This document shows positions 1-64,000 of a stretch of 64,000 bases of DNA, piece by piece. The notes under the pieces are model-generated. The model was not told the DNA's origin, did not search any database, and worked only from the letters and a program-made list of their open reading frames with translations. The DNA comes from Candidatus Freyarchaeum deiterrae. GTDB lineage: Archaea > Asgardarchaeota > Jordiarchaeia > Jordiarchaeales > Jordiarchaeaceae. Numbering within the stretch: position 1 is the first letter of the stretch; each line of letters opens with the position of its first letter. The stretch is from positions 2,656,001 to 2,720,000 of the forward strand of contig CP147778.1 of the NCBI GenBank assembly GCA_037305845.1, given 5' to 3'. The position numbers were made by a program, and so were the translations under genes.

Positions 1-3000
1 TGAACTAGGGTTCAACTTTTCAAGCCAGGGGAAAACAAGTTTCGCAACAACATTATCATTTTCCTTTTCAATAAATTTAAAGGGAGCATCTTCTCCGAAA
101 CACTCAGCGATTAGATTAATTTTGTCTCCGAAAAACGTCTTACTGATTGTTCCCAATTCCATTACAGGTACTCGGTCCTCCAACGCAAATTTTGGAAGGT
201 CGTTATCTATATTATTGATGTCTAGTTTCATGTCCTCGTACTCGTTTGATCTATCATTCATGTTTTTGTACTTCTTCCATACATCTGGCGCGAGTATCGC
301 TAATTCTACGCTCATCATCTGTACCTGCCAAAATAGGTTAAACTTGGCTATATAATCATCCAAAATTTTTTTTGAGGCACTCTCGATATCGATTTGTTCA
401 TCACTCTCCTTTAGAGTCTCCTTGAGTTCATCAACCATGGTCTTTGAGGGGATTTTCTTTCCAAAAGACTGTTTCACGAAATCGTTTACTAGTCTTTTAA
501 CCGCTGGGATTTCGTCATTCTCCCAGAAGGCTAGGGCTACATAAGTTTCCATCACATCACTGGTACTCTTGAAGAATGGGTCAAAGGAGAACTCCTGGCA
601 AATCTCTTCCAGTATTACTCTCTCTTCTTGAAAGAGAGGGCGTGGAGTTTCAAGAATTTTTTCAAATTTTTTGTGATTCTTGGCAATGTTCTCCAATTTT
701 TGGACAAGTTCGCGGAATACTTCTAGCTGATTCCCTAACTCCTCCAGTTGGTCATCGATTTCTGGTTTCTCTACTCTTATGAACTCGATAATTGCCTGCA
801 TTGTTTCTCTTTCATTCTTGATTATATTACAAATACTCTGGTAGGCGTCCTCAATGCCCATACCTAGTATTACCCTTACTGGCGGGATTAGTCTAAAATT
901 AGCGATGGTTTCACTAAAATAGTAAGTCGCCTTTTTTGGTTCTTCACCAGTAATCTTGTTCCAGACCCAGTCCTTTCTCTGTTCAACATACTTTTTCAAT
1001 TTGTTTATGGAATCAAAAGAGTTTTTTTCAACATCCAGCTTCTTCTCAAGTTTTTCCAGTCTGCTTAGGGTTTTCTTCGATTCCTTGGGATCCTGGGACT
1101 TTTTGATGGAACCCAAGTCGCTGATTAACTCATTATAAATCTTTACGACTTCATTTCCCAGCGCCTTAGATCTTATCACAGTACTATTCTGCATCTCTTT
1201 TTCTAGGGCTTCGATAAGGTTAAAGGTAGTCCAAGCGTAGTTTATTTCTCCAATTATTTTCTGATAGTTTTTATACAATTCGACTGCAGGTATCGGTATT
1301 CTAACTTCATCCCCCAAAAAAATTCCCCCAAACCCATCCTTCCCTAATAGCATTTTTCTTATCGCTTCTTGCAAAATTCGCTTCGCCTTATCAGCTCTTT
1401 CTACATTGCAAGTCAATGCGATTTCTTTTTCACTTATTCTTTTTATTTCGCTGCTAACATTTTCGAGAATCTTAACATTCTCAAATCCTGTGTCTTTCAG
1501 GATTACTTTAAAGGCGTCGTCTAATTTATCCAAAATCTTTGACTCTTTTAGAAGATACCCCAGTGTAGGATATATTGAGGTCATCTCTTTACCCACAAAG
1601 CCTTTGACTAGCTCCCTTATAAAACTTAAATACACAATAGAAGCAGGGTCTTTTATCTCTGGTTCCAGATGTTTTAAAGCTAACATTATAGCCGAGGCTG
1701 CATCACCTTTTAGGGAGCTCACAGCTCGCTCGTTGATAAAATCCGCAATTCTCATTCTGAACTGTTCTAAAGGCTCAGTAAATATTGAAAACACAATGTT
1801 AATCTGATAAAGCCTTTCTTGAAGAGTCGTGTAAAGTTTATTAATCCACTCATCCATCTTTCTTCTCAAAGTCTCGGTTTTCTGTTTGCTAAACACATCT
1901 TTCGCAAACTTATCCATACTGAAAACTTCATCTATTATTTTTACAAAGAGCCCCTCTATAATTTCTTGCTCAACCGCTGGAATAACCTCATTAATAATCT
2001 CTAACATTTCATTTTTTAAACCAGCTTTCTTTTTAGAATCGTAGGTTAGAGCCGTGAGTGGAAATGCTTCATAAATTTTATCCACCATACTCACCGCGAG
2101 AAAGTCCAATATCTCTTCCTTTCTCTGGGAGATTTCCTCAAAAGACATTGATTCAAATTTAGCGCCCACACTATATAGGAACTCCGACCCGTACTTCATT
2201 CTAACAAAGAAATCTTTCCTTTTTGTACCCCATTCCCTGAGCTTTTCTTTCAGTGTACTATCAAACAGGTTGAAATAGCTTCTCTGCTCACCAAGAAGAA
2301 GTAAACAAGAGGGATTTAACCGAAACAGACTCTCAGAAGCCGTCAAGGAGATGTGCTTGGGCCAAGATTCTAAATTCATGTCAACATTACTTCTTAGTGG
2401 CCCTAATATTTTCTGAATGCTAAACTCAGCTTCTTCCAACTTGATGTTTTGAGCCTCGTACACCTCATCTAAATATTCAGAGATCATTTCGGAACAAATA
2501 TGTTTACTTTCAACTAATCCTTTGTCATCCGCAGAAAGAGCCCTCAGAATTGTTCCCTGCTCTTTGAGAGCCTGTGTGCAAGCCTCAGAAAAAACTCTCC
2601 ATGAATCGCCCAGATCATCGGGAGATTTTACTATTTGATTCAATTCTCCATACCTAAAAGCGGAGGCACCGGTTCTTAATATTGCATCCAAGTTCGCTTC
2701 TTTTCCACTATTCTCCAATTCCGCAATGCGATAATTCAAGTGTTTAACAATACTTGACATCAGATAATCCTTAAGAAAAACGAAAAACTCTTTTTTACCT
2801 TTATTCTTCTGCTCTAGGGTATCGATGTCTAGGGAATAAGAACTGCCTGGTATCAGAGCGGCTCCTATATAAAACTCTCGAATCTCTCCCGCAACCTCAT
2901 ATTCTTTAACACACCAGCCGATTCCACCAGAAGAATTAATCCCGCCGAAGAACACATCCTTAGCGGTACCAGCATGCTCTCTAACAGACTGTTCTAATGC

Positions 3001-3168
3001 AAAAACCAAGCCCGTTGACATGTCAGGATCACTAGCTTTTTTTCCGCCGCCAACGGTGTAAATAGATATGCCAGTTTGGCCGTCACCAACGAGAATTTCA
3101 AGCATGCCAAAAGCATAATCTGCAGAAGATTTAGCTTCAGCTGAGCTTTCAACATTTACCTTTTCCAA
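1..3168 (-). CDS. Fused longin-like/alpha-helical protein (>1056 aa, 3'-partial); in-frame fusion of the homologs of 5881..7749 and 4409..5884
   Basis: TTG start at 3168 after GGGAG gives MEKVNVESSAEAKSSADYAFGMLEILVGDGQTGISIYTVGGG. At the junction the frame reads ...GIFLGDEV-RIPIPAVELYKNYQ... with no stop. The track lists no terminated minus-strand ORF here, consistent with an open frame running off the window. Confidence 0.85.
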   Translation of the reverse strand, partial: MEKVNVESSAEAKSSADYAFGMLEILVGDGQTGISIYTVGGGKKASDPDMSTGLVFALEQSVREHAGTAKDVFFGGINSSGGIGWCVKEYEVAGEIREFYIGAALIPGSSYSLDIDTLEQKNKGKKEFFVFLKDYLMSSIVKHLNYRIAELENSGKEANLDAILRTGASAFRYGELNQIVKSPDDLGDSWRVFSEACTQALKEQGTILRALSADDKGLVESKHICSEMISEYLDEVYEAQNIKLEEAEFSIQKILGPLRSNVDMNLESWPKHISLTASESLFRLNPSCLLLLGEQRSYFNLFDSTLKEKLREWGTKRKDFFVRMKYGSEFLYSVGAKFESMSFEEISQRKEEILDFLAVSMVDKIYEAFPLTALTYDSKKKAGLKNEMLEIINEVIPAVEQEIIEGLFVKIIDEVFSMDKFAKDVFSKQKTETLRRKMDEWINKLYTTLQERLYQINIVFSIFTEPLEQFRMRIADFINERAVSSLKGDAASAIMLALKHLEPEIKDPASIVYLSFIRELVKGFVGKEMTSIYPTLGYLLKESKILDKLDDAFKVILKDTGFENVKILENVSSEIKRISEKEIALTCNVERADKAKRILQEAIRKMLLGKDGFGGIFLGDEVRIPIPAVELYKNYQKIIGEINYAWTTFNLIEALEKEMQNSTVIRSKALGNEVVKIYNELISDLGSIKKSQDPKESKKTLSRLEKLEKKLDVEKNSFDSINKLKKYVEQRKDWVWNKITGEEPKKATYYFSETIANFRLIPPVRVILGMGIEDAYQSICNIIKNERETMQAIIEFIRVEKPEIDDQLEELGNQLEVFRELVQKLENIAKNHKKFEKILETPRPLFQEERVILEEICQEFSFDPFFKSTSDVMETYVALAFWENDEIPAVKRLVNDFVKQSFGKKIPSKTMVDELKETLKESDEQIDIESASKKILDDYIAKFNLFWQVQMMSVELAILAPDVWKKYKNMNDRSNEYEDMKLDINNIDNDLPKFALEDRVPVMELGTISKTFFGDKINLIAECFGEDAPFKFIEKENDNVVAKLVFPWLEKLNPSS

Positions 3169-3765
3169 AGCGACACTCCCAAAATTACCCACCGCTCCAG
3201 TAATAAGAATCATAACGGATTCATAAATTTCTTTCGCAAGAAAATAACTTTCTGTAGTGATGGGAGGAATTGAAATAATTTAAGATGGCGTTATATAATT
3301 CTCTAAAATTCTCTTTAAATATCCCTTTTACCGCTCTCCAAATCTCCTTTCTCTACTTCCAAAAGTTCTATTAGTTCTTGTTCGTTTGGCTCTTCTGAAT
3401 CCCACTTAACTTCTTTAACTCCTTTGTTTTTCTTTTACGTCTTATTTTTTGGAGAAATTTTATTAGTTGATTACTTGCTTTTTCCGACAAGTTATCAAAC
3501 TCTCTCTCTACTCTAAATTCTTGTAAGCTATCTTGTTTTCAATTCAAATTATATTTTCGTTTTTTATTTATTTAATGTTTTAAGAATATTTTTGCACTTT
3601 TTAACCGACAACCATTCCACAGAAATTGAAAATTTCCAATCCCCCTTTAGTTAAGAGCATAATATTGGGGGGCGGGTTTCCCAGAAATTTTTTATATTTA
3701 ATTTCTTCAACAATTCATATAATGAAGGTAGCTATCTCTCCAGCTAAACTAACGGGGCCGCATTC

Positions 3766-4407
3766 ATGGGTGACGAAAAATCAATCAAAAAGACTTACTC
3801 AATTTGTCCCTGCCTACTTAAGGACAAGGAAGAATATATATGTCTGGGGAGGGATGAACTTTACCCCTTATCCTTTTTCATACCAGTTAATTTCGAAATT
3901 GACTTGCCTTTAAAAGAAGAGAATACGTGTCTCGACATGGTTTACTCTGACAGCTCTGGACGCATCTGTTGCGGCTCAACCGGTTTACCGATTAAGGTAA
4001 AAGGAAAACTGATTTTTGATGAAGTTTTTAGTGAATTATACCGATTAGCCACCAGCCTCTTTAATCCAGAGGACATCTGCAGGGAGTGCATGTACAATCT
4101 TCTCAGCTTTGAGAAAATTAATAGAAAACTAATCTTCCTACTTTTCACATCTGGTAACCCCCACTGCAAAGAATTCGAAAAATCTTTCAAGGAGACGGTT
4201 GACAACCTGCAAGTCTGCGAAGAGGATTCCATTGTAAAAATGAAATTCTCTGGTAAAATAAAGGAAACTTTCAAGGATCGAATCAAAGAACTGCCCACCG
4301 TGTACATCATAGATGAAAAAAGAAAAATTGGTGAAATCGTGGGTGCTACAGGCAAAGATGAACTGGAGAAAATTCTAAGAAAAATATTGGGTTTAAAAAC
4401 AACCTGA
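3766..4407 (+). CDS. Thioredoxin-fold protein with Cys-rich N-terminal domain
   Basis: C-terminal half has the Trx pattern LIFLLFTSGNPHCKEFEKSF...LPTVYII...IVGATGKDELEKIL (cis-Pro LPT; CxxC reduced to NPHC). N-terminal half has CPC, CC and CREC. Confidence 0.7.
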   Translation: MGDEKSIKKTYSICPCLLKDKEEYICLGRDELYPLSFFIPVNFEIDLPLKEENTCLDMVYSDSSGRICCGSTGLPIKVKGKLIFDEVFSELYRLATSLFNPEDICRECMYNLLSFEKINRKLIFLLFTSGNPHCKEFEKSFKETVDNLQVCEEDSIVKMKFSGKIKETFKDRIKELPTVYIIDEKRKIGEIVGATGKDELEKILRKILGLKTT

Positions 4408-4408
4408 A

Positions 4409-5884
4409 TTACTTTCCTTCTTGAATAACTTCTTTCAGATAGTCTAGAAATCTTTTAAACTCTTCTTCTGCCTCTAAACCGTACAAGCTTAATATTTTTT
4501 GATAGGCATCATATTTTCCCTTATTCTCTTCAAACAACGTTTTCCAAGTATAGGCTCTCACCCATGATCTGATAGACTTCGAATTGGGGTTCAAATTTTT
4601 AAGCCAAGGAAATGCAAGTTTAACCACAATATTATCATTTTCTTTTTCAATTAACTTCAAGGAAGCTTCCTCTCCGAAACACTCGGCGATTAACTCGAGT
4701 TTGTCTCCAAAGAATGCCTTATTAGTTGTTCCCAATTCCATTACTGGTACTCCGTCCTCCCACGCAAATTGTGGAAGGTCTTTGTCTATATTATTGATGT
4801 CTAGCTTCATCTCCTCGTACTCGTTTGCTCTATCGTCATGGTTTTTGTACTTCTTCCAGACGCTTGGAGCGAGTAGCGCTAATTCCACACGCATAACCTG
4901 TATCTGCCAAAATAGGTTAAACTTGGCTATGTACTCCTCCAAAATTTTCTTTGCAGCACTTTCTACATCGATTTGTTCCTCGCTCTTCTTTAGTGTTTCT
5001 TTAAGTTTTTCAACCATGGTCTTTGAGGGGATTTTCTTTCCAAAAGACTGTTTCACGAAATCGTTTACCAGCCTTTTAACCGTTGGAATTTCATCATACT
5101 CCCAGAAGGCTAGGTCTAAGTAGGTTTCCATCACATCGTAAGCACTCTTGAAGAATGGGTCAAAGGAGAACTCCTGACAAATCTCCTCCAGCAGAGCTTT
5201 CTCTTCCTGAAAAAGAGGGTGAGACGTTTCAAGAATTTTTTCAAATTTTTTATGATTCTTGCCAATCTTTTCCAATTTCTGTGCAAGTTCTCGGAATACC
5301 TCTAGCTGATTCCCTAATTCCTTCAATTGGTCTTCAATTTCCGGCCTCTCATCTTCTATGAACTCAATAATTGTCTCAATTGTTTCTTTTTCAGTCTTGA
5401 GTATATCACAAATACTCTGGTAAGCATCCTCGATGCCCATACCTAGCATTACCCTAACCGTCGGGATTAATCTAAAATTAGCGATAGTTTCACTAAAATT
5501 GTAAGTCGCCTTTTTTGGCTCTTCACCAGTAATCTTGTTCCAGACCCAATCTCTTCTCTGCTCAATATACTTTTTCAATTTGTTTATGGAATCAAAAGAA
5601 TTTTTTTCAACATCCAGCTTCTTCTCAAGTTTTTCCAGCCTGCTTAGGGTTTTCTTCGATTCCTTGGGATCCTGAGACTTTTTGGCAGAACCTAGGTTGC
5701 TGATTAACTCATTATAAATCCTTGCGACTTCATTTCCCAGCGCCTTAGAACTAATCAAAGTATTACTCTTCATCTCACTTTCTAGAGCTTCGACTAGATT
5801 AAAACTGGTCCAAGCGTAATTTATTTCTCCAATGATTTTCTGATAGTTTTTATACAATTCGACTGCAGGTTTCGGTATTCTCAA
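4409..5884 (-). CDS. Uncharacterised alpha-helical/coiled-coil protein (491 aa)
   Basis: Long E/K/L-rich ORF. TTG start overlaps the upstream TGA (TTGA) behind a GGTGA SD. Paralogous to 1-1300. Confidence 0.85.
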   Translation of the reverse strand: MRIPKPAVELYKNYQKIIGEINYAWTSFNLVEALESEMKSNTLISSKALGNEVARIYNELISNLGSAKKSQDPKESKKTLSRLEKLEKKLDVEKNSFDSINKLKKYIEQRRDWVWNKITGEEPKKATYNFSETIANFRLIPTVRVMLGMGIEDAYQSICDILKTEKETIETIIEFIEDERPEIEDQLKELGNQLEVFRELAQKLEKIGKNHKKFEKILETSHPLFQEEKALLEEICQEFSFDPFFKSAYDVMETYLDLAFWEYDEIPTVKRLVNDFVKQSFGKKIPSKTMVEKLKETLKKSEEQIDVESAAKKILEEYIAKFNLFWQIQVMRVELALLAPSVWKKYKNHDDRANEYEEMKLDINNIDKDLPQFAWEDGVPVMELGTTNKAFFGDKLELIAECFGEEASLKLIEKENDNIVVKLAFPWLKNLNPNSKSIRSWVRAYTWKTLFEENKGKYDAYQKILSLYGLEAEEEFKRFLDYLKEVIQEGK

Positions 5885-7749
5885 ACTTCATCACCCAGAA
5901 GAATTGCCTCTAATCCTTCTTTTCCTGATAACATTTTTCTTATCGCTTCTTGTAAGATAGACCTCGCTTCAATGGCTCTTTCCACACTGCTGTTCAATGC
6001 GATTTCTCTTTCACTTACTCTTTTAATTTCGCTGCTAACATTTTCGAGAATCTTAACATTCTCAAATCCTGTGTCTTTCAGGATTACTTTAAAGGCGTCG
6101 TCTAATTTATCCAAAATCTTTGCCTCTTTTAGAAGATATCCCAGTGTAGGGTACACCACATTCATCTCTTTACCCACAAACCCTTTAACTAACTCTTTTA
6201 CAAAACTCAAGTACACCACAGCAGCGGGGTCTTTTATCTCCGGTTCCAGATGTTTTAAGGCTAATATTATAGCTGAGGCTGCATCGCCTTTTAGGGTGGC
6301 CACGGCTCTCTCGTTAATGAAATCCGCAATATTAGCTCTGAACAGTTCTAAAGGCTCTGTAAATAGTGAAAACACAATGTTTGTCTTGTAAAGTCTTTCC
6401 TGAAGAGTTTTGTAGAGTTTGTTAATCCAATCATCCATTTTTTTTCTCATAGTTTCCGTTTTCTGTCTACCGAACACATCTTTTGTAAACTTTTCTACAT
6501 TGAAAACTTCATCCTTTATTTTTTCAAATAGCTCCAATATAGCCATTCGCTCAACCGCTGGAATAACCTCATTTATAATTTCCGACATTTCGTTTCTTAA
6601 AACAGCTTTCTTTTTAGGATCGTAAGTTAGAGCCGTGAGTGGAAAGGCTTCATAAATTTTATCCACCATACTCACAGCAAGAAAGTCCAGTATCTCATCC
6701 TTTCTCTCGGAAATTTCGTCAAAAGAAATCGATTCAAATTTAGCACCCACATTGTATAAAAACTCCGACCCATACCTCATTCTGATTAGGAAGTCTTTCC
6801 TTCTTGTCCCCCACTCTCTGAGTTTTTCTTTCAGTGCACTGTCAAACAGACTGAAATAATTTCTCTGCTCACCAAGAAGAAGTATACAAGAGGGATTAAT
6901 CAGGTACAGGCTTTCAGCCGCCGTTAGTGAGATATGTTTGGTCCAAGAATCTAGAGCCTTATCTACATTGCTTTTAAGTGGTCCTAATATTTTCTGAATG
7001 CTCCATTCAGCCTCTTCTAACTTTATATTTTGAGCCTCGTACACCTCTTCCAAGTATTCAGAGATCATTTCGGAACAAATACGTTTACTCTCAACTAATC
7101 CCTTCTTATCCGCAGAAATAGCCCTCAGAATTGTGCCATGCTCCTTAGTCGCAAATCTACAGGCATCAGAAAAAACTTTCCAGGAGTCGCTCAAATCCTC
7201 AGGGGTTTTCGCCATCTGATTTAATTCTCCACGCTTGAAAGGAGGGACACCAGTTCTTAACAACGCATCGCAGGTTGCTTCCTTTCCTTTTTCCCCCAAT
7301 TTTGCAATGCAAATATTCAAGTGTCTAATAATGCCCGGCATTAGAAAATCCTTGAGAAAAACGAAAAACTCTCTTTTACCCTTATTCTTCTGCTCCAGAG
7401 TATCGATGTCCAGAGAATAAGAACTACCAGGTGTCAGAGCAGCTCCAATATAAAACTCTCGAATCTCTTCCGCAACATTAAACTCCTTAACACACCAGCC
7501 GATTCCACCAGTAGCATTAATACCTCCAAAAAACACATCCTTGGCGGTGCCGGCATGCTCTCTGATAGACTGTTCGAGTGCAAAAACCAAGCCCGTTGAC
7601 ATGTCCACATCATTAGTCGCCCTTCCGCCGCCGACAGTGTAGATAGACATACCAGATTTTCCATCCCCAACAAGAATTTCAAGCGTACCAAAAGCGCTCA
7701 TGCCAGAAGATTTACCTTCAGCTGATTTTTCAACGTCTCCACTTTTCAA
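5881..7749 (-). CDS. Protein with N-terminal longin/roadblock-like domain and helical C-terminus (622 aa)
   Basis: ILVGDGKSGMSIY...DVDMSTGLVFALEQSIREHAG resembles the longin pattern (beta-hairpin with G, then a D-x-x-x-SG-L-x-x-A-L helix). The domain call is by eye. Paralogous to 1300-3168. Confidence 0.65.
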   Translation of the reverse strand: MKSGDVEKSAEGKSSGMSAFGTLEILVGDGKSGMSIYTVGGGRATNDVDMSTGLVFALEQSIREHAGTAKDVFFGGINATGGIGWCVKEFNVAEEIREFYIGAALTPGSSYSLDIDTLEQKNKGKREFFVFLKDFLMPGIIRHLNICIAKLGEKGKEATCDALLRTGVPPFKRGELNQMAKTPEDLSDSWKVFSDACRFATKEHGTILRAISADKKGLVESKRICSEMISEYLEEVYEAQNIKLEEAEWSIQKILGPLKSNVDKALDSWTKHISLTAAESLYLINPSCILLLGEQRNYFSLFDSALKEKLREWGTRRKDFLIRMRYGSEFLYNVGAKFESISFDEISERKDEILDFLAVSMVDKIYEAFPLTALTYDPKKKAVLRNEMSEIINEVIPAVERMAILELFEKIKDEVFNVEKFTKDVFGRQKTETMRKKMDDWINKLYKTLQERLYKTNIVFSLFTEPLELFRANIADFINERAVATLKGDAASAIILALKHLEPEIKDPAAVVYLSFVKELVKGFVGKEMNVVYPTLGYLLKEAKILDKLDDAFKVILKDTGFENVKILENVSSEIKRVSEREIALNSSVERAIEARSILQEAIRKMLSGKEGLEAILLGDEV

Positions 7750-7946
7750 AACAACACATCCAGAAAATTCTCTATCGCTTTCACATAAAAGAACATAACA
7801 GATTCCTAAAAGCTTATTGTACCCACAAACATTTTACCAACGACTAAACTGAGATTTGTTAGTTTGAAACGTTTTTCCACAAAATATATTAGAAAAAGGC
7901 TAATTTGTTTAGAGAACTGTTAAAGAAGTTACTCGGACTCTGTTTT

Positions 7947-8900
7947 CTATTCTTGCTGCTTTTTTATCTCCTTTAGAATTTTGTCTCTGGTTTTCTGATC
8001 CTTTGTAATTATTTTTCCATCAGTTGAGATGTATATTTTTGGTGTTTTTGCTTCAATTAGTGGTCCGACTTTTCTGAAATCTATTCCTTGTCTTGATTTT
8101 AACCCTTCTATTGCGTCGAGGATGTTGTCTCCCTCAAGGGTGATTTTCTGTATTCCCTTTACTCCACTGAATTGTGAATCTCCTGCGAATGATGCCTTTT
8201 CTACTGTTTCGTTTTCCATAATCTCTTGTAGAACGTATGGGGGTATGGTAATGGGGGCAAATTTTGCGGCTATTACTTTTTGCAAGGTTTTTATAACTTC
8301 ATCAACTTTTTTCTTTGAATCTCCACCTATTAAAAGCGTCTGTTTCTCCAAGTTTAGGATGCATCTCACATGGTTTACTGGATTTATCACCGTATAATCA
8401 AAGTCCCACTGTTCCACTAAAAGCGGCTTCTCCTCATAAGAATACACCAGGTAATACTCTTTATCCTTAGAAATTTCGAACACATTGAAATTGGCTCTCG
8501 AAGAATTGTCAATGCTCTTTAGCATTCGTTTTAGAATATTCTCTAAACCATTGGTATCTATACTCTCAATAGGCTTCGAATAATTGTAAACACTCCACTC
8601 ATCCTCTTTAAAAACGGTGTTCATATCATAAAGGAGCAGGAGGTCCAAAAACTTTGGGAAAATTAATTCTTTTCCGTCGAGAATTTCTATAATTTCATCT
8701 TTCGGTAAATCGCCAACTATTCCAAATCCCCAACCCGTTACTAGTTTCTGCACTACCTTTGGGCTTAAAGGCTCAAAAAGAAATTCTAAGACTCTCTTAT
8801 CTAACAACACTTTTCTTATTTCTGCGTAGCTCAAAGAAGTCACCGAATTTACATTATTGATTAACCCATAAACTCTATTATTAGAATCCTTTATTGTCAT
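7947..8900 (-). CDS. Hypothetical protein (317 aa)
   Basis: Long ORF with normal globular composition; no motif recognised. Confidence 0.8.
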   Translation of the reverse strand: MTIKDSNNRVYGLINNVNSVTSLSYAEIRKVLLDKRVLEFLFEPLSPKVVQKLVTGWGFGIVGDLPKDEIIEILDGKELIFPKFLDLLLLYDMNTVFKEDEWSVYNYSKPIESIDTNGLENILKRMLKSIDNSSRANFNVFEISKDKEYYLVYSYEEKPLLVEQWDFDYTVINPVNHVRCILNLEKQTLLIGGDSKKKVDEVIKTLQKVIAAKFAPITIPPYVLQEIMENETVEKASFAGDSQFSGVKGIQKITLEGDNILDAIEGLKSRQGIDFRKVGPLIEAKTPKIYISTDGKIITKDQKTRDKILKEIKKQQE

Positions 8901-9031
8901 TTATATGAATTTAGAGGCTTAACCCTCGCCTTCACTTTTTCTTAACCTTGATATAAGATTGGATTTTGATGCTTAAATTTATAACTTGCAAAAATTTAAA
9001 AAGTTATATACTAATTCTCAATAAATGAATA

Positions 9032-9850
9032 ATGTTGAGGGCTTACATTATGATAATAGACGCGCATACTCACCCTTATTTCAATAGAACCTCAACCAAA
9101 GGGCTTGGTTTTGTGGGAAACTTGGAAGGAGTACTAACCTATTCCTCATTAAAATATGCGAAAAACAGACTAGGTATTAAAAGGCTCGGTCACTATCTCC
9201 TGCAACGAATGTACACCAATGGTATCAATAGAGCGATAGTATCCGCGTTCCTTCCCTATACCACAATAGTTGTGAAAAGCCTCATAGACGTGTTCCCAGA
9301 ACAGTTTATCGGATTTTGCTGTGTGGACCCCCATGATCCGAAAGCCGGTCAAATCCTAGAAAACTATATCAGAAGCGGCTTCAAGGGCTTGAAGCTCCAT
9401 GCAGTGCACCAAAACTTCTGGCCTAAAGAAGCTATGCACATCTGGGAGAAAGCTGAAAAACTCAAGATTCCAGTTCTCGTACACTCTGGGCGAATATGGC
9501 AAGGAGACTCTGACAACTCCAATCCCTTATACTACCGGGAAATCATTGATAAGTTTCCGGGATTGAAAATGATTATTGCGCACCTGGGAGGATCATTTGA
9601 GAAAGAAGCATTACAGGTAGCAAAGGAATACGATAATATATGCCTAGACACATCCGGCGGACCTGCAAAAAAGATTATGATCGCTATACAAGCTCTGGGC
9701 AGTGACCGCGTAATCTTCGGCAGTGACATGCCCTTCATTCCTTTCGGGAACCCCGCCGACGAACTCAACAGAATTAGTAAATTAGAAATAAGCGACGAAG
9801 ATAAACAACTCATTCTGGGTCAAAACATACTAAGACTCCTCAAATCCTAA
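9032..9850 (+). CDS. Amidohydrolase family (Amidohydro_2-like) TIM-barrel metallohydrolase
   Basis: IIDAHTH, GLKLH, PVLVHSG, AHLGG, DTSG and FGSDMP motifs in the canonical order. The true start may be the second Met (MIIDAH). Confidence 0.92.
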   Translation: MLRAYIMIIDAHTHPYFNRTSTKGLGFVGNLEGVLTYSSLKYAKNRLGIKRLGHYLLQRMYTNGINRAIVSAFLPYTTIVVKSLIDVFPEQFIGFCCVDPHDPKAGQILENYIRSGFKGLKLHAVHQNFWPKEAMHIWEKAEKLKIPVLVHSGRIWQGDSDNSNPLYYREIIDKFPGLKMIIAHLGGSFEKEALQVAKEYDNICLDTSGGPAKKIMIAIQALGSDRVIFGSDMPFIPFGNPADELNRISKLEISDEDKQLILGQNILRLLKS

Positions 9851-9939
9851 TAAATCCCATTTTCAGCTCTTTACCGTCAAGGATAATACTTGATTCAACA
9901 TTTGAAAATTTAAAAAAGTGGGCTACTCCCCTTGATTCT

Positions 9940-10392
9940 CTACTTTAGATTATTATACTTGTAGAAAGCACAGTGTAAATCTTTTAGTAGGGAGTACCTA
10001 AACTCTATGGACGTTTTTCCAATAACCGAATCCTCTGTTGACTTCAAAGCCTCAGCAAACTTCTGCCGGTCTCCCTTTTCAAAGGATTCAAATAGTTTTT
10101 CACCCACCTTAAAAATCGGATTATTTAGGAGTTCGGAGTATTGATCACTTTTCCTCTTAAGAAAGTCTATGGCTTTTCGAGGTGGTTCTCGCAGGTTTAT
10201 CATTATTGAATGTGCAACCATGTCAAAAACGTATTCTGAGGCTCCCTTATAATCTCTAACTTTAAGGCGTGAGCTAATTGCATCAGCAGCACTCCTTGCA
10301 GAGTCCTGTAAATCTTCCCCGCTGTTCGCTACCATAGCCTCAAAAGATTTCATATCCTTACTATCCGGTGGACTTAGATATCTATCAGACAA
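9940..10392 (-). CDS. Hypothetical helical protein (150 aa)
   Basis: GGAGGT SD before a TTG start; protein-like composition. Confidence 0.7.
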   Translation of the reverse strand: MSDRYLSPPDSKDMKSFEAMVANSGEDLQDSARSAADAISSRLKVRDYKGASEYVFDMVAHSIMINLREPPRKAIDFLKRKSDQYSELLNNPIFKVGEKLFESFEKGDRQKFAEALKSTEDSVIGKTSIEFRYSLLKDLHCAFYKYNNLK

Positions 10393-10704
10393 ACAATTAC
10401 CTCCAAAGAAACACTAAACAACTAATCGAAGTAGTGAATCACCTTTTTTAACATTATCGGAAACTCCCGGAGAGGATAATCCCTACTTTAGTCCAGCTAA
10501 GTAAGAAAACGATAATGAAAAGTCTTTTTAGTGAAACAGAAACTGCCGGTGCAGTTTTCAGCAAAATGCTAACCGCATCAGGTGAGATGTTGAGGTAGCT
10601 GAAAAAAAGCTTGCCACTAATTTCCATCAATTTTAAAATACTGGAAAAGTAACGCTTTTAACAAATTTTTTAATTTTTATCTAAAAAAATTTTGGGTGTG
10701 TTTT

Positions 10705-10947
10705 TCAGTTTTCGCTTATGGGGTCTACTTGGAAAATCGACCTTCCCTTCCATCTAATAATTTTGACGCAGGCGGCTCCCCCGTATCTCCTCATCAAAAT
10801 TGATAATTTTTTGGAAACACAAAAAACAGTTTTTCCCTTTTTTAACTTTTCAAGAGCATCTATAATATCTCCATTATAATCTACTATCTCATCATCTCGG
10901 GGGTGTCTTAGTTGCCTCTTCCTCTCATCAATATTTCCCACTTCCAT
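10705..10947 (-). CDS. Small hypothetical protein (80 aa)
   Basis: ATG start after purine-rich GAAGGCG; protein-like composition within AT-rich flanks. Confidence 0.55.
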   Translation of the reverse strand: MEVGNIDERKRQLRHPRDDEIVDYNGDIIDALEKLKKGKTVFCVSKKLSILMRRYGGAACVKIIRWKGRSIFQVDPISEN

Positions 10948-11474
10948 AATTACGCCTTCTTCTCACTTGTTGCCCCCGACCGTAGGTCTTGAACAAATCT
11001 TCCATTTTCAACTTCTTACTTATTATTTCCCTTTCTCTTATTTAAATTTATTTTACGTCAGTGGTTCAAAAATTTTTTTTAATATGTTATAAGATTTTTT
11101 CGGATGCATCCTAATCTCAAAATAGATTAAGCATCATAATACTCCTCGGTTCGAAGCCTTTTCACTCACGTTTGGCTTGATGTACAAAAAAATTTTGTGA
11201 TTACTACCATTGTCTCAAACTTAAATTTTTACTAGACACATTCACCCCTTCTAAGTGGCATAGAGCATGTTCTTAAATTTGGAAACATCTTATGCTAAAA
11301 ATGTTAATCATTAACATATAAAAATATAAATTTGGAAAATAGAAAGACAAACTATGCGAGATTAGATGTTCTCGATTAAAAGTGCAATAAATATCTTTTT
11401 TGAGTATCTCATAATAAACCGCTGCTCTATTTTCAGCCGCTTCAGAAATTAATTACTGGTAACATTGATTTATT

Positions 11475-11939
11475 TTATTTTTGGGGAGGACTGAATTTTT
11501 TAACAATATTTTGGGTTTCTTCTAATATTTCTTGGGGTGAGAGTTTTTCCAAATTCTCTTCCAATTTGTTGTACTCTTCAACTGCCTTTTCAAAAATGGG
11601 ATTAGGATTGTGAATCTCATGTACCATATGCTTTCTCGTCTCTATTCCCACAAAAACATTTTCTCTTACTTCATCATCCGTTATTCCAAGATTCTTTTGC
11701 TCTCTCACCAACTCGTCAAGAAAAAGAAACAGCCCTGATCTCACCAGTGTAAGAAGGCGCTTCCTACGATACTCGGGCGTTTCTTGAAAGCCCTCAACCT
11801 CCTTCTCTTTTTTCGGCTTTTTCGTCTTTGGCAAAAAGTCAGGAGGTTCAAAATTATCCCTACTCATAGAAGCAAAATCTCCAACAATCTCATAATCTAT
11901 TACTCGATTAGTCTTCAGTCTTTTATTTAACTTTCGCAA
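11475..11939 (-). CDS. Hypothetical protein (154 aa; start uncertain)
   Basis: Charged, protein-like ORF; no motif recognised. Confidence 0.6.
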   Translation of the reverse strand: MRKLNKRLKTNRVIDYEIVGDFASMSRDNFEPPDFLPKTKKPKKEKEVEGFQETPEYRRKRLLTLVRSGLFLFLDELVREQKNLGITDDEVRENVFVGIETRKHMVHEIHNPNPIFEKAVEEYNKLEENLEKLSPQEILEETQNIVKKFSPPQK

Positions 11940-12244
11940 AAGGATTCATAGGAGATTCTAAATGGATTGTGATGGATTTGAAAGAGTATTTTAAATAAAA
12001 TTTTCTCACGTTGCAGTTCTACAAACCCAATAAGACCAGATAAATCTGAATCACTGAAAAATAAGAAAAAAAACGTTTAAAATGAAAAGGCCGGTTATAC
12101 TCGAAAGCTATTTTTTGTTCATTCATATTTTTTCTTGTCCATATCTCGCGATTCCACTTTGGATGACGCTTATTACGCGAAGCTAACAAATGATGCAAGC
12201 GATTACAAAAAATTAGGGACTAGTCGAGGAGAGCGCCAAAAACT

Positions 12245-13315
12245 CTATCCCAATTTCGGGTAGTCGATATAACCCTTCTCCTCACCCGTGTAAAAGGTAT
12301 GATGATCTGGCGAATTGAGTGGTGCATTTTTCCTGAAGCGTTCAGGTAGGTCTGGGTTAGCCAAGAACAGGGTTGCGAAGGAAATCAGGTCTGCATCTCC
12401 TTTTTCAATAGCTTCGTTTCCGCTAAGGGCATCGTAGCCTCCATTTAAAATAAGTGCCCCTTTGAATATCTCACGAATGATTGGAGCCAATCGCGCATCC
12501 GGTGCTATTTCAAGCGTGCCTGAAACATACTCAACCATGTGAAGATAACCGAGTTTGGTCTTATTCAGCTCCTTCGCTAAATATGAAAAGGTTTCACGTG
12601 GATTAGTATCAGACATCGACCAGAAAGCAAAATGAGGAGAGATTCTGTATCCCACTCTCTTCGGGCCCCAAACACCAATCACTGCCTTAGCGACTTCAAG
12701 AGGAAGACGTGCGCGGTTCGCTAAACTCCCGCCATATTTGTCGGTTCGATGATTGGAGCCGTCTTTCAGGAACTGGTCCAGCAGATATCCATTGGCACCG
12801 TGGATCTCGACGCCATCGAAACCTGCCGCCTTAGCGTTCTCAGCCCCTTTTTTGTATTGTTTAATAATATCCGGTATCTCACTGAGTTCAAGAGCTCTTG
12901 GAGTCACGATTTTCTTTCTGCCCTCTTGGGTAAAAACTTCGCCCTCGACTGGCAGTGCAGAAGGCGCGACAGGGAGTTCGCCACCGTGAAAATCAGGATG
13001 CGACACTCTTCCTACATGCCAGAGTTGGAGGAAAATTTTCCCGCCTGCCTGATGAACGGCGTCAGTCACCTTCTTCCAGCCTTCAACCTGCTCAGGCGAG
13101 TGAATACCCGGAGTACGGATATAACCAACCCCCTGAGGGCTCACCTGGCTACCTTCGGTGATGATGAGGCCGGCAGAAGCTCTTTGAGAGTAATAGGTGG
13201 CGGCTGCCGGATGTGGTACATTGCCGTCAACAGCACGACTACGAGTCATAGGCGCCATCACCATACGGCTTGTGAGTTCGAGTTCGCCCAATTTGTACGG
13301 AGATAAAAGAATCAT
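12245..13315 (-). CDS. nemA: Old yellow enzyme family alkene reductase (N-ethylmaleimide reductase-like)
   Basis: MAPMTRSRA, YYSQRASAGLIITEG, LQLWHVGRVSH, catalytic EIHGANGYLLDQF, NHRTDKYGGS and KGYIDYP motifs. Start placed at MILLSPY (AGGAGG upstream); the track starts at 13348. Confidence 0.95.
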   Translation of the reverse strand: MILLSPYKLGELELTSRMVMAPMTRSRAVDGNVPHPAAATYYSQRASAGLIITEGSQVSPQGVGYIRTPGIHSPEQVEGWKKVTDAVHQAGGKIFLQLWHVGRVSHPDFHGGELPVAPSALPVEGEVFTQEGRKKIVTPRALELSEIPDIIKQYKKGAENAKAAGFDGVEIHGANGYLLDQFLKDGSNHRTDKYGGSLANRARLPLEVAKAVIGVWGPKRVGYRISPHFAFWSMSDTNPRETFSYLAKELNKTKLGYLHMVEYVSGTLEIAPDARLAPIIREIFKGALILNGGYDALSGNEAIEKGDADLISFATLFLANPDLPERFRKNAPLNSPDHHTFYTGEEKGYIDYPKLG

Positions 13316-13515
13316 ACCCAATCCTTCCTCCTTAATTGTTTTTTTCATTTACGAAAAATTATTTACTCTTTTTAATAAGGTTTTTGGGTTGCGTAGAGTC
13401 TTTCCAGAGTTGGACTAGAATCGTTCAATATTTGATAACTTAGTAAATGCAATCATGCTACGTCTCTCACTAAAAACTTCCCATAAAATTACTTAAAATT
13501 TGAATTTCAACTTGA

Positions 13516-14010
13516 TTAGGCAAAACTATACTTAGCTTCCCCTGTAAGATATTTTATTACAACAACCGCAACTATAATTGAAACCAGTCCAATTCCCAAC
13601 AGTAGAGAAGCTAAATAGCTTCCCGCAATTCCAAAAACAAGCAAAGAAGAAACGCTGAGTAACAAAACTGAAATAACGTCCAAAAAGTACAGAATAACAA
13701 ACCACCCAACAATGAAGAGGAAACCCAAACCCACAAGAACAAAAAAACTCCCAAGAGCCAAATAATAAGCCCACATCCTAAGACCCCACAACCCCAAACC
13801 CACAACAAAGCCAAAAACAGCAACGGACACAAACACTAGAGACAACCAATACAACTGAGGAACACCCTGAAAGGGAACAAAAATATTAAAAGACGGAGAA
13901 AAATTCCTAAAAAGCTGGTAACCCCAAACCAAAAACACAGCCGAAACAACAATTACGGAAACCGATAAAATCTGAACACCCAACGGCTTAACCATGAAAA
14001 CACCACACAA
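13516..14010 (-). CDS. Integral membrane protein (about 4 TM helices)
   Basis: KPLGVQILSV...GLGLWGLRMWAY pattern with several hydrophobic spans. Confidence 0.75.
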   Translation of the reverse strand: MCGVFMVKPLGVQILSVSVIVVSAVFLVWGYQLFRNFSPSFNIFVPFQGVPQLYWLSLVFVSVAVFGFVVGLGLWGLRMWAYYLALGSFFVLVGLGFLFIVGWFVILYFLDVISVLLLSVSSLLVFGIAGSYLASLLLGIGLVSIIVAVVVIKYLTGEAKYSFA

Positions 14011-14222
14011 TCACAAACCAAATATCATAACAAATTTATTTAGACTTATCGCAACCAAAATTTATCAAAACAAAACAAACCAGAAAACCCAAAAGCACAC
14101 TTCAAGAGCTTCAAAAATAAATAAAAACCACATTCTTTTTCTTTAGTGGACCATGGACTAAGGTTTTTGGGTCGTGTTTATATTACTGCAACAGTTATAT
14201 TATTGTTAAGAGATGAGAGACG

Positions 14223-15272
14223 ATGGAACGGTACACCGTGAGGGATGTTGCGGTTCGTGTGGCTGATTTTTTGGAAAACCCTCGAACAATAAGCAGTGAA
14301 CCGGGCGTCCTCCTAGGTGAGTTTATTGTCGCCTGCCAAATACTGGGAGTTATAGGCGACTCGGTAGCCGTTCCGACTCTCATAAAGCAGTTGAAGGAAT
14401 GCGGAAGTAACAATGGCTTAACAGCTCGTTACTTTATGAAAGCCGCTGCAGACGCCCTAATAAAAATCGGAGAACAAGCAGTAAAACCACTCACGGAACT
14501 CCTAGAAAATGAACACTCGGAGACGCGGAAGTTCGCTGCCTACGCCCTAGGCAAAATCGGGAACAGAGGAGCGCTCCCGACATTAGAGAAAATTTTTAAC
14601 GACCTTCAAGAATCGGAACTGGTACGAGAAGTTGCAGGCAGAGCGTTGCTGCAGGTGAACCCCCAAAAAGCGGCGGAAATAGTGCAGGCGGACAGACTGA
14701 CACCTACAGAAGATCCCACGGAGCTGCCAAAAATAAAAGACGATTTGAAACTCATAAACCAGTATTACGAATCCCTAGACGACCTAGGACCCCCGTCAGA
14801 ATACCAGTATTCAACGAATCTATACAACTACATTGAAGAAGTGGTTTACGACAATTTATACGAGAGACTCGAGTGGGAGGGCTGCCTCGACCCAGAGAGA
14901 TACAACGAACTTGCCAAAAAGCTGAAGTTACCGCGGGAAATAATCGACAAGGTAGAAAAAATCGACATCCACTTCCTACTATGCCTCTGCGGAGAATACC
15001 TCCAGCGAAGATACGTAGACAAACTGTCAAAAAGAATGTGGGAACTCAACGACGACGAAGGATACCACTTCCAAACCGAAGACGTAATATGCACCTACTG
15101 CGAAAACTGCAAAAGATACACCGCACTCGAAAGAATCACAGACGACGCCCACCCAAACCAGGACGAATTCTACTGGTTCTACCTACCCCGACTCCCAAAC
15201 CAAACCGAACTAATCAACGAAACCGAACTAGAATCAAAACCACCAACATGGAAAAAAGAAATCAACGACTAA
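14223..15272 (+). CDS. HEAT-repeat (PBS lyase-like) protein with Cys-rich C-terminal domain
   Basis: AVPTLIKQL, AAADALIKIGEQAVKPLTELL and RKFAAYALGKIGNRGALPTL repeats; C-terminal CLCG...CTYCENC. Confidence 0.85.
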   Translation: MERYTVRDVAVRVADFLENPRTISSEPGVLLGEFIVACQILGVIGDSVAVPTLIKQLKECGSNNGLTARYFMKAAADALIKIGEQAVKPLTELLENEHSETRKFAAYALGKIGNRGALPTLEKIFNDLQESELVREVAGRALLQVNPQKAAEIVQADRLTPTEDPTELPKIKDDLKLINQYYESLDDLGPPSEYQYSTNLYNYIEEVVYDNLYERLEWEGCLDPERYNELAKKLKLPREIIDKVEKIDIHFLLCLCGEYLQRRYVDKLSKRMWELNDDEGYHFQTEDVICTYCENCKRYTALERITDDAHPNQDEFYWFYLPRLPNQTELINETELESKPPTWKKEIND

Positions 15273-15274
15273 AA

Positions 15275-15495
15275 AGTCTTTTCAGGGTATCAAAAACAGT
15301 ACTAAAAAGAATAGCCAGATGAACCTCAGGGATATAAGTGTAGCTAAGCACCCTTAGTCTCACTCCAAGCTCCAACCCCGCTCATCAAAAAGCCTCACGA
15401 CGAGCAGGATCAAAGGCCTCATAAAAACTCTTCCTCAACCTGCTAAGAACCACATCAAGCTCAGCACGAAAAGCAACAGTCGTCCTAACCCAAAA
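15275..15495 (-). pseudogene. Relic of a small archaeal GRT-x-x-x-FR helical protein (family usually encoded beside PolB2)
   Basis: Reads (W)VRTTVAFRAELDVVLSRLRKSFYEAFDPARREAF* and continues after frameshifts (GAWSE, VLSYTYIPE). Family call is from memory of the motif. Confidence 0.4.
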
Positions 15496-15612
15496 CAAAC
15501 TCCAATAAACTATCGAAATATACAGTCTCAAGAAAACTCGGATTTTCCAAGCATATTTAGAATAAAAACTGCGTTTAACTTAGAAAAGAAGTGTGAAACC
15601 GCTTTTTTTCTA

Positions 15613-16794
15613 TTAATAATTATACAGTTTCAGGTCTCCTTTACTATCGATGGTCAGATAACAGTTCGGATTAAGCGTAAGCCAGCAAGCCGCATTCGCT
15701 ACTAGGTTCCCCTTATTGGGATCAATGGGAACATGAGTATGCCCGAATACCAAATAATCGTCCTTCCCAAGTTTTTTTCCAAACACATTCTCGTATTTAC
15801 TTCGAAGCTTCTCCTCATAACTCATGCCCTTTTTGTAATACTTAATTTCCTTCTCATACTCATTAACTAACTCCGAAACATCAATCCCAAGAGCCGGACT
15901 CACGTATTGAAAGACTCCGCCCTGCCGTAGTTCCTTTTTAAAAAGTTCCTCTAGGGGATTTTGGGTTTTTACCCTTTCCTCTGGAGACAGTAAAGTATAG
16001 TTGCAAAGTTCCTTAAATCCTTCCTCTCCAAGGGACTCCAATATGGTGGATTCAAGCAGTTGTTCTTTTTGTTTAGGTTTTAACCCGTTGATTTCTTTAA
16101 ACAATTCGGGGCTCTTAGTTTCCATCACGTGGAATCCTTTAGTGCCGAGTTTTCCTTTTTCTATCAATTTACTTACAGGTAAATCTGTAAGTTTCTTCTT
16201 GAGTTGCTGAAAAAAATCCCATATCTCACTAGCTATCCGACCTCTATCTTCACCCAATGAACACAGACAAAGATAAAGATCCTCATACAGAGGCCTCAAT
16301 ATCGGGTACCCAAGTTCAGTTAATTGATATCCATGAATGAACTTGAAGTTCTTCCCATTGATTGGAGGAAGAACGTACTCATCAGGAATGTACTCGAAAT
16401 ATTGTTTTTTATTTTTCACATTCATATTCTTGAGTATATTTAAGCCCCTTTTATTTATAGTATCATCTTTGTCACTACCATTCGGCCAAGTCATTACCTC
16501 AAGGTCGAAGTCGTGGTTTCCTACTACATAGATCTTATGCTCAACATTCGTTAGGCTAAGTAATTGTTCAAGGATGTCCCTATTTTCGTCTATTACCGTT
16601 TCGTTATCTCTTCTCCAGAATTCTAGCATATCCCCTAACAAGATGAGATATTCAATACTATGTTTTTTTAGAAATTTAATAAGAAAGGCATTAAATTTTT
16701 TTTTGTCACACTCTTCTTTACCATTTGAATAGGCTTTATACCCTAAATGGACATCTGAGACTACAACTGCCTTATATTCTGATTTCTCCAACAT
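15613..16794 (-). CDS. Calcineurin-like metallophosphoesterase (LpxH-like) with large helical insertion
   Basis: SDVHLG, LLGD, VGNHD, IHG and FGHTH motifs. Confidence 0.92.
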   Translation of the reverse strand: MLEKSEYKAVVVSDVHLGYKAYSNGKEECDKKKFNAFLIKFLKKHSIEYLILLGDMLEFWRRDNETVIDENRDILEQLLSLTNVEHKIYVVGNHDFDLEVMTWPNGSDKDDTINKRGLNILKNMNVKNKKQYFEYIPDEYVLPPINGKNFKFIHGYQLTELGYPILRPLYEDLYLCLCSLGEDRGRIASEIWDFFQQLKKKLTDLPVSKLIEKGKLGTKGFHVMETKSPELFKEINGLKPKQKEQLLESTILESLGEEGFKELCNYTLLSPEERVKTQNPLEELFKKELRQGGVFQYVSPALGIDVSELVNEYEKEIKYYKKGMSYEEKLRSKYENVFGKKLGKDDYLVFGHTHVPIDPNKGNLVANAACWLTLNPNCYLTIDSKGDLKLYNY

Positions 16795-16838
16795 GAAACC
16801 CCCTAATATATTTCCCTCATTTACTAAAAATTTCCATA

Positions 16839-17381
16839 TTAGCTATAGTCAAAGCTCTCATCCTTCAAATAAATAAATTTGTCGCCCTTTTCATTACATT
16901 CAATTACTCTCTCCTCTAGTTTAAGAATTAGATCGGTATATTTTAAACAGTAATAACCATCCTTCTCCTCCATTTTAAAATATTCTTTAGAAAGGTCGAT
17001 ATTTTTGTTCTCTGTTAGTATTTTTTGTTTTGCCTTCTCCTCTTCCTTCTCATATGTATAAAACTTAAAACAATCTTCTGTAGGTTTATCCCTCATACAG
17101 AGATGACAACTACTGAAGTCAAAAGGCGGAAGAAAATTCTAGCATTTAGCACAACAAGTAGGCTCGTATTTATGAGCAGTCACCCCTCCACCTTTGCAAT
17201 TATGGTCTTTGTTTTTACAAATGAATATTTTCACTTTTCCCTCTTCCAAAGGATATTTTTTATCCAGAAATTTTTTTATTAGACTTTTCCCTTCTTCCGA
17301 TAGAACCCTTAAAGTTAGTTCCTGTTCTTCTGGGCTACTAGGTTTGTGTAATTGTTCGTGGAATCTAGGCATCACTATCAC
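16839..17381 (-). pseudogene. Cys-rich (probable zinc-binding) protein interrupted by one in-frame TAG
   Basis: The 80-aa and 85-aa ORFs share a frame: ...TCCAKC-TAG-NFLPPFDFSSCHLC-MRDKPTEDC..., with 14 sense codons between the stop and the second ATG. Confidence 0.7.
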
Positions 17382-17979
17382 TCCTTAAATTCACTTTTAA
17401 GAAAATTTCTAATTCTTCTACAGTCGGATTTATGCTCAGAAATTTTTTTAGGATTTCTTCCCACCGTTTATTACCTGGTCTGTGTAACTTTTTTTTAATA
17501 CATTCTAATGTTTCTAGTTCTCCACCCCAATCATACCGAATATAATAGCCCGCCGTAATTTCATCAAAGACTTTATCAAACCTACTCTTACCCGGACAAA
17601 TTCCCCCATCACCGAAATCTGTAAAGGGATAAAGAGAGCACCCTGTAGGTCTGGCAGAGTATATTGAACATTTTTTATCTTCGGTAAGAAATAGACATGG
17701 GGATTCAGAGTGAAATGGCTTATACGAAACTCCGCCCTTCTCTACTTTTGCTTCAGAACCTATGTATTTATTTATAAAATCCGCTACCCCCTGATTTCCT
17801 ATGTAACCCAGAAATTTAGCAGCCCTTACTATATCTTCATTAGACCACTCCACGTTCCTAGTGCAACACTTTCCGCAGAGCTTTTCGCAAACAAATGGTA
17901 TTACTACCCCGAAAGCACCCTCGAATTCAGGATGGATTATAATTAATTCGAATAAAAACTTATTCAATCTATCACTCAT
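17365..17979 (-). CDS. YkgJ family cysteine-cluster (Fe-S/Zn) protein
   Basis: FVCEKLCGKCC...PCLFL...CSIYSARPTGCSLYPF...CPG. Confidence 0.92.
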   Translation of the reverse strand: MSDRLNKFLFELIIIHPEFEGAFGVVIPFVCEKLCGKCCTRNVEWSNEDIVRAAKFLGYIGNQGVADFINKYIGSEAKVEKGGVSYKPFHSESPCLFLTEDKKCSIYSARPTGCSLYPFTDFGDGGICPGKSRFDKVFDEITAGYYIRYDWGGELETLECIKKKLHRPGNKRWEEILKKFLSINPTVEELEIFLKVNLRSDSDA

Positions 17980-18434
17980 ATCCCTTTCAAATTCCTCATA
18001 GTTCGTTATTCAATCACCCCTATTTTTCTCCAATTTCCAATCATGAAATAGGCATAATCTACAGAAAATTTTCTTGGGTTATAGGGAATACTATATACCA
18101 CAATTTTCTTATAGTATACGATGAGGAATACTGTAATTTTTTATAGGATTTATTTAAAATTGAAAACAAACTACGGTAGAATATTCTAATTTTCTTATAA
18201 TATAGTATTCATTTTTTACCTTTTTGTTATAACACTCTAATACTCAAAAAGAAAATAAAAAGCAGCAAGTTTTTAAAACCAACCCTCTAAAACAAAAAGG
18301 GAAACCATTGAATTTCTATTACCTAAGCAAACACCACTAAGATGTTGAGAGAAAGACCTTATCCTCGTTTATAAAAAAATTTAAATACCTAAAAAATTCT
18401 CAACAATAACAACATAAGCGGAAAGGGAGATTAA

Positions 18435-18746
18435 ATGAATATTGGAAAATGGGGCGGGCGTTCAATAGCTCTCGCAGTAGTGTTATTCCTGCTGGGAATA
18501 TTATTCAAATTAATTTCCTCAAAAGCATACTCCCAAGCGTTCTACGCATCCTTCTACTACTACAGCTTACCAACCACCCCTTACCCCAGCCCCCCGGGAA
18601 TTCCTTATAACCTTTACACGATGTTAGTTGACCTACCTCAGGCGATAGGTTGGGGTGACTCATACAATCTAGCTTTTTTAGTTTTATTTATCATTTCAGC
18701 ATTACTCCTAACCGCCAGCATCATACTAATTTACAGGAACAAGTAG
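18435..18746 (+). CDS. Small membrane protein (2 TM helices)
   Basis: GGGAG SD and TTTAAATA box upstream; two hydrophobic helices flank a Tyr/Pro-rich loop. Confidence 0.7.
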   Translation: MNIGKWGGRSIALAVVLFLLGILFKLISSKAYSQAFYASFYYYSLPTTPYPSPPGIPYNLYTMLVDLPQAIGWGDSYNLAFLVLFIISALLLTASIILIYRNK

Positions 18747-18868
18747 CAACACTCAAGAGCTACCCCCATTTTTTATACAAAAATCTATGCACAGAATCAT
18801 AAAGCATATTCTACTTTTCTAGCTATTATTAAAAAAGAGGAAGATGGGGAAATAGAAATAAGAAATAT

Positions 18869-21800
18869 TTGTCAATCCTCGTTACTGAGGAACTTTTTTT
18901 GCAAGTATAGTTTCATAGATATATTTTTACTATTCATAGACTTCTTTCAATCCTCGTTACTGAGGAACTTCTTTTGCAAGTCATAGATCCAAACACCGCA
19001 CTACTAGAGTTACAAACTTTCAATCCTCGTTACTGAGGAACTTCTTTTGCAAGATTCAACAAATAAAATAGAGGAGAAAGAGAAGAATGCCTTTCAATCC
19101 TCGTTACTGAGGAACTTCTTTTGCAAGCAGAAGGAGAAGCGGATTGAAGTATTGGCTCTAATAGACTTTCAATCCTCGTTACTGAGGAACTTCTTTTGCA
19201 AGGGATAAAGGCTGATACAGCACATTCAGAGCATCTAACCACTTTCAATCCTCGTTACTGAGGAACTTCTTTTGCAAGTTGGTGCTCAGGATCCTAAAAT
19301 GATTACGCCTATAATACTTTCAATCCTCGTTACTGAGGAACTTCTTTTGCAAGTAAAATGTTCGAAAAAAAGAATAGTTTATAGGTAAAAACTTTCAATC
19401 CTCGTTACTGAGGAACTTCTTTTGCAAGATAGGTGTGGGGTTGATGAACGCCGGTATGTATATGCCTTTCAATCCTCGTTACTGAGGAACTTCTTTTGCA
19501 AGTACTTCAGCGGAACATTGGCTGCGAATGGTTCAGTTCCTACTTTCAATCCTCGTTACTGAGGAACTACTTTTGCAAGGTTTTTTCGATGAGTTAAATT
19601 TAGACTTGTTGTAAAAGCTTTCAATCCTCGTTACTGAGGAACTACTTTTGCAAGTGAAACTGCAACGAAGAGAGAACATGTACCACTCAAGCTTTCAATC
19701 CTCGTTACTGAGGAACTACTTTTGCAAGTGTAAAAATGTTAGTTCTGCTAGTTATTCTCTTCCAAAACTTTCAATCCTCGTTACTGAGGAACTACTTTTG
19801 CAAGCTAAAAAGAAAAAATGAAAGAAAATTGAATAAAAAGCTTTCAATCCTCGTTACTGAGGAACTACTTTTGCAAGTCTTTTTTTATTTAAATAATTCT
19901 TCTAGTTTGAAAGTACTTTCAATCCTCGTTACTGAGGAACTACTTTTGCAAGCTTCTTCAAAACTATCTATCGCCTCCGACAGAAAAATACTTTCAATCC
20001 TCGTTACTGAGGAACTACTTTTGCAAGGTAATAATCCGTCAAATTGCTTACGCCGTAGCAGTTGTACTTTCAATCCTCGTTACTGAGGAACTACTTTTGC
20101 AAGAATTCAAAGGAACAACATACATTCAGAACACCACACAGACCTTTCAATCCTCGTTACTGAGGAACTACTTTTGCAAGTCAGTGTGAGGAGTCCCGCG
20201 AAATCCGCTGGATCTACTTTCAATCCTCGTTACTGAGGAACTACTTTTGCAAGACTATGACGCAGTAATCCAACAACTCATCAAAGAAATCCTTTCAATC
20301 CTCGTTACTGAGGAACTACTTTTGCAAGGTTTCTATGCTTAACCAAGAATCCTAGTCTTTATAGTTACTTTCAATCCTCGTTACTGAGGAACTACTTTTG
20401 CAAGGACTTTTTTATTTATTTTTTCAAGTAACTTATCTATACTTTCAATCCTCGTTACTGAGGAACTACTTTTGCAAGTATCTAACTGTGAGGAGGCAGC
20501 AAAATAGTGGATAAGCCTTTCAATCCTCGTTACTGAGGAACTACTTTTGCAAGATATATCTGCTAATATCCACAAGGTGAGCAGCTTCACCCTTTCAATC
20601 CTCGTTACTGAGGAACTACTTTTGCAAGCTCGGTCTTGGAGCTTTCGTAATTTCCAATATTTCTTTCAATCCTCGTTACTGAGGAACTACTTTTGCAAGA
20701 AAGGGAGAAAAGACAGAGACAAGCGATTCATAATATTCTTTCAATCCTCGTTACTGAGGAACTACTTTTGCAAGTATGGGCAGCAACGTTACAAACACTA
20801 TGATTCTTAACTTTCAATCCTCGTTACTGAGGAACTACTTTTGCAAGCTAGTATTTACATTCCTTCGGTTTGGCAGTGGCAGCTATCTTTCAATCCTCGT
20901 TACTGAGGAACTACTTTTGCAAGATATAGCGAAGCATTCACCCAACTTGTGACGCTCTCTTTCAATCCTCGTTACTGAGGAACTACTTTTGCAAGAAAAA
21001 TGAGTCTCGGAACAGGAGCCGCAGTGTTCATAGCTTTCAATCCTCGTTACTGAGGAACTACTTTTGCAAGTAATGAAGTATGGACTTATGACGGTATATA
21101 CCTAAAACCTTTCAATCCTCGTTACTGAGGAACTACTTTTGCAAGTTGCATACGCACTTCTAATCTGGGTCAAACTTTTGACACTTTCAATCCTCGTTAC
21201 TGAGGAACTACTTTTGCAAGATATCTCAGACTAGTACCATAGATGCGTATATAGCTTTCAATCCTCGTTACTGAGGAACTACTTTTGCAAGCTACTACCA
21301 GCTTATCGGTGACGCGGCGAACTACTTGCTTTCAATCCTCGTTACTGAGGAACTACTTTTGCAAGACAGAATCGGGTTACGCTCTCCAGGTTAATTCCGC
21401 TACTTTCAATCCTCGTTACTGAGGAACTACTTTTGCAAGTAAATGTGGCTAGTGCTCCTTGGCAGGCTTTTTTTGTTGCTTTCAATCCTCGTTACTGAGG
21501 AACTACTTTTGCAAGTAGTACACCAACTATTCTAGTTATTACTAAAACTAGGGCTTTCAATCCTCGTTACTGAGGAACTACTTTTGCAAGAATTTGGTGA
21601 ATTTGATAGAGAAATTTGTAGATATTACTTTCAATCCTCGTTACTGAGGAACTACTTTTGCAAGGAATAATACGCCTTTTGACCCTTATTTTTCAATTGA
21701 AGCTTTCAATCCTCGTTACTGAGGAACTACTTTTGCAAGGCTTTTCGCGGCGTAAAGTGCAGATTGTAAAACTTGGCCTTTCAATCCTCGTTACTGAGGA

Positions 21801-24714
21801 ACTACTTTTGCAAGATCTAATGATCATTTGAGTCCAATTCCAGAAATTAAGGGCTTTCAATCCTCGTTACTGAGGAACTACTTTTGCAAGCCGAAGCGTG
21901 CAGCGCGAAGGTAATTTAGGGGTGCGAACTTTCAATCCTCGTTACTGAGGAACTACTTTTGCAAGCTCTAAACTCCTTTTCCGTACTGGAATTTATAAAC
22001 CTACTTTCAATCCTCGTTACTGAGGAACTACTTTTGCAAGTATGATTTCTCGTGTCTTTTCCTCTAACTCTTCATACTCTTTCAATCCTCGTTACTGAGG
22101 AACTACTTTTGCAAGCCATTTTTGTATGATCCTCATAAATGTCGTTTTGGCATCTTTCAATCCTCGTTACTGAGGAACTACTTTTGCAAGTTCTTCAACT
22201 CCTTTTTTTTATCCTCCGGAAGCATACTTTCAATCCTCGTTACTGAGGAACTACTTTTGCAAGGACTGTTCGAGATTTTCAATACCGTAGTAATTGCAGC
22301 AACTTTCAATCCTCGTTACTGAGGAACTACTTTTGCAAGAATAAGGCTTCATCTTTTTTCAGGCTAGTTAATGTTTCTTTCAATCCTCGTTACTGAGGAA
22401 CTACTTTTGCAAGAACCATTCCACATCTTTTTTCTCTGCTCGGTCAGCGTACTTTCAATCCTCGTTACTGAGGAACTACTTTTGCAAGTTAGCGCTGCGC
22501 AGATCCCAAAAAACAATAACATCAAGCTTTCAATCCTCGTTACTGAGGAACTACTTTTGCAAGAATAGTTGCGAAGATTATGCAGCTTAGGAATGTTTCT
22601 TTCAATCCTCGTTACTGAGGAACTACTTTTGCAAGCATGTTGTAGTTCATAATTTTGTTTATGATGTGAAACTTTCAATCCTCGTTACTGAGGAACTACT
22701 TTTGCAAGTGTATTCTGCAAAGAATGTTACATCTCCTAACAGACTTTCAATCCTCGTTACTGAGGAACTACTTTTGCAAGGTATTAACCTAACCTCTATT
22801 TTTGCATCTCCTTCTTTCTTTCAATCCTCGTTACTGAGGAACTACTTTTGCAAGGATATTTCAGAGATGCGTATAATGAGAGTTCTATATTCCTTTCAAT
22901 CCTCGTTACTGAGGAACTACTTTTGCAAGCTAATTAATAATTCCTTATGTGTTGAACGGAAAGATGTCTTTCAATCCTCGTTACTGAGGAACTACTTTTG
23001 CAAGATCTTCTTTTTTAATCTTCTTTTGAAGTATCTCACTGCTTTCAATCCTCGTTACTGAGGAACTACTTTTGCAAGCCATAGTCTGCATCCCATGCCA
23101 GTCCTGCATCCACTTCTTTCAATCCTCGTTACTGAGGAACTACTTTTGCAAGGGACTACGTACCATTAGTAAACTCTACGCTTGAATACTTTCAATCCTC
23201 GTTACTGAGGAACTACTTTTGCAAGTAAACAATATCGGAGTTTTATAGCGCAGTTACAAAAATCTTTCAATCCTCGTTACTGAGGAACTACTTTTGCAAG
23301 TTATGTTTTCTATAATGTTCATTTTCTATATTAGCTTGCTTTCAATCCTCGTTACTGAGGAACTACTTTTGCAAGAGCCTATAAAAACTATTAAAAAGAA
23401 ATTGTTTCTTGTCTTTCAATCCTCGTTACTGAGGAACTACTTTTGCAAGATGACTTTTTTCATCAACTTGTATTACTGCTACATCAGACTTTCAATCCTC
23501 GTTACTGAGGAACTACTTTTGCAAGATATCTCAAAGCCCTGATTGGTTCATGTGATACTTGACTTTCAATCCTCGTTACTGAGGAACTACTTTTGCAAGG
23601 TTAAGATTCTTCAGGAGTCGAAGAGGATGAGTTTGAACTTTCAATCCTCGTTACTGAGGAACTACTTTTGCAAGTGATTTCTGTTTTCTATGAGTAGGCA
23701 TCCCAGTTCCAGCTTTCAATCCTCGTTACTGAGGAACTACTTTTGCAAGAACATCTATCTCTCAATTTTTGAGATCTCACCAGTCAGCTTTCAATCCTCG
23801 TTACTGAGGAACTACTTTTGCAAGAAAAACCTGTCAATATTTGATCACACATCAGATATTGCTTTCAATCCTCGTTACTGAGGAACTACTTTTGCAAGTA
23901 ATGAAAGAACTGGAGAGTGTGTTGAAGTGAACTCTTTCAATCCTCGTTACTGAGGAACTACTTTTGCAAGCCAATTTCCCGAAGCTCATTATTAAGCACA
24001 CCTACGTCTTTCAATCCTCGTTACTGAGGAACTACTTTTGCAAGGCTCAACGCGTACGCTAACGCATGCCTGCCGAACATCTTTCAATCCTCGTTACTGA
24101 GGAACTACTTTTGCAAGAGAGAGAAAAGGGAGAAACTCAAGGCTAATAGAAAGCTTTCAATCCTCGTTACTGAGGAACTACTTTTGCAAGAAATATCTTT
24201 TCGATTTTACTGACTTGAGGAACCTGATCTTTCAATCCTCGTTACTGAGGAACTACTTTTGCAAGTGTATCTACGTAGCGGGAGCAATCATCCAGATGAT
24301 TCCTTTCAATCCTCGTTACTGAGGAACTACTTTTGCAAGAAAAATGGGGTTTTCTCGTTCGTGGAAAGGCGAGAAACTTTCAATCCTCGTTACTGAGGAA
24401 CTACTTTTGCAAGTCGATACGGTGATAACCCCGGCATTAACCAATTCTACGCTTTCAATCCTCGTTACTGAGGAACTACTTTTGCAAGCGTGAAATGGAA
24501 TATAGAATAGACCTGGCTAAACTTACCTTTCAATCCTCGTTACTGAGGAACTACTTTTGCAAGATCCTGGGTTCCCGCAGCGAATACAAAACGGTCTATA
24601 TTCTTTCAATCCTCGTTACTGAGGAACTACTTTTGCAAGTCTACTACCAGCTTATCGGCGACGCGGCGAACTACTTGCTTTCAATCCTCGTTACTGAGGA
24701 ACTACTTTTGCAAG
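18869..24714 (-). CRISPR. CRISPR array 1: 79 repeats and 78 spacers (hand count); repeat CTTGCAAAAGTAGTTCCTCAGTAACGAGGATTGAAAG (37 nt)
   Basis: Regular repeats with unique 34-40 nt spacers. The degenerate terminal repeat at 18869, the AT-rich leader on the right and the 3' ATTGAAAG tag fix the minus orientation. Internal hairpin TCCTC/GAGGA. Confidence 0.99.
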
Positions 24715-24830
24715 GGTTATATTATATTACTTATTTTTAGATTTAGAGGCTTATAAAGGCCTCTTTTCGGAGGGTTCACTCGAACACTAGAAAAACTGCA
24801 CATGCTTTATAAATGTGTTCGAGTAACCGA
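24715..24830 (-). promoter_or_regulatory. CRISPR leader/promoter of array 1
   Basis: AT-rich. TTTATAA box at 24751-24757 (minus strand) behind purine-rich GAAAAGAGG. Second TTTATAAA at 24806-24813, flanked by the inverted repeat ACTCGAACAC/GTGTTCGAGT. Confidence 0.75.
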
Positions 24831-25303
24831 GAAGGTAGCTTACGCCTCCTTCGGCTTCTCTGAGCGTGCAGTATGTCTTCTCTATGTTGTTCCGACTTTG
24901 GGAAACCTGATTTCTGTCCTCTGGGTTTTGATAGTTTTGTTTTTCGTTTTTCTATTCTATTTTTTTCTTTAGGAGGTTTTTTGGGGTGTTTAATGGGTTT
25001 TTTTGTTGTTTTGGGTGTTTCGCGGTTTTTTCGCCGTTTAAGGTTCTCCTAAATTTCTGGTGGAAGTGATGTGGTGTTCAGGTTTTATTCATTCAACAAA
25101 AAAATTATGCGAAACAGCCGAAAGCTTCCTGATACAAAACGAGAAATCTGCCCGTATCGCGGATAATCATTCGAAAAAGAGCAATCAACGATTAGCTGGG
25201 CAGCGCCACGAAGCCTCCCCTCGAGTTGTTACTCTGTCAATCTGATTCGGTTTCCCCCCCGGGATCCCCTAATTTTCTTTTTTTGAGGGTTTGTTGGTTG
25301 TGT

Positions 25304-26378
25304 TTAGTGTTTCTTGGCTGGTGTTTTGAGGTTTTTGTTCTCCAGAATTTTCTGGTTTGTTTCGAGGAATTCCTGGAGTTCGGGGTTCTCTGTGGCGATT
25401 TTCAGTGACTCCGTGTTCCAGTGGTCCGCCTTTTTGCCTCTCCAGACGCCGTAAATTTTTGCCTTTATTTTTCCGGTTATGCCGATGACCCCGTAAGTGA
25501 TAGCTGCGGTGTAGAGGAGCAGTGCAACATCTTCCCAGTCTACCTCAGTGCTCATTGGGGGTTCTTCTTGGCGGTCGAGGCGTATTCCCTTTAGTTTGAG
25601 TGCGGTGGCTCTATCGGTGAAGGCTTCATCCTCGCTGAAGACCAGCAGGTCTACGTTTCTCTCTTTGGAGAATTTTTGCAGCACCTCAAGTATTTGCAGG
25701 TCACCCCTTCCTCCCTTCAGTTCCTCGAAGTATTCTCGTATTGACATCTTACGGTACTCCACGAAACCCATTCTAAAGAGTCGACAATCCAGCTTCAACT
25801 GGTTAAAGAACTCATCCAAGATATCACGATCCACATTAAGCGCACCACTCATCTCGGAGATATCGGATGTCTTATATTTGGCGTCGATGCCTCCCAGTTC
25901 CGCTAACACACCCTTTGAAGTCACGAACCCCGCTCTCAGTTGATTCGAATGCAGAAGATTTGAAACCAGAGTGTAGTGCCTCCTTATAAACGCGTTAGTG
26001 TCAAAAGAAATAAAGACCGATCTCTCACCCTTCAGAGGATCCCTCTCCAACTCGTCTAAAATCCTCTTCTCTATCTGAGTCCATTTCTCAGGTTTATGCA
26101 CGCCCGCGGCGAAAAACATGTTAAGGTAATCCGCTTACCCGGGAATCTCACCTACCACCTCACCACAACTCCTCCTCAGCCCCTCGTAAACATCTTTCTG
26201 TATTAAGCCACCAACTTCCGTAACCTCCCTAGGACCACTAAGAGTAACCCAAAAACAATTCCCGGTCAAGAAGTTGATCAAGCAGAAAAGACTTCACCCT
26301 AAACGAATTAGCACCATTCAGAAACAAACCATTCAAAAACAGAAAAAAATCCCCAAGCGGAACAAAAAACTCATTCAC
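25304..26378 (-). pseudogene. PIN-domain ribonuclease with disrupted 5' part
   Basis: ISFDTNAFIRR, GVLAEL, RGDLQIL and FSEDEAF acidic PIN motifs lie in 25304..26119. The original GTG start at 26378 overlaps the CARF stop and is followed by two frameshifts and a TAA (GEIPG*ADYLNMFFAAG). Confidence 0.75.
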
Positions 26379-26871
26379 CAGAACCCCACCCCTCCCTCAC
26401 ACAGTCCAAAACGTTAACCAGCCTCTGCTGATTAAAGGGAATCAAAATGTACGGTCTATCCTGATAAGCAGCATTGAAAAGATACAAGTAGTACAATTTA
26501 CTCACATTAAACTTCTGCCCCCTATCCGCCATCGCAACCGCCATAGCACACGCACTCATAAACTTCCTACCCGGAGTCATATCAACTGCAATCTCGTTAC
26601 CAGCCTCCGACCGAGCAACACCCATGAAAACCTTAGCAAAAGCGTCCATATCCTCCTCATCACAATCATGCTCCTCGAAAACAGGCACAACACCATAACA
26701 CCCCAAAACCCTAACCAGCCAATCCCTCACAGGAGCAACATTACGCTCAACCTTCCCATTCTTCAAAAGATGAACCCTCCCAGACACCAAACCATCACGA
26801 ATACAAGCAGCCCAAAGAGGATTAACAACCACAAAAACACTCGAACCAACCGTAGTAACCCAAACCCTCAT
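26371..26871 (-). CDS. Stand-alone CARF-domain protein (166 aa)
   Basis: Motif I (WVTTVGSS) and motif II (IAVDMTPGRKFMS) of the CARF fold; no fused effector. Confidence 0.85.
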   Translation of the reverse strand: MRVWVTTVGSSVFVVVNPLWAACIRDGLVSGRVHLLKNGKVERNVAPVRDWLVRVLGCYGVVPVFEEHDCDEEDMDAFAKVFMGVARSEAGNEIAVDMTPGRKFMSACAMAVAMADRGQKFNVSKLYYLYLFNAAYQDRPYILIPFNQQRLVNVLDCVREGWGSGE

Positions 26872-27146
26872 AAAACCCCAAACTCCTACAAAAACAACAC
26901 CAAACTAAAAAATATTTAATTTTCAACCCTTAAAAACCTTTACATGAACCGACAAAAAATAATTCCACCTTATCTAATCCCCATTTATCCCCCAATAAAA
27001 GAAAATGAGGTATCAATTGAGATTTCTGGCAAGTTTACCCAGACTAGCAAGAAAAAGGAAACCATGCAAAATTTAGAAAGAAAAGGTTACACACCCGGCT
27101 GAGAGCAATCTAACCTATGAGTTGCAAAATCCAATGAGCCCATAAA

Positions 27147-27242
27147 GTTTCAATCCCTTATAGGTAGGCTCCAAACTCTAAATGAAAAAAGAATAGAGTT
27201 CATGGCAGAGCAGTTTCAATCCCTTATAGGTAGGCTCCAAAC
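27147..27242 (-). CRISPR. CRISPR mini-array 2: 2 repeats and 1 spacer; repeat GTTTGGAGCCTACCTATAAGGGATTGAAAC (30 nt)
   Basis: Two identical 30-mers (27147-27176 and 27213-27242) around a 36-nt spacer. 3' ATTGAAAC tag; sits just downstream of the type III operon with a non-coding leader-like gap. Confidence 0.85.
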
Positions 27243-27586
27243 CAAGCGTATTTTCGCTTCTTTTGGCAATTGGAGGATTTTTAAAGCTTCTTTTGGGGAT
27301 GCCTTGTTGCATAATTATTTATGTGCTTATTCGATTTTTAAGGTACGAGGCAATTTTAAAACATGTATTTAGAGATGTTTGAAAGCGTCCAGCCCACTTA
27401 TGTAATCAATAAACAATGTAAAATTGTGTAACAAGGCTCTTCGAACAGTAGACTCGTGGGAAGGTGGCGAAAGTTGAATGGGTGTGTGGTAAGGTTGTAA
27501 AGTTTGAGGATGATTTCTGGTGGAGGGTGTGTTTTTTAGAGTGATTATGGTTATCGTTTCTTTTTGTTTTCTCCTTTTGAATTAAA

Positions 27587-29380
27587 TTATGAGGGTAAGC
27601 CTTCGTTGTCCTCGGAGGCGATCTTTAGGGGGATTCCCTGTTTTTTATTTTTTACGAACCATTGGAAGTTTCTTCCTTCTACGCCGGGTTTTTCTGAGGT
27701 TCTTGGATAGTGTACAGTCAAACCAGAGGAAGGTGCACTTAGTATCGCTTTAAGGTCTTTGACGTTTTCCAATTCTTCGAAAGTTTTGTTGTATTTATTT
27801 TCCATGGCTTGTTTGAATGAATTTTTGCATTCTTTTATTTTTTGGTTGGTTATTTTTTTCCATTCGGTGTTTGAATAGGATGCGTATCTTTCTTTTATAT
27901 TAAGTATACTGATGTTCTCTATGGATATTTTTACGCTTCCAAATCCTAGTGGCTTTGCTAATCCTAATTTGTGGTGCATTTCATCCTCCATTTCTATTGA
28001 CCAGAGCAGTGCTCCAAGTTCTACTGGTGCCAGGTTTTCGAATTCTATTGTAAACTGGAATTTGGCACCGGGGTTTAAGGCGTCTCTGATTGTTCGATTT
28101 TGCTTGTCTATTATTATATTGTCTGTCCGGATGTATTCCTGTTCTTTGGCTTCGGTTTGGTGCCTGTAGAATTTTCTACCCCTTAACTGTGCACCGGGTG
28201 TATCGTAAGTTACGGATAACTTTGGCTTTCCTTTTTCAAAAAGGTAGAAATATGTTGTGGTGGGTTTCGGCGTAGATAGAATTGCACATGGGAATTCTTT
28301 TTGGTGGTCTTTGTTTTCTACTATTTTTGCGTGGCTTATTCTGATTCTTCCCGCGTAGGATACCTTCATTTCAAGTTCTTTAGATGGGTTTTGATGCACC
28401 CAGCCGAATACTCTGCAAGCGGGGCAGAGTTCGTTATAATCTGAGCAGGGATGAAATTCTTTTGGGAGTAGGTCGCCAATAGACTTACTAAAAGGTTTAC
28501 GATAAATCTGAGCATAACCGAATTCGTTTATCTTTTTTCTATTCTTTCCTACTCTAAACCATATTGTATCTCCTGGTCGGGGATACTTTGTATGTTCGTG
28601 TCTATTGTTTCTATTCGCGATAACATAGTTTTGGTACGTTTCATAGGATAATTCGAAGTATGTTGATGAATTATCATCGACAAATACACACTCGTTTCTT
28701 TTTTGAGTTGAACCGGGTATTCCTTTATCGCTTGTTTTTAGATAACCTTCCAAGTAGCCTCCAGTATTTTTTTCTTTTGCATTATATTCTTTTACCTCAG
28801 ATACTTCATTATTATCAATCTTTACTAGGACCTTTTTCCCATTCATCCTGAAATTATTCGTGTAACGAGGAAATCTGTTATGGGGTAATCTGTATGCTTT
28901 CATTTGTTTAACGCGTCCAAGTTTATTTTCACTTTTAGGAATTTCTATTATCAGCCCCGCAATAAGTGGTGTTTCATCGTATTCTTCAGGTCTTTCTCTT
29001 TTCCCTAAAAGTCCCCCTTCAAAAATCGAAAAACAGGAATTGGTAGCGGCTTCGAATACACTCCTCAATGTTCCCCTCAAAGTTGTGGAGGGTATTGCAA
29101 AATATTCTTGCCCATTTTCATTTAGTCTGAAGAATCTGTATGACTTGTGTTCTTTCACTTTGTCATTAACATGAACCTCTTCGGGGTCTGATACGAAAAT
29201 TGGTGTAACAGCCTTTAGTTCGCATTCTATCCTGCCGGTTAATCCTATGAATCTGTCGTGCGGCGGCGGGGCGCATTTTCCTAAAAGTTTATTCTCGGGC
29301 GTATCTTTCTCTTTTCCTTGAGGTAAATATCTTACAAAGTTGTATGGATTTAGGAATCTGTGACTACTCATTTTCATCAT
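27587..29380 (-). CDS. cas7: Type III-D Cas7 with large insertion (TIGR03986-like RAMP)
   Basis: FLNPYNFV N-terminus, IPSTTLRGTLRSVFEA, CPACRVFG, RGRKFY and the HKLGLAKPLGFGS G-loop. Confidence 0.93.
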   Translation of the reverse strand: MMKMSSHRFLNPYNFVRYLPQGKEKDTPENKLLGKCAPPPHDRFIGLTGRIECELKAVTPIFVSDPEEVHVNDKVKEHKSYRFFRLNENGQEYFAIPSTTLRGTLRSVFEAATNSCFSIFEGGLLGKRERPEEYDETPLIAGLIIEIPKSENKLGRVKQMKAYRLPHNRFPRYTNNFRMNGKKVLVKIDNNEVSEVKEYNAKEKNTGGYLEGYLKTSDKGIPGSTQKRNECVFVDDNSSTYFELSYETYQNYVIANRNNRHEHTKYPRPGDTIWFRVGKNRKKINEFGYAQIYRKPFSKSIGDLLPKEFHPCSDYNELCPACRVFGWVHQNPSKELEMKVSYAGRIRISHAKIVENKDHQKEFPCAILSTPKPTTTYFYLFEKGKPKLSVTYDTPGAQLRGRKFYRHQTEAKEQEYIRTDNIIIDKQNRTIRDALNPGAKFQFTIEFENLAPVELGALLWSIEMEDEMHHKLGLAKPLGFGSVKISIENISILNIKERYASYSNTEWKKITNQKIKECKNSFKQAMENKYNKTFEELENVKDLKAILSAPSSGLTVHYPRTSEKPGVEGRNFQWFVKNKKQGIPLKIASEDNEGLPS

Positions 29381-29381
29381 C

Positions 29382-29945
29382 TCACTTAATTTCTAGGAAC
29401 CATACAAAGGAGATTACTCCCTGTTCGCTCAATGTTTTGTAGTGTATCTTTGCAAAGTTCGAGTTGCCTTTTACAGGGTAGGAGAGTCTTGCCTTTGCGA
29501 CTCTGTCTTCTTGCCATATACTTCTTTTCGGATCGTATGTTCTTCCCCAGAGGAGTGCTTCTTTTTTTTCTATGAAAAACTTCTTGTCAGGATTCTTTTT
29601 CCAGAAGTCCTCTCCGTTTGTATTTTTTGGTGGATTGTTATTGCCTATGTATCTCCATATGAAACGATTTGTATCTCTCCTTAGATCTAGATCTCCGTCT
29701 TGTCCGAAAATGCGTATTCTTTCGACTTGGTTCGAAGGTATTTTGGAAAAGTCAAAATTCTTTTTAATGATTATTTCTTTGAGTGTCTCTAAAATTGTGA
29801 ATGGCATATTTGAGAAATTCCACTTGCTAATAAATTGTTGTAAACTATTTTCCTCTATCTCGCTGCCCCAAATTTGAATATCGTTTTTTGATATTCTATT
29901 TTCTTCAAGCAAATCATTTATTTTCTTACTAAAATCAGTGCTCAC
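29382..29945 (-). CDS. csx19: Type III-D subunit Csx19
   Basis: Lies between cas7-7 and cas7-insert; RIRIFG..GDL and LLWG...ARLSYP motifs. Confidence 0.8.
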   Translation of the reverse strand: MSTDFSKKINDLLEENRISKNDIQIWGSEIEENSLQQFISKWNFSNMPFTILETLKEIIIKKNFDFSKIPSNQVERIRIFGQDGDLDLRRDTNRFIWRYIGNNNPPKNTNGEDFWKKNPDKKFFIEKKEALLWGRTYDPKRSIWQEDRVAKARLSYPVKGNSNFAKIHYKTLSEQGVISFVWFLEIK

Positions 29946-31648
29946 ATCACCACCTCCCTGGGATAGAGTTTGTCAATATCTTCTTTGAAATAGGTGTCTG
30001 AGGAAGGAACCATGCCTTTCACTCTAGTGAATTTTTGTAATTCGTTATGAAACTCTTTTATCCAAGACTCAACTGGCTTTTTCGGTTCCGTGGTTAGTTC
30101 TTCAAAATTCCATATTCTGGTATTAAAAAAACCATCAAAGGAGTTATTCATTTTAAGTCCTGTTGGGATATATTCATTTGTGATGGTTCCAATCTTTATT
30201 TTTTCGTCTTTTGTTATCGTCTTTCCAAACCATTTGTTTTGCCCGAATCCTACTGAGAAAAGTCCTTCTTTAAGGTCTCTTAAAACGAGCAACAGCCATC
30301 CCAACTGCCACTCTTTGGGGTTTTCAAGTAGCATACTGACTTTAAAGGTTGGCTGCCATAGGGCTAGTGCGTCAAATTTTGCTCCCTCTCTTCCGCCACC
30401 TGTAAATCTGTCGATTGCTAAAAAGTCCATTGTTTTTATTTCAATTTTATCTGAGAGTGGCAGATATCCATCTCTTATGTATAACTGGCTGCCTTTATAT
30501 GAACTGCCGAAAAGTCTGCATGCAAGGCATAGCTGCTCGTCTTTTACCTCTTCTTCGGGTGATTTTCTATTTTTACGAAATAGAGTATTACAGGAGGTTA
30601 AGGGGCTATTTTCGTCGGCGTGAGGATTACATGCTGGACATCTTGCAAGGAAGTCATTGCCGTTTTTGCTGTTCAGAGTGGTTAGGCTTCTTGCAATTTT
30701 TTCGGCTTGGGAGCGTAAGACTCCCCGTAACGATGATCCGGGAAGTACGAAGTTGCCATTTTCCATTTTGGGACAAAAATCGAAATTAGATCGGACTGAA
30801 CTTAATATATCATTTACGACAAAGCCGCCAGTGAATTGAAGAGTGAAGTCAATCTGAGCAAAAGAATTGTAGAGGTGGTCATTGTCAACGTTAAGTTTTT
30901 GTTCTTTTACCGTTTTCTCTATTAGTTTTTTTGCTTCGTCTAAATGGTTGCTTAGCCAGCCTTTCTCTTCAGTTCCTGTTTTAATCAGGTCATCTTCTCT
31001 CAAAAAAGTCATCAATCGATCAATGGATAATAAGTTTAAGTTATAGACTTTAACATCCTCTAATTGCATGTTACCTAATCCTCTGGCTACGTCGCCCCCA
31101 AGATTGCCCCTTCCACGTGACCATTCCGAAAGAATAGATGCCAAAAGACATTCTTGTTCCCTAGAGACATTATCCTGAAGATCAATTCGAAAAGTAAATA
31201 CTGAATCCTTCGGAACAATTTCAAAATCATACTTTGCGCGTATTGTACGCGCTGAGGATTTTGATTCCCTATCAATGCCTACCCCGTCTCTGATAGAGGT
31301 CCTCGCGTCGCTCGTTAAAACAGCGTTGTATACCCATATCTTTGAAGCTTTGGCTTTTTCTTCATCCAAATCTTCGCTAGGATTAATTGATCCAAACAAA
31401 TCGCAAATACGGCAGTCACAAAAATCGTCTGAAGGTGGTTCAAGTGCGAGGCACTTGTCAAACCCTAAGTGGGGCGCAATTCTTGTAGTTAATGTTCTTA
31501 AAGCGCCCGCAATTGCAGTTCCGGGGATAAGGATGTCTCCTATGACATCTCTAAATATTGGTAGATCTGTGGTTTCGGTCCTATCTCCAGTGCCTATATG
31601 AATTCCGGTTAATGCCCTTAACTTCCCAGAGATTATTTTCTTAATCAT
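29942..31648 (-). CDS. cas7: Type III-D Cas7-Cas7 (double RAMP) fusion
   Basis: Two RAMP units: HIGTG...IPGTAIAGALR...LGGDVARGLG and LPGSSLRGVLRSQAEKI...CLACRLFG...VGFGQNKWFG. Start at MIKK behind AGGAGG. Confidence 0.92.
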   Translation of the reverse strand: MIKKIISGKLRALTGIHIGTGDRTETTDLPIFRDVIGDILIPGTAIAGALRTLTTRIAPHLGFDKCLALEPPSDDFCDCRICDLFGSINPSEDLDEEKAKASKIWVYNAVLTSDARTSIRDGVGIDRESKSSARTIRAKYDFEIVPKDSVFTFRIDLQDNVSREQECLLASILSEWSRGRGNLGGDVARGLGNMQLEDVKVYNLNLLSIDRLMTFLREDDLIKTGTEEKGWLSNHLDEAKKLIEKTVKEQKLNVDNDHLYNSFAQIDFTLQFTGGFVVNDILSSVRSNFDFCPKMENGNFVLPGSSLRGVLRSQAEKIARSLTTLNSKNGNDFLARCPACNPHADENSPLTSCNTLFRKNRKSPEEEVKDEQLCLACRLFGSSYKGSQLYIRDGYLPLSDKIEIKTMDFLAIDRFTGGGREGAKFDALALWQPTFKVSMLLENPKEWQLGWLLLVLRDLKEGLFSVGFGQNKWFGKTITKDEKIKIGTITNEYIPTGLKMNNSFDGFFNTRIWNFEELTTEPKKPVESWIKEFHNELQKFTRVKGMVPSSDTYFKEDIDKLYPREVVM

Positions 31649-33971
31649 TTTTCTCCCTCCTTTGTGAAGCTGCAATATAATCTGCCAAAATTTCTATGGC
31701 TTTGATTTTCAAGTATTCTCTTAAGCGTTCATCCGCGCTTTGTAATCTTTCCGAAAGTTTATCCAACGCGTCCAATAACGAATTCAACCCTTTCTTTCCT
31801 TCTTCTTCCAGAAACGCCTTCTTATCTCTATAAACCTTTTTTTGCTCGATTGAATCCTTCATAGGCTTTTCGAGGACATGAAAATTACCTATCGTTTTCT
31901 TTATTTCTTCAATAGTCTTCTTTGCATTAGTTCTTAGCCATCGCGATATGGCTGTCCATCTAGGATTAGTAAACTCTTTTTTGTTTATATTTTCCTTTAA
32001 ATACAATTTCCAGCTTTCCTCAAAAGATCTTACTGCATCTTCCCTTTTGGTGCTACGCATATGTTCTGGCAGAAGAATTCTTACAGTTACTCCTTTATTT
32101 TTGCTGTAAATAGGATGATTAAAGGCTATTCGCCCAAAGCCTTCATCCTTTCTCAGGCCTATGCCCTCTCTTTCTAATTCCATTAGGAGGTTCAGTAACT
32201 CATCGTTATTGTTTGAATTTTTTATTTTGAAACCGATGCTTGACCCCGCAGCGATTCCGGCATCTCTCCATTTTGGCAGGCCTAAGAAAGTATTGAAACC
32301 ATCTATATTCTTCGACTTATTGTAGGTATTAATTTCTTCTACATCTACACCAAGCAACTTTTTCAACAATTCTTCATCTAGTGCGGTAAGAAATCTTCCC
32401 CAGTTATCTACTAAAATAGCATCTGTTATCAAGGTCATTGTGAGAGGCTGTGTTAAATCTATTACTCGTTCCTTTAGGGGTTTTCCAATAAAGATGTTCT
32501 CCTGATTCTCTTCTGGTTGTAACCAGCCTTTTACCTTTCCATATCCGCGAGAGGATGCTTTTCCAATACGCAAATCAAAAGTAATGTTTTCATTATTCTC
32601 ATTTATCCCCATAAGATTAGCAAAGTTTGCCCAGTCCTTAATCTCTATGCAGCCATTGAAATATTGCCCGGATTCAATAGAGATGTAACTAAACAAATCT
32701 CCTTTAATTGTTCTCCCAGTTTCTGGGTCAATGGTAATATGCATTTCTTCTCTAAGCGCAACATCAATCGCTTTCGCTTTCTCATGAATTGGTAAAAATT
32801 TATTCAATGGTTCAAGGGGTACTTCAAACCCTTCTTCTACTTCTTTTTCTCCTTTTAAACATATTTCACAGCACTTGGGTTCGTCTATTTCAATGGCATA
32901 GCCTTTCACACCGTGTCCATCCTTGTCAAACTCCGGGGAAAGTTTGCAGGTCAAAAGGTCTTGTGGTGAGATTATTGATGGATGGACGTTATCCCCTATT
33001 TTCCATACGGGGTATAGAGGACTTACTTTAACTTCGCCTCTGCGAAAGAGTTTGATAAATTTTTCATAAACGTCTTCTTCGTTCAAATTCCAGTTCTTTG
33101 CTATTTTCCACGCTAGGGCACCAAGAAAGGTGTAACCCGATATATAGATATTAGTATAGTATCTGTTTCCCGACTCGCCCTTATTGGCTATAAGCAAAGG
33201 CTCTTTTGTGAGCAGAATTACCCTAAAACTTTTCTTATGGGTTTTCACTCCCCTAAGTTCGATTTTGGTGGCTTTTTCAGAGAAACCTAATTCCTTATTT
33301 TCTAACCATTTGGTTCTGAAATTTTTAAGAAAATAGTCTTCTATGAAAGTATCTTTTATTTTTTCTAAACCAGGAGTTACATCAGTAAGATGAATTTGAC
33401 AATGTCCTTTACCTCTTCTGCGTGATGAGCCTAAATTTCTTACCACCCTGAAAGCCGCTACAATAAATGATGCTTCTTCTAAAGTTTGCTTATCATTGTA
33501 TTCGTTACTTACTGTAAAAACAAAATTTACTTCCTTACCAGCCGTTTCTTCTCTAAATAGCTTTCTTGCTTCCGCTGTACGCGTTCTTGGACTTACTCTG
33601 TTACGCCAGACTATTTTTTCGGGAGTTACTATTTTTGGATCTTCTATCTTTGCAGAAGAAATGCGCCATCTTTTATCATATGCAGGTGTTCCCAGAATTC
33701 GGCAAACTGGACACATGAAGTTTATATCATCTGCAGCACAATAGGAAACTTTGGAGTTATTTCCTGATCGCTTGCACTTTCTATGTTGTTCCAGTAAAGA
33801 CAATTGCAGTAATTCCCACATCCCTTGTCGAAGGAGCCCACTGAGAGTTGTGCCTCTTATTACAGGAAAACCATCTTTATCTTTCAGGAGAGCGGAATCT
33901 ACATTTCCACTTCCATAACCCGCACCGACATGGTAATCTGATAAAAGATTTATTTTGAATGTAAGTTTCAT
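31641..33971 (-). CDS. csx10: Type III-D Cas7-Cas5(Csx10)-Cas11 fusion (776 aa)
   Basis: N-terminal Cas7 (YHVGAG, IRGTTLSGLLR, LGSSRRRGKG), central Csx10/Cas5 (IGKASSRGYG, GIGLRKDEGFGRI) and a ~140-aa helical tail interpreted as Cas11. Confidence 0.85.
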   Translation of the reverse strand: MKLTFKINLLSDYHVGAGYGSGNVDSALLKDKDGFPVIRGTTLSGLLRQGMWELLQLSLLEQHRKCKRSGNNSKVSYCAADDINFMCPVCRILGTPAYDKRWRISSAKIEDPKIVTPEKIVWRNRVSPRTRTAEARKLFREETAGKEVNFVFTVSNEYNDKQTLEEASFIVAAFRVVRNLGSSRRRGKGHCQIHLTDVTPGLEKIKDTFIEDYFLKNFRTKWLENKELGFSEKATKIELRGVKTHKKSFRVILLTKEPLLIANKGESGNRYYTNIYISGYTFLGALAWKIAKNWNLNEEDVYEKFIKLFRRGEVKVSPLYPVWKIGDNVHPSIISPQDLLTCKLSPEFDKDGHGVKGYAIEIDEPKCCEICLKGEKEVEEGFEVPLEPLNKFLPIHEKAKAIDVALREEMHITIDPETGRTIKGDLFSYISIESGQYFNGCIEIKDWANFANLMGINENNENITFDLRIGKASSRGYGKVKGWLQPEENQENIFIGKPLKERVIDLTQPLTMTLITDAILVDNWGRFLTALDEELLKKLLGVDVEEINTYNKSKNIDGFNTFLGLPKWRDAGIAAGSSIGFKIKNSNNNDELLNLLMELEREGIGLRKDEGFGRIAFNHPIYSKNKGVTVRILLPEHMRSTKREDAVRSFEESWKLYLKENINKKEFTNPRWTAISRWLRTNAKKTIEEIKKTIGNFHVLEKPMKDSIEQKKVYRDKKAFLEEEGKKGLNSLLDALDKLSERLQSADERLREYLKIKAIEILADYIAASQRREKND

Positions 33972-35494
33972 TTTTCCTCCTCCTCATATTCCGAAATATC
34001 CTTTTCAAGGTCATAAGCAAAATCCCAAGCACGTAGAAGGTCAGGTAGTTGATGGAAATACTTACCTTCAATCATCAACCAGTTACCTTCAGTTCCACGA
34101 TCCCCAAGTTCTACTAGCGCCTTATTTACAGTCTTTCTTAACTTCTCCTCCAATCTGTCTAAAATAGAGCTTCCTTCGGGTATCCATTCGTTTTTCATTT
34201 CAGCAAAATCTAATTTTTCTGCTCTTAGGAATAGAGTTTCTAATTGTGCTCTTCTCGTTCCGGGTAAGTTCTTCAGTTTATATCTATAATCTATCAATTT
34301 TTCGAGTTCTTTGACTGTATATGCTGTAAAACCTGCAACGAATCTTTTTTCTTCTTCTGGTGCTTTAACAACCTCACTTCCTGTAAGTACAGTAAAGGAG
34401 ACTGTTGAGGATTTTTCTTTTTTTGCCCTTTTCTTAGCCATTTTCAATAGTTCTTCTGCGATTCCATGAGCAGCCAAATAAGGAAACTTACCCTTACAAA
34501 TGACAACAGCTGCTGAAATTGTAGGTGAAAGTTTGGTTTGGAGCTGAATTTCGCTTAAGAATTCTTCCATATTTTTCTCAAATTCCTTAGAAAATCGTAG
34601 AGTGAAATCGAGTGCCCATCGGGCGGGAAGAAGAGCAAAAACATCATCACCACCAAGAATAAGAGGTAAAACCGGAATTAGGGTTGAACTTTTACCTGGT
34701 TTTTGCAGGAACCCATTTTGCTTTTCCAAGAGAATCTTCGTGGGGTTCGCTAATGATCTATGGATCACGTTATCTAAACCTTCAGATAGTTTTCCTAGTT
34801 GCTCAAAATTATTACTTGAATTGAAGATGGTACCCATATTATTACCATCTGCGACAATATAGGCGATATAGTTTCTTGGTTCTAATTCTGCTACTTCATC
34901 CGCATCCTTTCTTGGAAAATCGAGTTCTTGACGCTCCCCATTTTGTATATCCGTTAGAAATTGTCTGGGAAATCTCTTTTTAATATTTTCTCTTGCCTTT
35001 GCTTTCTTCTCACATACTTCACATAGATAATTTTCCTTTTCATCGGGAAATCTACTTTTATAATCAATCGCGATTCCTATACCACAAGATGCGCATATTG
35101 CTATGTATGGCATTTGTTCTACTGATATGGGAAGTTTATCTCTATGTTTCGCTCTTCTCAAATTTGTTTGTGCTTGCTTTATTGCATCTCGGTCGGACGT
35201 AATCTCTACTCGTTGTGCTATAGTTATTGTTCCGCCTAATTCTCTCCTGTAAAATTCAGATAGATATTCTCCAAATTCTTCTGCTTTTTCTTTTGAATCA
35301 AACAAAATTCTGAAGGACCCTCCATCAGAGATAATCTTCGTACCATTTAACTCTTGAATAAGTTGTGGAACTGCGTCCTTACAGAATTCTTCAAGCATTT
35401 GGCTGCCACCAGAGACTTCTCGCAATTTGGATGAACGAAATAGCAAATCCTGTATTTTGTCTGCTTCTGCAATAAAAAGATACTTATTACTCAT
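33968..35494 (-). CDS. cas10: Cas10, compact and HD-less, with intact cyclase palm
   Basis: KIQDLLFRSSKLREVSGGS, GGSF, CASC/CEVC zinc finger, ADGNNMG and LILGGDD. Confidence 0.95.
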   Translation of the reverse strand: MSNKYLFIAEADKIQDLLFRSSKLREVSGGSQMLEEFCKDAVPQLIQELNGTKIISDGGSFRILFDSKEKAEEFGEYLSEFYRRELGGTITIAQRVEITSDRDAIKQAQTNLRRAKHRDKLPISVEQMPYIAICASCGIGIAIDYKSRFPDEKENYLCEVCEKKAKARENIKKRFPRQFLTDIQNGERQELDFPRKDADEVAELEPRNYIAYIVADGNNMGTIFNSSNNFEQLGKLSEGLDNVIHRSLANPTKILLEKQNGFLQKPGKSSTLIPVLPLILGGDDVFALLPARWALDFTLRFSKEFEKNMEEFLSEIQLQTKLSPTISAAVVICKGKFPYLAAHGIAEELLKMAKKRAKKEKSSTVSFTVLTGSEVVKAPEEEKRFVAGFTAYTVKELEKLIDYRYKLKNLPGTRRAQLETLFLRAEKLDFAEMKNEWIPEGSSILDRLEEKLRKTVNKALVELGDRGTEGNWLMIEGKYFHQLPDLLRAWDFAYDLEKDISEYEEEEK

Positions 35495-37127
35495 TTCTAT
35501 CCACTCTCCGTTTCGGCAAGAAATCTATTCCACATAAATCGCATAATTCCTCCCAGCTCATTGCTTCAAATTTCCAATTAGTAGAAGCAGTTTTAACCCA
35601 GTTTTCTTTAAACTCTTTTAGATTTTTCTCGGCCATAATCACGGCCACATCAGCTATTTCCTTAGAGAAACTTAAACAAAAATGAATTGCCTTGTTTCTA
35701 AGGGTAAAAACATCATCAGGTAAGTTTAATCCTTCAAATTTTATGTTCTCCCAAAATTTATTAAGCTTAAGTGCATTCTCTGACCGATGAGCTTTAACCT
35801 CACCTGTCACTTGTCCATTAATCAGTATACAATAGTCAGGTTTTGATGATATCCATCTAAGTGACTTAATCAAATAAGGTGCACCTGAAAATTCAAGTAT
35901 TTTTCCATCTATTTTGGATAACAAATCTTGGTCTCTATTTTTCATATTTTCTCTATTGAAGATACTCTCATTCATCTCTATAACAAACTGGTTATTAACC
36001 CACAATCTGACCACTCTCGCCTTGAGTAAAAATTCATTCAAGCCAGTAGCACGAAGCAATGCTGAGCGAAAGTCCTCACCGTATTGGATAAGGCTCCTAA
36101 TTTTTGCAAGTTCATCATCAGCGTATACGAGAATCTCCTCGTCTTTAAGATAGATCGATTTCTCTATGTCCCTCAAGCCTTCTATGGAGTCAATACCACT
36201 TTTAAGATCATTTTTATCTGGCCAGATTTTACCTAACTTTTTCACAGCAGTTGGACAATGTTCATCTGATATTCTCTTACTCATTTCTTTAAAATTCCAA
36301 CTGCCTCTATAATCTCCATCAGCCCACAATCCATAAAAATTCAACCATTCCCAAAGAGAATTTATACTTTTTAACGTTTCATCGTCCAAAAAATTTTCAA
36401 TGCCTTCTTCATCTTTCAAAAAGTTTCTGATACTTTCTTTTATCTCCTCAACCAGTCCTTTAGCGCTCCAGAACGCAAACCTTTCATATAATTGCCTTAC
36501 TCTATCCCACTCACGAAGTTTAAAAAGTTCCATAGGATTTTTTAATTCACTAACTTTACAGGTATATCCATAAGGTTTTCCATACCTTTCACTGAATTCA
36601 TCATCTACATAACACACCGGGGTATTAGTATAAGCAGCAAAAAGATACGCGCCTGAAACCATGCTTTTCTTGGCACCCGTGATATCTATAACAACTCGTT
36701 TACCTTCATTAAGAAGTGGCAGAATATGCTTCCTCAGGTATTTAAAGACAGCTTGCGGCGTGTCTTTTACTGTTTCCCATGGACTTGGTGCAACCTCAGG
36801 TTTAACCTCAACTAAATTTTTATCTTTTAATTTATTTACGAGTTCTTTGTACTTATCTCCTCTTGCTGCCCCTCCAAGTTCACCATACCATTCGTTTAAA
36901 ATCAGGATAACCTCTTTTGGTTTATATGCACAAACAGAAATTAAGAGCGGTTCCCAAGAAAACCCTACCAATTGAACAAGAATTTCCGTAGGTTCAAGGG
37001 TTATTTTAGAGTGTTCTCTCCTATAATCTAATTCTTTGGGCAAAAGCCTTTGAATATATTCTTCCACATCCCATCGTTCAAACCAGTACTGTTCAGTTAA
37101 CTCCCTCAATTCATTATCATTCATCAT
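35487..37127 (-). CDS. CARF-HEPN ancillary ribonuclease (Csm6/Csx1-like, TIGR02710-like)
   Basis: LVGFSWEPLLIS and IDITGAKKSMVSG CARF motifs, helical middle, C-terminal RNKAIH (RxxxxH). Confidence 0.88.
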   Translation of the reverse strand: MMNDNELRELTEQYWFERWDVEEYIQRLLPKELDYRREHSKITLEPTEILVQLVGFSWEPLLISVCAYKPKEVILILNEWYGELGGAARGDKYKELVNKLKDKNLVEVKPEVAPSPWETVKDTPQAVFKYLRKHILPLLNEGKRVVIDITGAKKSMVSGAYLFAAYTNTPVCYVDDEFSERYGKPYGYTCKVSELKNPMELFKLREWDRVRQLYERFAFWSAKGLVEEIKESIRNFLKDEEGIENFLDDETLKSINSLWEWLNFYGLWADGDYRGSWNFKEMSKRISDEHCPTAVKKLGKIWPDKNDLKSGIDSIEGLRDIEKSIYLKDEEILVYADDELAKIRSLIQYGEDFRSALLRATGLNEFLLKARVVRLWVNNQFVIEMNESIFNRENMKNRDQDLLSKIDGKILEFSGAPYLIKSLRWISSKPDYCILINGQVTGEVKAHRSENALKLNKFWENIKFEGLNLPDDVFTLRNKAIHFCLSFSKEIADVAVIMAEKNLKEFKENWVKTASTNWKFEAMSWEELCDLCGIDFLPKRRVDRNE

Positions 37128-37140
37128 TCATCCTCCCTCA

Positions 37141-37422
37141 CTATCCTCTCCTAGAATCTTTTCCCCAGCCGTGAAGTATGGAGGCAGATCCAATAAATCG
37201 AATTAAATCTTCTCCTGCAATCTTTTCCCACACTTCCTCAGAAGGCTTCCCTCTCATCATAAGCTCCTTTACCATAGCAACCATTATTCCCGCTATGAGA
37301 ATCAAATGATCGTAAAGGCTTACTTTTGAAATTCTAGTGTCAGCAAGCACACAGCCTCTATTTTTTAAATCATTTATGAGTTTGTTAATTTTGGAAAAAA
37401 TTTGGTATATTGTTTCGCTCAT
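37141..37422 (-). pseudogene. Truncated Cas10-type HD-nuclease domain
   Basis: LADTR...SLYDHL and ASILHGWGK (compare AALLHDIGK; HD changed to HG); ends after 93 aa. Confidence 0.7.
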
Positions 37423-37782
37423 TTTTTTAGTCCTCGCACAGCTTTTATTTCCCTTCCCTATATGGCTTTTTTACGGGGATAAGTGTGTTATACCTCTTTT
37501 AGGGCATGAGGCTCGACTTGCATTTAGAATATATTTTTATTTTGTCATTCACCCTTATAAAGTTAGATGTTTTATGGAAGCTGTGGGATGATTACAGATT
37601 TCATCGAGTCCCCAAAATCGACACCTGTTCCAAATGTAAACGTTTAGTCCGTCAGAAAAAATCTACATAATAGGATATATTAAGCTATTTCGAACAGTGT
37701 TCAAAAAATTTCAATTTTTTCGAACTTGGGTAACACGGTCCACTTTTGTGGGAGTTTGAATTAAAGGGATGGGAAAGAAGCT

Positions 37783-38457
37783 GTGAGGATTATTGACTAC
37801 AAGTCTGTTCTTGGAAGAAGGAAAACGCGGTCTATTTTAGAGGTGGTGGCTCGTGCAGGTGGGGAGATCAGGTTTAGTGAGCTTTGTCGGGCTGCTGATA
37901 TTTCCAAGTCTACTCTTGACTACAACTTGACTATTCTTGCTAGTAACGGGATTATTACGCGTGATAGAGGCTTGATTAGGCTGGAGTATAAGACTCCTCT
38001 GTGTTACATTTTTGATTCTCCAAGGACAAGGGCTTCTTACGCTTATCTCGGTCTTTTGGGTGAGAGGAGTGGCAGGAGCGAGTCTGAAACTGAGACTGCT
38101 ATCAACCTGCTTGGAGAGGAGGGCTTCGTGTTCAGTAGGGTGGCGGTTGTTACCACGCACAGGTGTGCTGCGGAGTGGGAAGGAGTGGCTCCGGGCAGTG
38201 TTGACTGGTTTCTGTTAAAGGACGAAGAGATAAGTTTGGTGGAAGTTATAGAGGCGAGGGTTGAAGCGAGTCTCTCTGATTTGTTGAGGAACTATGTTTT
38301 GATAATGGACTGCACTTCTGCTACTAAGCCCGCGACCATAGCCTACTATAGACTGGCGACGAGGCATAAAATTCCCTTGGTTTACGTTTATGAGAAGAAA
38401 AAAGAACTCACATGGATCATATCGAGGGAAGACCTACGTGGGGAATTGGTGGGATAA
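37783..38457 (+). CDS. wHTH-CARF transcriptional regulator (Csa3-like, reversed domain order)
   Basis: N-terminal RRKTRSILEV...FSELCRAADISKSTLDYNLTILASNGII (ArsR-type wHTH). C-terminal YLGLLG...IMDCTSATKPATIA...IPLVYV (CARF). Divergent from the cas operon. Confidence 0.85.
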   Translation: MRIIDYKSVLGRRKTRSILEVVARAGGEIRFSELCRAADISKSTLDYNLTILASNGIITRDRGLIRLEYKTPLCYIFDSPRTRASYAYLGLLGERSGRSESETETAINLLGEEGFVFSRVAVVTTHRCAAEWEGVAPGSVDWFLLKDEEISLVEVIEARVEASLSDLLRNYVLIMDCTSATKPATIAYYRLATRHKIPLVYVYEKKKELTWIISREDLRGELVG

Positions 38458-38604
38458 TTAGCAGGAGTTCGAATGCTGTTATGCTGGTTACGTATTGTCT
38501 GTCCTTTTCCTCCAATTGTTAAAGGCCGACTTTCCTGGTTCTCTGCCTCTGAGGTAATCTACTATTATGTCTGTGTCGACGCATACCGCATTTATAGTTT
38601 CCAT
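38458..38604 (-). pseudogene. vapC: VapC (PIN) toxin remnant
   Basis: METINAVCVDTDIIVDYLRGRE..., then a frameshift to YVTSITAFELLL, truncated against the end of the HTH-CARF gene. Confidence 0.75.
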
Positions 38605-38818
38605 TTTTCCACAGCCCATCCACATCTTTCATTATGTTGTCCATTTCCTCGTCCCATGCGCCGGTTAAGTCCTCGAGGGGTATTATCTTCTTCAGAACAG
38701 CTTCTCCCCCACCAGAAACTTCAATTGACATGTAATCACCCTCTTTTATTTCAAGCTCTTTGCGAACGCTTTCGGGTATTGTGATCTGGTAGTTTCTCGT
38801 GCCTTTCACCTTAGCCAA
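38519..38818 (-). CDS. AbrB/MazE/SpoVT-family antitoxin (VapB); C-terminus probably frameshift-extended
   Basis: KVKGTRNYQITIPESVRKELEIKEGD. One extra A in TGGAAAAATGG would end the protein as WKKWKL*, overlapping the vapC start. Confidence 0.85.
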   Translation of the reverse strand: MAKVKGTRNYQITIPESVRKELEIKEGDYMSIEVSGGGEAVLKKIIPLEDLTGAWDEEMDNIMKDVDGLWKNGNYKCGMRRHRHNSRLPQRQRTRKVGL

Positions 38819-39026
38819 GTGGCTTCCCCCTAAAATATTTTATTCCTAGTAAAATATTAAATTCTAATATAAAAAGAATTTCTAGCACTAGCACAACCAG
38901 CCGGGGAGGGTAGTGAGATTTTGTTCTCTTTCTATCTTATCCGTTTCCAAGAAGTATTTAAACGGTGGTATGAGGTTGTTTTATCTGTTGTTTTTTGGTG
39001 TTTCTGTGGGTTTAATTGAGGGGCGG

Positions 39027-39842
39027 TTAAGGGTTTTCGGGGATTGTTTGTTGTGGTGGTTTTGTTTTTTGGTGTTCTATTTTTTGGGTGGCTCCCATTC
39101 CGGTGGTTCTTTTGGCTCCGGTGTTGGCTGTGGTTGCGTACCGTGTGAGTATGTTTATCCAAGGTGCGTATTCATCTGTGCTGTTTAGGAGGTATTCCAG
39201 GGTTCCTGTGAATCCTGCGAGTTTTACCTGTTTTCCTATGTCTATCTCTCTGGTTTGTAGGCTGTATTTGCGTATGTAGACGTTTTTTTCTATCCAATCG
39301 TGTAGTTGCTGGGTGTCTACCTGTACTTGTGGTGGTGCGTTTTGGTTCCATAGTCGGGCTAGGTTTCCGTACACGTACCTTGGATCTGGGAATAGTAGGG
39401 GGAAGTCTCTTCCTATTATTGGGAGCTGGGTGGGTGAGTGGAACCTTATGGTTATTACGGGTTCTGGTTGGGCGGTTTTCACCAGTTCTTCGTGTGTTGT
39501 TCTCTTGAGTTCTATTCTTACGGGTGTGAAAAGGGTTTCTGCGAGTTTGATTTCCGGCCTGCCTTCTAGGATTTTTTGGAAGGCTTTTTCTCCTATGTTG
39601 TCTTGTAGAAAGCCGGCGTGGAATCTTACGTGTTCTCCGGGCTGTATCCACCAGAGGTTTTCGCGTATGTTTCTCTGGTGGGCTACGGGTGCGGCGGGTG
39701 TGACGCTGTAGGGTCTCTGCTGGTGGGGTTCGTGGAGTTTTTGGGCTAGATCGGGGTCGGCGTTTTTGATTAGGTTCAGTAGGGCTCCTCTTATGAGGTG
39801 TCCGGTAAAGGGGTTCACTCTTCCGGAGTCTGTGGCAACCAT
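39027..39842 (-). CDS. cas6: CRISPR endoribonuclease Cas6
   Basis: LAQKLH...RPYSVTP, IRFHSPT, LFPDP, GFTG and the C-terminal G-loop TGAKRTTGMG. The frame stays open upstream (TIDLWIE), so the start is uncertain. Confidence 0.93.
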   Translation of the reverse strand: MVATDSGRVNPFTGHLIRGALLNLIKNADPDLAQKLHEPHQQRPYSVTPAAPVAHQRNIRENLWWIQPGEHVRFHAGFLQDNIGEKAFQKILEGRPEIKLAETLFTPVRIELKRTTHEELVKTAQPEPVITIRFHSPTQLPIIGRDFPLLFPDPRYVYGNLARLWNQNAPPQVQVDTQQLHDWIEKNVYIRKYSLQTREIDIGKQVKLAGFTGTLEYLLNSTDEYAPWINILTRYATTANTGAKRTTGMGATQKIEHQKTKPPQQTIPENP

Positions 39843-40007
39843 TTCTATCCAGAGGTCTATCGTCTTCCTTCTCCCTCCATGATTTGTCTCATAAAAAATC
39901 AGTACTAAAATTATACCCCTCTTTTCTTTTATTTTCTTTGGTATTCTGTACTTGATTTACTTCTTATCTTTCCAATACCTTTTCTGCGTTTATCACATTG
40001 CATTGCG

Positions 40008-40672
40008 TCATATCATGACATGTTTTCTTCTCCTCTGGTCGATTATGGGAAGCCCCCTCTTGACTACTTTAGTTGCTCCCGATGCCTTTTCTTTTGTGGA
40101 TTCCAAGAGTTCCGCGGCACGATCACAGTACCGCCTATAAACGTTGAGGTCGCGTTGCATGGTTTCCAAGTCTGATTCCCTTAACTTCTGAGCTTCTCTC
40201 AGGGCGTTTGCGAGGTTTTCTACGGCTTCAAGGAGTTTTTCCGCACTCTTTGAACTTCTCGACGCTGCTTTCGCCTCAGCAAGATATTTCCGTACCTCAG
40301 CTTCAGCCTCCTGCTCCTTGAAAGTAATCGTGTAGAACGAACGGTAAAACGGAAGACAGAATCTGGCAGGGTTAAAAAAGTCGCCTCAATTGATGACTTT
40401 TCAAAAAATCCCAGAGCCTTTTCCAATTCTCTCCTGAAACCCTCTTCACTTTCCGCCTCAGTTGCCCTAAAAATAGACGCCCTGCCCAGAGAATGATTCG
40501 CAGACACCCTCACATCGCTGTCTTTGTCCCTTGTTAGTCTGTGTAGGTCTTCCCATGCTTGTTCCTTGTCTGGGAGGACTGCAAAATTGTCGCGGATTAG
40601 AATTGTTGCCTTTCTGCGTTCTTTGATTTTTCTGCTTTTGGTTTTTCTATGAATCTCGTCCTGACTTACCAA
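40008..40672 (-). pseudogene. HEAT-repeat protein relic (DKEQAWEDLHRLT type), frameshifted
   Basis: DKEQAWEDLHRLTRDKDSDVRVSANHSLG. After a frameshift in the A-run near 40377 it continues NPARFCLPFYRSFYTITF...LLEAVENLANAL...RGLPIID. Confidence 0.75.
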
Positions 40673-40818
40673 CCCTCTGCACCATTCATTCTAATAAAGT
40701 CTTAAACTTAATTTTTTCCACCATAGATTCGGCATTAGTTTAAGGAAAGGAATACTTGACTCGAAAATGGAAAAGAAGAAGCTCAAAAATGTAAACCTTT
40801 TAACTTTCTAAGTGGGAA

Positions 40819-41016
40819 CTACTTTTCCAGTAGCCCGTTTATGTTCCTCAACATTTTTACGACTTGTTTCCCCTTCTCCATCAAAGAGACTATGCGTCTT
40901 GGGAGATTCGTTAACCGCTCCTCATCCACCAGCCCCAGCTCTTTAAGTATGGGTATAGCGCGGTATTGGGCGGGTTGGCTGATGTAGCCCTTGTTCTCAT
41001 AGATAATCTCCCTCAT
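40819..41016 (-). CDS. Small winged-helix protein, possibly 5'-degraded
   Basis: (LLGIAERGEAN)MREI...YRAIPILKELGLVDEE...VSLMEKGKQV. Confidence 0.6.
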   Translation of the reverse strand: MREIIYENKGYISQPAQYRAIPILKELGLVDEERLTNLPRRIVSLMEKGKQVVKMLRNINGLLEK

Positions 41017-41528
41017 GTTCGCTTCTCCACGCTCCGCTATTCCTAATAGTGATTGGTGCGAATCATCTACTCAATTTGAGATTTTGGAAAAATATACAAA
41101 ACTATGTAATTTTTTGGGGAATTTTTACATATTTTTTACAACGACAGTTCCACAACGGATAACCCGCCCTCTTACACTGGAAAAAAGGAACCTCATAAAA
41201 CTCTAAAATGAAAACCAAAAAATAAAAAACCAGATAAATGGATAAAAACAGAAAAAACGCCAAAAGTAATGAAAAAAAGGCTTTAAAAACCTCCAAATCA
41301 AACAAAAACTCCCCAAAAAAACAGGCACACGCCTTTATAAAGGAAAACGTCACCAGAAAACCACTTGGATGCGGCGCAAAATCACCACAATAGTCTTTCT
41401 CACGCAATAACAAAAATCAAATCAAAAAAAATTGTAAAAACAGCGCCGCACCCACAAACAAACAAACAAACGTGTGAATCAAAAAATTGGTTATCCGAAA
41501 CCCAAAAAATGGAGGGAGGTGAACCCTT

Positions 41529-42131
41529 TTGCTCAGCACCATGAAAATGGTGGAAAGATGGGCAGCAGCCACCATAGCACTGCTCGCGGTAAGCATCATC
41601 ACGCTAGCCTACCACTCAACAAAGGTATACTGGTACACCAGCCTAACACTACTGCTGACGCTGGGACCCACGCCCACGGGAATCCTCAGCCTCGCAGTCC
41701 TTAGCGCCTACCCCGCAGAGTTCAGCATAGGGATAAACGCAGGCGTCTTCGCAGGCTTCTGGTACAAACTCTTACTGGACCTAGCCTACCTAGCACCCGT
41801 AGGAGCAGCCCTCTTCACAAGCCTGGTCACTACCCTGTGCTACTCCCTGAGAGAATTTCCGGGCTGCGAAACACCCGACGGCGTAACGGAGAGAATAAGC
41901 CAAATAGCGACTCTGGGCGAAGACCGAGACCAGGTGGAAGTAGCCCTCGCCCTGATCATATTACCATGCATACTAATGAGCGTCCAAACCTACGTCTACA
42001 TCCTAACACCGGTCACAAATCCCCTAAACCTCTTAATCCTAATCATAGTCCTCACACTAAACCTGCTGACCACGTACAATTTCGGCACAAGCATAGGACG
42101 CATCACACAACAGGAAGAAGTGATACGCTAA
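41529..42131 (+). CDS. Multi-pass membrane protein (200 aa)
   Basis: GGAGGTGA SD; 5-6 hydrophobic spans. Confidence 0.75.
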   Translation: MLSTMKMVERWAAATIALLAVSIITLAYHSTKVYWYTSLTLLLTLGPTPTGILSLAVLSAYPAEFSIGINAGVFAGFWYKLLLDLAYLAPVGAALFTSLVTTLCYSLREFPGCETPDGVTERISQIATLGEDRDQVEVALALIILPCILMSVQTYVYILTPVTNPLNLLILIIVLTLNLLTTYNFGTSIGRITQQEEVIR

Positions 42132-42790
42132 AAAAGTGGATTTGCAATGAAGACGAGAAAAAGAACATGGCAAGGTGTTTAACCACCAAACTCTCCCTAA
42201 GAAACCTGCACAAAACCATAATCATAAAAATAAGATGGGTCAGAAGTATGCGGGGGCAATAAATACCATCATAACAAGAAAACTAAAAAGGATGCTGAGG
42301 CCCAAGCCCTCCAAGGACTTGTTTCAGTCTAGTCTTGGAGATACCCTGTCGACGCGCTCGCTTGGTGCCTCAGCGACCAATTCTTCTAGAAACTCTCTAG
42401 AGATTTGCTCGGTTCAAAATTTTGAGCCGTGCTAAGCGTTAACTGTTTTTCTTATGGTCTGCAATCGCTTCCCGTTTCAGCATCTCTAAGAGTTAGCCTT
42501 CACCGAAATTAAATAAATCTTCCGATTTTTCGACAACTCTTAACTCATATCTGAGAGTGAAAAATACTCACTATACACTCCTAAAACCCGTTTGAACTTT
42601 TCCAACATGGCTCTTTTCGGTCTCTCTTGAAGAATTGAACTCCTTGAAGAATTCAGTTAGGGAAGAAATACTTCTCCACCACTTTAAACCGAACCTATCA
42701 TATAATCATCCGAAAATGGTCTCTCTAAATTATTTTTTCTAAGATTTTTTTACGGTTTAGATTCAATTGAAATAATGAAGACATTTGCTA
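42130..42790 (-). pseudogene. Degraded gene with hydrophobic C-terminus
   Basis: Frame ISREFLEELVAEAPSERVDRVSPRLD*NKSLEGLGLSILFSFLVMMVFIAPAYF*PILFL*LWFL is broken by TGA codons; more fragments lie upstream. Confidence 0.4.
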
Positions 42791-42811
42791 TACGCAATAA
42801 GCCCCTTAAAC

Positions 42812-42831
42812 CAAAAAATTTATAAATATAT
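42812..42831 (+). promoter_or_regulatory. BRE/TATA-like promoter upstream of the giant ORF
   Basis: CAAAAAATTTATAAATATA, about 25 nt before an ATG (42851) that is in frame with the giant ORF. Confidence 0.55.
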
Positions 42832-43048
42832 ACAAAGAAAAATAGGGACGATGCGTCGACAGGGGAAAAGAAGCGGATTAACTATCATGCCATGTGCCGT
42901 AAGGCACAAAAACCAACTCAAATCAAAATCCTGCTTAAATAAATGCGAGGAGCTTAGTTGAAGAGGCTGGATGAATAATGAATGTGCCCCAGCAGGGATA
43001 TCGGGTTAACAATCATGGGAGGATGTTACCATAGGGTTCCTAACCTTC

Positions 43049-46000
43049 GTGTTCTTCTGCGCTCTCTTCATAGGAGCGGACGTCCAACAGATGCAAGCCG
43101 TCCAACAGATAATGGATAACATCTACCAGTACGTGAATATGCCCGATATGCAGCAGGCGGAAAGAGATGGAAACATCGCCCAATGCCTTAACACATTCTT
43201 CCAAGGAGGAGCAATAGGACTATACGAAGGGGGATGGCCCTGGGGGCATGGTTACGTAGCCGACGTATGGGGTCCCGATTGGGAAAAGCCGAAACCAGGC
43301 CATGTCTACGTTTACAACGACACCAGCTACGTCGGAGGCAGAAGAACCCTCTACTTCGAAATAATAAGTTATCCGTACTACGACGTGAACAGCCTCCCCG
43401 ACGGCTTGTTGCGTGAACTGTGCGGTAACTACTCAGACCCCTTAGCCAAACCTGATCCGTTGGTAATCTATCACCGGTACAATGATGAAAAGGTTCCCTG
43501 GGCTGGCGACCAAACCTCACTCTCCACATTTATGGGAAGAATGCTTCTGCTCTCCAAGCTCAGGCACATAGACTACAGTAACCCCGTAAATCTGGCGGAG
43601 CAGTGGTCTAATTATCTGGATAGGTATCAGTTCGATTTTAATGATCTGGACTACATATACCGGAACTTTCCGCTGGTACTGCAGAATCCTTGGTTATGGC
43701 TCCAGAGCGGCTCCAGTCTGAACAGTTTAATGGAGCTTGTAGGCTCCGGTGTAAATCTGAACAACTTCAGCTTCGTGTCTGGAGACAACCCACTATACAA
43801 TTTCTTATGCTCCGTTTGGGGGGCGGAGCAACTGTACTCCCTCTGGGAGGCTAATTTTAACCAAACCGATGCTTGGCAGCTGGTACGCTTTGGTAACGAC
43901 ACTTTCGTGCCCTTGCCCTACTTAGTATCATATACCCATGTTTTGGATGAGATGGGGGTTCTTAGCCCGTTTGGTGGGATGGACTCGGATTCTGAAATCT
44001 ATGGGACAGACAGCAACTGGAACCTTACTCGGAATGGGAACGCTTCCCTGTACAGTTACGAGTTCACTCTGAGCAGTATTTTCAACTCTCTAGCAAACAG
44101 CACCCTCATCTCGGATTGTAGCAATGACTCGGAGTGGAATGCAACCGGGCAAAACGTTACCCTCTCAACCGATGGCTACAGCATAATAGTTAACGTAACG
44201 GGAAAATCCTCAAACACCACCACCCTCAGCTACCGTTTAAACCAGCCCTTAAATCTGTCCAATTACCAATCTCTGCTCCTCTGGTTCAACGTGAACGCCA
44301 CCCGAAGCAACTTCACAACCCTAAAAATAACCCTATACGACCAGCAAGGAAACTGGAAAACGTACTCCAATTGGACTTATAACACATCTCAGAGATGGGA
44401 GCGACTCACACTGGACTTGGATGAGCCGGACTCCAAAAATGGAACCTTCGGCAATCTAACCAACATAACGATAACCGCTACCCCCAATCAAAACCTCAAT
44501 TACAGTTTATCAATTGACGATGTGAGAGTTAGTTCCCGTATATTGTGTGAGTGTCTCTGGAACACCGACTGGTCGTATCAGCTCCTCAACGGGACCGGAA
44601 ACCTCACCACCACGGTTTACGGATACCCCTACGTTTACGATTACCCCTACTCCCTCGGCCTAGAATGGAACTTAACCAATGTAAACGGCTCCGCTAAATA
44701 CGTTTACAATCCTCGGGGGAACTGGAGCCTCGACCCCGAGGGCTTCCTAACCTTTATGCTCTACGGGTTTGGGACTGAGCAGCAGAACGCCACCCTAACC
44801 CTGCGTCTGTGCACCGACCAGAACAACTCCTTTAACTACAGTCTGGGAAAAGTCGACTGGTATGGGTGGAGGAAAATCTCCGTCCCCCTGAAGCTGATGA
44901 ACAAGACTGGAAGCGCCAACCTCTCCCGCCTAGATTACCTAGAATTCAAACTGGATAGTATGAGTAACGGAACCGGTAAGCTGGTTGTTAGCGATATTCG
45001 CGTCGAGCCCGCCCAGTGGACTAAAGTAGAATTCGTGGTTCCCGACACTCTGAACAACGCTGACAAAGACAGTTATCCCTTTATAGACCTCTACTGCTGG
45101 AACGGCTCCAAATGGTTAACTGTAGGTCGGTGGGACGCTAACGACTCCAGCGCTAGTGTAGGATACAGCGTTCTCTGGAGCAACCTAACCCTTCTGGACG
45201 GCACCAACGCCAGCAAACTATTCTCCAACCAGAGCCTGTGCCTGTACCCTGTGGGAAACGGTTCCAAAAACCCTTACTCCGGAGCTGCGGGAGCTATAAA
45301 CTACACTACCACTAATAAGAACTCCGCGGGCTTCGCGGTAATGCTTCCACCCCCAGCCTACGGCAACAGGAGCAGCGTCAAGTTCAAGGTGGAGGTACAC
45401 TACAACTCCACGGGGGACGTTATCAACACCAGTAGTTACCCGTTAGCTCTCCTCTATTTCAACTCCACATTCACGAATCTCAGTCTCACCGCTAAGGACT
45501 GCTACGACATCTGGCTGGATCATACCTTTCTGAGCAATTGGACGTATGATAATTGGTCTGTGAACAGCACCCACACCAGCAACGGCGACATACTGGATGT
45601 CTGGACCAAGTACAAGGGCAGCAACGCCAACTACACCTGGTACACAAACCTGTCCAACGTAGTGGACGTAGGGTGTTACCCCAACGTATACCTTGTCGTG
45701 AAAATTACCAGCTACAATAAAACCGACGGCAGTGGCACGAATAAAAACCAGTTGGGAGTGGAAATCTACGATAATGTCAGCAAGGCGTGGAAAATCAGCA
45801 GCACCTACGTCACAGGTAACGCTACCAACTATACCTACGTGTGGCAAATGAATTCCTCCTGGGATGTGGGAAGAGTAGGATTCTTCTTCAATTACCGAAG
45901 CAGCGGCGGGCAGCAGGAGGTCAAAATAGACAGCGTCAAACTGGTAACAGTGCAGAACAGCAGCCAGTACCAGGAAAACCAGTACCCATTATACACGGGG

Positions 46001-49000
46001 AATGGTTCCAGCGTATTGTTCCTGAACCTCAGAACAGCGGCGGGTGCGGGTAAACAGCTTCGGGAGTTCCGAGTTAACGGTGGAAACGTCACCCTGCTGT
46101 CAGCAGTGTTAAGCAGTCTGGGCAACTGGACGGTGGACTCGTTGAACTCCACAGTCTTTGTAGCGGGCGGAGACAGCGTTACCATTCAGGGCTCAAACCA
46201 CATGTACCTGAACTACACTTTCTCTCCCCTGTTGAACATAAATTATAGTAACACCTTCATGGATGTGGTTTACACTTCCTCTTACTCCTATGATGAGAAC
46301 ATCTCAAACCTAACCCTCCGGGTGAAAGTGGATAATAACTGGTTGAACTACACCCTCCCGCCCAACAGTGAGGAATCGCAGAGGTTCCGAATCCCCCTCA
46401 ACGGTTCCAATCTGGGGGCAATCTGCTTTGAGCACAGCACAAACACCAGCGAGGACTGGTTCTCCATTCAGTCCATAAACGTTTTCCATCTCACAAACAT
46501 CACACAGTACTTGCAGACCGCCGTTGGATACTGGAACCAAACCAGTCTCAGCGTCCCCGGCTACTCTCCGAGATTCACTCAGATATTGAATGCCACGGAG
46601 TTGCCCGCGAGTTTATCCGCGTGGGCGTACGTGAACGGAAGCAATAGCAGTTCGCTCACCGTAGAGTTCTTCGATGAGAACGGCACCTTCCTGAAATCGG
46701 ACACGGTATCCGTGAATGGATCCAATTGGCACCCGGTTTGCCTAGTGGACTTTACCCAGCCTGAGAACGCTTCAACTCTGAAGTTTATAGTGGCGGCTGA
46801 TAAACTGGATCACGCTTACCTCTGCCCCTCAATCTTGACCAGCGGTGGAATATATGAGGGTTTCAATAGTCTTAAGGGCTGGACTGCTATAGGCAACGGC
46901 ACAGCGGAGAATAACAGTCAGGGATTAACGGTAACACTAAACAATGGGACTCTAACCCTATGGACCGATGTTTCGGAGCTGGGATTCGACTTTTCAAGTT
47001 TCGACACCATAGCCGCAGCGTACAACATAAGCGACAACGTGAATGCAAGCATAGTTTTTGACTGGCTTCTTGTAGATGCAAACGGAAACCAGACGGATTA
47101 TCAGTCATACGTGAATCTGTCCAAGGATTCAGCGTGCGCCGTTGACTCTATATCCAAATATTATAAGACTTATGCTCCCATACCCTTCCCATTTGAGGAT
47201 TGTGTGGAAAACTTCTCTTACACGAATTTTGATTTGAACCGAATTATGCTCAACTTCTCGGGAACCGGTCAGGCTAACGTATCCTGGGTTCAGACCCAAT
47301 ATATTCCAGATTGGGACTTCATATCGGTAACCGATAACATAACATCAACCCACCTGTACGTTAACTGGCTCACCAAATCCCTAGTGTTCGGAGGCGTCTT
47401 CAACAGCAGTACCATGGGTAAGCCGAACTGGGTGGGGCTTATGCACACCTTCTTAGAGGATGTAAACCTCACAACCAATCCGGTACTGGAAGTGGATTTC
47501 CGAACCCAGAACACCAGCCTCAAACTAGGCTTGGAAGTCTTGGTTTATGATGAGCTGGGCTTTCAATGGGTCTGGAAGCACCTACCAGCCTCAGATGTCA
47601 TTTTCGAGCACCCCGTATACACGCCCGCCTTTGTGAATGTTCCCGATTACCTTCGGTCAAAGGACGGGCGTCTTTACACCTCCCTCCGAGCCATCCGACT
47701 GTACGTGAATGATACTACTGGTAACTATTCAGGACTGGGAAGCATGGAGGTATCAAGCGTTTGGCTGCATCCCGCATGCGGCGCTCCCCTATCGTTCCTA
47801 GTATTGGATGATTTCGAAGCCGACGACCTTTCACGGTGGCAGGAGGAGGCAGGCTGGCTTCTCCCCTACACCGACCTCACCCAGTGGAGCAGCAACCAGA
47901 TAATCTGCGGCGGAAACATAGCATACGGTCCCCCAGGTTGGGAGGACGACAGCTTCCAGACCGGCTGGTACAGCGGATACAACTACTCCTCAAACGGCGA
48001 CGTCCTGACCTGGACCCCCTCCAACTACCCGTTAAACGTCTACAACATCACTGGCGGTACCTCAGACACCGAGGTCGAGTTAAGCACATATCTCAATACT
48101 CGGTGGTTCCGTCAAGGGGACACTCAGATGAGGCTGGGCCGCGAGGACACGACCTGTTGGGTCTACGTACCTCCCTATGCTTATCCTGTGACTGTATATG
48201 TTTACAAGCGATCCTTCGTCCGGTTTCCGCTCTACATCCCCGAGAACGCTATTATAACCAACGCTTGGATAAGCCTCAAGTCTAAGACCAACGAAACCAA
48301 TAGCTTCCCCTGCGCCATAAACCTGCTGGACTCCGGCAACTTTCCAGAATTCACATCCGACCCTTGGGATTGGCCGACATCAGGTGGCGCTGTGGGTTGG
48401 ACCGTGCAAAACACCACTGCGGATTGCTGGTACAACACCTCAAACATTTCATCACTAGTTCAACGCTTCATAAACACGACGGGATACTACCCTGGGAAAT
48501 ACGTGGGATTCAGACTTATGGACAACGATACCGTGGGGGACTGGAAGACTTGGTACACTTACGAGAGCGATCCACAGAACGCCCCAAAGCTCTATGTTTC
48601 CTACACTGTACCACAGAACTACTACATCTCAAAGGAAATCAATGTGGATGTCGGCGAGTATCCCTGCCTCGTTTTCAGAGCCAAGTGTAACGTGGACAAT
48701 AGCACCATCAAGGTGGCGCTGGGAACGCCGGGGGACCGTTACTATTATAAAACTTCCTTCGAACTCAACCAGAACTATCGAACCTTCGCCGTTCCCATAT
48801 CCAACGGCTTCAACGCCACCAGCATCACGGTCTTCTATCCAGAATTTCAAAACGTGAAAGTGGACATAGACTACGTGGGGTTGCTAAGGTCGGTAAGCCT
48901 AGAGGGCACGGTGATGAACAGCTCCCTCTCGGTGAACGGAGGATTCGAAAACGGCGACTTCTACAACTGGACCCTGTCGCAGTGCTACGGGTGCACAGTT

Positions 49001-52000
49001 GAATCCTCTGGGCTGGTTGCTGAGGGGGTTCACGCTGGGAAGATTACCTGCAATGGTGTTGGTCAGTGGCTTTCACGCACTGTGCCTGGTGATAACATAG
49101 TCAAGTTCTCAATCTACAAACCCGGCAGCTTTAACACAAGTAGCAAATACTTCTTCCAACTATACGATGCGGGCTCAGGGAAAAAGATAATTTTCTATCT
49201 GGTGGACTCCTTCGACACGAATGTGAGTTTATACGGGGACAGTAAAAACAAGGCTATCCCATGGTCTCAGAAAAGCGGAACCTATAAAGATTACTACATA
49301 GACCCCCACGCCCTATACAACCTATACTGGAATAATACTGACCCCACCCAGGTTGAGATTAGGTTCGGTGTGGAGGCAAACCAGTCATCATCTTACATGA
49401 TTATTGACGGCTTCGGGGTCTGGGATCGCGGCTCGGGTTTGGCACCAAATAATATTGCGATTGATTCAAGCATGCCTTTGGATAATCATGATTCTCTGAA
49501 GCTCTCGTACTCCTTCCCCAGCGAGAGCACCGACGTCTGTACGTACACCTTCACCATCGATAGAGACTTCAGTCAGGAGAAGTACTTCTCCCTCTGGGTT
49601 TACCGGGACAGCAAGAAGTGGAACAACACTCTAGACATTTGCCTGCGTTGCAAGGACGGTAGCTTCGGCGGCTGGAACATGACCATGAACTGGACGCAGG
49701 ATTGGAAGAAGCTGGTTCTCCCCCTGGACAATTTCACTTACCAGTCTGAATCAGTGGTTTCGGGGCAGTTGGAAAAAATAGTAATCAGTTTGAAAGACCA
49801 GTACGGTTATGTCAAGGAGGACGACTGGATTCTCATAAGCGGTCTGCTCTTCGGACACCAGTACAACTTCACTCTCACCAGTGAGAGCTACAGTGGAAAT
49901 GGAGCGGTGAGAATACAGAACCCGAGCGGAGGCTGGGTAAAGGTATTTGCGTCGGGGAACGAAACGGGCACTATTCCCTTCACCCCCGATGAGCTTCTCT
50001 GCTTCGCGGCTATGCCAAAGGGTGACACTCCCTGGGCGGTCATGGTGGATTTAACTTTAAAGGATGGAAGCACCGCAACCCTCGTCTGGTACCGCGGCAG
50101 TCGCCCCATTCCATCAGAGTATCCTTACGATTACTTAACACAGATTGACTCTAACCCCGACAACTGGAACGAGTATCGCCTGAACCTGTTCGACGCCGTA
50201 AAGAACTACGCCGAGCAGATGGGCAGGGGCGGCTTCCAGAGCATAGATAAGGTCGCATTCCTAGTGGGTCCCGGGGAGGTGGTTTTCGACAGTGTTCTCG
50301 TGAGGAATGTCCCTGAGAACCTAGACACCAGTCCCTTAAGCGTCTTAAGCAGTCCCGTGATATTCTTCTACGATGAGGCTTATCCCTGCAGTTGCGGCGT
50401 GGGAGGAAACGATTGGAGTTTGGTTAACAAGACCTTTACCACACTGGAGGCGGGCCTTAAAAATATGAACATTAGTGTGGTTTGGGCTGATGCTCAAGAG
50501 ACGAGGAAGCTTATGAGCAGCTATCCTCGAAGCCTCCTAGTAATCGCGGGAAGTATTGTGCCCGATACCATCTGCGGAAGGGAGGGATATTCAGTTCTTG
50601 AAAACTTCGTGGAGCGTGGCGGCACTGTTCTATTTCTCAGTGATGATTATGCCCCTGTGAGCGCTGTGGGGCGTGAGGGCTATGAAACACTCTGGCTTAA
50701 TGGTATAGGGTTGGAGTACCTTTTGGACGCCAAGTCTCCGACCACAGAATTATTCAACTATTCAAGCTTGAAGCCTCTGAACATAACTATGGATCCTACA
50801 GAGATGGGGGGTAGTCTCGGGGCTTTGAACCGTTTGAACGCTTCGGGTTTCGCGTGGCTCATACCCTATCTTCGCTATCAAAATCTTTGGGTTGAAACCT
50901 ACTACTATAACTCTTCCGAACAGTTGGGACGGGGAGTGTGTGTACGTCCCCAAGACTCGTTGGGCTACGTGGCGGAGTTCCCTCTGTCCATGGTCTCGGA
51001 AGGGAACGATACCGGTGTGGTCGTGAAGTTTGTATCAGATCACTTTATTAATTTGTGGCTGGACACCTCAGGTTCTAACTTCGACGACTACGAGAGACCC
51101 TTACCCGGGGTCTCCGATGAAAAATTTATGGACTACTATGGAGAGATGAAGGCGGGAAACTGGACATTCACAACTGATATACCGTCTGAAGAATACTACG
51201 CATCCGCAGATTTCTCAGCCTCTTGGCATGTTTACCTTAACACCTCTCTGAGTTCCGATAGAAATGATTCCATAACCGCCACCTATTCGGTGAATCCAAA
51301 CAGCAATATTTCCATATCTGAGTTTCCGTTCTTCACCGCAACTATTCTCACCATAGGCAACTATACCCGTCTCAAGTTGGAAGCAGAAGTTTCGGGACAA
51401 TACTACACACTTTTTGACGATAATGCGTCTGATTGGCGCAAGTACGTCTGGTATCTCCCCAACATTTGCGCGGAGGGCGAATTTCAGGGTATGCGGGTAA
51501 CCATGTATGAGAACTGTTCCGACGGTGCGGGGAACGCGAGCGTCACGCTTACCAATCTGGGAGCTTACACGGTAGCCGTGCCGGAGTACGGTTTCCCAAA
51601 ATCCCTAAATGTGGACTTCCAGAACTCCTCTCTTTATGATTACTTGTTCTCAGGGGACAGTGATTACCCATTCATGGGCTTCAAGTTTAACGACACCAAG
51701 GACAGCGTTTACACTATAACCCGAGAATATCCCCAACCCTATAGTTTCTTGGACTACCCCTACCTTGAGTTCGCCTCATCGGGCACCGAGGGCAACTACA
51801 CGGTGGAGCTGTGGCTTCAGAAGAAGTGCAGCGAGCAGAGCTACGCTTGGTACCTGCTTGACTGCTTCAACGGCTCCGATTCAGGCTCTTCACAAAGGGT
51901 TATGGGATACAACCTCTACGCTAAATTCAACGCTTACTACGAGCAATTCAAGGGTGTAACTGCTGACCTGAAAGGCTGGAAATTGATTTTAAAGGGCAAC

Positions 52001-55000
52001 GCCCAGCAGAACGACTCAAAGAACTGCCTCTTCACACTAAAATACATCGCCCTCACCGATTATTACACCGGTTGGAGAATATACCCCGGAGGAATGAACT
52101 ACAGTGGTGGGCAGGGTTACGGTAACGGAGGAGGAAGCGGTCTTGGCATGGAGCAAGGATTAGGAGCATCAGAAAATAGCAGTCTCAGTCCAAGCGTCAG
52201 CTCGGTGAGTAGTAGTAGCAGTTCGGGGCAGGATTCCCCTGCCATCTCTGAGAGCGTCAAGTCATCTGGAGTGGATGTTTCCGAAATTGTCTCAAAGGAG
52301 GACTACTGCCTGAGCCCCAGCGCCTGGAGCGTATACAATAGCAGCGGGGGAGTAGAAGCCAGAATAGTGTCCGGAGAGTACGTTGAACTCTGGATGAGGC
52401 GGGCGATTGCCGATGACTGGGCGATGTTCCGATACGATCTGGGTGAGGGTGTGAACGTTTCTCAAACCAATTTTCTAGACTTTAAGATGAGAGTGAGACC
52501 TGAGGGTGGACTCAGGCTTGTGGCTTACGTCGAGGTTTCGTCTGGTGGTGGTCTTGTGGAGCTTGGTGAGTACTCGGCTGACGGGGTTTGGATTTCTTGG
52601 AGACTTGATGTTCTTTCTCTGCTGGCGAAGGCGGGTGTTAACAATAGTTTGGTGACAGGGTTGGTGTTCAAGCTGGTGTGTGAGGGCGGCTCTGGCAGAT
52701 ACGACTGCTATGCGGATCTCTCATACCTCAAGTTCTCGGGGTTCGCCTCGTGGCGGGGTGGTCTGTCAACACTGTTCTATAATGATGGTGTCTACTCGGT
52801 TTTCCACTTTGAAAGCCTACGGGGAGCCACAATAATTTACAGTATACCCCCCGACTACCGCGGCTTCAGCCTCACCTTCAATGCCAACTACTTCCTTGAG
52901 AAAACCAGTTGTAAGGGCGTAAATATGTTCTTCTACGACTTCACACAGGGAAGCTGGGTGAATGTATTAACCCTTGACCGAATGGAGTCTTGGGAGAATG
53001 TAAGCGTGGGTGTTGATGGGAACTTTGTGAGAGGTTATGATGGCAGATTCCTGGTGTATTTAGCTCCTCTATACTCCGAGGATATTGATGTGAATCTCAG
53101 ATTGGACTCGGCTGAGGTTGTGGCAACCACCTCTACGCAGAACTACCTTAAGCAGAGCGGCTTATTGACTATGAGTTTGGACGGCACAAGCGGTAGTGGT
53201 GGTGGTTCACTGCCCACAGACTTGGATAAGGTTTTCGATCACTTGGGTGGGGAGGCGGTGTGGTTCGGCGAGGACTACTACCACAGCGGCAGTAGCGTGA
53301 GCGACTGGCTTACTGGTTGGAGTTACCGTAAACCAGTGAGGGTGAATAATAGCGGCTCAGTGAATCTTTACGCTTTTCAGGTTAAGCTGACCCTTCAGGG
53401 AACGAATCCCAGTCAGGTGGGATACGTGGACTTTGGTAAGATTGCTCCCGACGGCAGTGATATCCGGTTTACCGCGGCTGACGGGTTAAACCCTATTAGT
53501 TTTTGGATTGAGAGCTGGAACAACACTAACAAGACTGCCACTGTGTGGATTAAGTGCCCGCTTCTAGGGAATAACTCGGTGACCGTTTACTACATGTACT
53601 ATGGTTTCAAGAATGCGGAGAGCCTGAGCAACGGTGAGGACACCTTCCTGTTCTTCGACGACTTCTCTGGAGACATTCTGAATCCGGGGAAGTGGATTGT
53701 TACGGGAAACGTGACTGTGAACAATGGTGTGGTCACCATAGGCGGGGGCTCCGTTGAGTCGAGGATTGAGAGCACTTACAAGTACGGTAATATGACGATT
53801 GTTCAGTGTCGGGCCCAGGTTTCAGATAACTGGAGTACGCCGACCCAGATAACGAGGAACTACTCTGTAGACGGCTCCGCGTCCGACTCCGAGTTAAAAA
53901 CCACTCCTAGCTTTTTTGGCCCCACTACGTATGAGAATTACTATACTTCGAGCTCAATGAGTCTGGGTTATGACGGCTTTTATACTTTTTACCCTTCTCA
54001 CCGTACCTTTGTTAGATTCAGGCTCGACATTCCTGTGGGTTCAACCATTAGTAACGCCTACATCAGTCTGAAGTCCAGTATCAACGAGAGCACGTCGGGC
54101 AATCAAAGCGATATGTGGTTGCTAAACTATTACAACTGTCCGGACTTCAGCGGCGGCACCCCTCTTCAAGACATGCCTACAGCCGGTAATCCTGTTTACT
54201 GGACTCTGCCGGTTACTTATCAGGACAACTGGTACAACACAGCGGACATTTCAAGCCTCATCCAGAGCTACATAGGTATGGCTAATTATCAGCCGGGTTC
54301 CTGCTACGCGGGTTTCAGAATTGGCGAAGGGACTATGGTATATCCTTTGAAGAGCTGGTACCAGTGTGACAGCAATGCGAGCAATGCGCCCCGTCTTGTG
54401 GTCAGCTATATTCCTCCTCTCAATCAGTCTACTATTAGTGCGGTGGTGTCTCTAAGCGACTATTCAGACCCTGATCCGGGAGATGTTATCACCTTGGGTC
54501 GTGTGGATGGTAACACTTATCCCGGCAAGTGGGTGGGTGTAGTTAGGGATTATCCTCCCTCAAGCTACTATGTGAACAGCACGGGCTGGAGTGCTGACAC
54601 CGACTGGCACGTGTTCCAGGTAGAGTGGAGGGGAGCTAACAGTACCCGATTGTGGCGTGATTCCAGCATTTATGACGGCTTCCTTAATTATAGTAATGTT
54701 CCTGACGGGGATAATCCTCTGCGTGTTATGCATGAGACTAACGCTACCCAGAGGAGCGGCACTAAGCTTTTGGTGGATTACACCTTTGTGAGGAAGTATG
54801 CTCAGGTTGAGCCGACGGTGAGTTACGATTTGGAGCAGCTTCCACCCAGCGTTCCTCCCGCTTCGTCTTCTTATGTTCCTGTGGATCGGTTGAGTGGCTC
54901 GGAGATGGTGCACTTGTACTGGCATATGCTTGCGAATGTTTCGAGTATTGATGATTACTACTTGGAGTTCCGATTGCGGGGTGATGTGGGCGCGGTTTTT

Positions 55001-58000
55001 GAGAATAATGTTCAGGGTGAGGCGAATGCTAAACTAGATTTGTACAAGGAGTTTATGCTTTCTCTCAGAGGTGTTATAGACCCACCGGTGAACTATACTG
55101 CTGGTGGTGACTACCGTAATGTGAATATGACGGTTAGACTGTATGTGCAGTACTTCTACGCGAACAATTCGGCTATCCCGAACGGCACCATTCTGTTCAA
55201 TGAGACCACCATCAACTATCTTGATAATAATAACTGGATTAGCTATGTTCTTGATGTTCCCAGTAAAGCTCCGGCTGGCGCTAGTAAATGGACTCCCCTT
55301 ATCCGGACTGTGGGTCGCCCTGCGGACAGCTTCTGCCACCTGTTCCTCGACGATATGAAGTGCCCCCAGACCTACCAGACTTCGCAGCAGAACACGAGTG
55401 CTAATATTGCTTGGGTGGCGGGAGATGGACACGGGCATGTTTTGAACTGCTCTAGCACTGGTAGCGGGGACTCGACCATTTGGGATCAGGTTTTGAATAT
55501 TCCCTTCTCACCCGACCTAATGTTCAACTTCGACATTAACCCGATTAATGGTGGTGGTGGTGGTGGTGGTGGCTGGTGGTTGGGATTGAAGTTCCGGGTG
55601 CAGCTTTACGAGTTTTTAACCAGCTACAACGTTACGCTGAACGTTACCTCTCCCACCAGTTATGTGGGTCCTATGGATGTTAATCTGAGCTTTGAGAATG
55701 GGACCTGTTTTAAGGGTAGTTTGTTTGTGATGGAGGATAACGCGACTCATGTTCCCTTCACCGTGAGGAATCAGACCGTTTTAGGAGACTATGTTTTGAA
55801 CATGAGTATCAGCATTCTTGCGAATGTTTCTGCGGGTGAGACTAAGCAGTATAAGATATTTTGGTCGGATTACGATAATCCTTTGCCTGATCTGGTTTCT
55901 CCGAATCTTAGGGTTGTGAATTGGACTGATAATACTCAGGGCAAGAATGTTTCCGTGAACTGCACCGCTACGGATGCGAACATGAGCCGAATGGTTCTGC
56001 ACTACTATGATGGTTCTGCTAATTGCAGTAAGGACATGGTTTTGAAGTCTGGTTTCTACGTGGGGAATTTCTCCTACTCTGGGTCTTACCAGTTTTGGGT
56101 AGAGGCTTTCGATAATTGCAGTAATCCGATGAGGACTTGGACTTACCCCGGTAATCCGCCAGTTTTGAATGTTAATATGAGTGAGAGTGAGGTCTATATA
56201 CGCGACAGCATTCCTGCGGGCACCGATTCTGTTTGGCTATATTACAGTGATGGTGCTCAGAAGTGTCTGAATAGCACGGAGGATAGTTTGACTTACGGTT
56301 ACCGGTTGGATTGCGTTAGGGGTGGTTGGAACCAGTTCCTGCGTCTTCCTTATTCGGATATCTTGGAGATTTTCACTCTTCGTTATGAGAGCCTGCCCTC
56401 TTGGCAGCCTATGGTTTTGGAGAGGATTGAGGGAGGCGGTCTTGGTAATAGTAGTTATATGCTTGATAATATTAAGTGGGGGTTGTATCCGAGGACGGTT
56501 CTTGACTACTCTAGTCAGAGCGCTATGAACTTCTACTTCAGCTATGACCCCAGCATTCCCGTGGTGAAAATTGTTTCGGGGCGTATTATTAGCGGCGGTG
56601 CGGCTTTGCTTAATGCTACTTGCAGCGATATTCCTTCACAGACTTTGAATGAAACCACAGCAGGAATTGGACGGGTGGAGTATACTGTTTCTAACAGTAC
56701 GAGTGTGGTTTATAATTCGACCATGGTGAAGCAACATGCGGACAACAACGATACTACTTACGTTTATACTGATTTCTGGTACGATTACTTCGATTCAACT
56801 ACGCTTCCAGACGGCTTCTACAAGCTGAACGTGAGTGCTTGGGATAATTCTGGGAATCGGGCGGATGACACACAGTACATTATAGTTTATAATAGTAGGC
56901 CTAAAGTGGAGTTTCTCAACGTTTATGATAACCTGAGTGTGGGCCGGGTTCTCAGTGTGCTTGCGAGAACCACTGATGTGTTTGATGTGACCAACACTAG
57001 CCTCACGGTTACCAATATTGGTACAGGTAATACTACGGTTTACAATATGAAGGAGGGTTACTTCCAGAAGCAGAATATCTGGACTTATAACGTCCTGTTT
57101 AACCAGAGCGGAAGGTACACCTTGAGCTGTAATGCTACAGACTACTTCGGCGTGGGAAGTGATGTTGTACGTGTGAATATTTCTGTGGACGCGAGTCTGC
57201 CCAGTGTGATTATTAACTCTCCGCAGCCGAATGAGTGGGTTAGTGGGCAGTATCTCCTCAATGTTACAGCTTTTGATGATAACAATATTAGTAGTGTGCG
57301 GTGGAGGGTGTACGTTATCGCGAACGAGACTACCGGGCGTTTGGAGATTCCCTATGGTTACAGTGATGTTTGGAACGATACTTCTTCTATTGGTGGCGGC
57401 ATTTACACGGCTGTTTGGAATACCACTTCTCTTAATGCAAGCGAGTCACTGATTCATCGCTACGTGGTGGTGTTTAAGGTGTCTGACAATAACACCATCC
57501 CGAATACTGTTTATAGCAATGTGACGATTTGCGTGGATAACACTGTGCCCTATATTATTGATGGCCCTAGTGTTGTGGCTCAGAACAATGTGGAGGAGGG
57601 TAAGAATGTTGAGGGCTTCACCAAGGAGACGAATGAGAACGGCACCGTTATCTACACCAAGTTTGTCAACGCTAGTTTGACCTTTGCGGTTAGTGACGAG
57701 AGGCTGATGAAATACTATGATATTGAGCATAATACGAGTCAGGCTAATCTGGAGGCATATCTTGGTTGCTTGGGCATGACAATTCTCGATGAGTATGAGA
57801 ATGGGAGCAGGTTTTACTCTGATTGCTCCGTGATGAGCGGTTCTAACGGGGTTTTCTTTGTCGTTGAGAACTACACTCTGGTTAGTGGAATGCACAATCT
57901 GACATTGACGGTTAGTGACCTGGCTGGGAACACGAACCGAAGCATCCGAAAGGTTGACATAGTAGTGGACCAGACGGCGCCGATTGTGATTCCTATTCTG

Positions 58001-61000
58001 CCTAGAACTGGCATGTGGCTCAAACGAGTTATCAACGCCAACTGGATTCTGGGGTCTTTCATGGGCGCTCTTTATTGGCTTGATAGTCTATTTGATACAG
58101 AAACATCTATCCCTGACTGGAGCGAAGGTGTTCTCTTCGGCGTGTATGTTGACGACCTTGCTTCTCCAGTATTAACCAATACAATCTATTTGGACCTGTC
58201 TAATCGTCTTATACACTTTGGACCAATGACACCAGACTACTATCCATGGATAGGTATGTTTAATGATTTCTCTGAACGAGGAGCGTTAAACCGTATTGTT
58301 CAAGCTATAAATAATTTAAGTGACTCTGATGCAGATTTGCTTTATTCGTTTCTTGCATGCAGCGGGTACAATGATTTAGGTCTCATGAAATTTGAAAGAT
58401 TGTACAGCGATAAGGTTTTCTGGTACGGTGTGGCTTTCACACCACTTGATTTCTTATTTAACATTTTGAGCCTTAGCTGCCTTAATCCTACTACATTTAC
58501 ATGCAAATTCACGGCTTGGGATAAGGCAGGCAATGAAGGATACGCTTATTCCACGTTTGGCATTATTCCTTACGCTGATCGATTTTTCCTTCAAATGCAA
58601 GGATCAGATAATTGTTTCTATGGATACGCATCGTTTGATGCTTACGTTAAAACGATTCAGCAGGAGATTGAGAACGCCCACCAGCAGGGAAACGGAACCA
58701 GTCAGGGAACCAGTTCAAGTCAGGGAAACGGAACCAGTCAGGGGGGAGCTGTCCAGTATGTAGACATGTCAGTTTCCACGCCTCTATCAAACATTATTGT
58801 GAATTCTAGCAGTCTGTCCAGTGGTTCTGATACACTTAACTCCCAGAGTTGTGGTGTTTGTGGCGGAGGAACTGGTAGCGTTAGTGGTAATGAGACTGGC
58901 TGGGCTCCAGTCGAGAACCTGGCTACCGTGGAGCAGGCTTTGAACTATGAATTAAGCGGGGATGTTTCGTTCCTTCCCTGGATGAAATTTAATTTCCGAG
59001 TGTTTGGAGCACCCAGAGACATTAGTTTGAATGTAAAGTTCGGTGTAGCCCCGTGTGTTCGACTGTTCTTTGACCCGCTGAGCTTTGAGGAGTACGGAAG
59101 CAAGGATGATAGTGTGCTTCTACGCGCTACTCCTGATACTTGGAACACTTTCACTATACCCTTGTACCGGATGGCCAGGTCTCTCGGCTTGTTTAATGGT
59201 TTAAACGCTCCCACGAACATTAGCACGATTAGTGTCAGCGCTTACGGTGAGCGTAAGACTTGGGAGAGGCGGGCGGTTTTCGACAACTTCTGGGTCGCGA
59301 CACCGGTTCCTCTGGTTGAGGATTATGCTGAGAAGGCGGCTCTCTCCCGCGACAACTATTACAAGGTTCTAAATGTTACTAAGGAGAGTAATTTTGAGGT
59401 TTTGAAGCAGGACATTTCTGAGGTTTTCGCGGCGAGCTACATGGGGGACTTTGAGTATCTGGCAGCGGTTTTGGGGAATTTCACTCAGCACCTGTTCCCG
59501 TCGGGTGAGATGGCTGAGTTCACGGGCGCCTCTGTCCGAGTCGTGAGCTACAACAACAGTCTGAATGAGAGTGTGCCCCTGTTCGTGGTGTACAGCTTCC
59601 CAGAGGGGCTTGAGAATGTTTCCCTGTTAGCTGCCTATAACTATACTAATATTCCTAACCTGGATCTTTCACGCGAGGCTGTGCTTAATGCTAATATCAC
59701 GCAATTGTGCCAGCTTTTGGCTCAGGGCGGAGGTGTGCTTAAGCCTTACGGCTTGAGTGATGCGGATTTAGCGTACTTGCCGTATGGTGCGGCGAGCTTC
59801 GTTATTGTGAATGATACGGTTTGTATAGACCGTTTGAGTGCGAAGCCGTGTACCATTCAGACTGTGTTGGCTACGATTGCTAGTATTGCGGAGAGGGTGT
59901 GGAATCAAAAGTGTGTGGCTCAGGTTGTGGAGCAGGAACAGGAGGCCCAGCAGATTGAGGCTTTGAGGGCTTTTATTAACGAGGAGGCCTATCGGGTTGA
60001 TACGTTCAATAAGTTGTTGGCTGCCTTGCAGTGGGTTAACTACATGCACCCCTACAACTGGGACCGAAAGAGCTTCGATACCCTTATCGACCCCAACACC
60101 AGTCCTTACTGGCTCTCCTACACTTACGCTAGTTGGGGCAACGCGACCGGTTACGAGTTGCTAAGCGAGTGTCTCGCTAACATAACCCAGATGCTGGACT
60201 TTGGCGACTACTTCGGTGCCCCACCAGTCTTCATCACATCCGGCGAGTATAACCGTACTGCGGATGCAGCGGGCGAGAAATGCGTACTCATCTACAAGGC
60301 CCTGGAGAGAAACCCCAGCTGGAATTACCTTTTGGGCGCGGTTCAGGGAGAGGTTTTATGTGCAGTGTTCAACGACACTAATGTTTTGAACGTAGCTAAG
60401 GAGTTCGGGAGAAGGGCGAACTCCACACTAGCGGATGTTTACGTTTACCTCACGGAAATGGCTTTCATGTACACCAGACCCTACAACACAGAGGAAATAA
60501 TGAATAGCCCGGCACTTGACGCCTTAGGACAACTGTTCAGTGGTGCTACAAACATTGTTGACCAGATTGGTAGCCAAGTTCAGAATCTGATTCAATACTT
60601 CACAGCCGTCCCATTTGTCAACTTGGTTTCCACTCTCAATGCTCTCTTTACTCAGAAGTTCGACCAAAAATGCATATCGCTGGGCATAGATAATTACGTG
60701 GAGTGGCTCGCCCAGCAGGACGAAGCGAGTCTCAATGACTTTGGCGATAATAATACTTATGATTCTGGAACTATATCCGCATTAGACCCTGGAGAGACGC
60801 TAGGCGAATCAGCATCAAATAATTCCATGCCCACAAATGGTTATGATGTTTCCAGCAGCTCAGTGCCTCCAAGCACTGGCCAAGTCATTCAGCAAAACAG
60901 TTTATACTCCAACGTAAACGCCATATGGGATGCAATCTTAACAAATCCGCTTACCATTTACGCCTATGAATACACTAAATCTGATTGGAGAACTCCAAAG

Positions 61001-64000
61001 CAAGGACAAGCGGTTACTCCCCCCAATGGTCCCATTCTCTACATGGGAAGCAGACAAAGCGGCGGGAAGTTAGGTTTCGAATCTTCCAGATTCCTATATA
61101 ACATCATTAAAATCTTGCAGAATACATTCCAAGAAAGAGAAGGCTCTGGCTCCGAATTTACTCGCAGTCTTCTTGCTTATTACATAGGTAAACAACATAG
61201 AGATTTATCGAAACTAGCCAGCCTTTACCCGAATATAGGTGTAGACCAAGCACTAGGAGTTTATATAATTGATACCACAAACACTCTAGTTGACCCAACT
61301 ACAGGCATTGTATTTCCCATCGATGATAAAGAACAACCCACAGGATTCTGGGACTTTGGCATAACCGTCCAACTCTCACTGGTTAGCTACGGCGACGTAG
61401 ACGGCGGATTCATAGATGAGGCATTCATCATCCAAAACGACCCCACCACCTGTCTAGCTAGAAAACTGTGGCTCCAACAAGTAGACAGCCAAGGCAAACC
61501 AATAATCACAAATGATAGACTAATCCGACTAGGACTAGGATACTATGAAAGAACAGGCGAAACTTTACACTTCCAAAGCTGCATAGACGACAAAACAGGC
61601 GCAATAATAAGACTCCCGCTATGGGACATGGGATTCAACCCCAACACTATAGAACCCGGCAAAAGTGACTACGTAATCAAACTAGACCAAATATATGAAG
61701 ATGGACGTAAATTCGACACAGGCAAATTCGATTGGAGTAAGGCACAGCCAACCTTCGAAAAGACAGGAGAAGCGATGATTTGGGGAAAGATAATACCCAA
61801 CGGGGATAAATGCATTCTAAACCTAGTAAGACAAAACATAGATTATTTATTACCAGCATCGACAGACGTAACAGATGACCCTTACAGTATTTGGTGGACC
61901 AGCTCTACTCAATTAGGAACATTTAGTGATGGAACTTTACACGCAAAGTGGAATGGCGGAGATTTACCCTCCCTCTTGGATAACTTGATGAACGCTTTCG
62001 GAGTAAACATAGGCGAACAAGATATGATTCGCCTTTACAGCAAGGATTACATGCGCCCAAGTCAAGGAGGCCAATCTCTTAAAATAATGAAATGCATATC
62101 GCAGATGCTAGATGGAATGAGCATAGCTTGGATGGCTGGCATGGCTCGAAAGCCAATCAGTTTTGATAAGGTCAGAAGTGTTCTTGGACAGACTTTTGTG
62201 GAGCAATACTTTAAAGCATACCTAGAAAATGGAAGACACATCAACGATAAAGGCTTAATGGAAGGAAGCGATAGATACGCTCTGGAAATGCTTCAAGGAA
62301 GCGAAATATGCAACGTGGATCCAAACGGCGGCACCAATCGCATTAACCCAATATTTTATTCAGTCGACATAGACCCCTCAATACTAGATCAAACAACTCA
62401 CACGGGATACAGTTTACCAAGAGGAGACATGCCCCTATTCAAAGTCCCAGCTTCAGAATTCAAAGACCAATTACCAGATTCAATAAAGCCCGACGAAAAA
62501 GGCTATGTTTTACTAGGAATCGACATCCCAACCAGCGAAGAAAAAGGACAACCAGTTGTATTCATACCAATATTCACGAAAGACGCCCCCATAAGCCACA
62601 ATAATAATCCCAGTGACTTTACCCAAAGAATAACGGACACCAAATCCCCAGTACCAGTCGTATCAATTATGCAACAGTTCTGGAACAGCATAGAAAAATA
62701 CGCAGTATACACATATAATGGAAAAGAATACAAACCACTCCTGAAAACAGAAGAACCAACAACTGAGAAGACGAACATCTATTCTGATTCTGAATACACC
62801 CCCACGAGTTTCCTAGAAATATTCCACATGCTAGGCATTCTAGAAAATATATGCGCCTTATTCGCAACACACACTGGTGCTAGCGAAGATGCAAAGACAC
62901 GCAGAGAAACTCTCAGTCTCGCGTATTTCTTTTCCGAATTGAGAGGAGTCTTAGTAGACGAACCTAAAACATGCTTGGAACTATTCAAGGCATTCGGAGG
63001 AGATAAGGTGCTGGCAGAATTACGCAAAATCAAACCAATAATACCGTACTCCAACATGGCACAATTAGGATGGTTTACTCTAACAGGACGAACACTAGAA
63101 GATGTTAAAAATGCTTTCCCTGAATGTAAAAAAGACATCGAATCGCTGCTTCAATTATGTAAATCCGGAGAAAACATAATCCCCACCCAAGTAGATTTAC
63201 TAACCATTCTTCTCTCATACACCGGAGCTCAAAGAGCTATAGGACAAAAAAATATCTATCTCCCCATAAAAGTGGACACCACAGACCACACTTATAAAAT
63301 TGGAAGCGCGGTCTTCAATATTAACACAGAAGACTTAAAATTACTGGACAATGTAGGAGTGCCTACAGACGAGTACGGAATCACCTTCCTAGCGGCTAAC
63401 TATCGTCAGTCTCCAGATTTGAGTTTCACCCAACTTAAAGCAAAAGACGAACAACTATTATTAAAAGTGGGCGGAATACAAATACTCAACACAGTTGAAC
63501 CAGCAAGCATCAGAGAAGTTTTCGGAGGGAGAGTCGCCGGCGTACCAAAGGAGAAGCAAAACCCACAAATTTTCGACAATCTGCTAAAATTCACAGAAGT
63601 GAGTATACCCGGTAGTTACATGAGGGGCGGAGAAGAGATACAGCGTCCTTACTCATCAGGTTATTACTCCTTCGTTGAATGGCTCATGTCAGAAAAAATG
63701 AGACTCGGCGAAATTTTTGATATTGGTAAAAAAGAGGGAATGGACAAATTAAATTACATGGACTTACTGATTAAAGGATGGGGAAACGAGCGCTCCACAA
63801 AAATTCTAGAACAGCAGAAAAGCCTTGACAATGAATACCACACCCGCCTCGAAGACTTATGGGCACTATACCTCCACCAGAGAACCAGAATTTCCCCAAC
63901 CGAAAGAAGCAGCATGGACACATTCGGCACACTGTACCAAATCCTAAAAGGAGACATTACTGAAGAAATGGGCAACCAGCACGCGATAGACTACGTGGCT
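43049..64000 (+). CDS. Giant secreted/surface glycoprotein, at least ~6,970 aa, 3'-partial (CBM-like jelly rolls, 2x DNRLRE-like, GATase1-like, DUF2341, Ig-like domains, unknown C-terminal region)
   Basis: Frame +2 opens at 43010 (first GTG 43049, first ATG 43091). Every segment I translated is stop-free up to ...EEMGNQHAIDYVA at the window end. No track ORF in this span uses frame +2, as expected if it contains no stop. Confidence 0.93.
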   Translation, partial: MFFCALFIGADVQQMQAVQQIMDNIYQYVNMPDMQQAERDGNIAQCLNTFFQGGAIGLYEGGWPWGHGYVADVWGPDWEKPKPGHVYVYNDTSYVGGRRTLYFEIISYPYYDVNSLPDGLLRELCGNYSDPLAKPDPLVIYHRYNDEKVPWAGDQTSLSTFMGRMLLLSKLRHIDYSNPVNLAEQWSNYLDRYQFDFNDLDYIYRNFPLVLQNPWLWLQSGSSLNSLMELVGSGVNLNNFSFVSGDNPLYNFLCSVWGAEQLYSLWEANFNQTDAWQLVRFGNDTFVPLPYLVSYTHVLDEMGVLSPFGGMDSDSEIYGTDSNWNLTRNGNASLYSYEFTLSSIFNSLANSTLISDCSNDSEWNATGQNVTLSTDGYSIIVNVTGKSSNTTTLSYRLNQPLNLSNYQSLLLWFNVNATRSNFTTLKITLYDQQGNWKTYSNWTYNTSQRWERLTLDLDEPDSKNGTFGNLTNITITATPNQNLNYSLSIDDVRVSSRILCECLWNTDWSYQLLNGTGNLTTTVYGYPYVYDYPYSLGLEWNLTNVNGSAKYVYNPRGNWSLDPEGFLTFMLYGFGTEQQNATLTLRLCTDQNNSFNYSLGKVDWYGWRKISVPLKLMNKTGSANLSRLDYLEFKLDSMSNGTGKLVVSDIRVEPAQWTKVEFVVPDTLNNADKDSYPFIDLYCWNGSKWLTVGRWDANDSSASVGYSVLWSNLTLLDGTNASKLFSNQSLCLYPVGNGSKNPYSGAAGAINYTTTNKNSAGFAVMLPPPAYGNRSSVKFKVEVHYNSTGDVINTSSYPLALLYFNSTFTNLSLTAKDCYDIWLDHTFLSNWTYDNWSVNSTHTSNGDILDVWTKYKGSNANYTWYTNLSNVVDVGCYPNVYLVVKITSYNKTDGSGTNKNQLGVEIYDNVSKAWKISSTYVTGNATNYTYVWQMNSSWDVGRVGFFFNYRSSGGQQEVKIDSVKLVTVQNSSQYQENQYPLYTGNGSSVLFLNLRTAAGAGKQLREFRVNGGNVTLLSAVLSSLGNWTVDSLNSTVFVAGGDSVTIQGSNHMYLNYTFSPLLNINYSNTFMDVVYTSSYSYDENISNLTLRVKVDNNWLNYTLPPNSEESQRFRIPLNGSNLGAICFEHSTNTSEDWFSIQSINVFHLTNITQYLQTAVGYWNQTSLSVPGYSPRFTQILNATELPASLSAWAYVNGSNSSSLTVEFFDENGTFLKSDTVSVNGSNWHPVCLVDFTQPENASTLKFIVAADKLDHAYLCPSILTSGGIYEGFNSLKGWTAIGNGTAENNSQGLTVTLNNGTLTLWTDVSELGFDFSSFDTIAAAYNISDNVNASIVFDWLLVDANGNQTDYQSYVNLSKDSACAVDSISKYYKTYAPIPFPFEDCVENFSYTNFDLNRIMLNFSGTGQANVSWVQTQYIPDWDFISVTDNITSTHLYVNWLTKSLVFGGVFNSSTMGKPNWVGLMHTFLEDVNLTTNPVLEVDFRTQNTSLKLGLEVLVYDELGFQWVWKHLPASDVIFEHPVYTPAFVNVPDYLRSKDGRLYTSLRAIRLYVNDTTGNYSGLGSMEVSSVWLHPACGAPLSFLVLDDFEADDLSRWQEEAGWLLPYTDLTQWSSNQIICGGNIAYGPPGWEDDSFQTGWYSGYNYSSNGDVLTWTPSNYPLNVYNITGGTSDTEVELSTYLNTRWFRQGDTQMRLGREDTTCWVYVPPYAYPVTVYVYKRSFVRFPLYIPENAIITNAWISLKSKTNETNSFPCAINLLDSGNFPEFTSDPWDWPTSGGAVGWTVQNTTADCWYNTSNISSLVQRFINTTGYYPGKYVGFRLMDNDTVGDWKTWYTYESDPQNAPKLYVSYTVPQNYYISKEINVDVGEYPCLVFRAKCNVDNSTIKVALGTPGDRYYYKTSFELNQNYRTFAVPISNGFNATSITVFYPEFQNVKVDIDYVGLLRSVSLEGTVMNSSLSVNGGFENGDFYNWTLSQCYGCTVESSGLVAEGVHAGKITCNGVGQWLSRTVPGDNIVKFSIYKPGSFNTSSKYFFQLYDAGSGKKIIFYLVDSFDTNVSLYGDSKNKAIPWSQKSGTYKDYYIDPHALYNLYWNNTDPTQVEIRFGVEANQSSSYMIIDGFGVWDRGSGLAPNNIAIDSSMPLDNHDSLKLSYSFPSESTDVCTYTFTIDRDFSQEKYFSLWVYRDSKKWNNTLDICLRCKDGSFGGWNMTMNWTQDWKKLVLPLDNFTYQSESVVSGQLEKIVISLKDQYGYVKEDDWILISGLLFGHQYNFTLTSESYSGNGAVRIQNPSGGWVKVFASGNETGTIPFTPDELLCFAAMPKGDTPWAVMVDLTLKDGSTATLVWYRGSRPIPSEYPYDYLTQIDSNPDNWNEYRLNLFDAVKNYAEQMGRGGFQSIDKVAFLVGPGEVVFDSVLVRNVPENLDTSPLSVLSSPVIFFYDEAYPCSCGVGGNDWSLVNKTFTTLEAGLKNMNISVVWADAQETRKLMSSYPRSLLVIAGSIVPDTICGREGYSVLENFVERGGTVLFLSDDYAPVSAVGREGYETLWLNGIGLEYLLDAKSPTTELFNYSSLKPLNITMDPTEMGGSLGALNRLNASGFAWLIPYLRYQNLWVETYYYNSSEQLGRGVCVRPQDSLGYVAEFPLSMVSEGNDTGVVVKFVSDHFINLWLDTSGSNFDDYERPLPGVSDEKFMDYYGEMKAGNWTFTTDIPSEEYYASADFSASWHVYLNTSLSSDRNDSITATYSVNPNSNISISEFPFFTATILTIGNYTRLKLEAEVSGQYYTLFDDNASDWRKYVWYLPNICAEGEFQGMRVTMYENCSDGAGNASVTLTNLGAYTVAVPEYGFPKSLNVDFQNSSLYDYLFSGDSDYPFMGFKFNDTKDSVYTITREYPQPYSFLDYPYLEFASSGTEGNYTVELWLQKKCSEQSYAWYLLDCFNGSDSGSSQRVMGYNLYAKFNAYYEQFKGVTADLKGWKLILKGNAQQNDSKNCLFTLKYIALTDYYTGWRIYPGGMNYSGGQGYGNGGGSGLGMEQGLGASENSSLSPSVSSVSSSSSSGQDSPAISESVKSSGVDVSEIVSKEDYCLSPSAWSVYNSSGGVEARIVSGEYVELWMRRAIADDWAMFRYDLGEGVNVSQTNFLDFKMRVRPEGGLRLVAYVEVSSGGGLVELGEYSADGVWISWRLDVLSLLAKAGVNNSLVTGLVFKLVCEGGSGRYDCYADLSYLKFSGFASWRGGLSTLFYNDGVYSVFHFESLRGATIIYSIPPDYRGFSLTFNANYFLEKTSCKGVNMFFYDFTQGSWVNVLTLDRMESWENVSVGVDGNFVRGYDGRFLVYLAPLYSEDIDVNLRLDSAEVVATTSTQNYLKQSGLLTMSLDGTSGSGGGSLPTDLDKVFDHLGGEAVWFGEDYYHSGSSVSDWLTGWSYRKPVRVNNSGSVNLYAFQVKLTLQGTNPSQVGYVDFGKIAPDGSDIRFTAADGLNPISFWIESWNNTNKTATVWIKCPLLGNNSVTVYYMYYGFKNAESLSNGEDTFLFFDDFSGDILNPGKWIVTGNVTVNNGVVTIGGGSVESRIESTYKYGNMTIVQCRAQVSDNWSTPTQITRNYSVDGSASDSELKTTPSFFGPTTYENYYTSSSMSLGYDGFYTFYPSHRTFVRFRLDIPVGSTISNAYISLKSSINESTSGNQSDMWLLNYYNCPDFSGGTPLQDMPTAGNPVYWTLPVTYQDNWYNTADISSLIQSYIGMANYQPGSCYAGFRIGEGTMVYPLKSWYQCDSNASNAPRLVVSYIPPLNQSTISAVVSLSDYSDPDPGDVITLGRVDGNTYPGKWVGVVRDYPPSSYYVNSTGWSADTDWHVFQVEWRGANSTRLWRDSSIYDGFLNYSNVPDGDNPLRVMHETNATQRSGTKLLVDYTFVRKYAQVEPTVSYDLEQLPPSVPPASSSYVPVDRLSGSEMVHLYWHMLANVSSIDDYYLEFRLRGDVGAVFENNVQGEANAKLDLYKEFMLSLRGVIDPPVNYTAGGDYRNVNMTVRLYVQYFYANNSAIPNGTILFNETTINYLDNNNWISYVLDVPSKAPAGASKWTPLIRTVGRPADSFCHLFLDDMKCPQTYQTSQQNTSANIAWVAGDGHGHVLNCSSTGSGDSTIWDQVLNIPFSPDLMFNFDINPINGGGGGGGGWWLGLKFRVQLYEFLTSYNVTLNVTSPTSYVGPMDVNLSFENGTCFKGSLFVMEDNATHVPFTVRNQTVLGDYVLNMSISILANVSAGETKQYKIFWSDYDNPLPDLVSPNLRVVNWTDNTQGKNVSVNCTATDANMSRMVLHYYDGSANCSKDMVLKSGFYVGNFSYSGSYQFWVEAFDNCSNPMRTWTYPGNPPVLNVNMSESEVYIRDSIPAGTDSVWLYYSDGAQKCLNSTEDSLTYGYRLDCVRGGWNQFLRLPYSDILEIFTLRYESLPSWQPMVLERIEGGGLGNSSYMLDNIKWGLYPRTVLDYSSQSAMNFYFSYDPSIPVVKIVSGRIISGGAALLNATCSDIPSQTLNETTAGIGRVEYTVSNSTSVVYNSTMVKQHADNNDTTYVYTDFWYDYFDSTTLPDGFYKLNVSAWDNSGNRADDTQYIIVYNSRPKVEFLNVYDNLSVGRVLSVLARTTDVFDVTNTSLTVTNIGTGNTTVYNMKEGYFQKQNIWTYNVLFNQSGRYTLSCNATDYFGVGSDVVRVNISVDASLPSVIINSPQPNEWVSGQYLLNVTAFDDNNISSVRWRVYVIANETTGRLEIPYGYSDVWNDTSSIGGGIYTAVWNTTSLNASESLIHRYVVVFKVSDNNTIPNTVYSNVTICVDNTVPYIIDGPSVVAQNNVEEGKNVEGFTKETNENGTVIYTKFVNASLTFAVSDERLMKYYDIEHNTSQANLEAYLGCLGMTILDEYENGSRFYSDCSVMSGSNGVFFVVENYTLVSGMHNLTLTVSDLAGNTNRSIRKVDIVVDQTAPIVIPILPRTGMWLKRVINANWILGSFMGALYWLDSLFDTETSIPDWSEGVLFGVYVDDLASPVLTNTIYLDLSNRLIHFGPMTPDYYPWIGMFNDFSERGALNRIVQAINNLSDSDADLLYSFLACSGYNDLGLMKFERLYSDKVFWYGVAFTPLDFLFNILSLSCLNPTTFTCKFTAWDKAGNEGYAYSTFGIIPYADRFFLQMQGSDNCFYGYASFDAYVKTIQQEIENAHQQGNGTSQGTSSSQGNGTSQGGAVQYVDMSVSTPLSNIIVNSSSLSSGSDTLNSQSCGVCGGGTGSVSGNETGWAPVENLATVEQALNYELSGDVSFLPWMKFNFRVFGAPRDISLNVKFGVAPCVRLFFDPLSFEEYGSKDDSVLLRATPDTWNTFTIPLYRMARSLGLFNGLNAPTNISTISVSAYGERKTWERRAVFDNFWVATPVPLVEDYAEKAALSRDNYYKVLNVTKESNFEVLKQDISEVFAASYMGDFEYLAAVLGNFTQHLFPSGEMAEFTGASVRVVSYNNSLNESVPLFVVYSFPEGLENVSLLAAYNYTNIPNLDLSREAVLNANITQLCQLLAQGGGVLKPYGLSDADLAYLPYGAASFVIVNDTVCIDRLSAKPCTIQTVLATIASIAERVWNQKCVAQVVEQEQEAQQIEALRAFINEEAYRVDTFNKLLAALQWVNYMHPYNWDRKSFDTLIDPNTSPYWLSYTYASWGNATGYELLSECLANITQMLDFGDYFGAPPVFITSGEYNRTADAAGEKCVLIYKALERNPSWNYLLGAVQGEVLCAVFNDTNVLNVAKEFGRRANSTLADVYVYLTEMAFMYTRPYNTEEIMNSPALDALGQLFSGATNIVDQIGSQVQNLIQYFTAVPFVNLVSTLNALFTQKFDQKCISLGIDNYVEWLAQQDEASLNDFGDNNTYDSGTISALDPGETLGESASNNSMPTNGYDVSSSSVPPSTGQVIQQNSLYSNVNAIWDAILTNPLTIYAYEYTKSDWRTPKQGQAVTPPNGPILYMGSRQSGGKLGFESSRFLYNIIKILQNTFQEREGSGSEFTRSLLAYYIGKQHRDLSKLASLYPNIGVDQALGVYIIDTTNTLVDPTTGIVFPIDDKEQPTGFWDFGITVQLSLVSYGDVDGGFIDEAFIIQNDPTTCLARKLWLQQVDSQGKPIITNDRLIRLGLGYYERTGETLHFQSCIDDKTGAIIRLPLWDMGFNPNTIEPGKSDYVIKLDQIYEDGRKFDTGKFDWSKAQPTFEKTGEAMIWGKIIPNGDKCILNLVRQNIDYLLPASTDVTDDPYSIWWTSSTQLGTFSDGTLHAKWNGGDLPSLLDNLMNAFGVNIGEQDMIRLYSKDYMRPSQGGQSLKIMKCISQMLDGMSIAWMAGMARKPISFDKVRSVLGQTFVEQYFKAYLENGRHINDKGLMEGSDRYALEMLQGSEICNVDPNGGTNRINPIFYSVDIDPSILDQTTHTGYSLPRGDMPLFKVPASEFKDQLPDSIKPDEKGYVLLGIDIPTSEEKGQPVVFIPIFTKDAPISHNNNPSDFTQRITDTKSPVPVVSIMQQFWNSIEKYAVYTYNGKEYKPLLKTEEPTTEKTNIYSDSEYTPTSFLEIFHMLGILENICALFATHTGASEDAKTRRETLSLAYFFSELRGVLVDEPKTCLELFKAFGGDKVLAELRKIKPIIPYSNMAQLGWFTLTGRTLEDVKNAFPECKKDIESLLQLCKSGENIIPTQVDLLTILLSYTGAQRAIGQKNIYLPIKVDTTDHTYKIGSAVFNINTEDLKLLDNVGVPTDEYGITFLAANYRQSPDLSFTQLKAKDEQLLLKVGGIQILNTVEPASIREVFGGRVAGVPKEKQNPQIFDNLLKFTEVSIPGSYMRGGEEIQRPYSSGYYSFVEWLMSEKMRLGEIFDIGKKEGMDKLNYMDLLIKGWGNERSTKILEQQKSLDNEYHTRLEDLWALYLHQRTRISPTERSSMDTFGTLYQILKGDITEEMGNQHAIDYVA
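53306..54830 (+). other. DUF2341 domain plus associated beta-sandwich within the giant ORF
   Basis: WLTGWSYRKPV...FQVKL...DGSDIRF...FWIESW...VWIK...YMYYG...SNGEDTFLFFDDFSG, closing with VDYTFVRKYAQVEPTV. Confidence 0.9.
58685..58743 (+). repeat. 23-bp direct repeat encoding the linker QGNGTSQGTSSSQGNGTSQG
   Basis: CAGGGAAACGGAACCAGTCAGGG at 58685-58707 and 58721-58743. Confidence 0.9.

Follow-up and report, generated by a model that had tools for sequence, protein, structure and literature searches.

Does the fused-subunit architecture of type III-Dv CRISPR effectors occur in intact form in an Asgard archaeon, and what would such a complex do there? This question is raised by a locus of Candidatus Freyarchaeum deiterrae lying within the 64,000-nucleotide stretch of DNA analysed here, referred to as the window. 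Type III-Dv is cited as a step toward the single-protein type III-E and has, to our knowledge, so far been studied in one cyanobacterium.

Architecture of the effector operon

Five effector genes occupy positions 27587-35494 of the minus strand. The ORF listing gives their order as cas10, cas7-cas5-(cas11), cas7-2x, csx19 and cas7-insert, all uninterrupted in the window and joined by overlaps of 4-8 nt or a gap of 1 nt, with a stop codon and csx19 between the double Cas7 and Cas7-insert. No separate cas11 gene was found among the ORFs of the operon and no adaptation genes at the locus. The HMM families agree with this gene order, which a preliminary description had proposed, and for the four large proteins alike the best PDB match is the corresponding chain of 8S9T, in line with the III-Dv architecture claimed there. 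The set had also been called complete, and the five genes are indeed intact, but a sixth, a csm6 gene overlapping cas10, had been overlooked; the unit is six genes, with this upstream Csm6-like effector gene included. None of the six carries a lesion, compared with two in the neighbouring PIN gene. One copy each of the five effector proteins amounts to 2,636 aa, or about 303 kDa. Judged by its sequence, the locus is an intact type III-Dv effector in an Asgard archaeon.

In the main text of PMC11529989, I-B, III-A and III-D are the only types named for the Freyarchaeum genome. The 'III-D' system of Freyarchaeia given there is very probably the present locus, the single III-D locus found in the genome. 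A Freyarchaeum III-D system was thus already known, and it is published there without a III-Dv assignment; the main text yielded no match for III-Dv detail or for a mention of Cas10. The existing III-D annotation is refined here, and no new biology is revealed.

Cas10 (508 aa, 33968..35494, minus strand) matches the Cas10 palm HMM family, has the Cas10 chain of 8S9T as its top PDB match and carries four zinc-finger cysteine residues. The motifs ADGN at 215 and GGDD at 281 are intact and the dipeptide HD does not occur anywhere in the protein, confirming the HD-less Cas10 with intact GGDD described earlier. Because the HD domain is missing, no DNA cutting is expected. Among 72 homologues, 65 have GGDD and 6 have AGDD. 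The preliminary description had set the III-Dv assignment against a grouping of Cas10 with ordinary III-D; in the tree Cas10 lies apart from the single unfused III-D1 Cas10 tested, with weak deep nodes, and with distant outgroups the tree is poorly rooted and has very long branches.

The Cas7-Cas5-Cas11-like fusion (776 aa, 31641..33971, minus strand) comprises Cas7 at residues ~1-200 (with D25), Cas5/Csx10 at ~250-625 and a helical tail at ~630-776. The Cas7 and then the Csx10/Cas5 families are found in one chain by HMM, the top PDB match is again 8S9T, and hhalign against the Synechocystis protein aligns residues 3-624, the Cas7-Cas5 span (99.8%, E 2e-29). The tail was modelled with a pLDDT of 85 and is helical throughout. 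In a fold ranking against 48,161 chains, the Cas11 domains of III-E (Z 6.7, rmsd 3.4, 97 residues aligned, below Z 8) and of 8S9T_A occupy rows 2-3, and Cas11, Csm2, Cmr5 and Cas10 C-terminal folds make up 11 of the top 50 rows. The preliminary description had made its case depend on a Cas11 fold, and the modelled tail resembles a Cas11 helical bundle, at Z 6-7 and without a sequence signal. A different reading is that the tail is an unrelated helical appendage on a Cas7-Cas5 fusion, which would place the system between III-Dv and III-D2 as a variant of its own. Consistent with this, a cullin is the top VIA row with every Z under 8, Foldseek (PDB) and Atlas returned nothing significant for the modelled tail, and neither the tail HMM nor hhalign against known Cas11 reached significance (hhalign probability 1%). 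Yet the position and length of the tail equal those in 8S9T_A, its longest structural alignment (123 residues, Z 6.6, rmsd 6.1) is to the Cas11 region of that chain (8s9t_A 619-780), Csm2 and Cmr5 occupy the top three places on re-alignment, and the weak hhalign match covers the equivalent last helix of Cas11, so that an unrelated appendage appears very improbable. For the final ~150 aa, the designation Cas11 draws on position and a modest fold match of the model, evidence that is weak but consistent.

Cas7-2x (29942..31648, minus strand; PADLOC Cas7_IIId, E 1e-103) has two RAMP domains and counts 568 aa from the ATG at 31648, which with its GGAG ribosome site is the likelier start, or 577 aa from the TTG at 31675. 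Csx19 (187 aa, 29382..29945, minus strand) matches the PADLOC family with E 1.6e-46 and TIGR03984 with E 2e-6, under its cut-off. Cas7-insert (597 aa, 27587..29380, minus strand) matches TIGR03986 above its cut-off (E 4e-114); it is compact and lacks an N-terminal extension, and its insertion spans about 175 aa, whereas that of Synechocystis has 240.

Proposed guide supply, RNA cleavage and signalling

In the reading preferred here, which is considered highly probable, an intact III-Dv effector with its own Csm6 RNase draws on the host's shared arrays and Cas6. The CRISPR array of the window (18869..24714, minus strand) consists of 79 repeats, each 37 nt long, and 78 spacers with lengths of 34-40 nt, and since its leader is at the right and a degenerate repeat at the left, it is read in the direction of the operon. 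Searches of viral and metagenome contigs with the duplicated spacer 33/78 gave no exact match, and no convincing self-targeting spacers were found. Cas6 (39027..39842, minus strand), 96.5% identical to its counterpart in the second CRISPR locus of the genome, is the probable crRNA processor. It would cut array transcripts below the 5-bp hairpin of the repeat, behind which the 8-nt crRNA 5' tag is predicted to be AUUGAAAG.

Several other genes surround the operon. An HTH-CARF (Csa3-like) regulator (37783..38457, plus strand) is divergent from it, and a paralogue with 64% identity lies in the second locus. A stand-alone CARF protein (CARF_m1; 166 aa, 26371..26871, minus strand) is a candidate ring nuclease or sensor. 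The PIN-domain gene of this CARF_m1-PIN pair (25304..26378, minus strand) is disrupted close to its 5' end, where it carries one frameshift and one in-frame stop, and 271 aa remain, compared with 349-362 aa in four congeners. The idea of a fused CARF-PIN gene was rejected, as the congeners carry two genes. A two-repeat mini-array (27146..27242, no strand assigned) with a distinct repeat of 30 nt that occurs nowhere else in the genome and was absent from five congeners searched is probably a relic.

By analogy with the Synechocystis stoichiometry, the five subunits would assemble in one copy each on a crRNA of fixed length. D25, D37 and D299 would then cleave complementary RNA at as many as three positions spaced 6 nt apart, an activity suggested by conservation. 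The motifs GNVDSA, TTDLP and NFDFCP, in which candidate catalytic aspartates had been noted before, are present, and these residues align with Synechocystis D26, D33 and D246. D25 is invariant in 117/117 homologues, whereas D37 and D299 of Cas7-2x (TTG numbering) are kept in 66/68 and 63/68.

The same complex might instead act mainly as a sensor, cutting RNA at one or two sites and conferring immunity through Cas10 and Csm6 with long-lived activation. Second-shell residues that are required or beneficial in Synechocystis are out of register in alignments at ~25% identity: R769 and D140 align with Ala and Arg, Cas10 H487/R490 align with Ala/Glu, and R678 is displaced by a helical turn in the tail (R677). 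The second-shell Arg/His at sites 2 and 3 are out of register, and hence one or more RNA sites may cut poorly. At the same level of identity the seed-gate residues K396/R400-D616 are not kept in register in Cas7-insert, where the seed-gate segment is deleted, and the III-D2 precedent cuts one site. The seed gate and these second-shell residues belong to the mechanism of the only member with a solved structure and do not define the family. Against a sensor stands the strong family-wide conservation of all three aspartates, and the near-invariant tail arginines R677 (110/117) and R715 (106/117) as well as Cas10 R414 (62/72) could fill the second-shell roles. A role mainly as a sensor is rather unlikely on this evidence.

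For the signalling branch, the preferred reading of an effector with its own Csm6 holds that a non-self 3' flank would cause the Cas10 palm to make cyclic oligoadenylate, most likely cA4. This would activate a Csm6 dimer, whose HEPN domain would degrade RNA non-specifically, leading to dormancy or death. The Csm6-like CARF-6H-HEPN ribonuclease (546 aa, 35487..37127, minus strand) overlaps cas10 by 8 nt, has an intact HEPN motif R477-x4-H482, and matches PADLOC CARF1--CARF_HEPN with E 3e-126; a full-length homologue adjoins cas10 in 55 related loci. By profile and by fold its first match is the Thermus thermophilus Csm6, and by analogy it is likely a cA4-activated RNase. No cA6 effectors occur in archaea in a survey of complete genomes (PMC11229360). 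That the messenger is cA6 or SAM-AMP is improbable. The second-best fold matches of Csm6 are cA6-type structures (E 2e-7), and Cas10 has a Glu at position 10 like the SAM-contacting E8 of III-D2; but by fold the cA4-bound T. thermophilus Csm6 (E 1e-10) scores better by three orders of magnitude, the profile search matches no Csm6 of another type, the Synechocystis Cas10 with the same Glu makes cOA, and the ORF listing of the cassette contains no CorA-like gene.

A broader reading, put forward tentatively and with a fairly low probability, is an archaea-rich compact III-Dv sublineage with rebuilt RNA-handling surfaces and different seeding or cleavage rules, in which labour is divided among complexes sharing a crRNA pool and this Cas10 is the genome's only cOA source. 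The trimmed insertion without a seed gate and the different Cas11 arginines would then imply the different rules. Among the three Cas10 proteins found in the genome, that of the window is the one with GGDD; the two other type III modules (III-A-like and III-C) have HD domains and lack GGDD, so that nuclease and signalling functions would be split among complexes.

Distribution and host

The III-Dv cassette was found at about 70 loci in Chloroflexota, Bacillota, Acidobacteriota and several archaea, and the architecture is common across bacteria and archaea rather than rare. A single-sequence scan of genome contigs gave no match, whereas an alignment query recovered copies. The six-gene cassettes (L005-L098) stem from Jordarchaeia, Heimdall- and Lokiarchaeota, Altiarchaeales, Desulfothermus, KSB1, Chloroflexota, Bacillota and Acidobacteriota. 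In the close subclade Cas7-insert is compact and lacks the Synechocystis seed-gate residues, its insertion measuring 163-177 aa. Monophyly of Asgard (p 0.27) or of archaea (p 0.33) was neither rejected nor proved by AU tests, and the same holds for a Cas7 to Cas5-Cas11 fusion that arose once (p 0.31). The trees are quick searches, and base-composition bias may contribute to the grouping of the AT-rich subclade.

An archaeal host had been claimed before, with a bacterial contig as the counter-case. The genome is one curated contig of an Asgard archaeon, and two features at the locus are common to other Jordarchaeia: the array repeat, whose family follows the operon of J. madagascariense, and a flanking 93-aa ORF (37141..37422, minus strand). 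The latter resembles an HD-type Cas10 fragment (weak PADLOC Cas10 match, E 0.006), and is similar to an 86-aa ORF ahead of the cassette in another Jordarchaeaceae genome, with 50% identity to the ORF at L005; a search for a longer parent protein found none. An archaeal 16S model also matches in bacterial controls and is alone insufficient to fix the domain. A recent bacterial import, or a misassembly that brought bacterial DNA into the genome, could be suspected from relatives in Desulfothermus, Cloacimonas and KSB1 at 56-59% identity, from a GC content of 0.35-0.40 in the cassette versus 0.47-0.49 in the flanking cas genes, and from full-length matches in only 1/5 congeners and 1/60 relatives searched. 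However, the closest copies are those of two other Jordarchaeia (64-72% identity), which form a supported clade with the window copy in three trees, grouping with the three closest named bacteria was rejected (p-AU 0.00025), and the shared ORF and repeat and the single curated contig also speak against it; either event seems extremely improbable. The cassette has nevertheless crossed between domains at some point. The horizontal acquisition claimed earlier therefore holds in the long term, given the patchy distribution and a clade mixing domains, but not in the sense of a recent import from the nearest named bacteria. The six-gene cassette would have moved between domains over long timescales, and its presence in Jordarchaeia may predate the split of the three sampled genomes or reflect spread among them. 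As a mobile cassette of six genes that is widespread and has Csm6 as its fixed partner, the III-Dv architecture is found in several Asgard lineages.

Comparison with known CRISPR systems

Three other assignments were rejected: III-D1, which has separate cas7, cas5 and cas11 genes, because the ORFs of the window are fused, unlike those of locus L106; III-D2, because csx19 is present and a single-chain Cas7x3 and CorA are absent; and III-E, because Cas10 and Cas5 are present and NF041225 scores far under its cut-off. The III-D2 system of Gammaproteobacterium HyVt-522 (PMC13294483; probably PDB 9WXH) shares the Cas7-Cas5 fusion, the Cas7-insert domain and an HD-less Cas10. It differs in having three Cas7 in one chain, no Csx19 or Cas11, SAM-AMP signalling to CorA and a single cut. 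Csm6 of T. thermophilus (TTHB152; 5FSH, 8JH1) shares CARF-6H-HEPN, the DxTGxxK CARF motif and R-x4-H at a TM of about 0.5-0.6, whereas the window protein is ~14% identical and has an additional 45-aa helical N-terminus. The L005-L098 cassettes have the same order and fusions at 30-72% identity; in distant members Cas7-insert reaches 680-890 aa, and a dozen mostly Chloroflexota loci have two cas7-insert genes.

The III-Dv system of Synechocystis sp. PCC 6803 (pSYSA; 8S9T/U/V/X) has the same five-gene order and fusions (PMC11026444), and also shares the HD-less GGDD Cas10, the three catalytic aspartates, Csx19 and CARF effectors nearby. At 25-28% identity the window complex is a separate lineage in the trees. 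Its Cas7-insert measures 597 aa against 795, lacking a 112-aa N-terminal domain and ~65 aa of the insertion, second-shell catalytic residues are shifted or absent, and its Cas10 has four zinc-finger cysteines against one. A Thermus-type Csm6 heads the window operon, whereas CARF-RelE and Csx1 follow that of Synechocystis. The window complex offers a second, distant and smaller test case (303 versus 318 kDa of protein) for the published mechanism, useful for asking whether given catalytic and seed features hold generally and what the minimum size of the insertion is. New is a slightly trimmed Asgard member of III-Dv; its architecture is known, having been solved in a cyanobacterium.

Effector operon, catalytic motifs and the C-terminal tail

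Reading of the open reading frames in the window yielded five uninterrupted minus-strand genes at the positions proposed in the preliminary description, namely cas10 (33968-35494), a gene for a 776-aa Cas7-Cas5-Cas11-like fusion (31641-33971), cas7-2x (29942-31648), csx19 (29382-29945), and cas7-insert (27587-29380). The junctions overlap by 4-8 nt or leave a 1-nt gap, with ribosome-binding sites. The Cas7-2x start is most likely the ATG at 31648, giving 568 aa; residue labels for this protein follow a TTG start (577 aa). Family searches bore out the subunit set, with a Cas10 palm, Cas7 plus Csx10/Cas5, a double Cas7, Csx19, and a TIGR03986 Cas7-insert. [quoted passage not shown] PCC 6803 (PDB ID: 8S9T; E-values 6e-15, 5e-11, 1e-21, and 1e-47). 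The gene order is identical to that of the published Synechocystis operon (PMC11026444), as expected for the suggested III-Dv architecture.

The active sites were compared with the Synechocystis plasmid locus as reference. Residue D25 of the 776-aa protein aligns with the catalytic D26 and is shared by all 117 homologues, and D37 and D299 of Cas7-2x align with D33 (kept in 66 of 68) and D246 (63 of 68), so that all three previously proposed catalytic aspartates match. Cas10 was likewise confirmed to be HD-less with an intact GGDD motif: the palm begins at the very start of the protein, there are zero HD dipeptides, GGDD lies at residue 281, and an ADGN motif at 215.

Sequence methods applied to the tail of the 776-aa protein gave nothing significant. 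Residues 628-776 are predicted, in a confident model (pLDDT 85), to form a helical bundle. A structure search against 48,161 chains returned no match with Z of at least 8, and its first row is a cullin. The second row is the Cas11 domain of III-E Cas7-11 (Z 6.7, rmsd 3.4, 97 aligned residues), and the third is residues 619-780 of 8S9T chain A (Z 6.6, rmsd 6.1), the longest alignment with 123 residues. Csm2, Cmr5, Cas11, or Cas10 C-terminal domains make up 11 of the 50 top rows, and re-alignment of Foldseek candidates placed Csm2 and Cmr5 in the top three places. This weak fold match, taken with the position and length of the tail and the absence of a further gene for a small subunit, makes it very likely that the modelled bundle is a Cas11.

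Signalling output and guide supply

Directly upstream of cas10, overlapping it by 8 nt, lies a gene (35487-37127, minus strand) for a 546-aa Csm6-like CARF-HEPN protein with an intact R-x4-H motif. Because 55 related loci carry a full-length homologue at this position, the gene is considered part of the cassette. Profile and fold searches alike ranked the cA4-binding Csm6 of T. thermophilus first, with cA6-type Csm6 behind, and cA6 effectors were absent from the archaea covered by a published survey (PMC11229360). By analogy, the messenger is best taken to be cA4.

The second CRISPR region of the host genome (contig G000:C1, 33155-37306 and 49671-57114) holds a diverged III-A-like module and a III-C module, which adjoin I-B, cas4, and the only cas1 of the genome; repeat, leader, and cas6 are common to the window locus. 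For a Freyarchaeia genome, I-B, III-A, and III-D systems have been listed before (PMC11529989). Both Cas10 proteins of the second region, III-A-like (674 aa) and III-C/Csx11 (935 aa), carry HD and lack GGDD. Because of this, and because searches of the host genome found no further Cas10, the window Cas10 is, judged by its motifs, the sole candidate cyclase found there. A short ORF resembling a fragment of an HD-type Cas10 precedes the cassette in two Jordarchaeia (window 37141-37422, minus strand; L005:3764-4024) and may mark an older cas operon, since replaced by the cassette.

The cas6 gene (39027-39842) is 96.5% identical to that of the second region, and a MazE/AbrB-type antitoxin gene (38519-38818, minus strand) lies between it and a CARF regulator. 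A CRISPR array of 79 repeats is found 2.9 kb downstream of the operon and is read in the operon's direction, because its leader sits on the operon side. This leader is common to two further arrays (65 and 78 near-identical repeats). The repeat folds into a 5-bp hairpin that precedes AUUGAAAG, and the same repeat follows the operon copy of J. madagascariense. The stretch separating the operon from the array holds a two-repeat relic with a different type of repeat, a small CARF gene that is intact, and a PIN gene disrupted by one frameshift and one stop. In the spacer pair 33/78, the newest spacer differs from spacer 33 by one base, which suggests repeated capture from a persisting, slightly altered element; no target of the pair was found in viral and metagenome contigs.

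Elsewhere in the window, a giant Ser/Gly/Asn/Thr-rich ORF of 7,416 aa runs on the plus strand from 43049 to beyond 64000, ending at about 65299. Its first 3,000 residues have no Pfam match, its second half has one DUF2341 and weak Ig-like matches, and the product is probably a surface protein. Two paralogous long helical genes on the minus strand (1-3213, with no Pfam match, and 4409-7749, split at about 5881 into two ORFs) lie 4.6 kb apart and are 83-86% identical in DNA. A segment of about 1.5 kb within 41097-43098 shares 82% identity with G000:1808420-1809910, which lies immediately downstream of the 16S rRNA gene.

Distribution and descent

The archaeal context held up, the host being an Asgard archaeon, and an orthologue of the operon is present in the same-genus genome of Ca. 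Jordarchaeum madagascariense. Among 60 Asgard relatives, many with incomplete genomes, a full-length match occurred in one congener only. The same gene order is found in about 70 genome loci. Full-length relatives of the 776-aa protein show 65-68% identity in Jordarchaeaceae, 57% in Desulfothermus and Cloacimonas, 51% in Altiarchaeales, 49% in Heimdall- and 39% in Lokiarchaeota, and about 35% in many Chloroflexota. An Altiarchaeales locus (L093:2861-5035 and 8873-11674) has an unusually long Cas7-2x (724 aa), and its cas6 is followed by a 933-aa gene that lacks annotation.

In the trees, the window copy groups with two other Jordarchaeia (support 97-100), and this trio nests in a strongly supported mixed archaeal-bacterial subclade surrounded by mostly bacterial lineages. 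Grouping of the window copy with its three closest named bacteria was rejected (p-AU 0.00025); neither Asgard nor archaeal monophyly was rejected. The GC content of the cassette genes is 0.35-0.40 vs 0.47-0.49 for the flanking cas genes, with a genome ORF mean of 0.43. The proposed horizontal acquisition therefore stands in part: tree placement and the rejected grouping, with the GC contrast, indicate that inter-domain transfer of the cassette took place, but not recently for the window copy.

Synechocystis forms a separate long branch near loci with Cas7 as its own gene, and a single origin of the Cas7 fusion was not rejected (p 0.31). The Nostoc ATCC 53789 (L100) and Persicobacter (L103) loci have the same order, with Cas7 apart from a longer Cas5 that is probably Cas5-Cas11, a half-fused state.

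Comparison with the Synechocystis complex

The Cas7-insert of the subclade is compact (590-611 aa, without an N-terminal extension), and its insertion measures 163-177 aa; that of Synechocystis has 240 aa and those of most relatives about 250. Residues I355, I453, and F767 are kept in the window copy. Because the K396/R400 segment is mostly deleted and D616 stands opposite Lys, the Synechocystis-type seed gate may work differently here. A second full-length cas7-insert gene, in many cases arranged in tandem with the first, is present in III-Dv loci that are mostly of Chloroflexota (L037, L038, L042, L047, L048, L050, L051, L053, L054, L055, L066, and L079); the two products are possibly alternative capping subunits.

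The second-shell residues described in Synechocystis are less conserved than the catalytic aspartates, in registers that are uncertain at about 25% identity. R706 corresponds to the near-invariant R715 of the window copy's family, and R678 and the near-invariant R677 are one helical turn apart, whereas R769, D140, and Cas10 H487/R490 have no in-register counterpart, with a conserved Cas10 R414 nearby.

By homology, Cas6 would process the crRNA, the subunits would assemble 1:1, and target RNA would be cut at three sites; its presence would trigger cA4 synthesis and activate Csm6, and DNA would not be cleaved. Gene content, fusions, intact frames, catalytic motifs, effector fold, and array orientation are established directly for the window operon, and no defining III-Dv feature came out against among those checked by sequence or model. 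The operon encodes a genuine III-Dv system, intact and hosted by an Asgard archaeon, and belongs to a large, little-described family; a literature search found no paper that names an archaeal system III-Dv. Its protein adds up to 2,636 aa (303 kDa) vs 2,852 aa (318 kDa) in Synechocystis. By analogy, the complex is highly likely to work like III-Dv.

Follow-up and report, generated by a model that had tools for sequence, protein, structure and literature searches.

A giant surface protein of Candidatus Freyarchaeum deiterrae with an exchangeable, sequon-avoiding tip and a candidate HEAT-repeat immunity partner

Pore-forming colicins and glycine-zipper contact toxins carry Gly-rich hydrophobic helical hairpins at their C-terminus, and their immunity gene is convergent at some loci. 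The hallmarks of polymorphic toxin systems, CdiA/CdiI and Rhs among them, were listed by Zhang et al. (2012, PMC3482391). In Thermococcales, the VARTIG module comprises a large surface protein that contains Ig domains and is hypervariable at its C-terminus, arranged much like a polymorphic toxin system (PMC8416519). Giant proteins of over 5,000 aa have been described from aloposons of the Asgard archaeon Heimdallarchaeum, namely Otus and Ephialtes (PMC8813620). In the literature searched, we found no description of a stalked, contact-delivered effector system in Asgard archaea. Here we describe a giant gene of Freyarchaeum deiterrae that occupies the end of the window (the whole stretch of 64,000 nucleotides that was analysed) and compare it with these systems.

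The Freyarchaeum family displays four genomic hallmarks of polymorphic toxin systems (PMC3482391): a constant body with a variable C-terminus behind a fixed junction; an adjoining candidate immunity gene that co-varies with the tip, possibly because of linkage; standalone tip cassettes together with orphan immunity genes; and the same effector on different export modules, here stalk and acidic carriers as placed by a quick tree. Unrelated toxin domains swapped on one stalk, another hallmark, were not found. Whereas CdiA and Rhs proteins are built of FHA or RHS repeats, the archaeal stalk consists of CBM- and Ig-like domains prone to N-glycosylation, and it bears a one-family tip of ~1,600 aa that has no known fold match, a conserved hydrophobic end, and a partner gene of variable orientation. 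No tile of the protein matched a CdiA trait (TPS domain, FHA repeats, VENN motif, or CdiB partner) in Pfam or NCBIfam. The Gly-rich hydrophobic C-terminus and a partner that is convergent at some loci recall pore-forming colicins, with no significant sequence or fold match. However, the partner is a soluble HEAT protein rather than a membrane protein, and payloads without the hydrophobic module have it too. The variable part of VARTIG is an Ig domain, in contrast to the large non-Ig payload, HEAT partner, and hydrophobic end observed here. Aloposons likewise encode giant Asgard proteins, but both Freyarchaeum paralogs are single rather than tandem, no ParA-like gene was recognised upstream, no tRNA was found downstream by ARAGORN or Rfam, and no homologs were found outside the genus. 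The stalk itself is built from the same domains as archaeal surface proteins with DUF2341, DNRLRE and Ig domains (COG5306).

The giant gene and its start

The first-pass annotation had proposed a hidden ORF of ~7,000 aa or more, and the complete genome bore this out. The ORF (43049..64000, + strand, continuing past the window end) encodes 7,416 aa from GTG 43049, its first canonical start. Extending frame +2 beyond the window located its TAA stop at window-equivalent 65297-65299 (genome C1:2721299), 1,299 nt past the window. Across 43010-64000 this frame has no stops, compared with 238-490 in the other five frames. In total the ORF spans 7,429 codons, with a product of ~829 kDa and pI 4.6. The assembly is a single 3,576,204-bp contig, and the overall topology of the curated genome was validated by Nanopore and PacBio assemblies (PMC11291895). 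The same study tabulates the gene as SRVP-Freya_2527 with an identical stop and reports 1-3 RNA reads in each of three soil samples (PMC11291895). Its published annotation is COG5306, DUF2341-containing only (PMC11291895 Supplementary Data 6), which spans 84 of 7,416 residues and leaves out the payload, junction, and partner. Elsewhere, the published table annotates C1:2415632-2419864 as a predicted multidomain toxin with an S8 peptidase, a delivery module, and an RNase A domain.

The genome carries a second copy of the gene, paralog B (7,252 codons). Since dN/dS between the two stalks is 0.08-0.18, the giant gene is maintained. An assembly artefact or chimera was rejected in view of the paralog, purifying selection, homologs in other genomes, and the published long-read validation. 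The giant ORF is a real surface-protein gene. CRISPR spacers of the genome gave no match to the giant-gene loci. The window itself contains, at 18944-24700 and 27147-39842, a CRISPR array with ~78 repeats, an array of a different type with two repeats, and a type III locus with RAMP genes and a Cas10-like gene; the Cas6 of this locus recurs at another place in the genome as a DNA copy of 95% identity.

Translation probably starts at ATA 43031, which is homologous to the GTG start of the homolog L098, eight bases past GGAGG. An upstream ORF of 18 codons in the +1 frame (42978..43034, + strand) has a TAG that overlaps this ATA (ATAG), and a +1-frame upstream ORF terminates at or close to the start in each of the four N-termini seen (n = 4). 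Translational coupling to the giant ORF, or recoding, is possible. The upstream ORF is conserved and shows the pattern R-[VI]-N-x4-R-M in three of four copies (window 42978-43034; L098, L051), and its peptide resembles the basic n-region absent from the signal peptide of the giant ORF. We rejected two other readings of this region: predicted RNA structure in paralogs A and B was no better than in shuffled sequences, which speaks against an RNA switch, and TAA read-through from an upstream ATG was unsupported, the upstream ATG of L098 lying in another frame. Hydropathy predicts an N-terminal hydrophobic segment (43031..43078, + strand), either a signal peptide or a signal anchor, that is conserved in four homologs; it lacks a basic n-region and is a weak signal. 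Upstream of both paralogs lies a gene for a 200-aa membrane protein (41529..42131, + strand; 87% identical) that was not found in the 30 relatives searched.

Stalk, junction, and sugar-free tip

The predicted glycosylated stalk (43079..58906, + strand) combines CBM-like jelly rolls, a DNRLRE-like pair, Gly/Ser linkers, DUF2341, and Ig-like domains. Several of these had been read by eye in the first-pass annotation with mixed success. Profile searches confirmed DUF2341 (53450-53701, + strand; aa 3481-3564; E 5.5e-23) and the Ig-like folds (~55900-58550, + strand; Big_13 E 1e-6, Big_3_2 E 6e-5). One of the supposed jelly rolls gave a weak match to Agarase_CBM (44135-44362, + strand; E 3.6e-6); CBM11, the family originally named, gave no match. 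The DNRLRE-like domain was a weak match below the cut-off (48206-48598, + strand; E 3e-4), with a second, internal copy at ~53984-54445 (+ strand). A CBM4/9-like start at NGGFENG reached only E 0.13 against CBM_4_9, and a GATase1-like alpha/beta domain found no support in Pfam or PDB. Between the paralogs, the stalk is mostly 74-91% identical. Stalk blocks have been inserted, moved, and deleted among relatives, consistent with domain shuffling and internal deletion, and the same domain types occur in other surface proteins of the genome.

N-x-S/T sequons, noted from the start as very dense, are so up to aa ~5830 (228 observed versus 77.5 expected in aa 1-5830), but over its final fifth the protein is depleted of them. 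An early suggestion of a huge glycosylated adhesin or stalk for cell contact fits aa 1-5830 but omits the C-terminal ~1,600 aa; that of an Asgard archaeon as the source was right. The C-terminal part is a fast-diverging, sequon-avoiding payload, and the giant protein is more than an adhesin.

The transition between the two parts is abrupt. A conserved pre-payload region (58907..60496, + strand) ends in the junction motif EMAFMYTxPY (60455-60484). Among five carriers, identity is 71-90% before this motif and 30-52% after it, and the break in identity and codon usage at aa ~5829 is sharp in every pair of carriers, with GC3 falling from 0.59 to 0.41 across the junction. Downstream follow amphipathic helices and an acidic/Ser linker (60497..60931, + strand), in which the maximum 19-residue hydropathy is 1.2 and hydropathy detected no transmembrane segment. 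Tip identity between the paralogs is only ~29% over ~1,600 aa. Tips are homologous alleles of one family, about 20-75% identical among the few complete genes available, and a single genome holds several alleles.

Sequon depletion of the tip is strong and specific. Twelve tips contain 11 sequons where ~67 are expected, and six distant tips contain 6 versus 36.4 expected (P~3e-9). The depletion is limited to the N-x-S/T spacing, with N-P-S/T and other spacings unaffected, while the ratio of observed to expected sequons in non-membrane proteins of the genome is 0.95. This avoidance implies that the tip meets the glycosylation machinery (oligosaccharyltransferase) yet is selected to stay bare. Staying bare is what we would expect of a protein region that passes through or into a membrane. 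A cytoplasmic tail behind a transmembrane helix was considered and rejected, as there is no helix at the junction and cytoplasmic proteins do not avoid sequons.

The variable, sequon-avoiding payload (60932..64000, + strand, on to equivalent 64501; ~aa 5975-7164) includes a stretch, aa 5960-6760, that is predicted as one compact unit (pLDDT 82.6, pTM 0.88). Its model had no match in PDB, BFVD, or Atlas (best Z 3.6), which does not prove a new fold because the searched model was long. Polar residues are conserved at aa 6089-6180. Recurrent but weak structure matches of the tip to viral proteins like the VETF large subunit (TM 0.05) are a lead only. Neither a toxin domain nor a catalytic motif could be identified in the tip with Pfam, PDB, BFVD, or Atlas, using long models; PADLOC gave no match for the payload, and no relatives were found on viral contigs. 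An HTH-like motif lies at aa ~7075-7130, beyond the window (Z about 5.3), and makes nucleic acid a weakly favoured guess for the target of the payload.

The protein ends in a conserved, Gly-rich hydrophobic module of 265 aa (aa 7165-7429, equivalent 64502-65296), a candidate membrane-insertion domain. Its model is of low confidence (pLDDT 64, pTM 0.44) with no significant fold match, and its colicin/RTX feature scores of 0.78-0.79 do not reach lead level. Third codon positions of the module (L001:8502-9296) are 50% A and 2% T, versus 12% A and 35% T in paralog B, which suggests different strand histories of the two tips.

HEAT-repeat partner, cassettes, and second carrier

Convergent with the giant gene, 46 bp from its stop, is a gene of 352 aa encoding HEAT repeats and a Cys cluster (HEAT+Zn; equivalent 65346-66404, - strand), a candidate immunity protein. 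A HEAT gene lies at most 1.5 kb downstream at 21 of 25 evaluable tip ends, compared with 8 of 600 random gene ends (1.3%). It is convergent with the tip at 11 loci and co-oriented at 10. Payload similarity correlates with HEAT similarity (r 0.50 over 13 loci; 0 of 5000 permutations), and there are three reciprocal-best pairs, one across carrier types. Linkage alone can give rise to such co-variation.

Relatives harbour many 5'-truncated, sometimes frameshifted, tip+HEAT cassettes at ordinary, unrelated loci, and intact HEAT genes persist beside decayed tips. In the genome studied here there are two remnants of tips, and the HEAT+Zn partner occurs in two further copies. One of these copies is in the window (14223..15272, + strand; 57%) with no payload remnant alongside, and is a candidate orphan immunity gene. 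A Ras/Rab-family GTPase gene adjoins the HEAT+Zn gene here (L001:10681-11211) and at the orphan cassette (C1:852274-852801), and GTPase genes are also close to loci L074 and L077. Downstream of the GTPase behind the giant gene are three divergent KaiC/RecA-like genes, as judged by eye (L001:11291-14800). Two tip remnants, at L025/L076 and L037, adjoin genes with repeated DVDGDGKNE (FG-GAP-like) rather than HEAT genes. The 16S and 23S rRNA genes are about 30 kb apart, and between them sit paralog B with its HEAT gene and a remnant of a tip (C1:1804896-1839888).

The payload is also found behind an acidic, charged N-terminus with no stalk and, wherever the 3' end of such a carrier was read, no hydrophobic module. 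At a third locus of this genome, genes for a membrane protein, a HerA/CedD-like ATPase, the acidic carrier, and HEAT form a four-gene run, in which the carrier matches the payload family with E 8e-186. Acidic carriers occur elsewhere at L065, L077, L087, and probably L088; that at L087 has no adjoining ATPase. A HerA/CedD-like ATPase followed by an acidic ORF was seen in two other genomes, both on contigs that end before any payload. In a quick payload tree, stalk and acidic carriers interleave, and the window payload groups with an acidic-carrier payload that shares the HEAT+Zn partner type.

The tip family is present in four of six genomes of the genus, with at least seven 3' ends in one genome. 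It was not convincingly found in 400 genomes of the phylum. A GTDB-wide scan matched only Jordarchaeum/Freyarchaeota and one unclassified archaeal bin, which is the same-genus genome G005, and HMMER over 1.84 billion proteins returned 26 clusters. By these sequence searches, the family is confined to this genus among the genomes covered.

Proposed mechanism and alternatives

A constant stalk, a fixed junction motif, an exchangeable tip, a linked HEAT gene, orphan cassettes, and a second carrier occur together in this family. On balance, we think the giant protein is probably part of a polymorphic, contact-delivered effector-immunity system of Freyarchaeum/Jordarchaeum. From these features we infer its export route, topology, cell binding, and toxicity. 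The protein would leave by Sec and stay tethered, probably via its N-terminal hydrophobic segment, and AglB would glycosylate the stalk. The CBM/Ig-like domains would bind a neighbouring cell, whereupon the unglycosylated tip would insert its Gly-rich helices into the neighbour's membrane and pass the payload inside. There, the payload would inhibit growth unless bound by the cognate cytoplasmic HEAT protein, so that kin would be protected. The acidic carrier would export the same payload through the HerA/VirB4-type ATPase and, if so, would need no hydrophobic module. The complete scheme is more tentative than its outline: contact-dependent antagonism in which a ~830-kDa stalk delivers a new-fold effector via its own membrane-inserting module, with N-glycosylation on the stalk but selected against on the tip, HEAT immunity, and a second, ATPase-driven route.

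Several findings weigh against an effector. The extreme C-terminus of the tip is its conserved part, the mixed orientation of HEAT genes departs from classical toxin-immunity operons, and the tips form one homologous family rather than unrelated toxin domains, none of which was recognised. Similarity to pore-formers is below significance, soil RNA amounts to 1-3 reads per sample, four of 25 tip ends lack a HEAT gene, and the co-variation is explicable by linkage.

A single homologous yet hypervariable tip family, with a co-varying HEAT partner and several alleles per genome, could also be expected of a non-lethal self/non-self identity system comparable to Proteus IdsD/IdsE or Myxococcus TraA. 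Under this explanation the cognate HEAT protein reads the tip as an allele-specific tag, and this recognition decides whether cells adhere, fuse, or exchange DNA; the resemblance of the second carrier's ATPase to CedD/HerA DNA translocases also favours it. We regard this explanation as unlikely, as protection from harm better accounts for intact HEAT genes next to decayed tips and for orphan HEAT copies. Similarly improbable is a giant adhesin or surface filament anchored by its C-terminal hydrophobic module, with a tip that varies for virus escape or change of partner and a HEAT protein that acts as a folding or export chaperone. The CBM/Ig/DUF2341 stalk, the weak N-terminal signal with a conserved hydrophobic C-terminus, and the missing toxin match are consistent with it, and an allele-specific chaperone would likewise co-vary. 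However, this leaves unexplained the active avoidance of sequons, payloads on carriers without stalk or hydrophobic module, and orphan tip+HEAT cassettes. Least credible is an aloposon-like selfish cassette, in which a nucleic-acid-processing or addiction payload spreads payload+HEAT blocks among loci and was taken over by a surface gene: the many copies with truncated 5' ends at unrelated loci, the HTH-like motif, and the HerA-type ATPase of the second carrier favour it, but next to either paralog we recognised neither an integrase nor a ParA-like gene nor a second giant gene in tandem (ORFs by eye, some scanned), no tRNA was found downstream with ARAGORN or Rfam (ARAGORN recovers 17 of the 38 tRNAs reported for the genome), genome coverage is even with no discernible integrated elements (PMC11529989), and sequon avoidance points to export.

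An effector-immunity system of this kind lends itself to testing part by part, through an 800-aa domain of the payload that is confidently modelled and has no structural match, through payloads paired with their cognate HEAT proteins, and through a membrane module. Screening for sequon avoidance could be a general way to pick out translocated effectors among the surface proteins of archaea. The results also suggest that, of the numerous HEAT-repeat genes in these genomes, some serve in immunity and not in trafficking. Interactions of Asgard archaea with neighbouring cells bear on the origins of eukaryotes.
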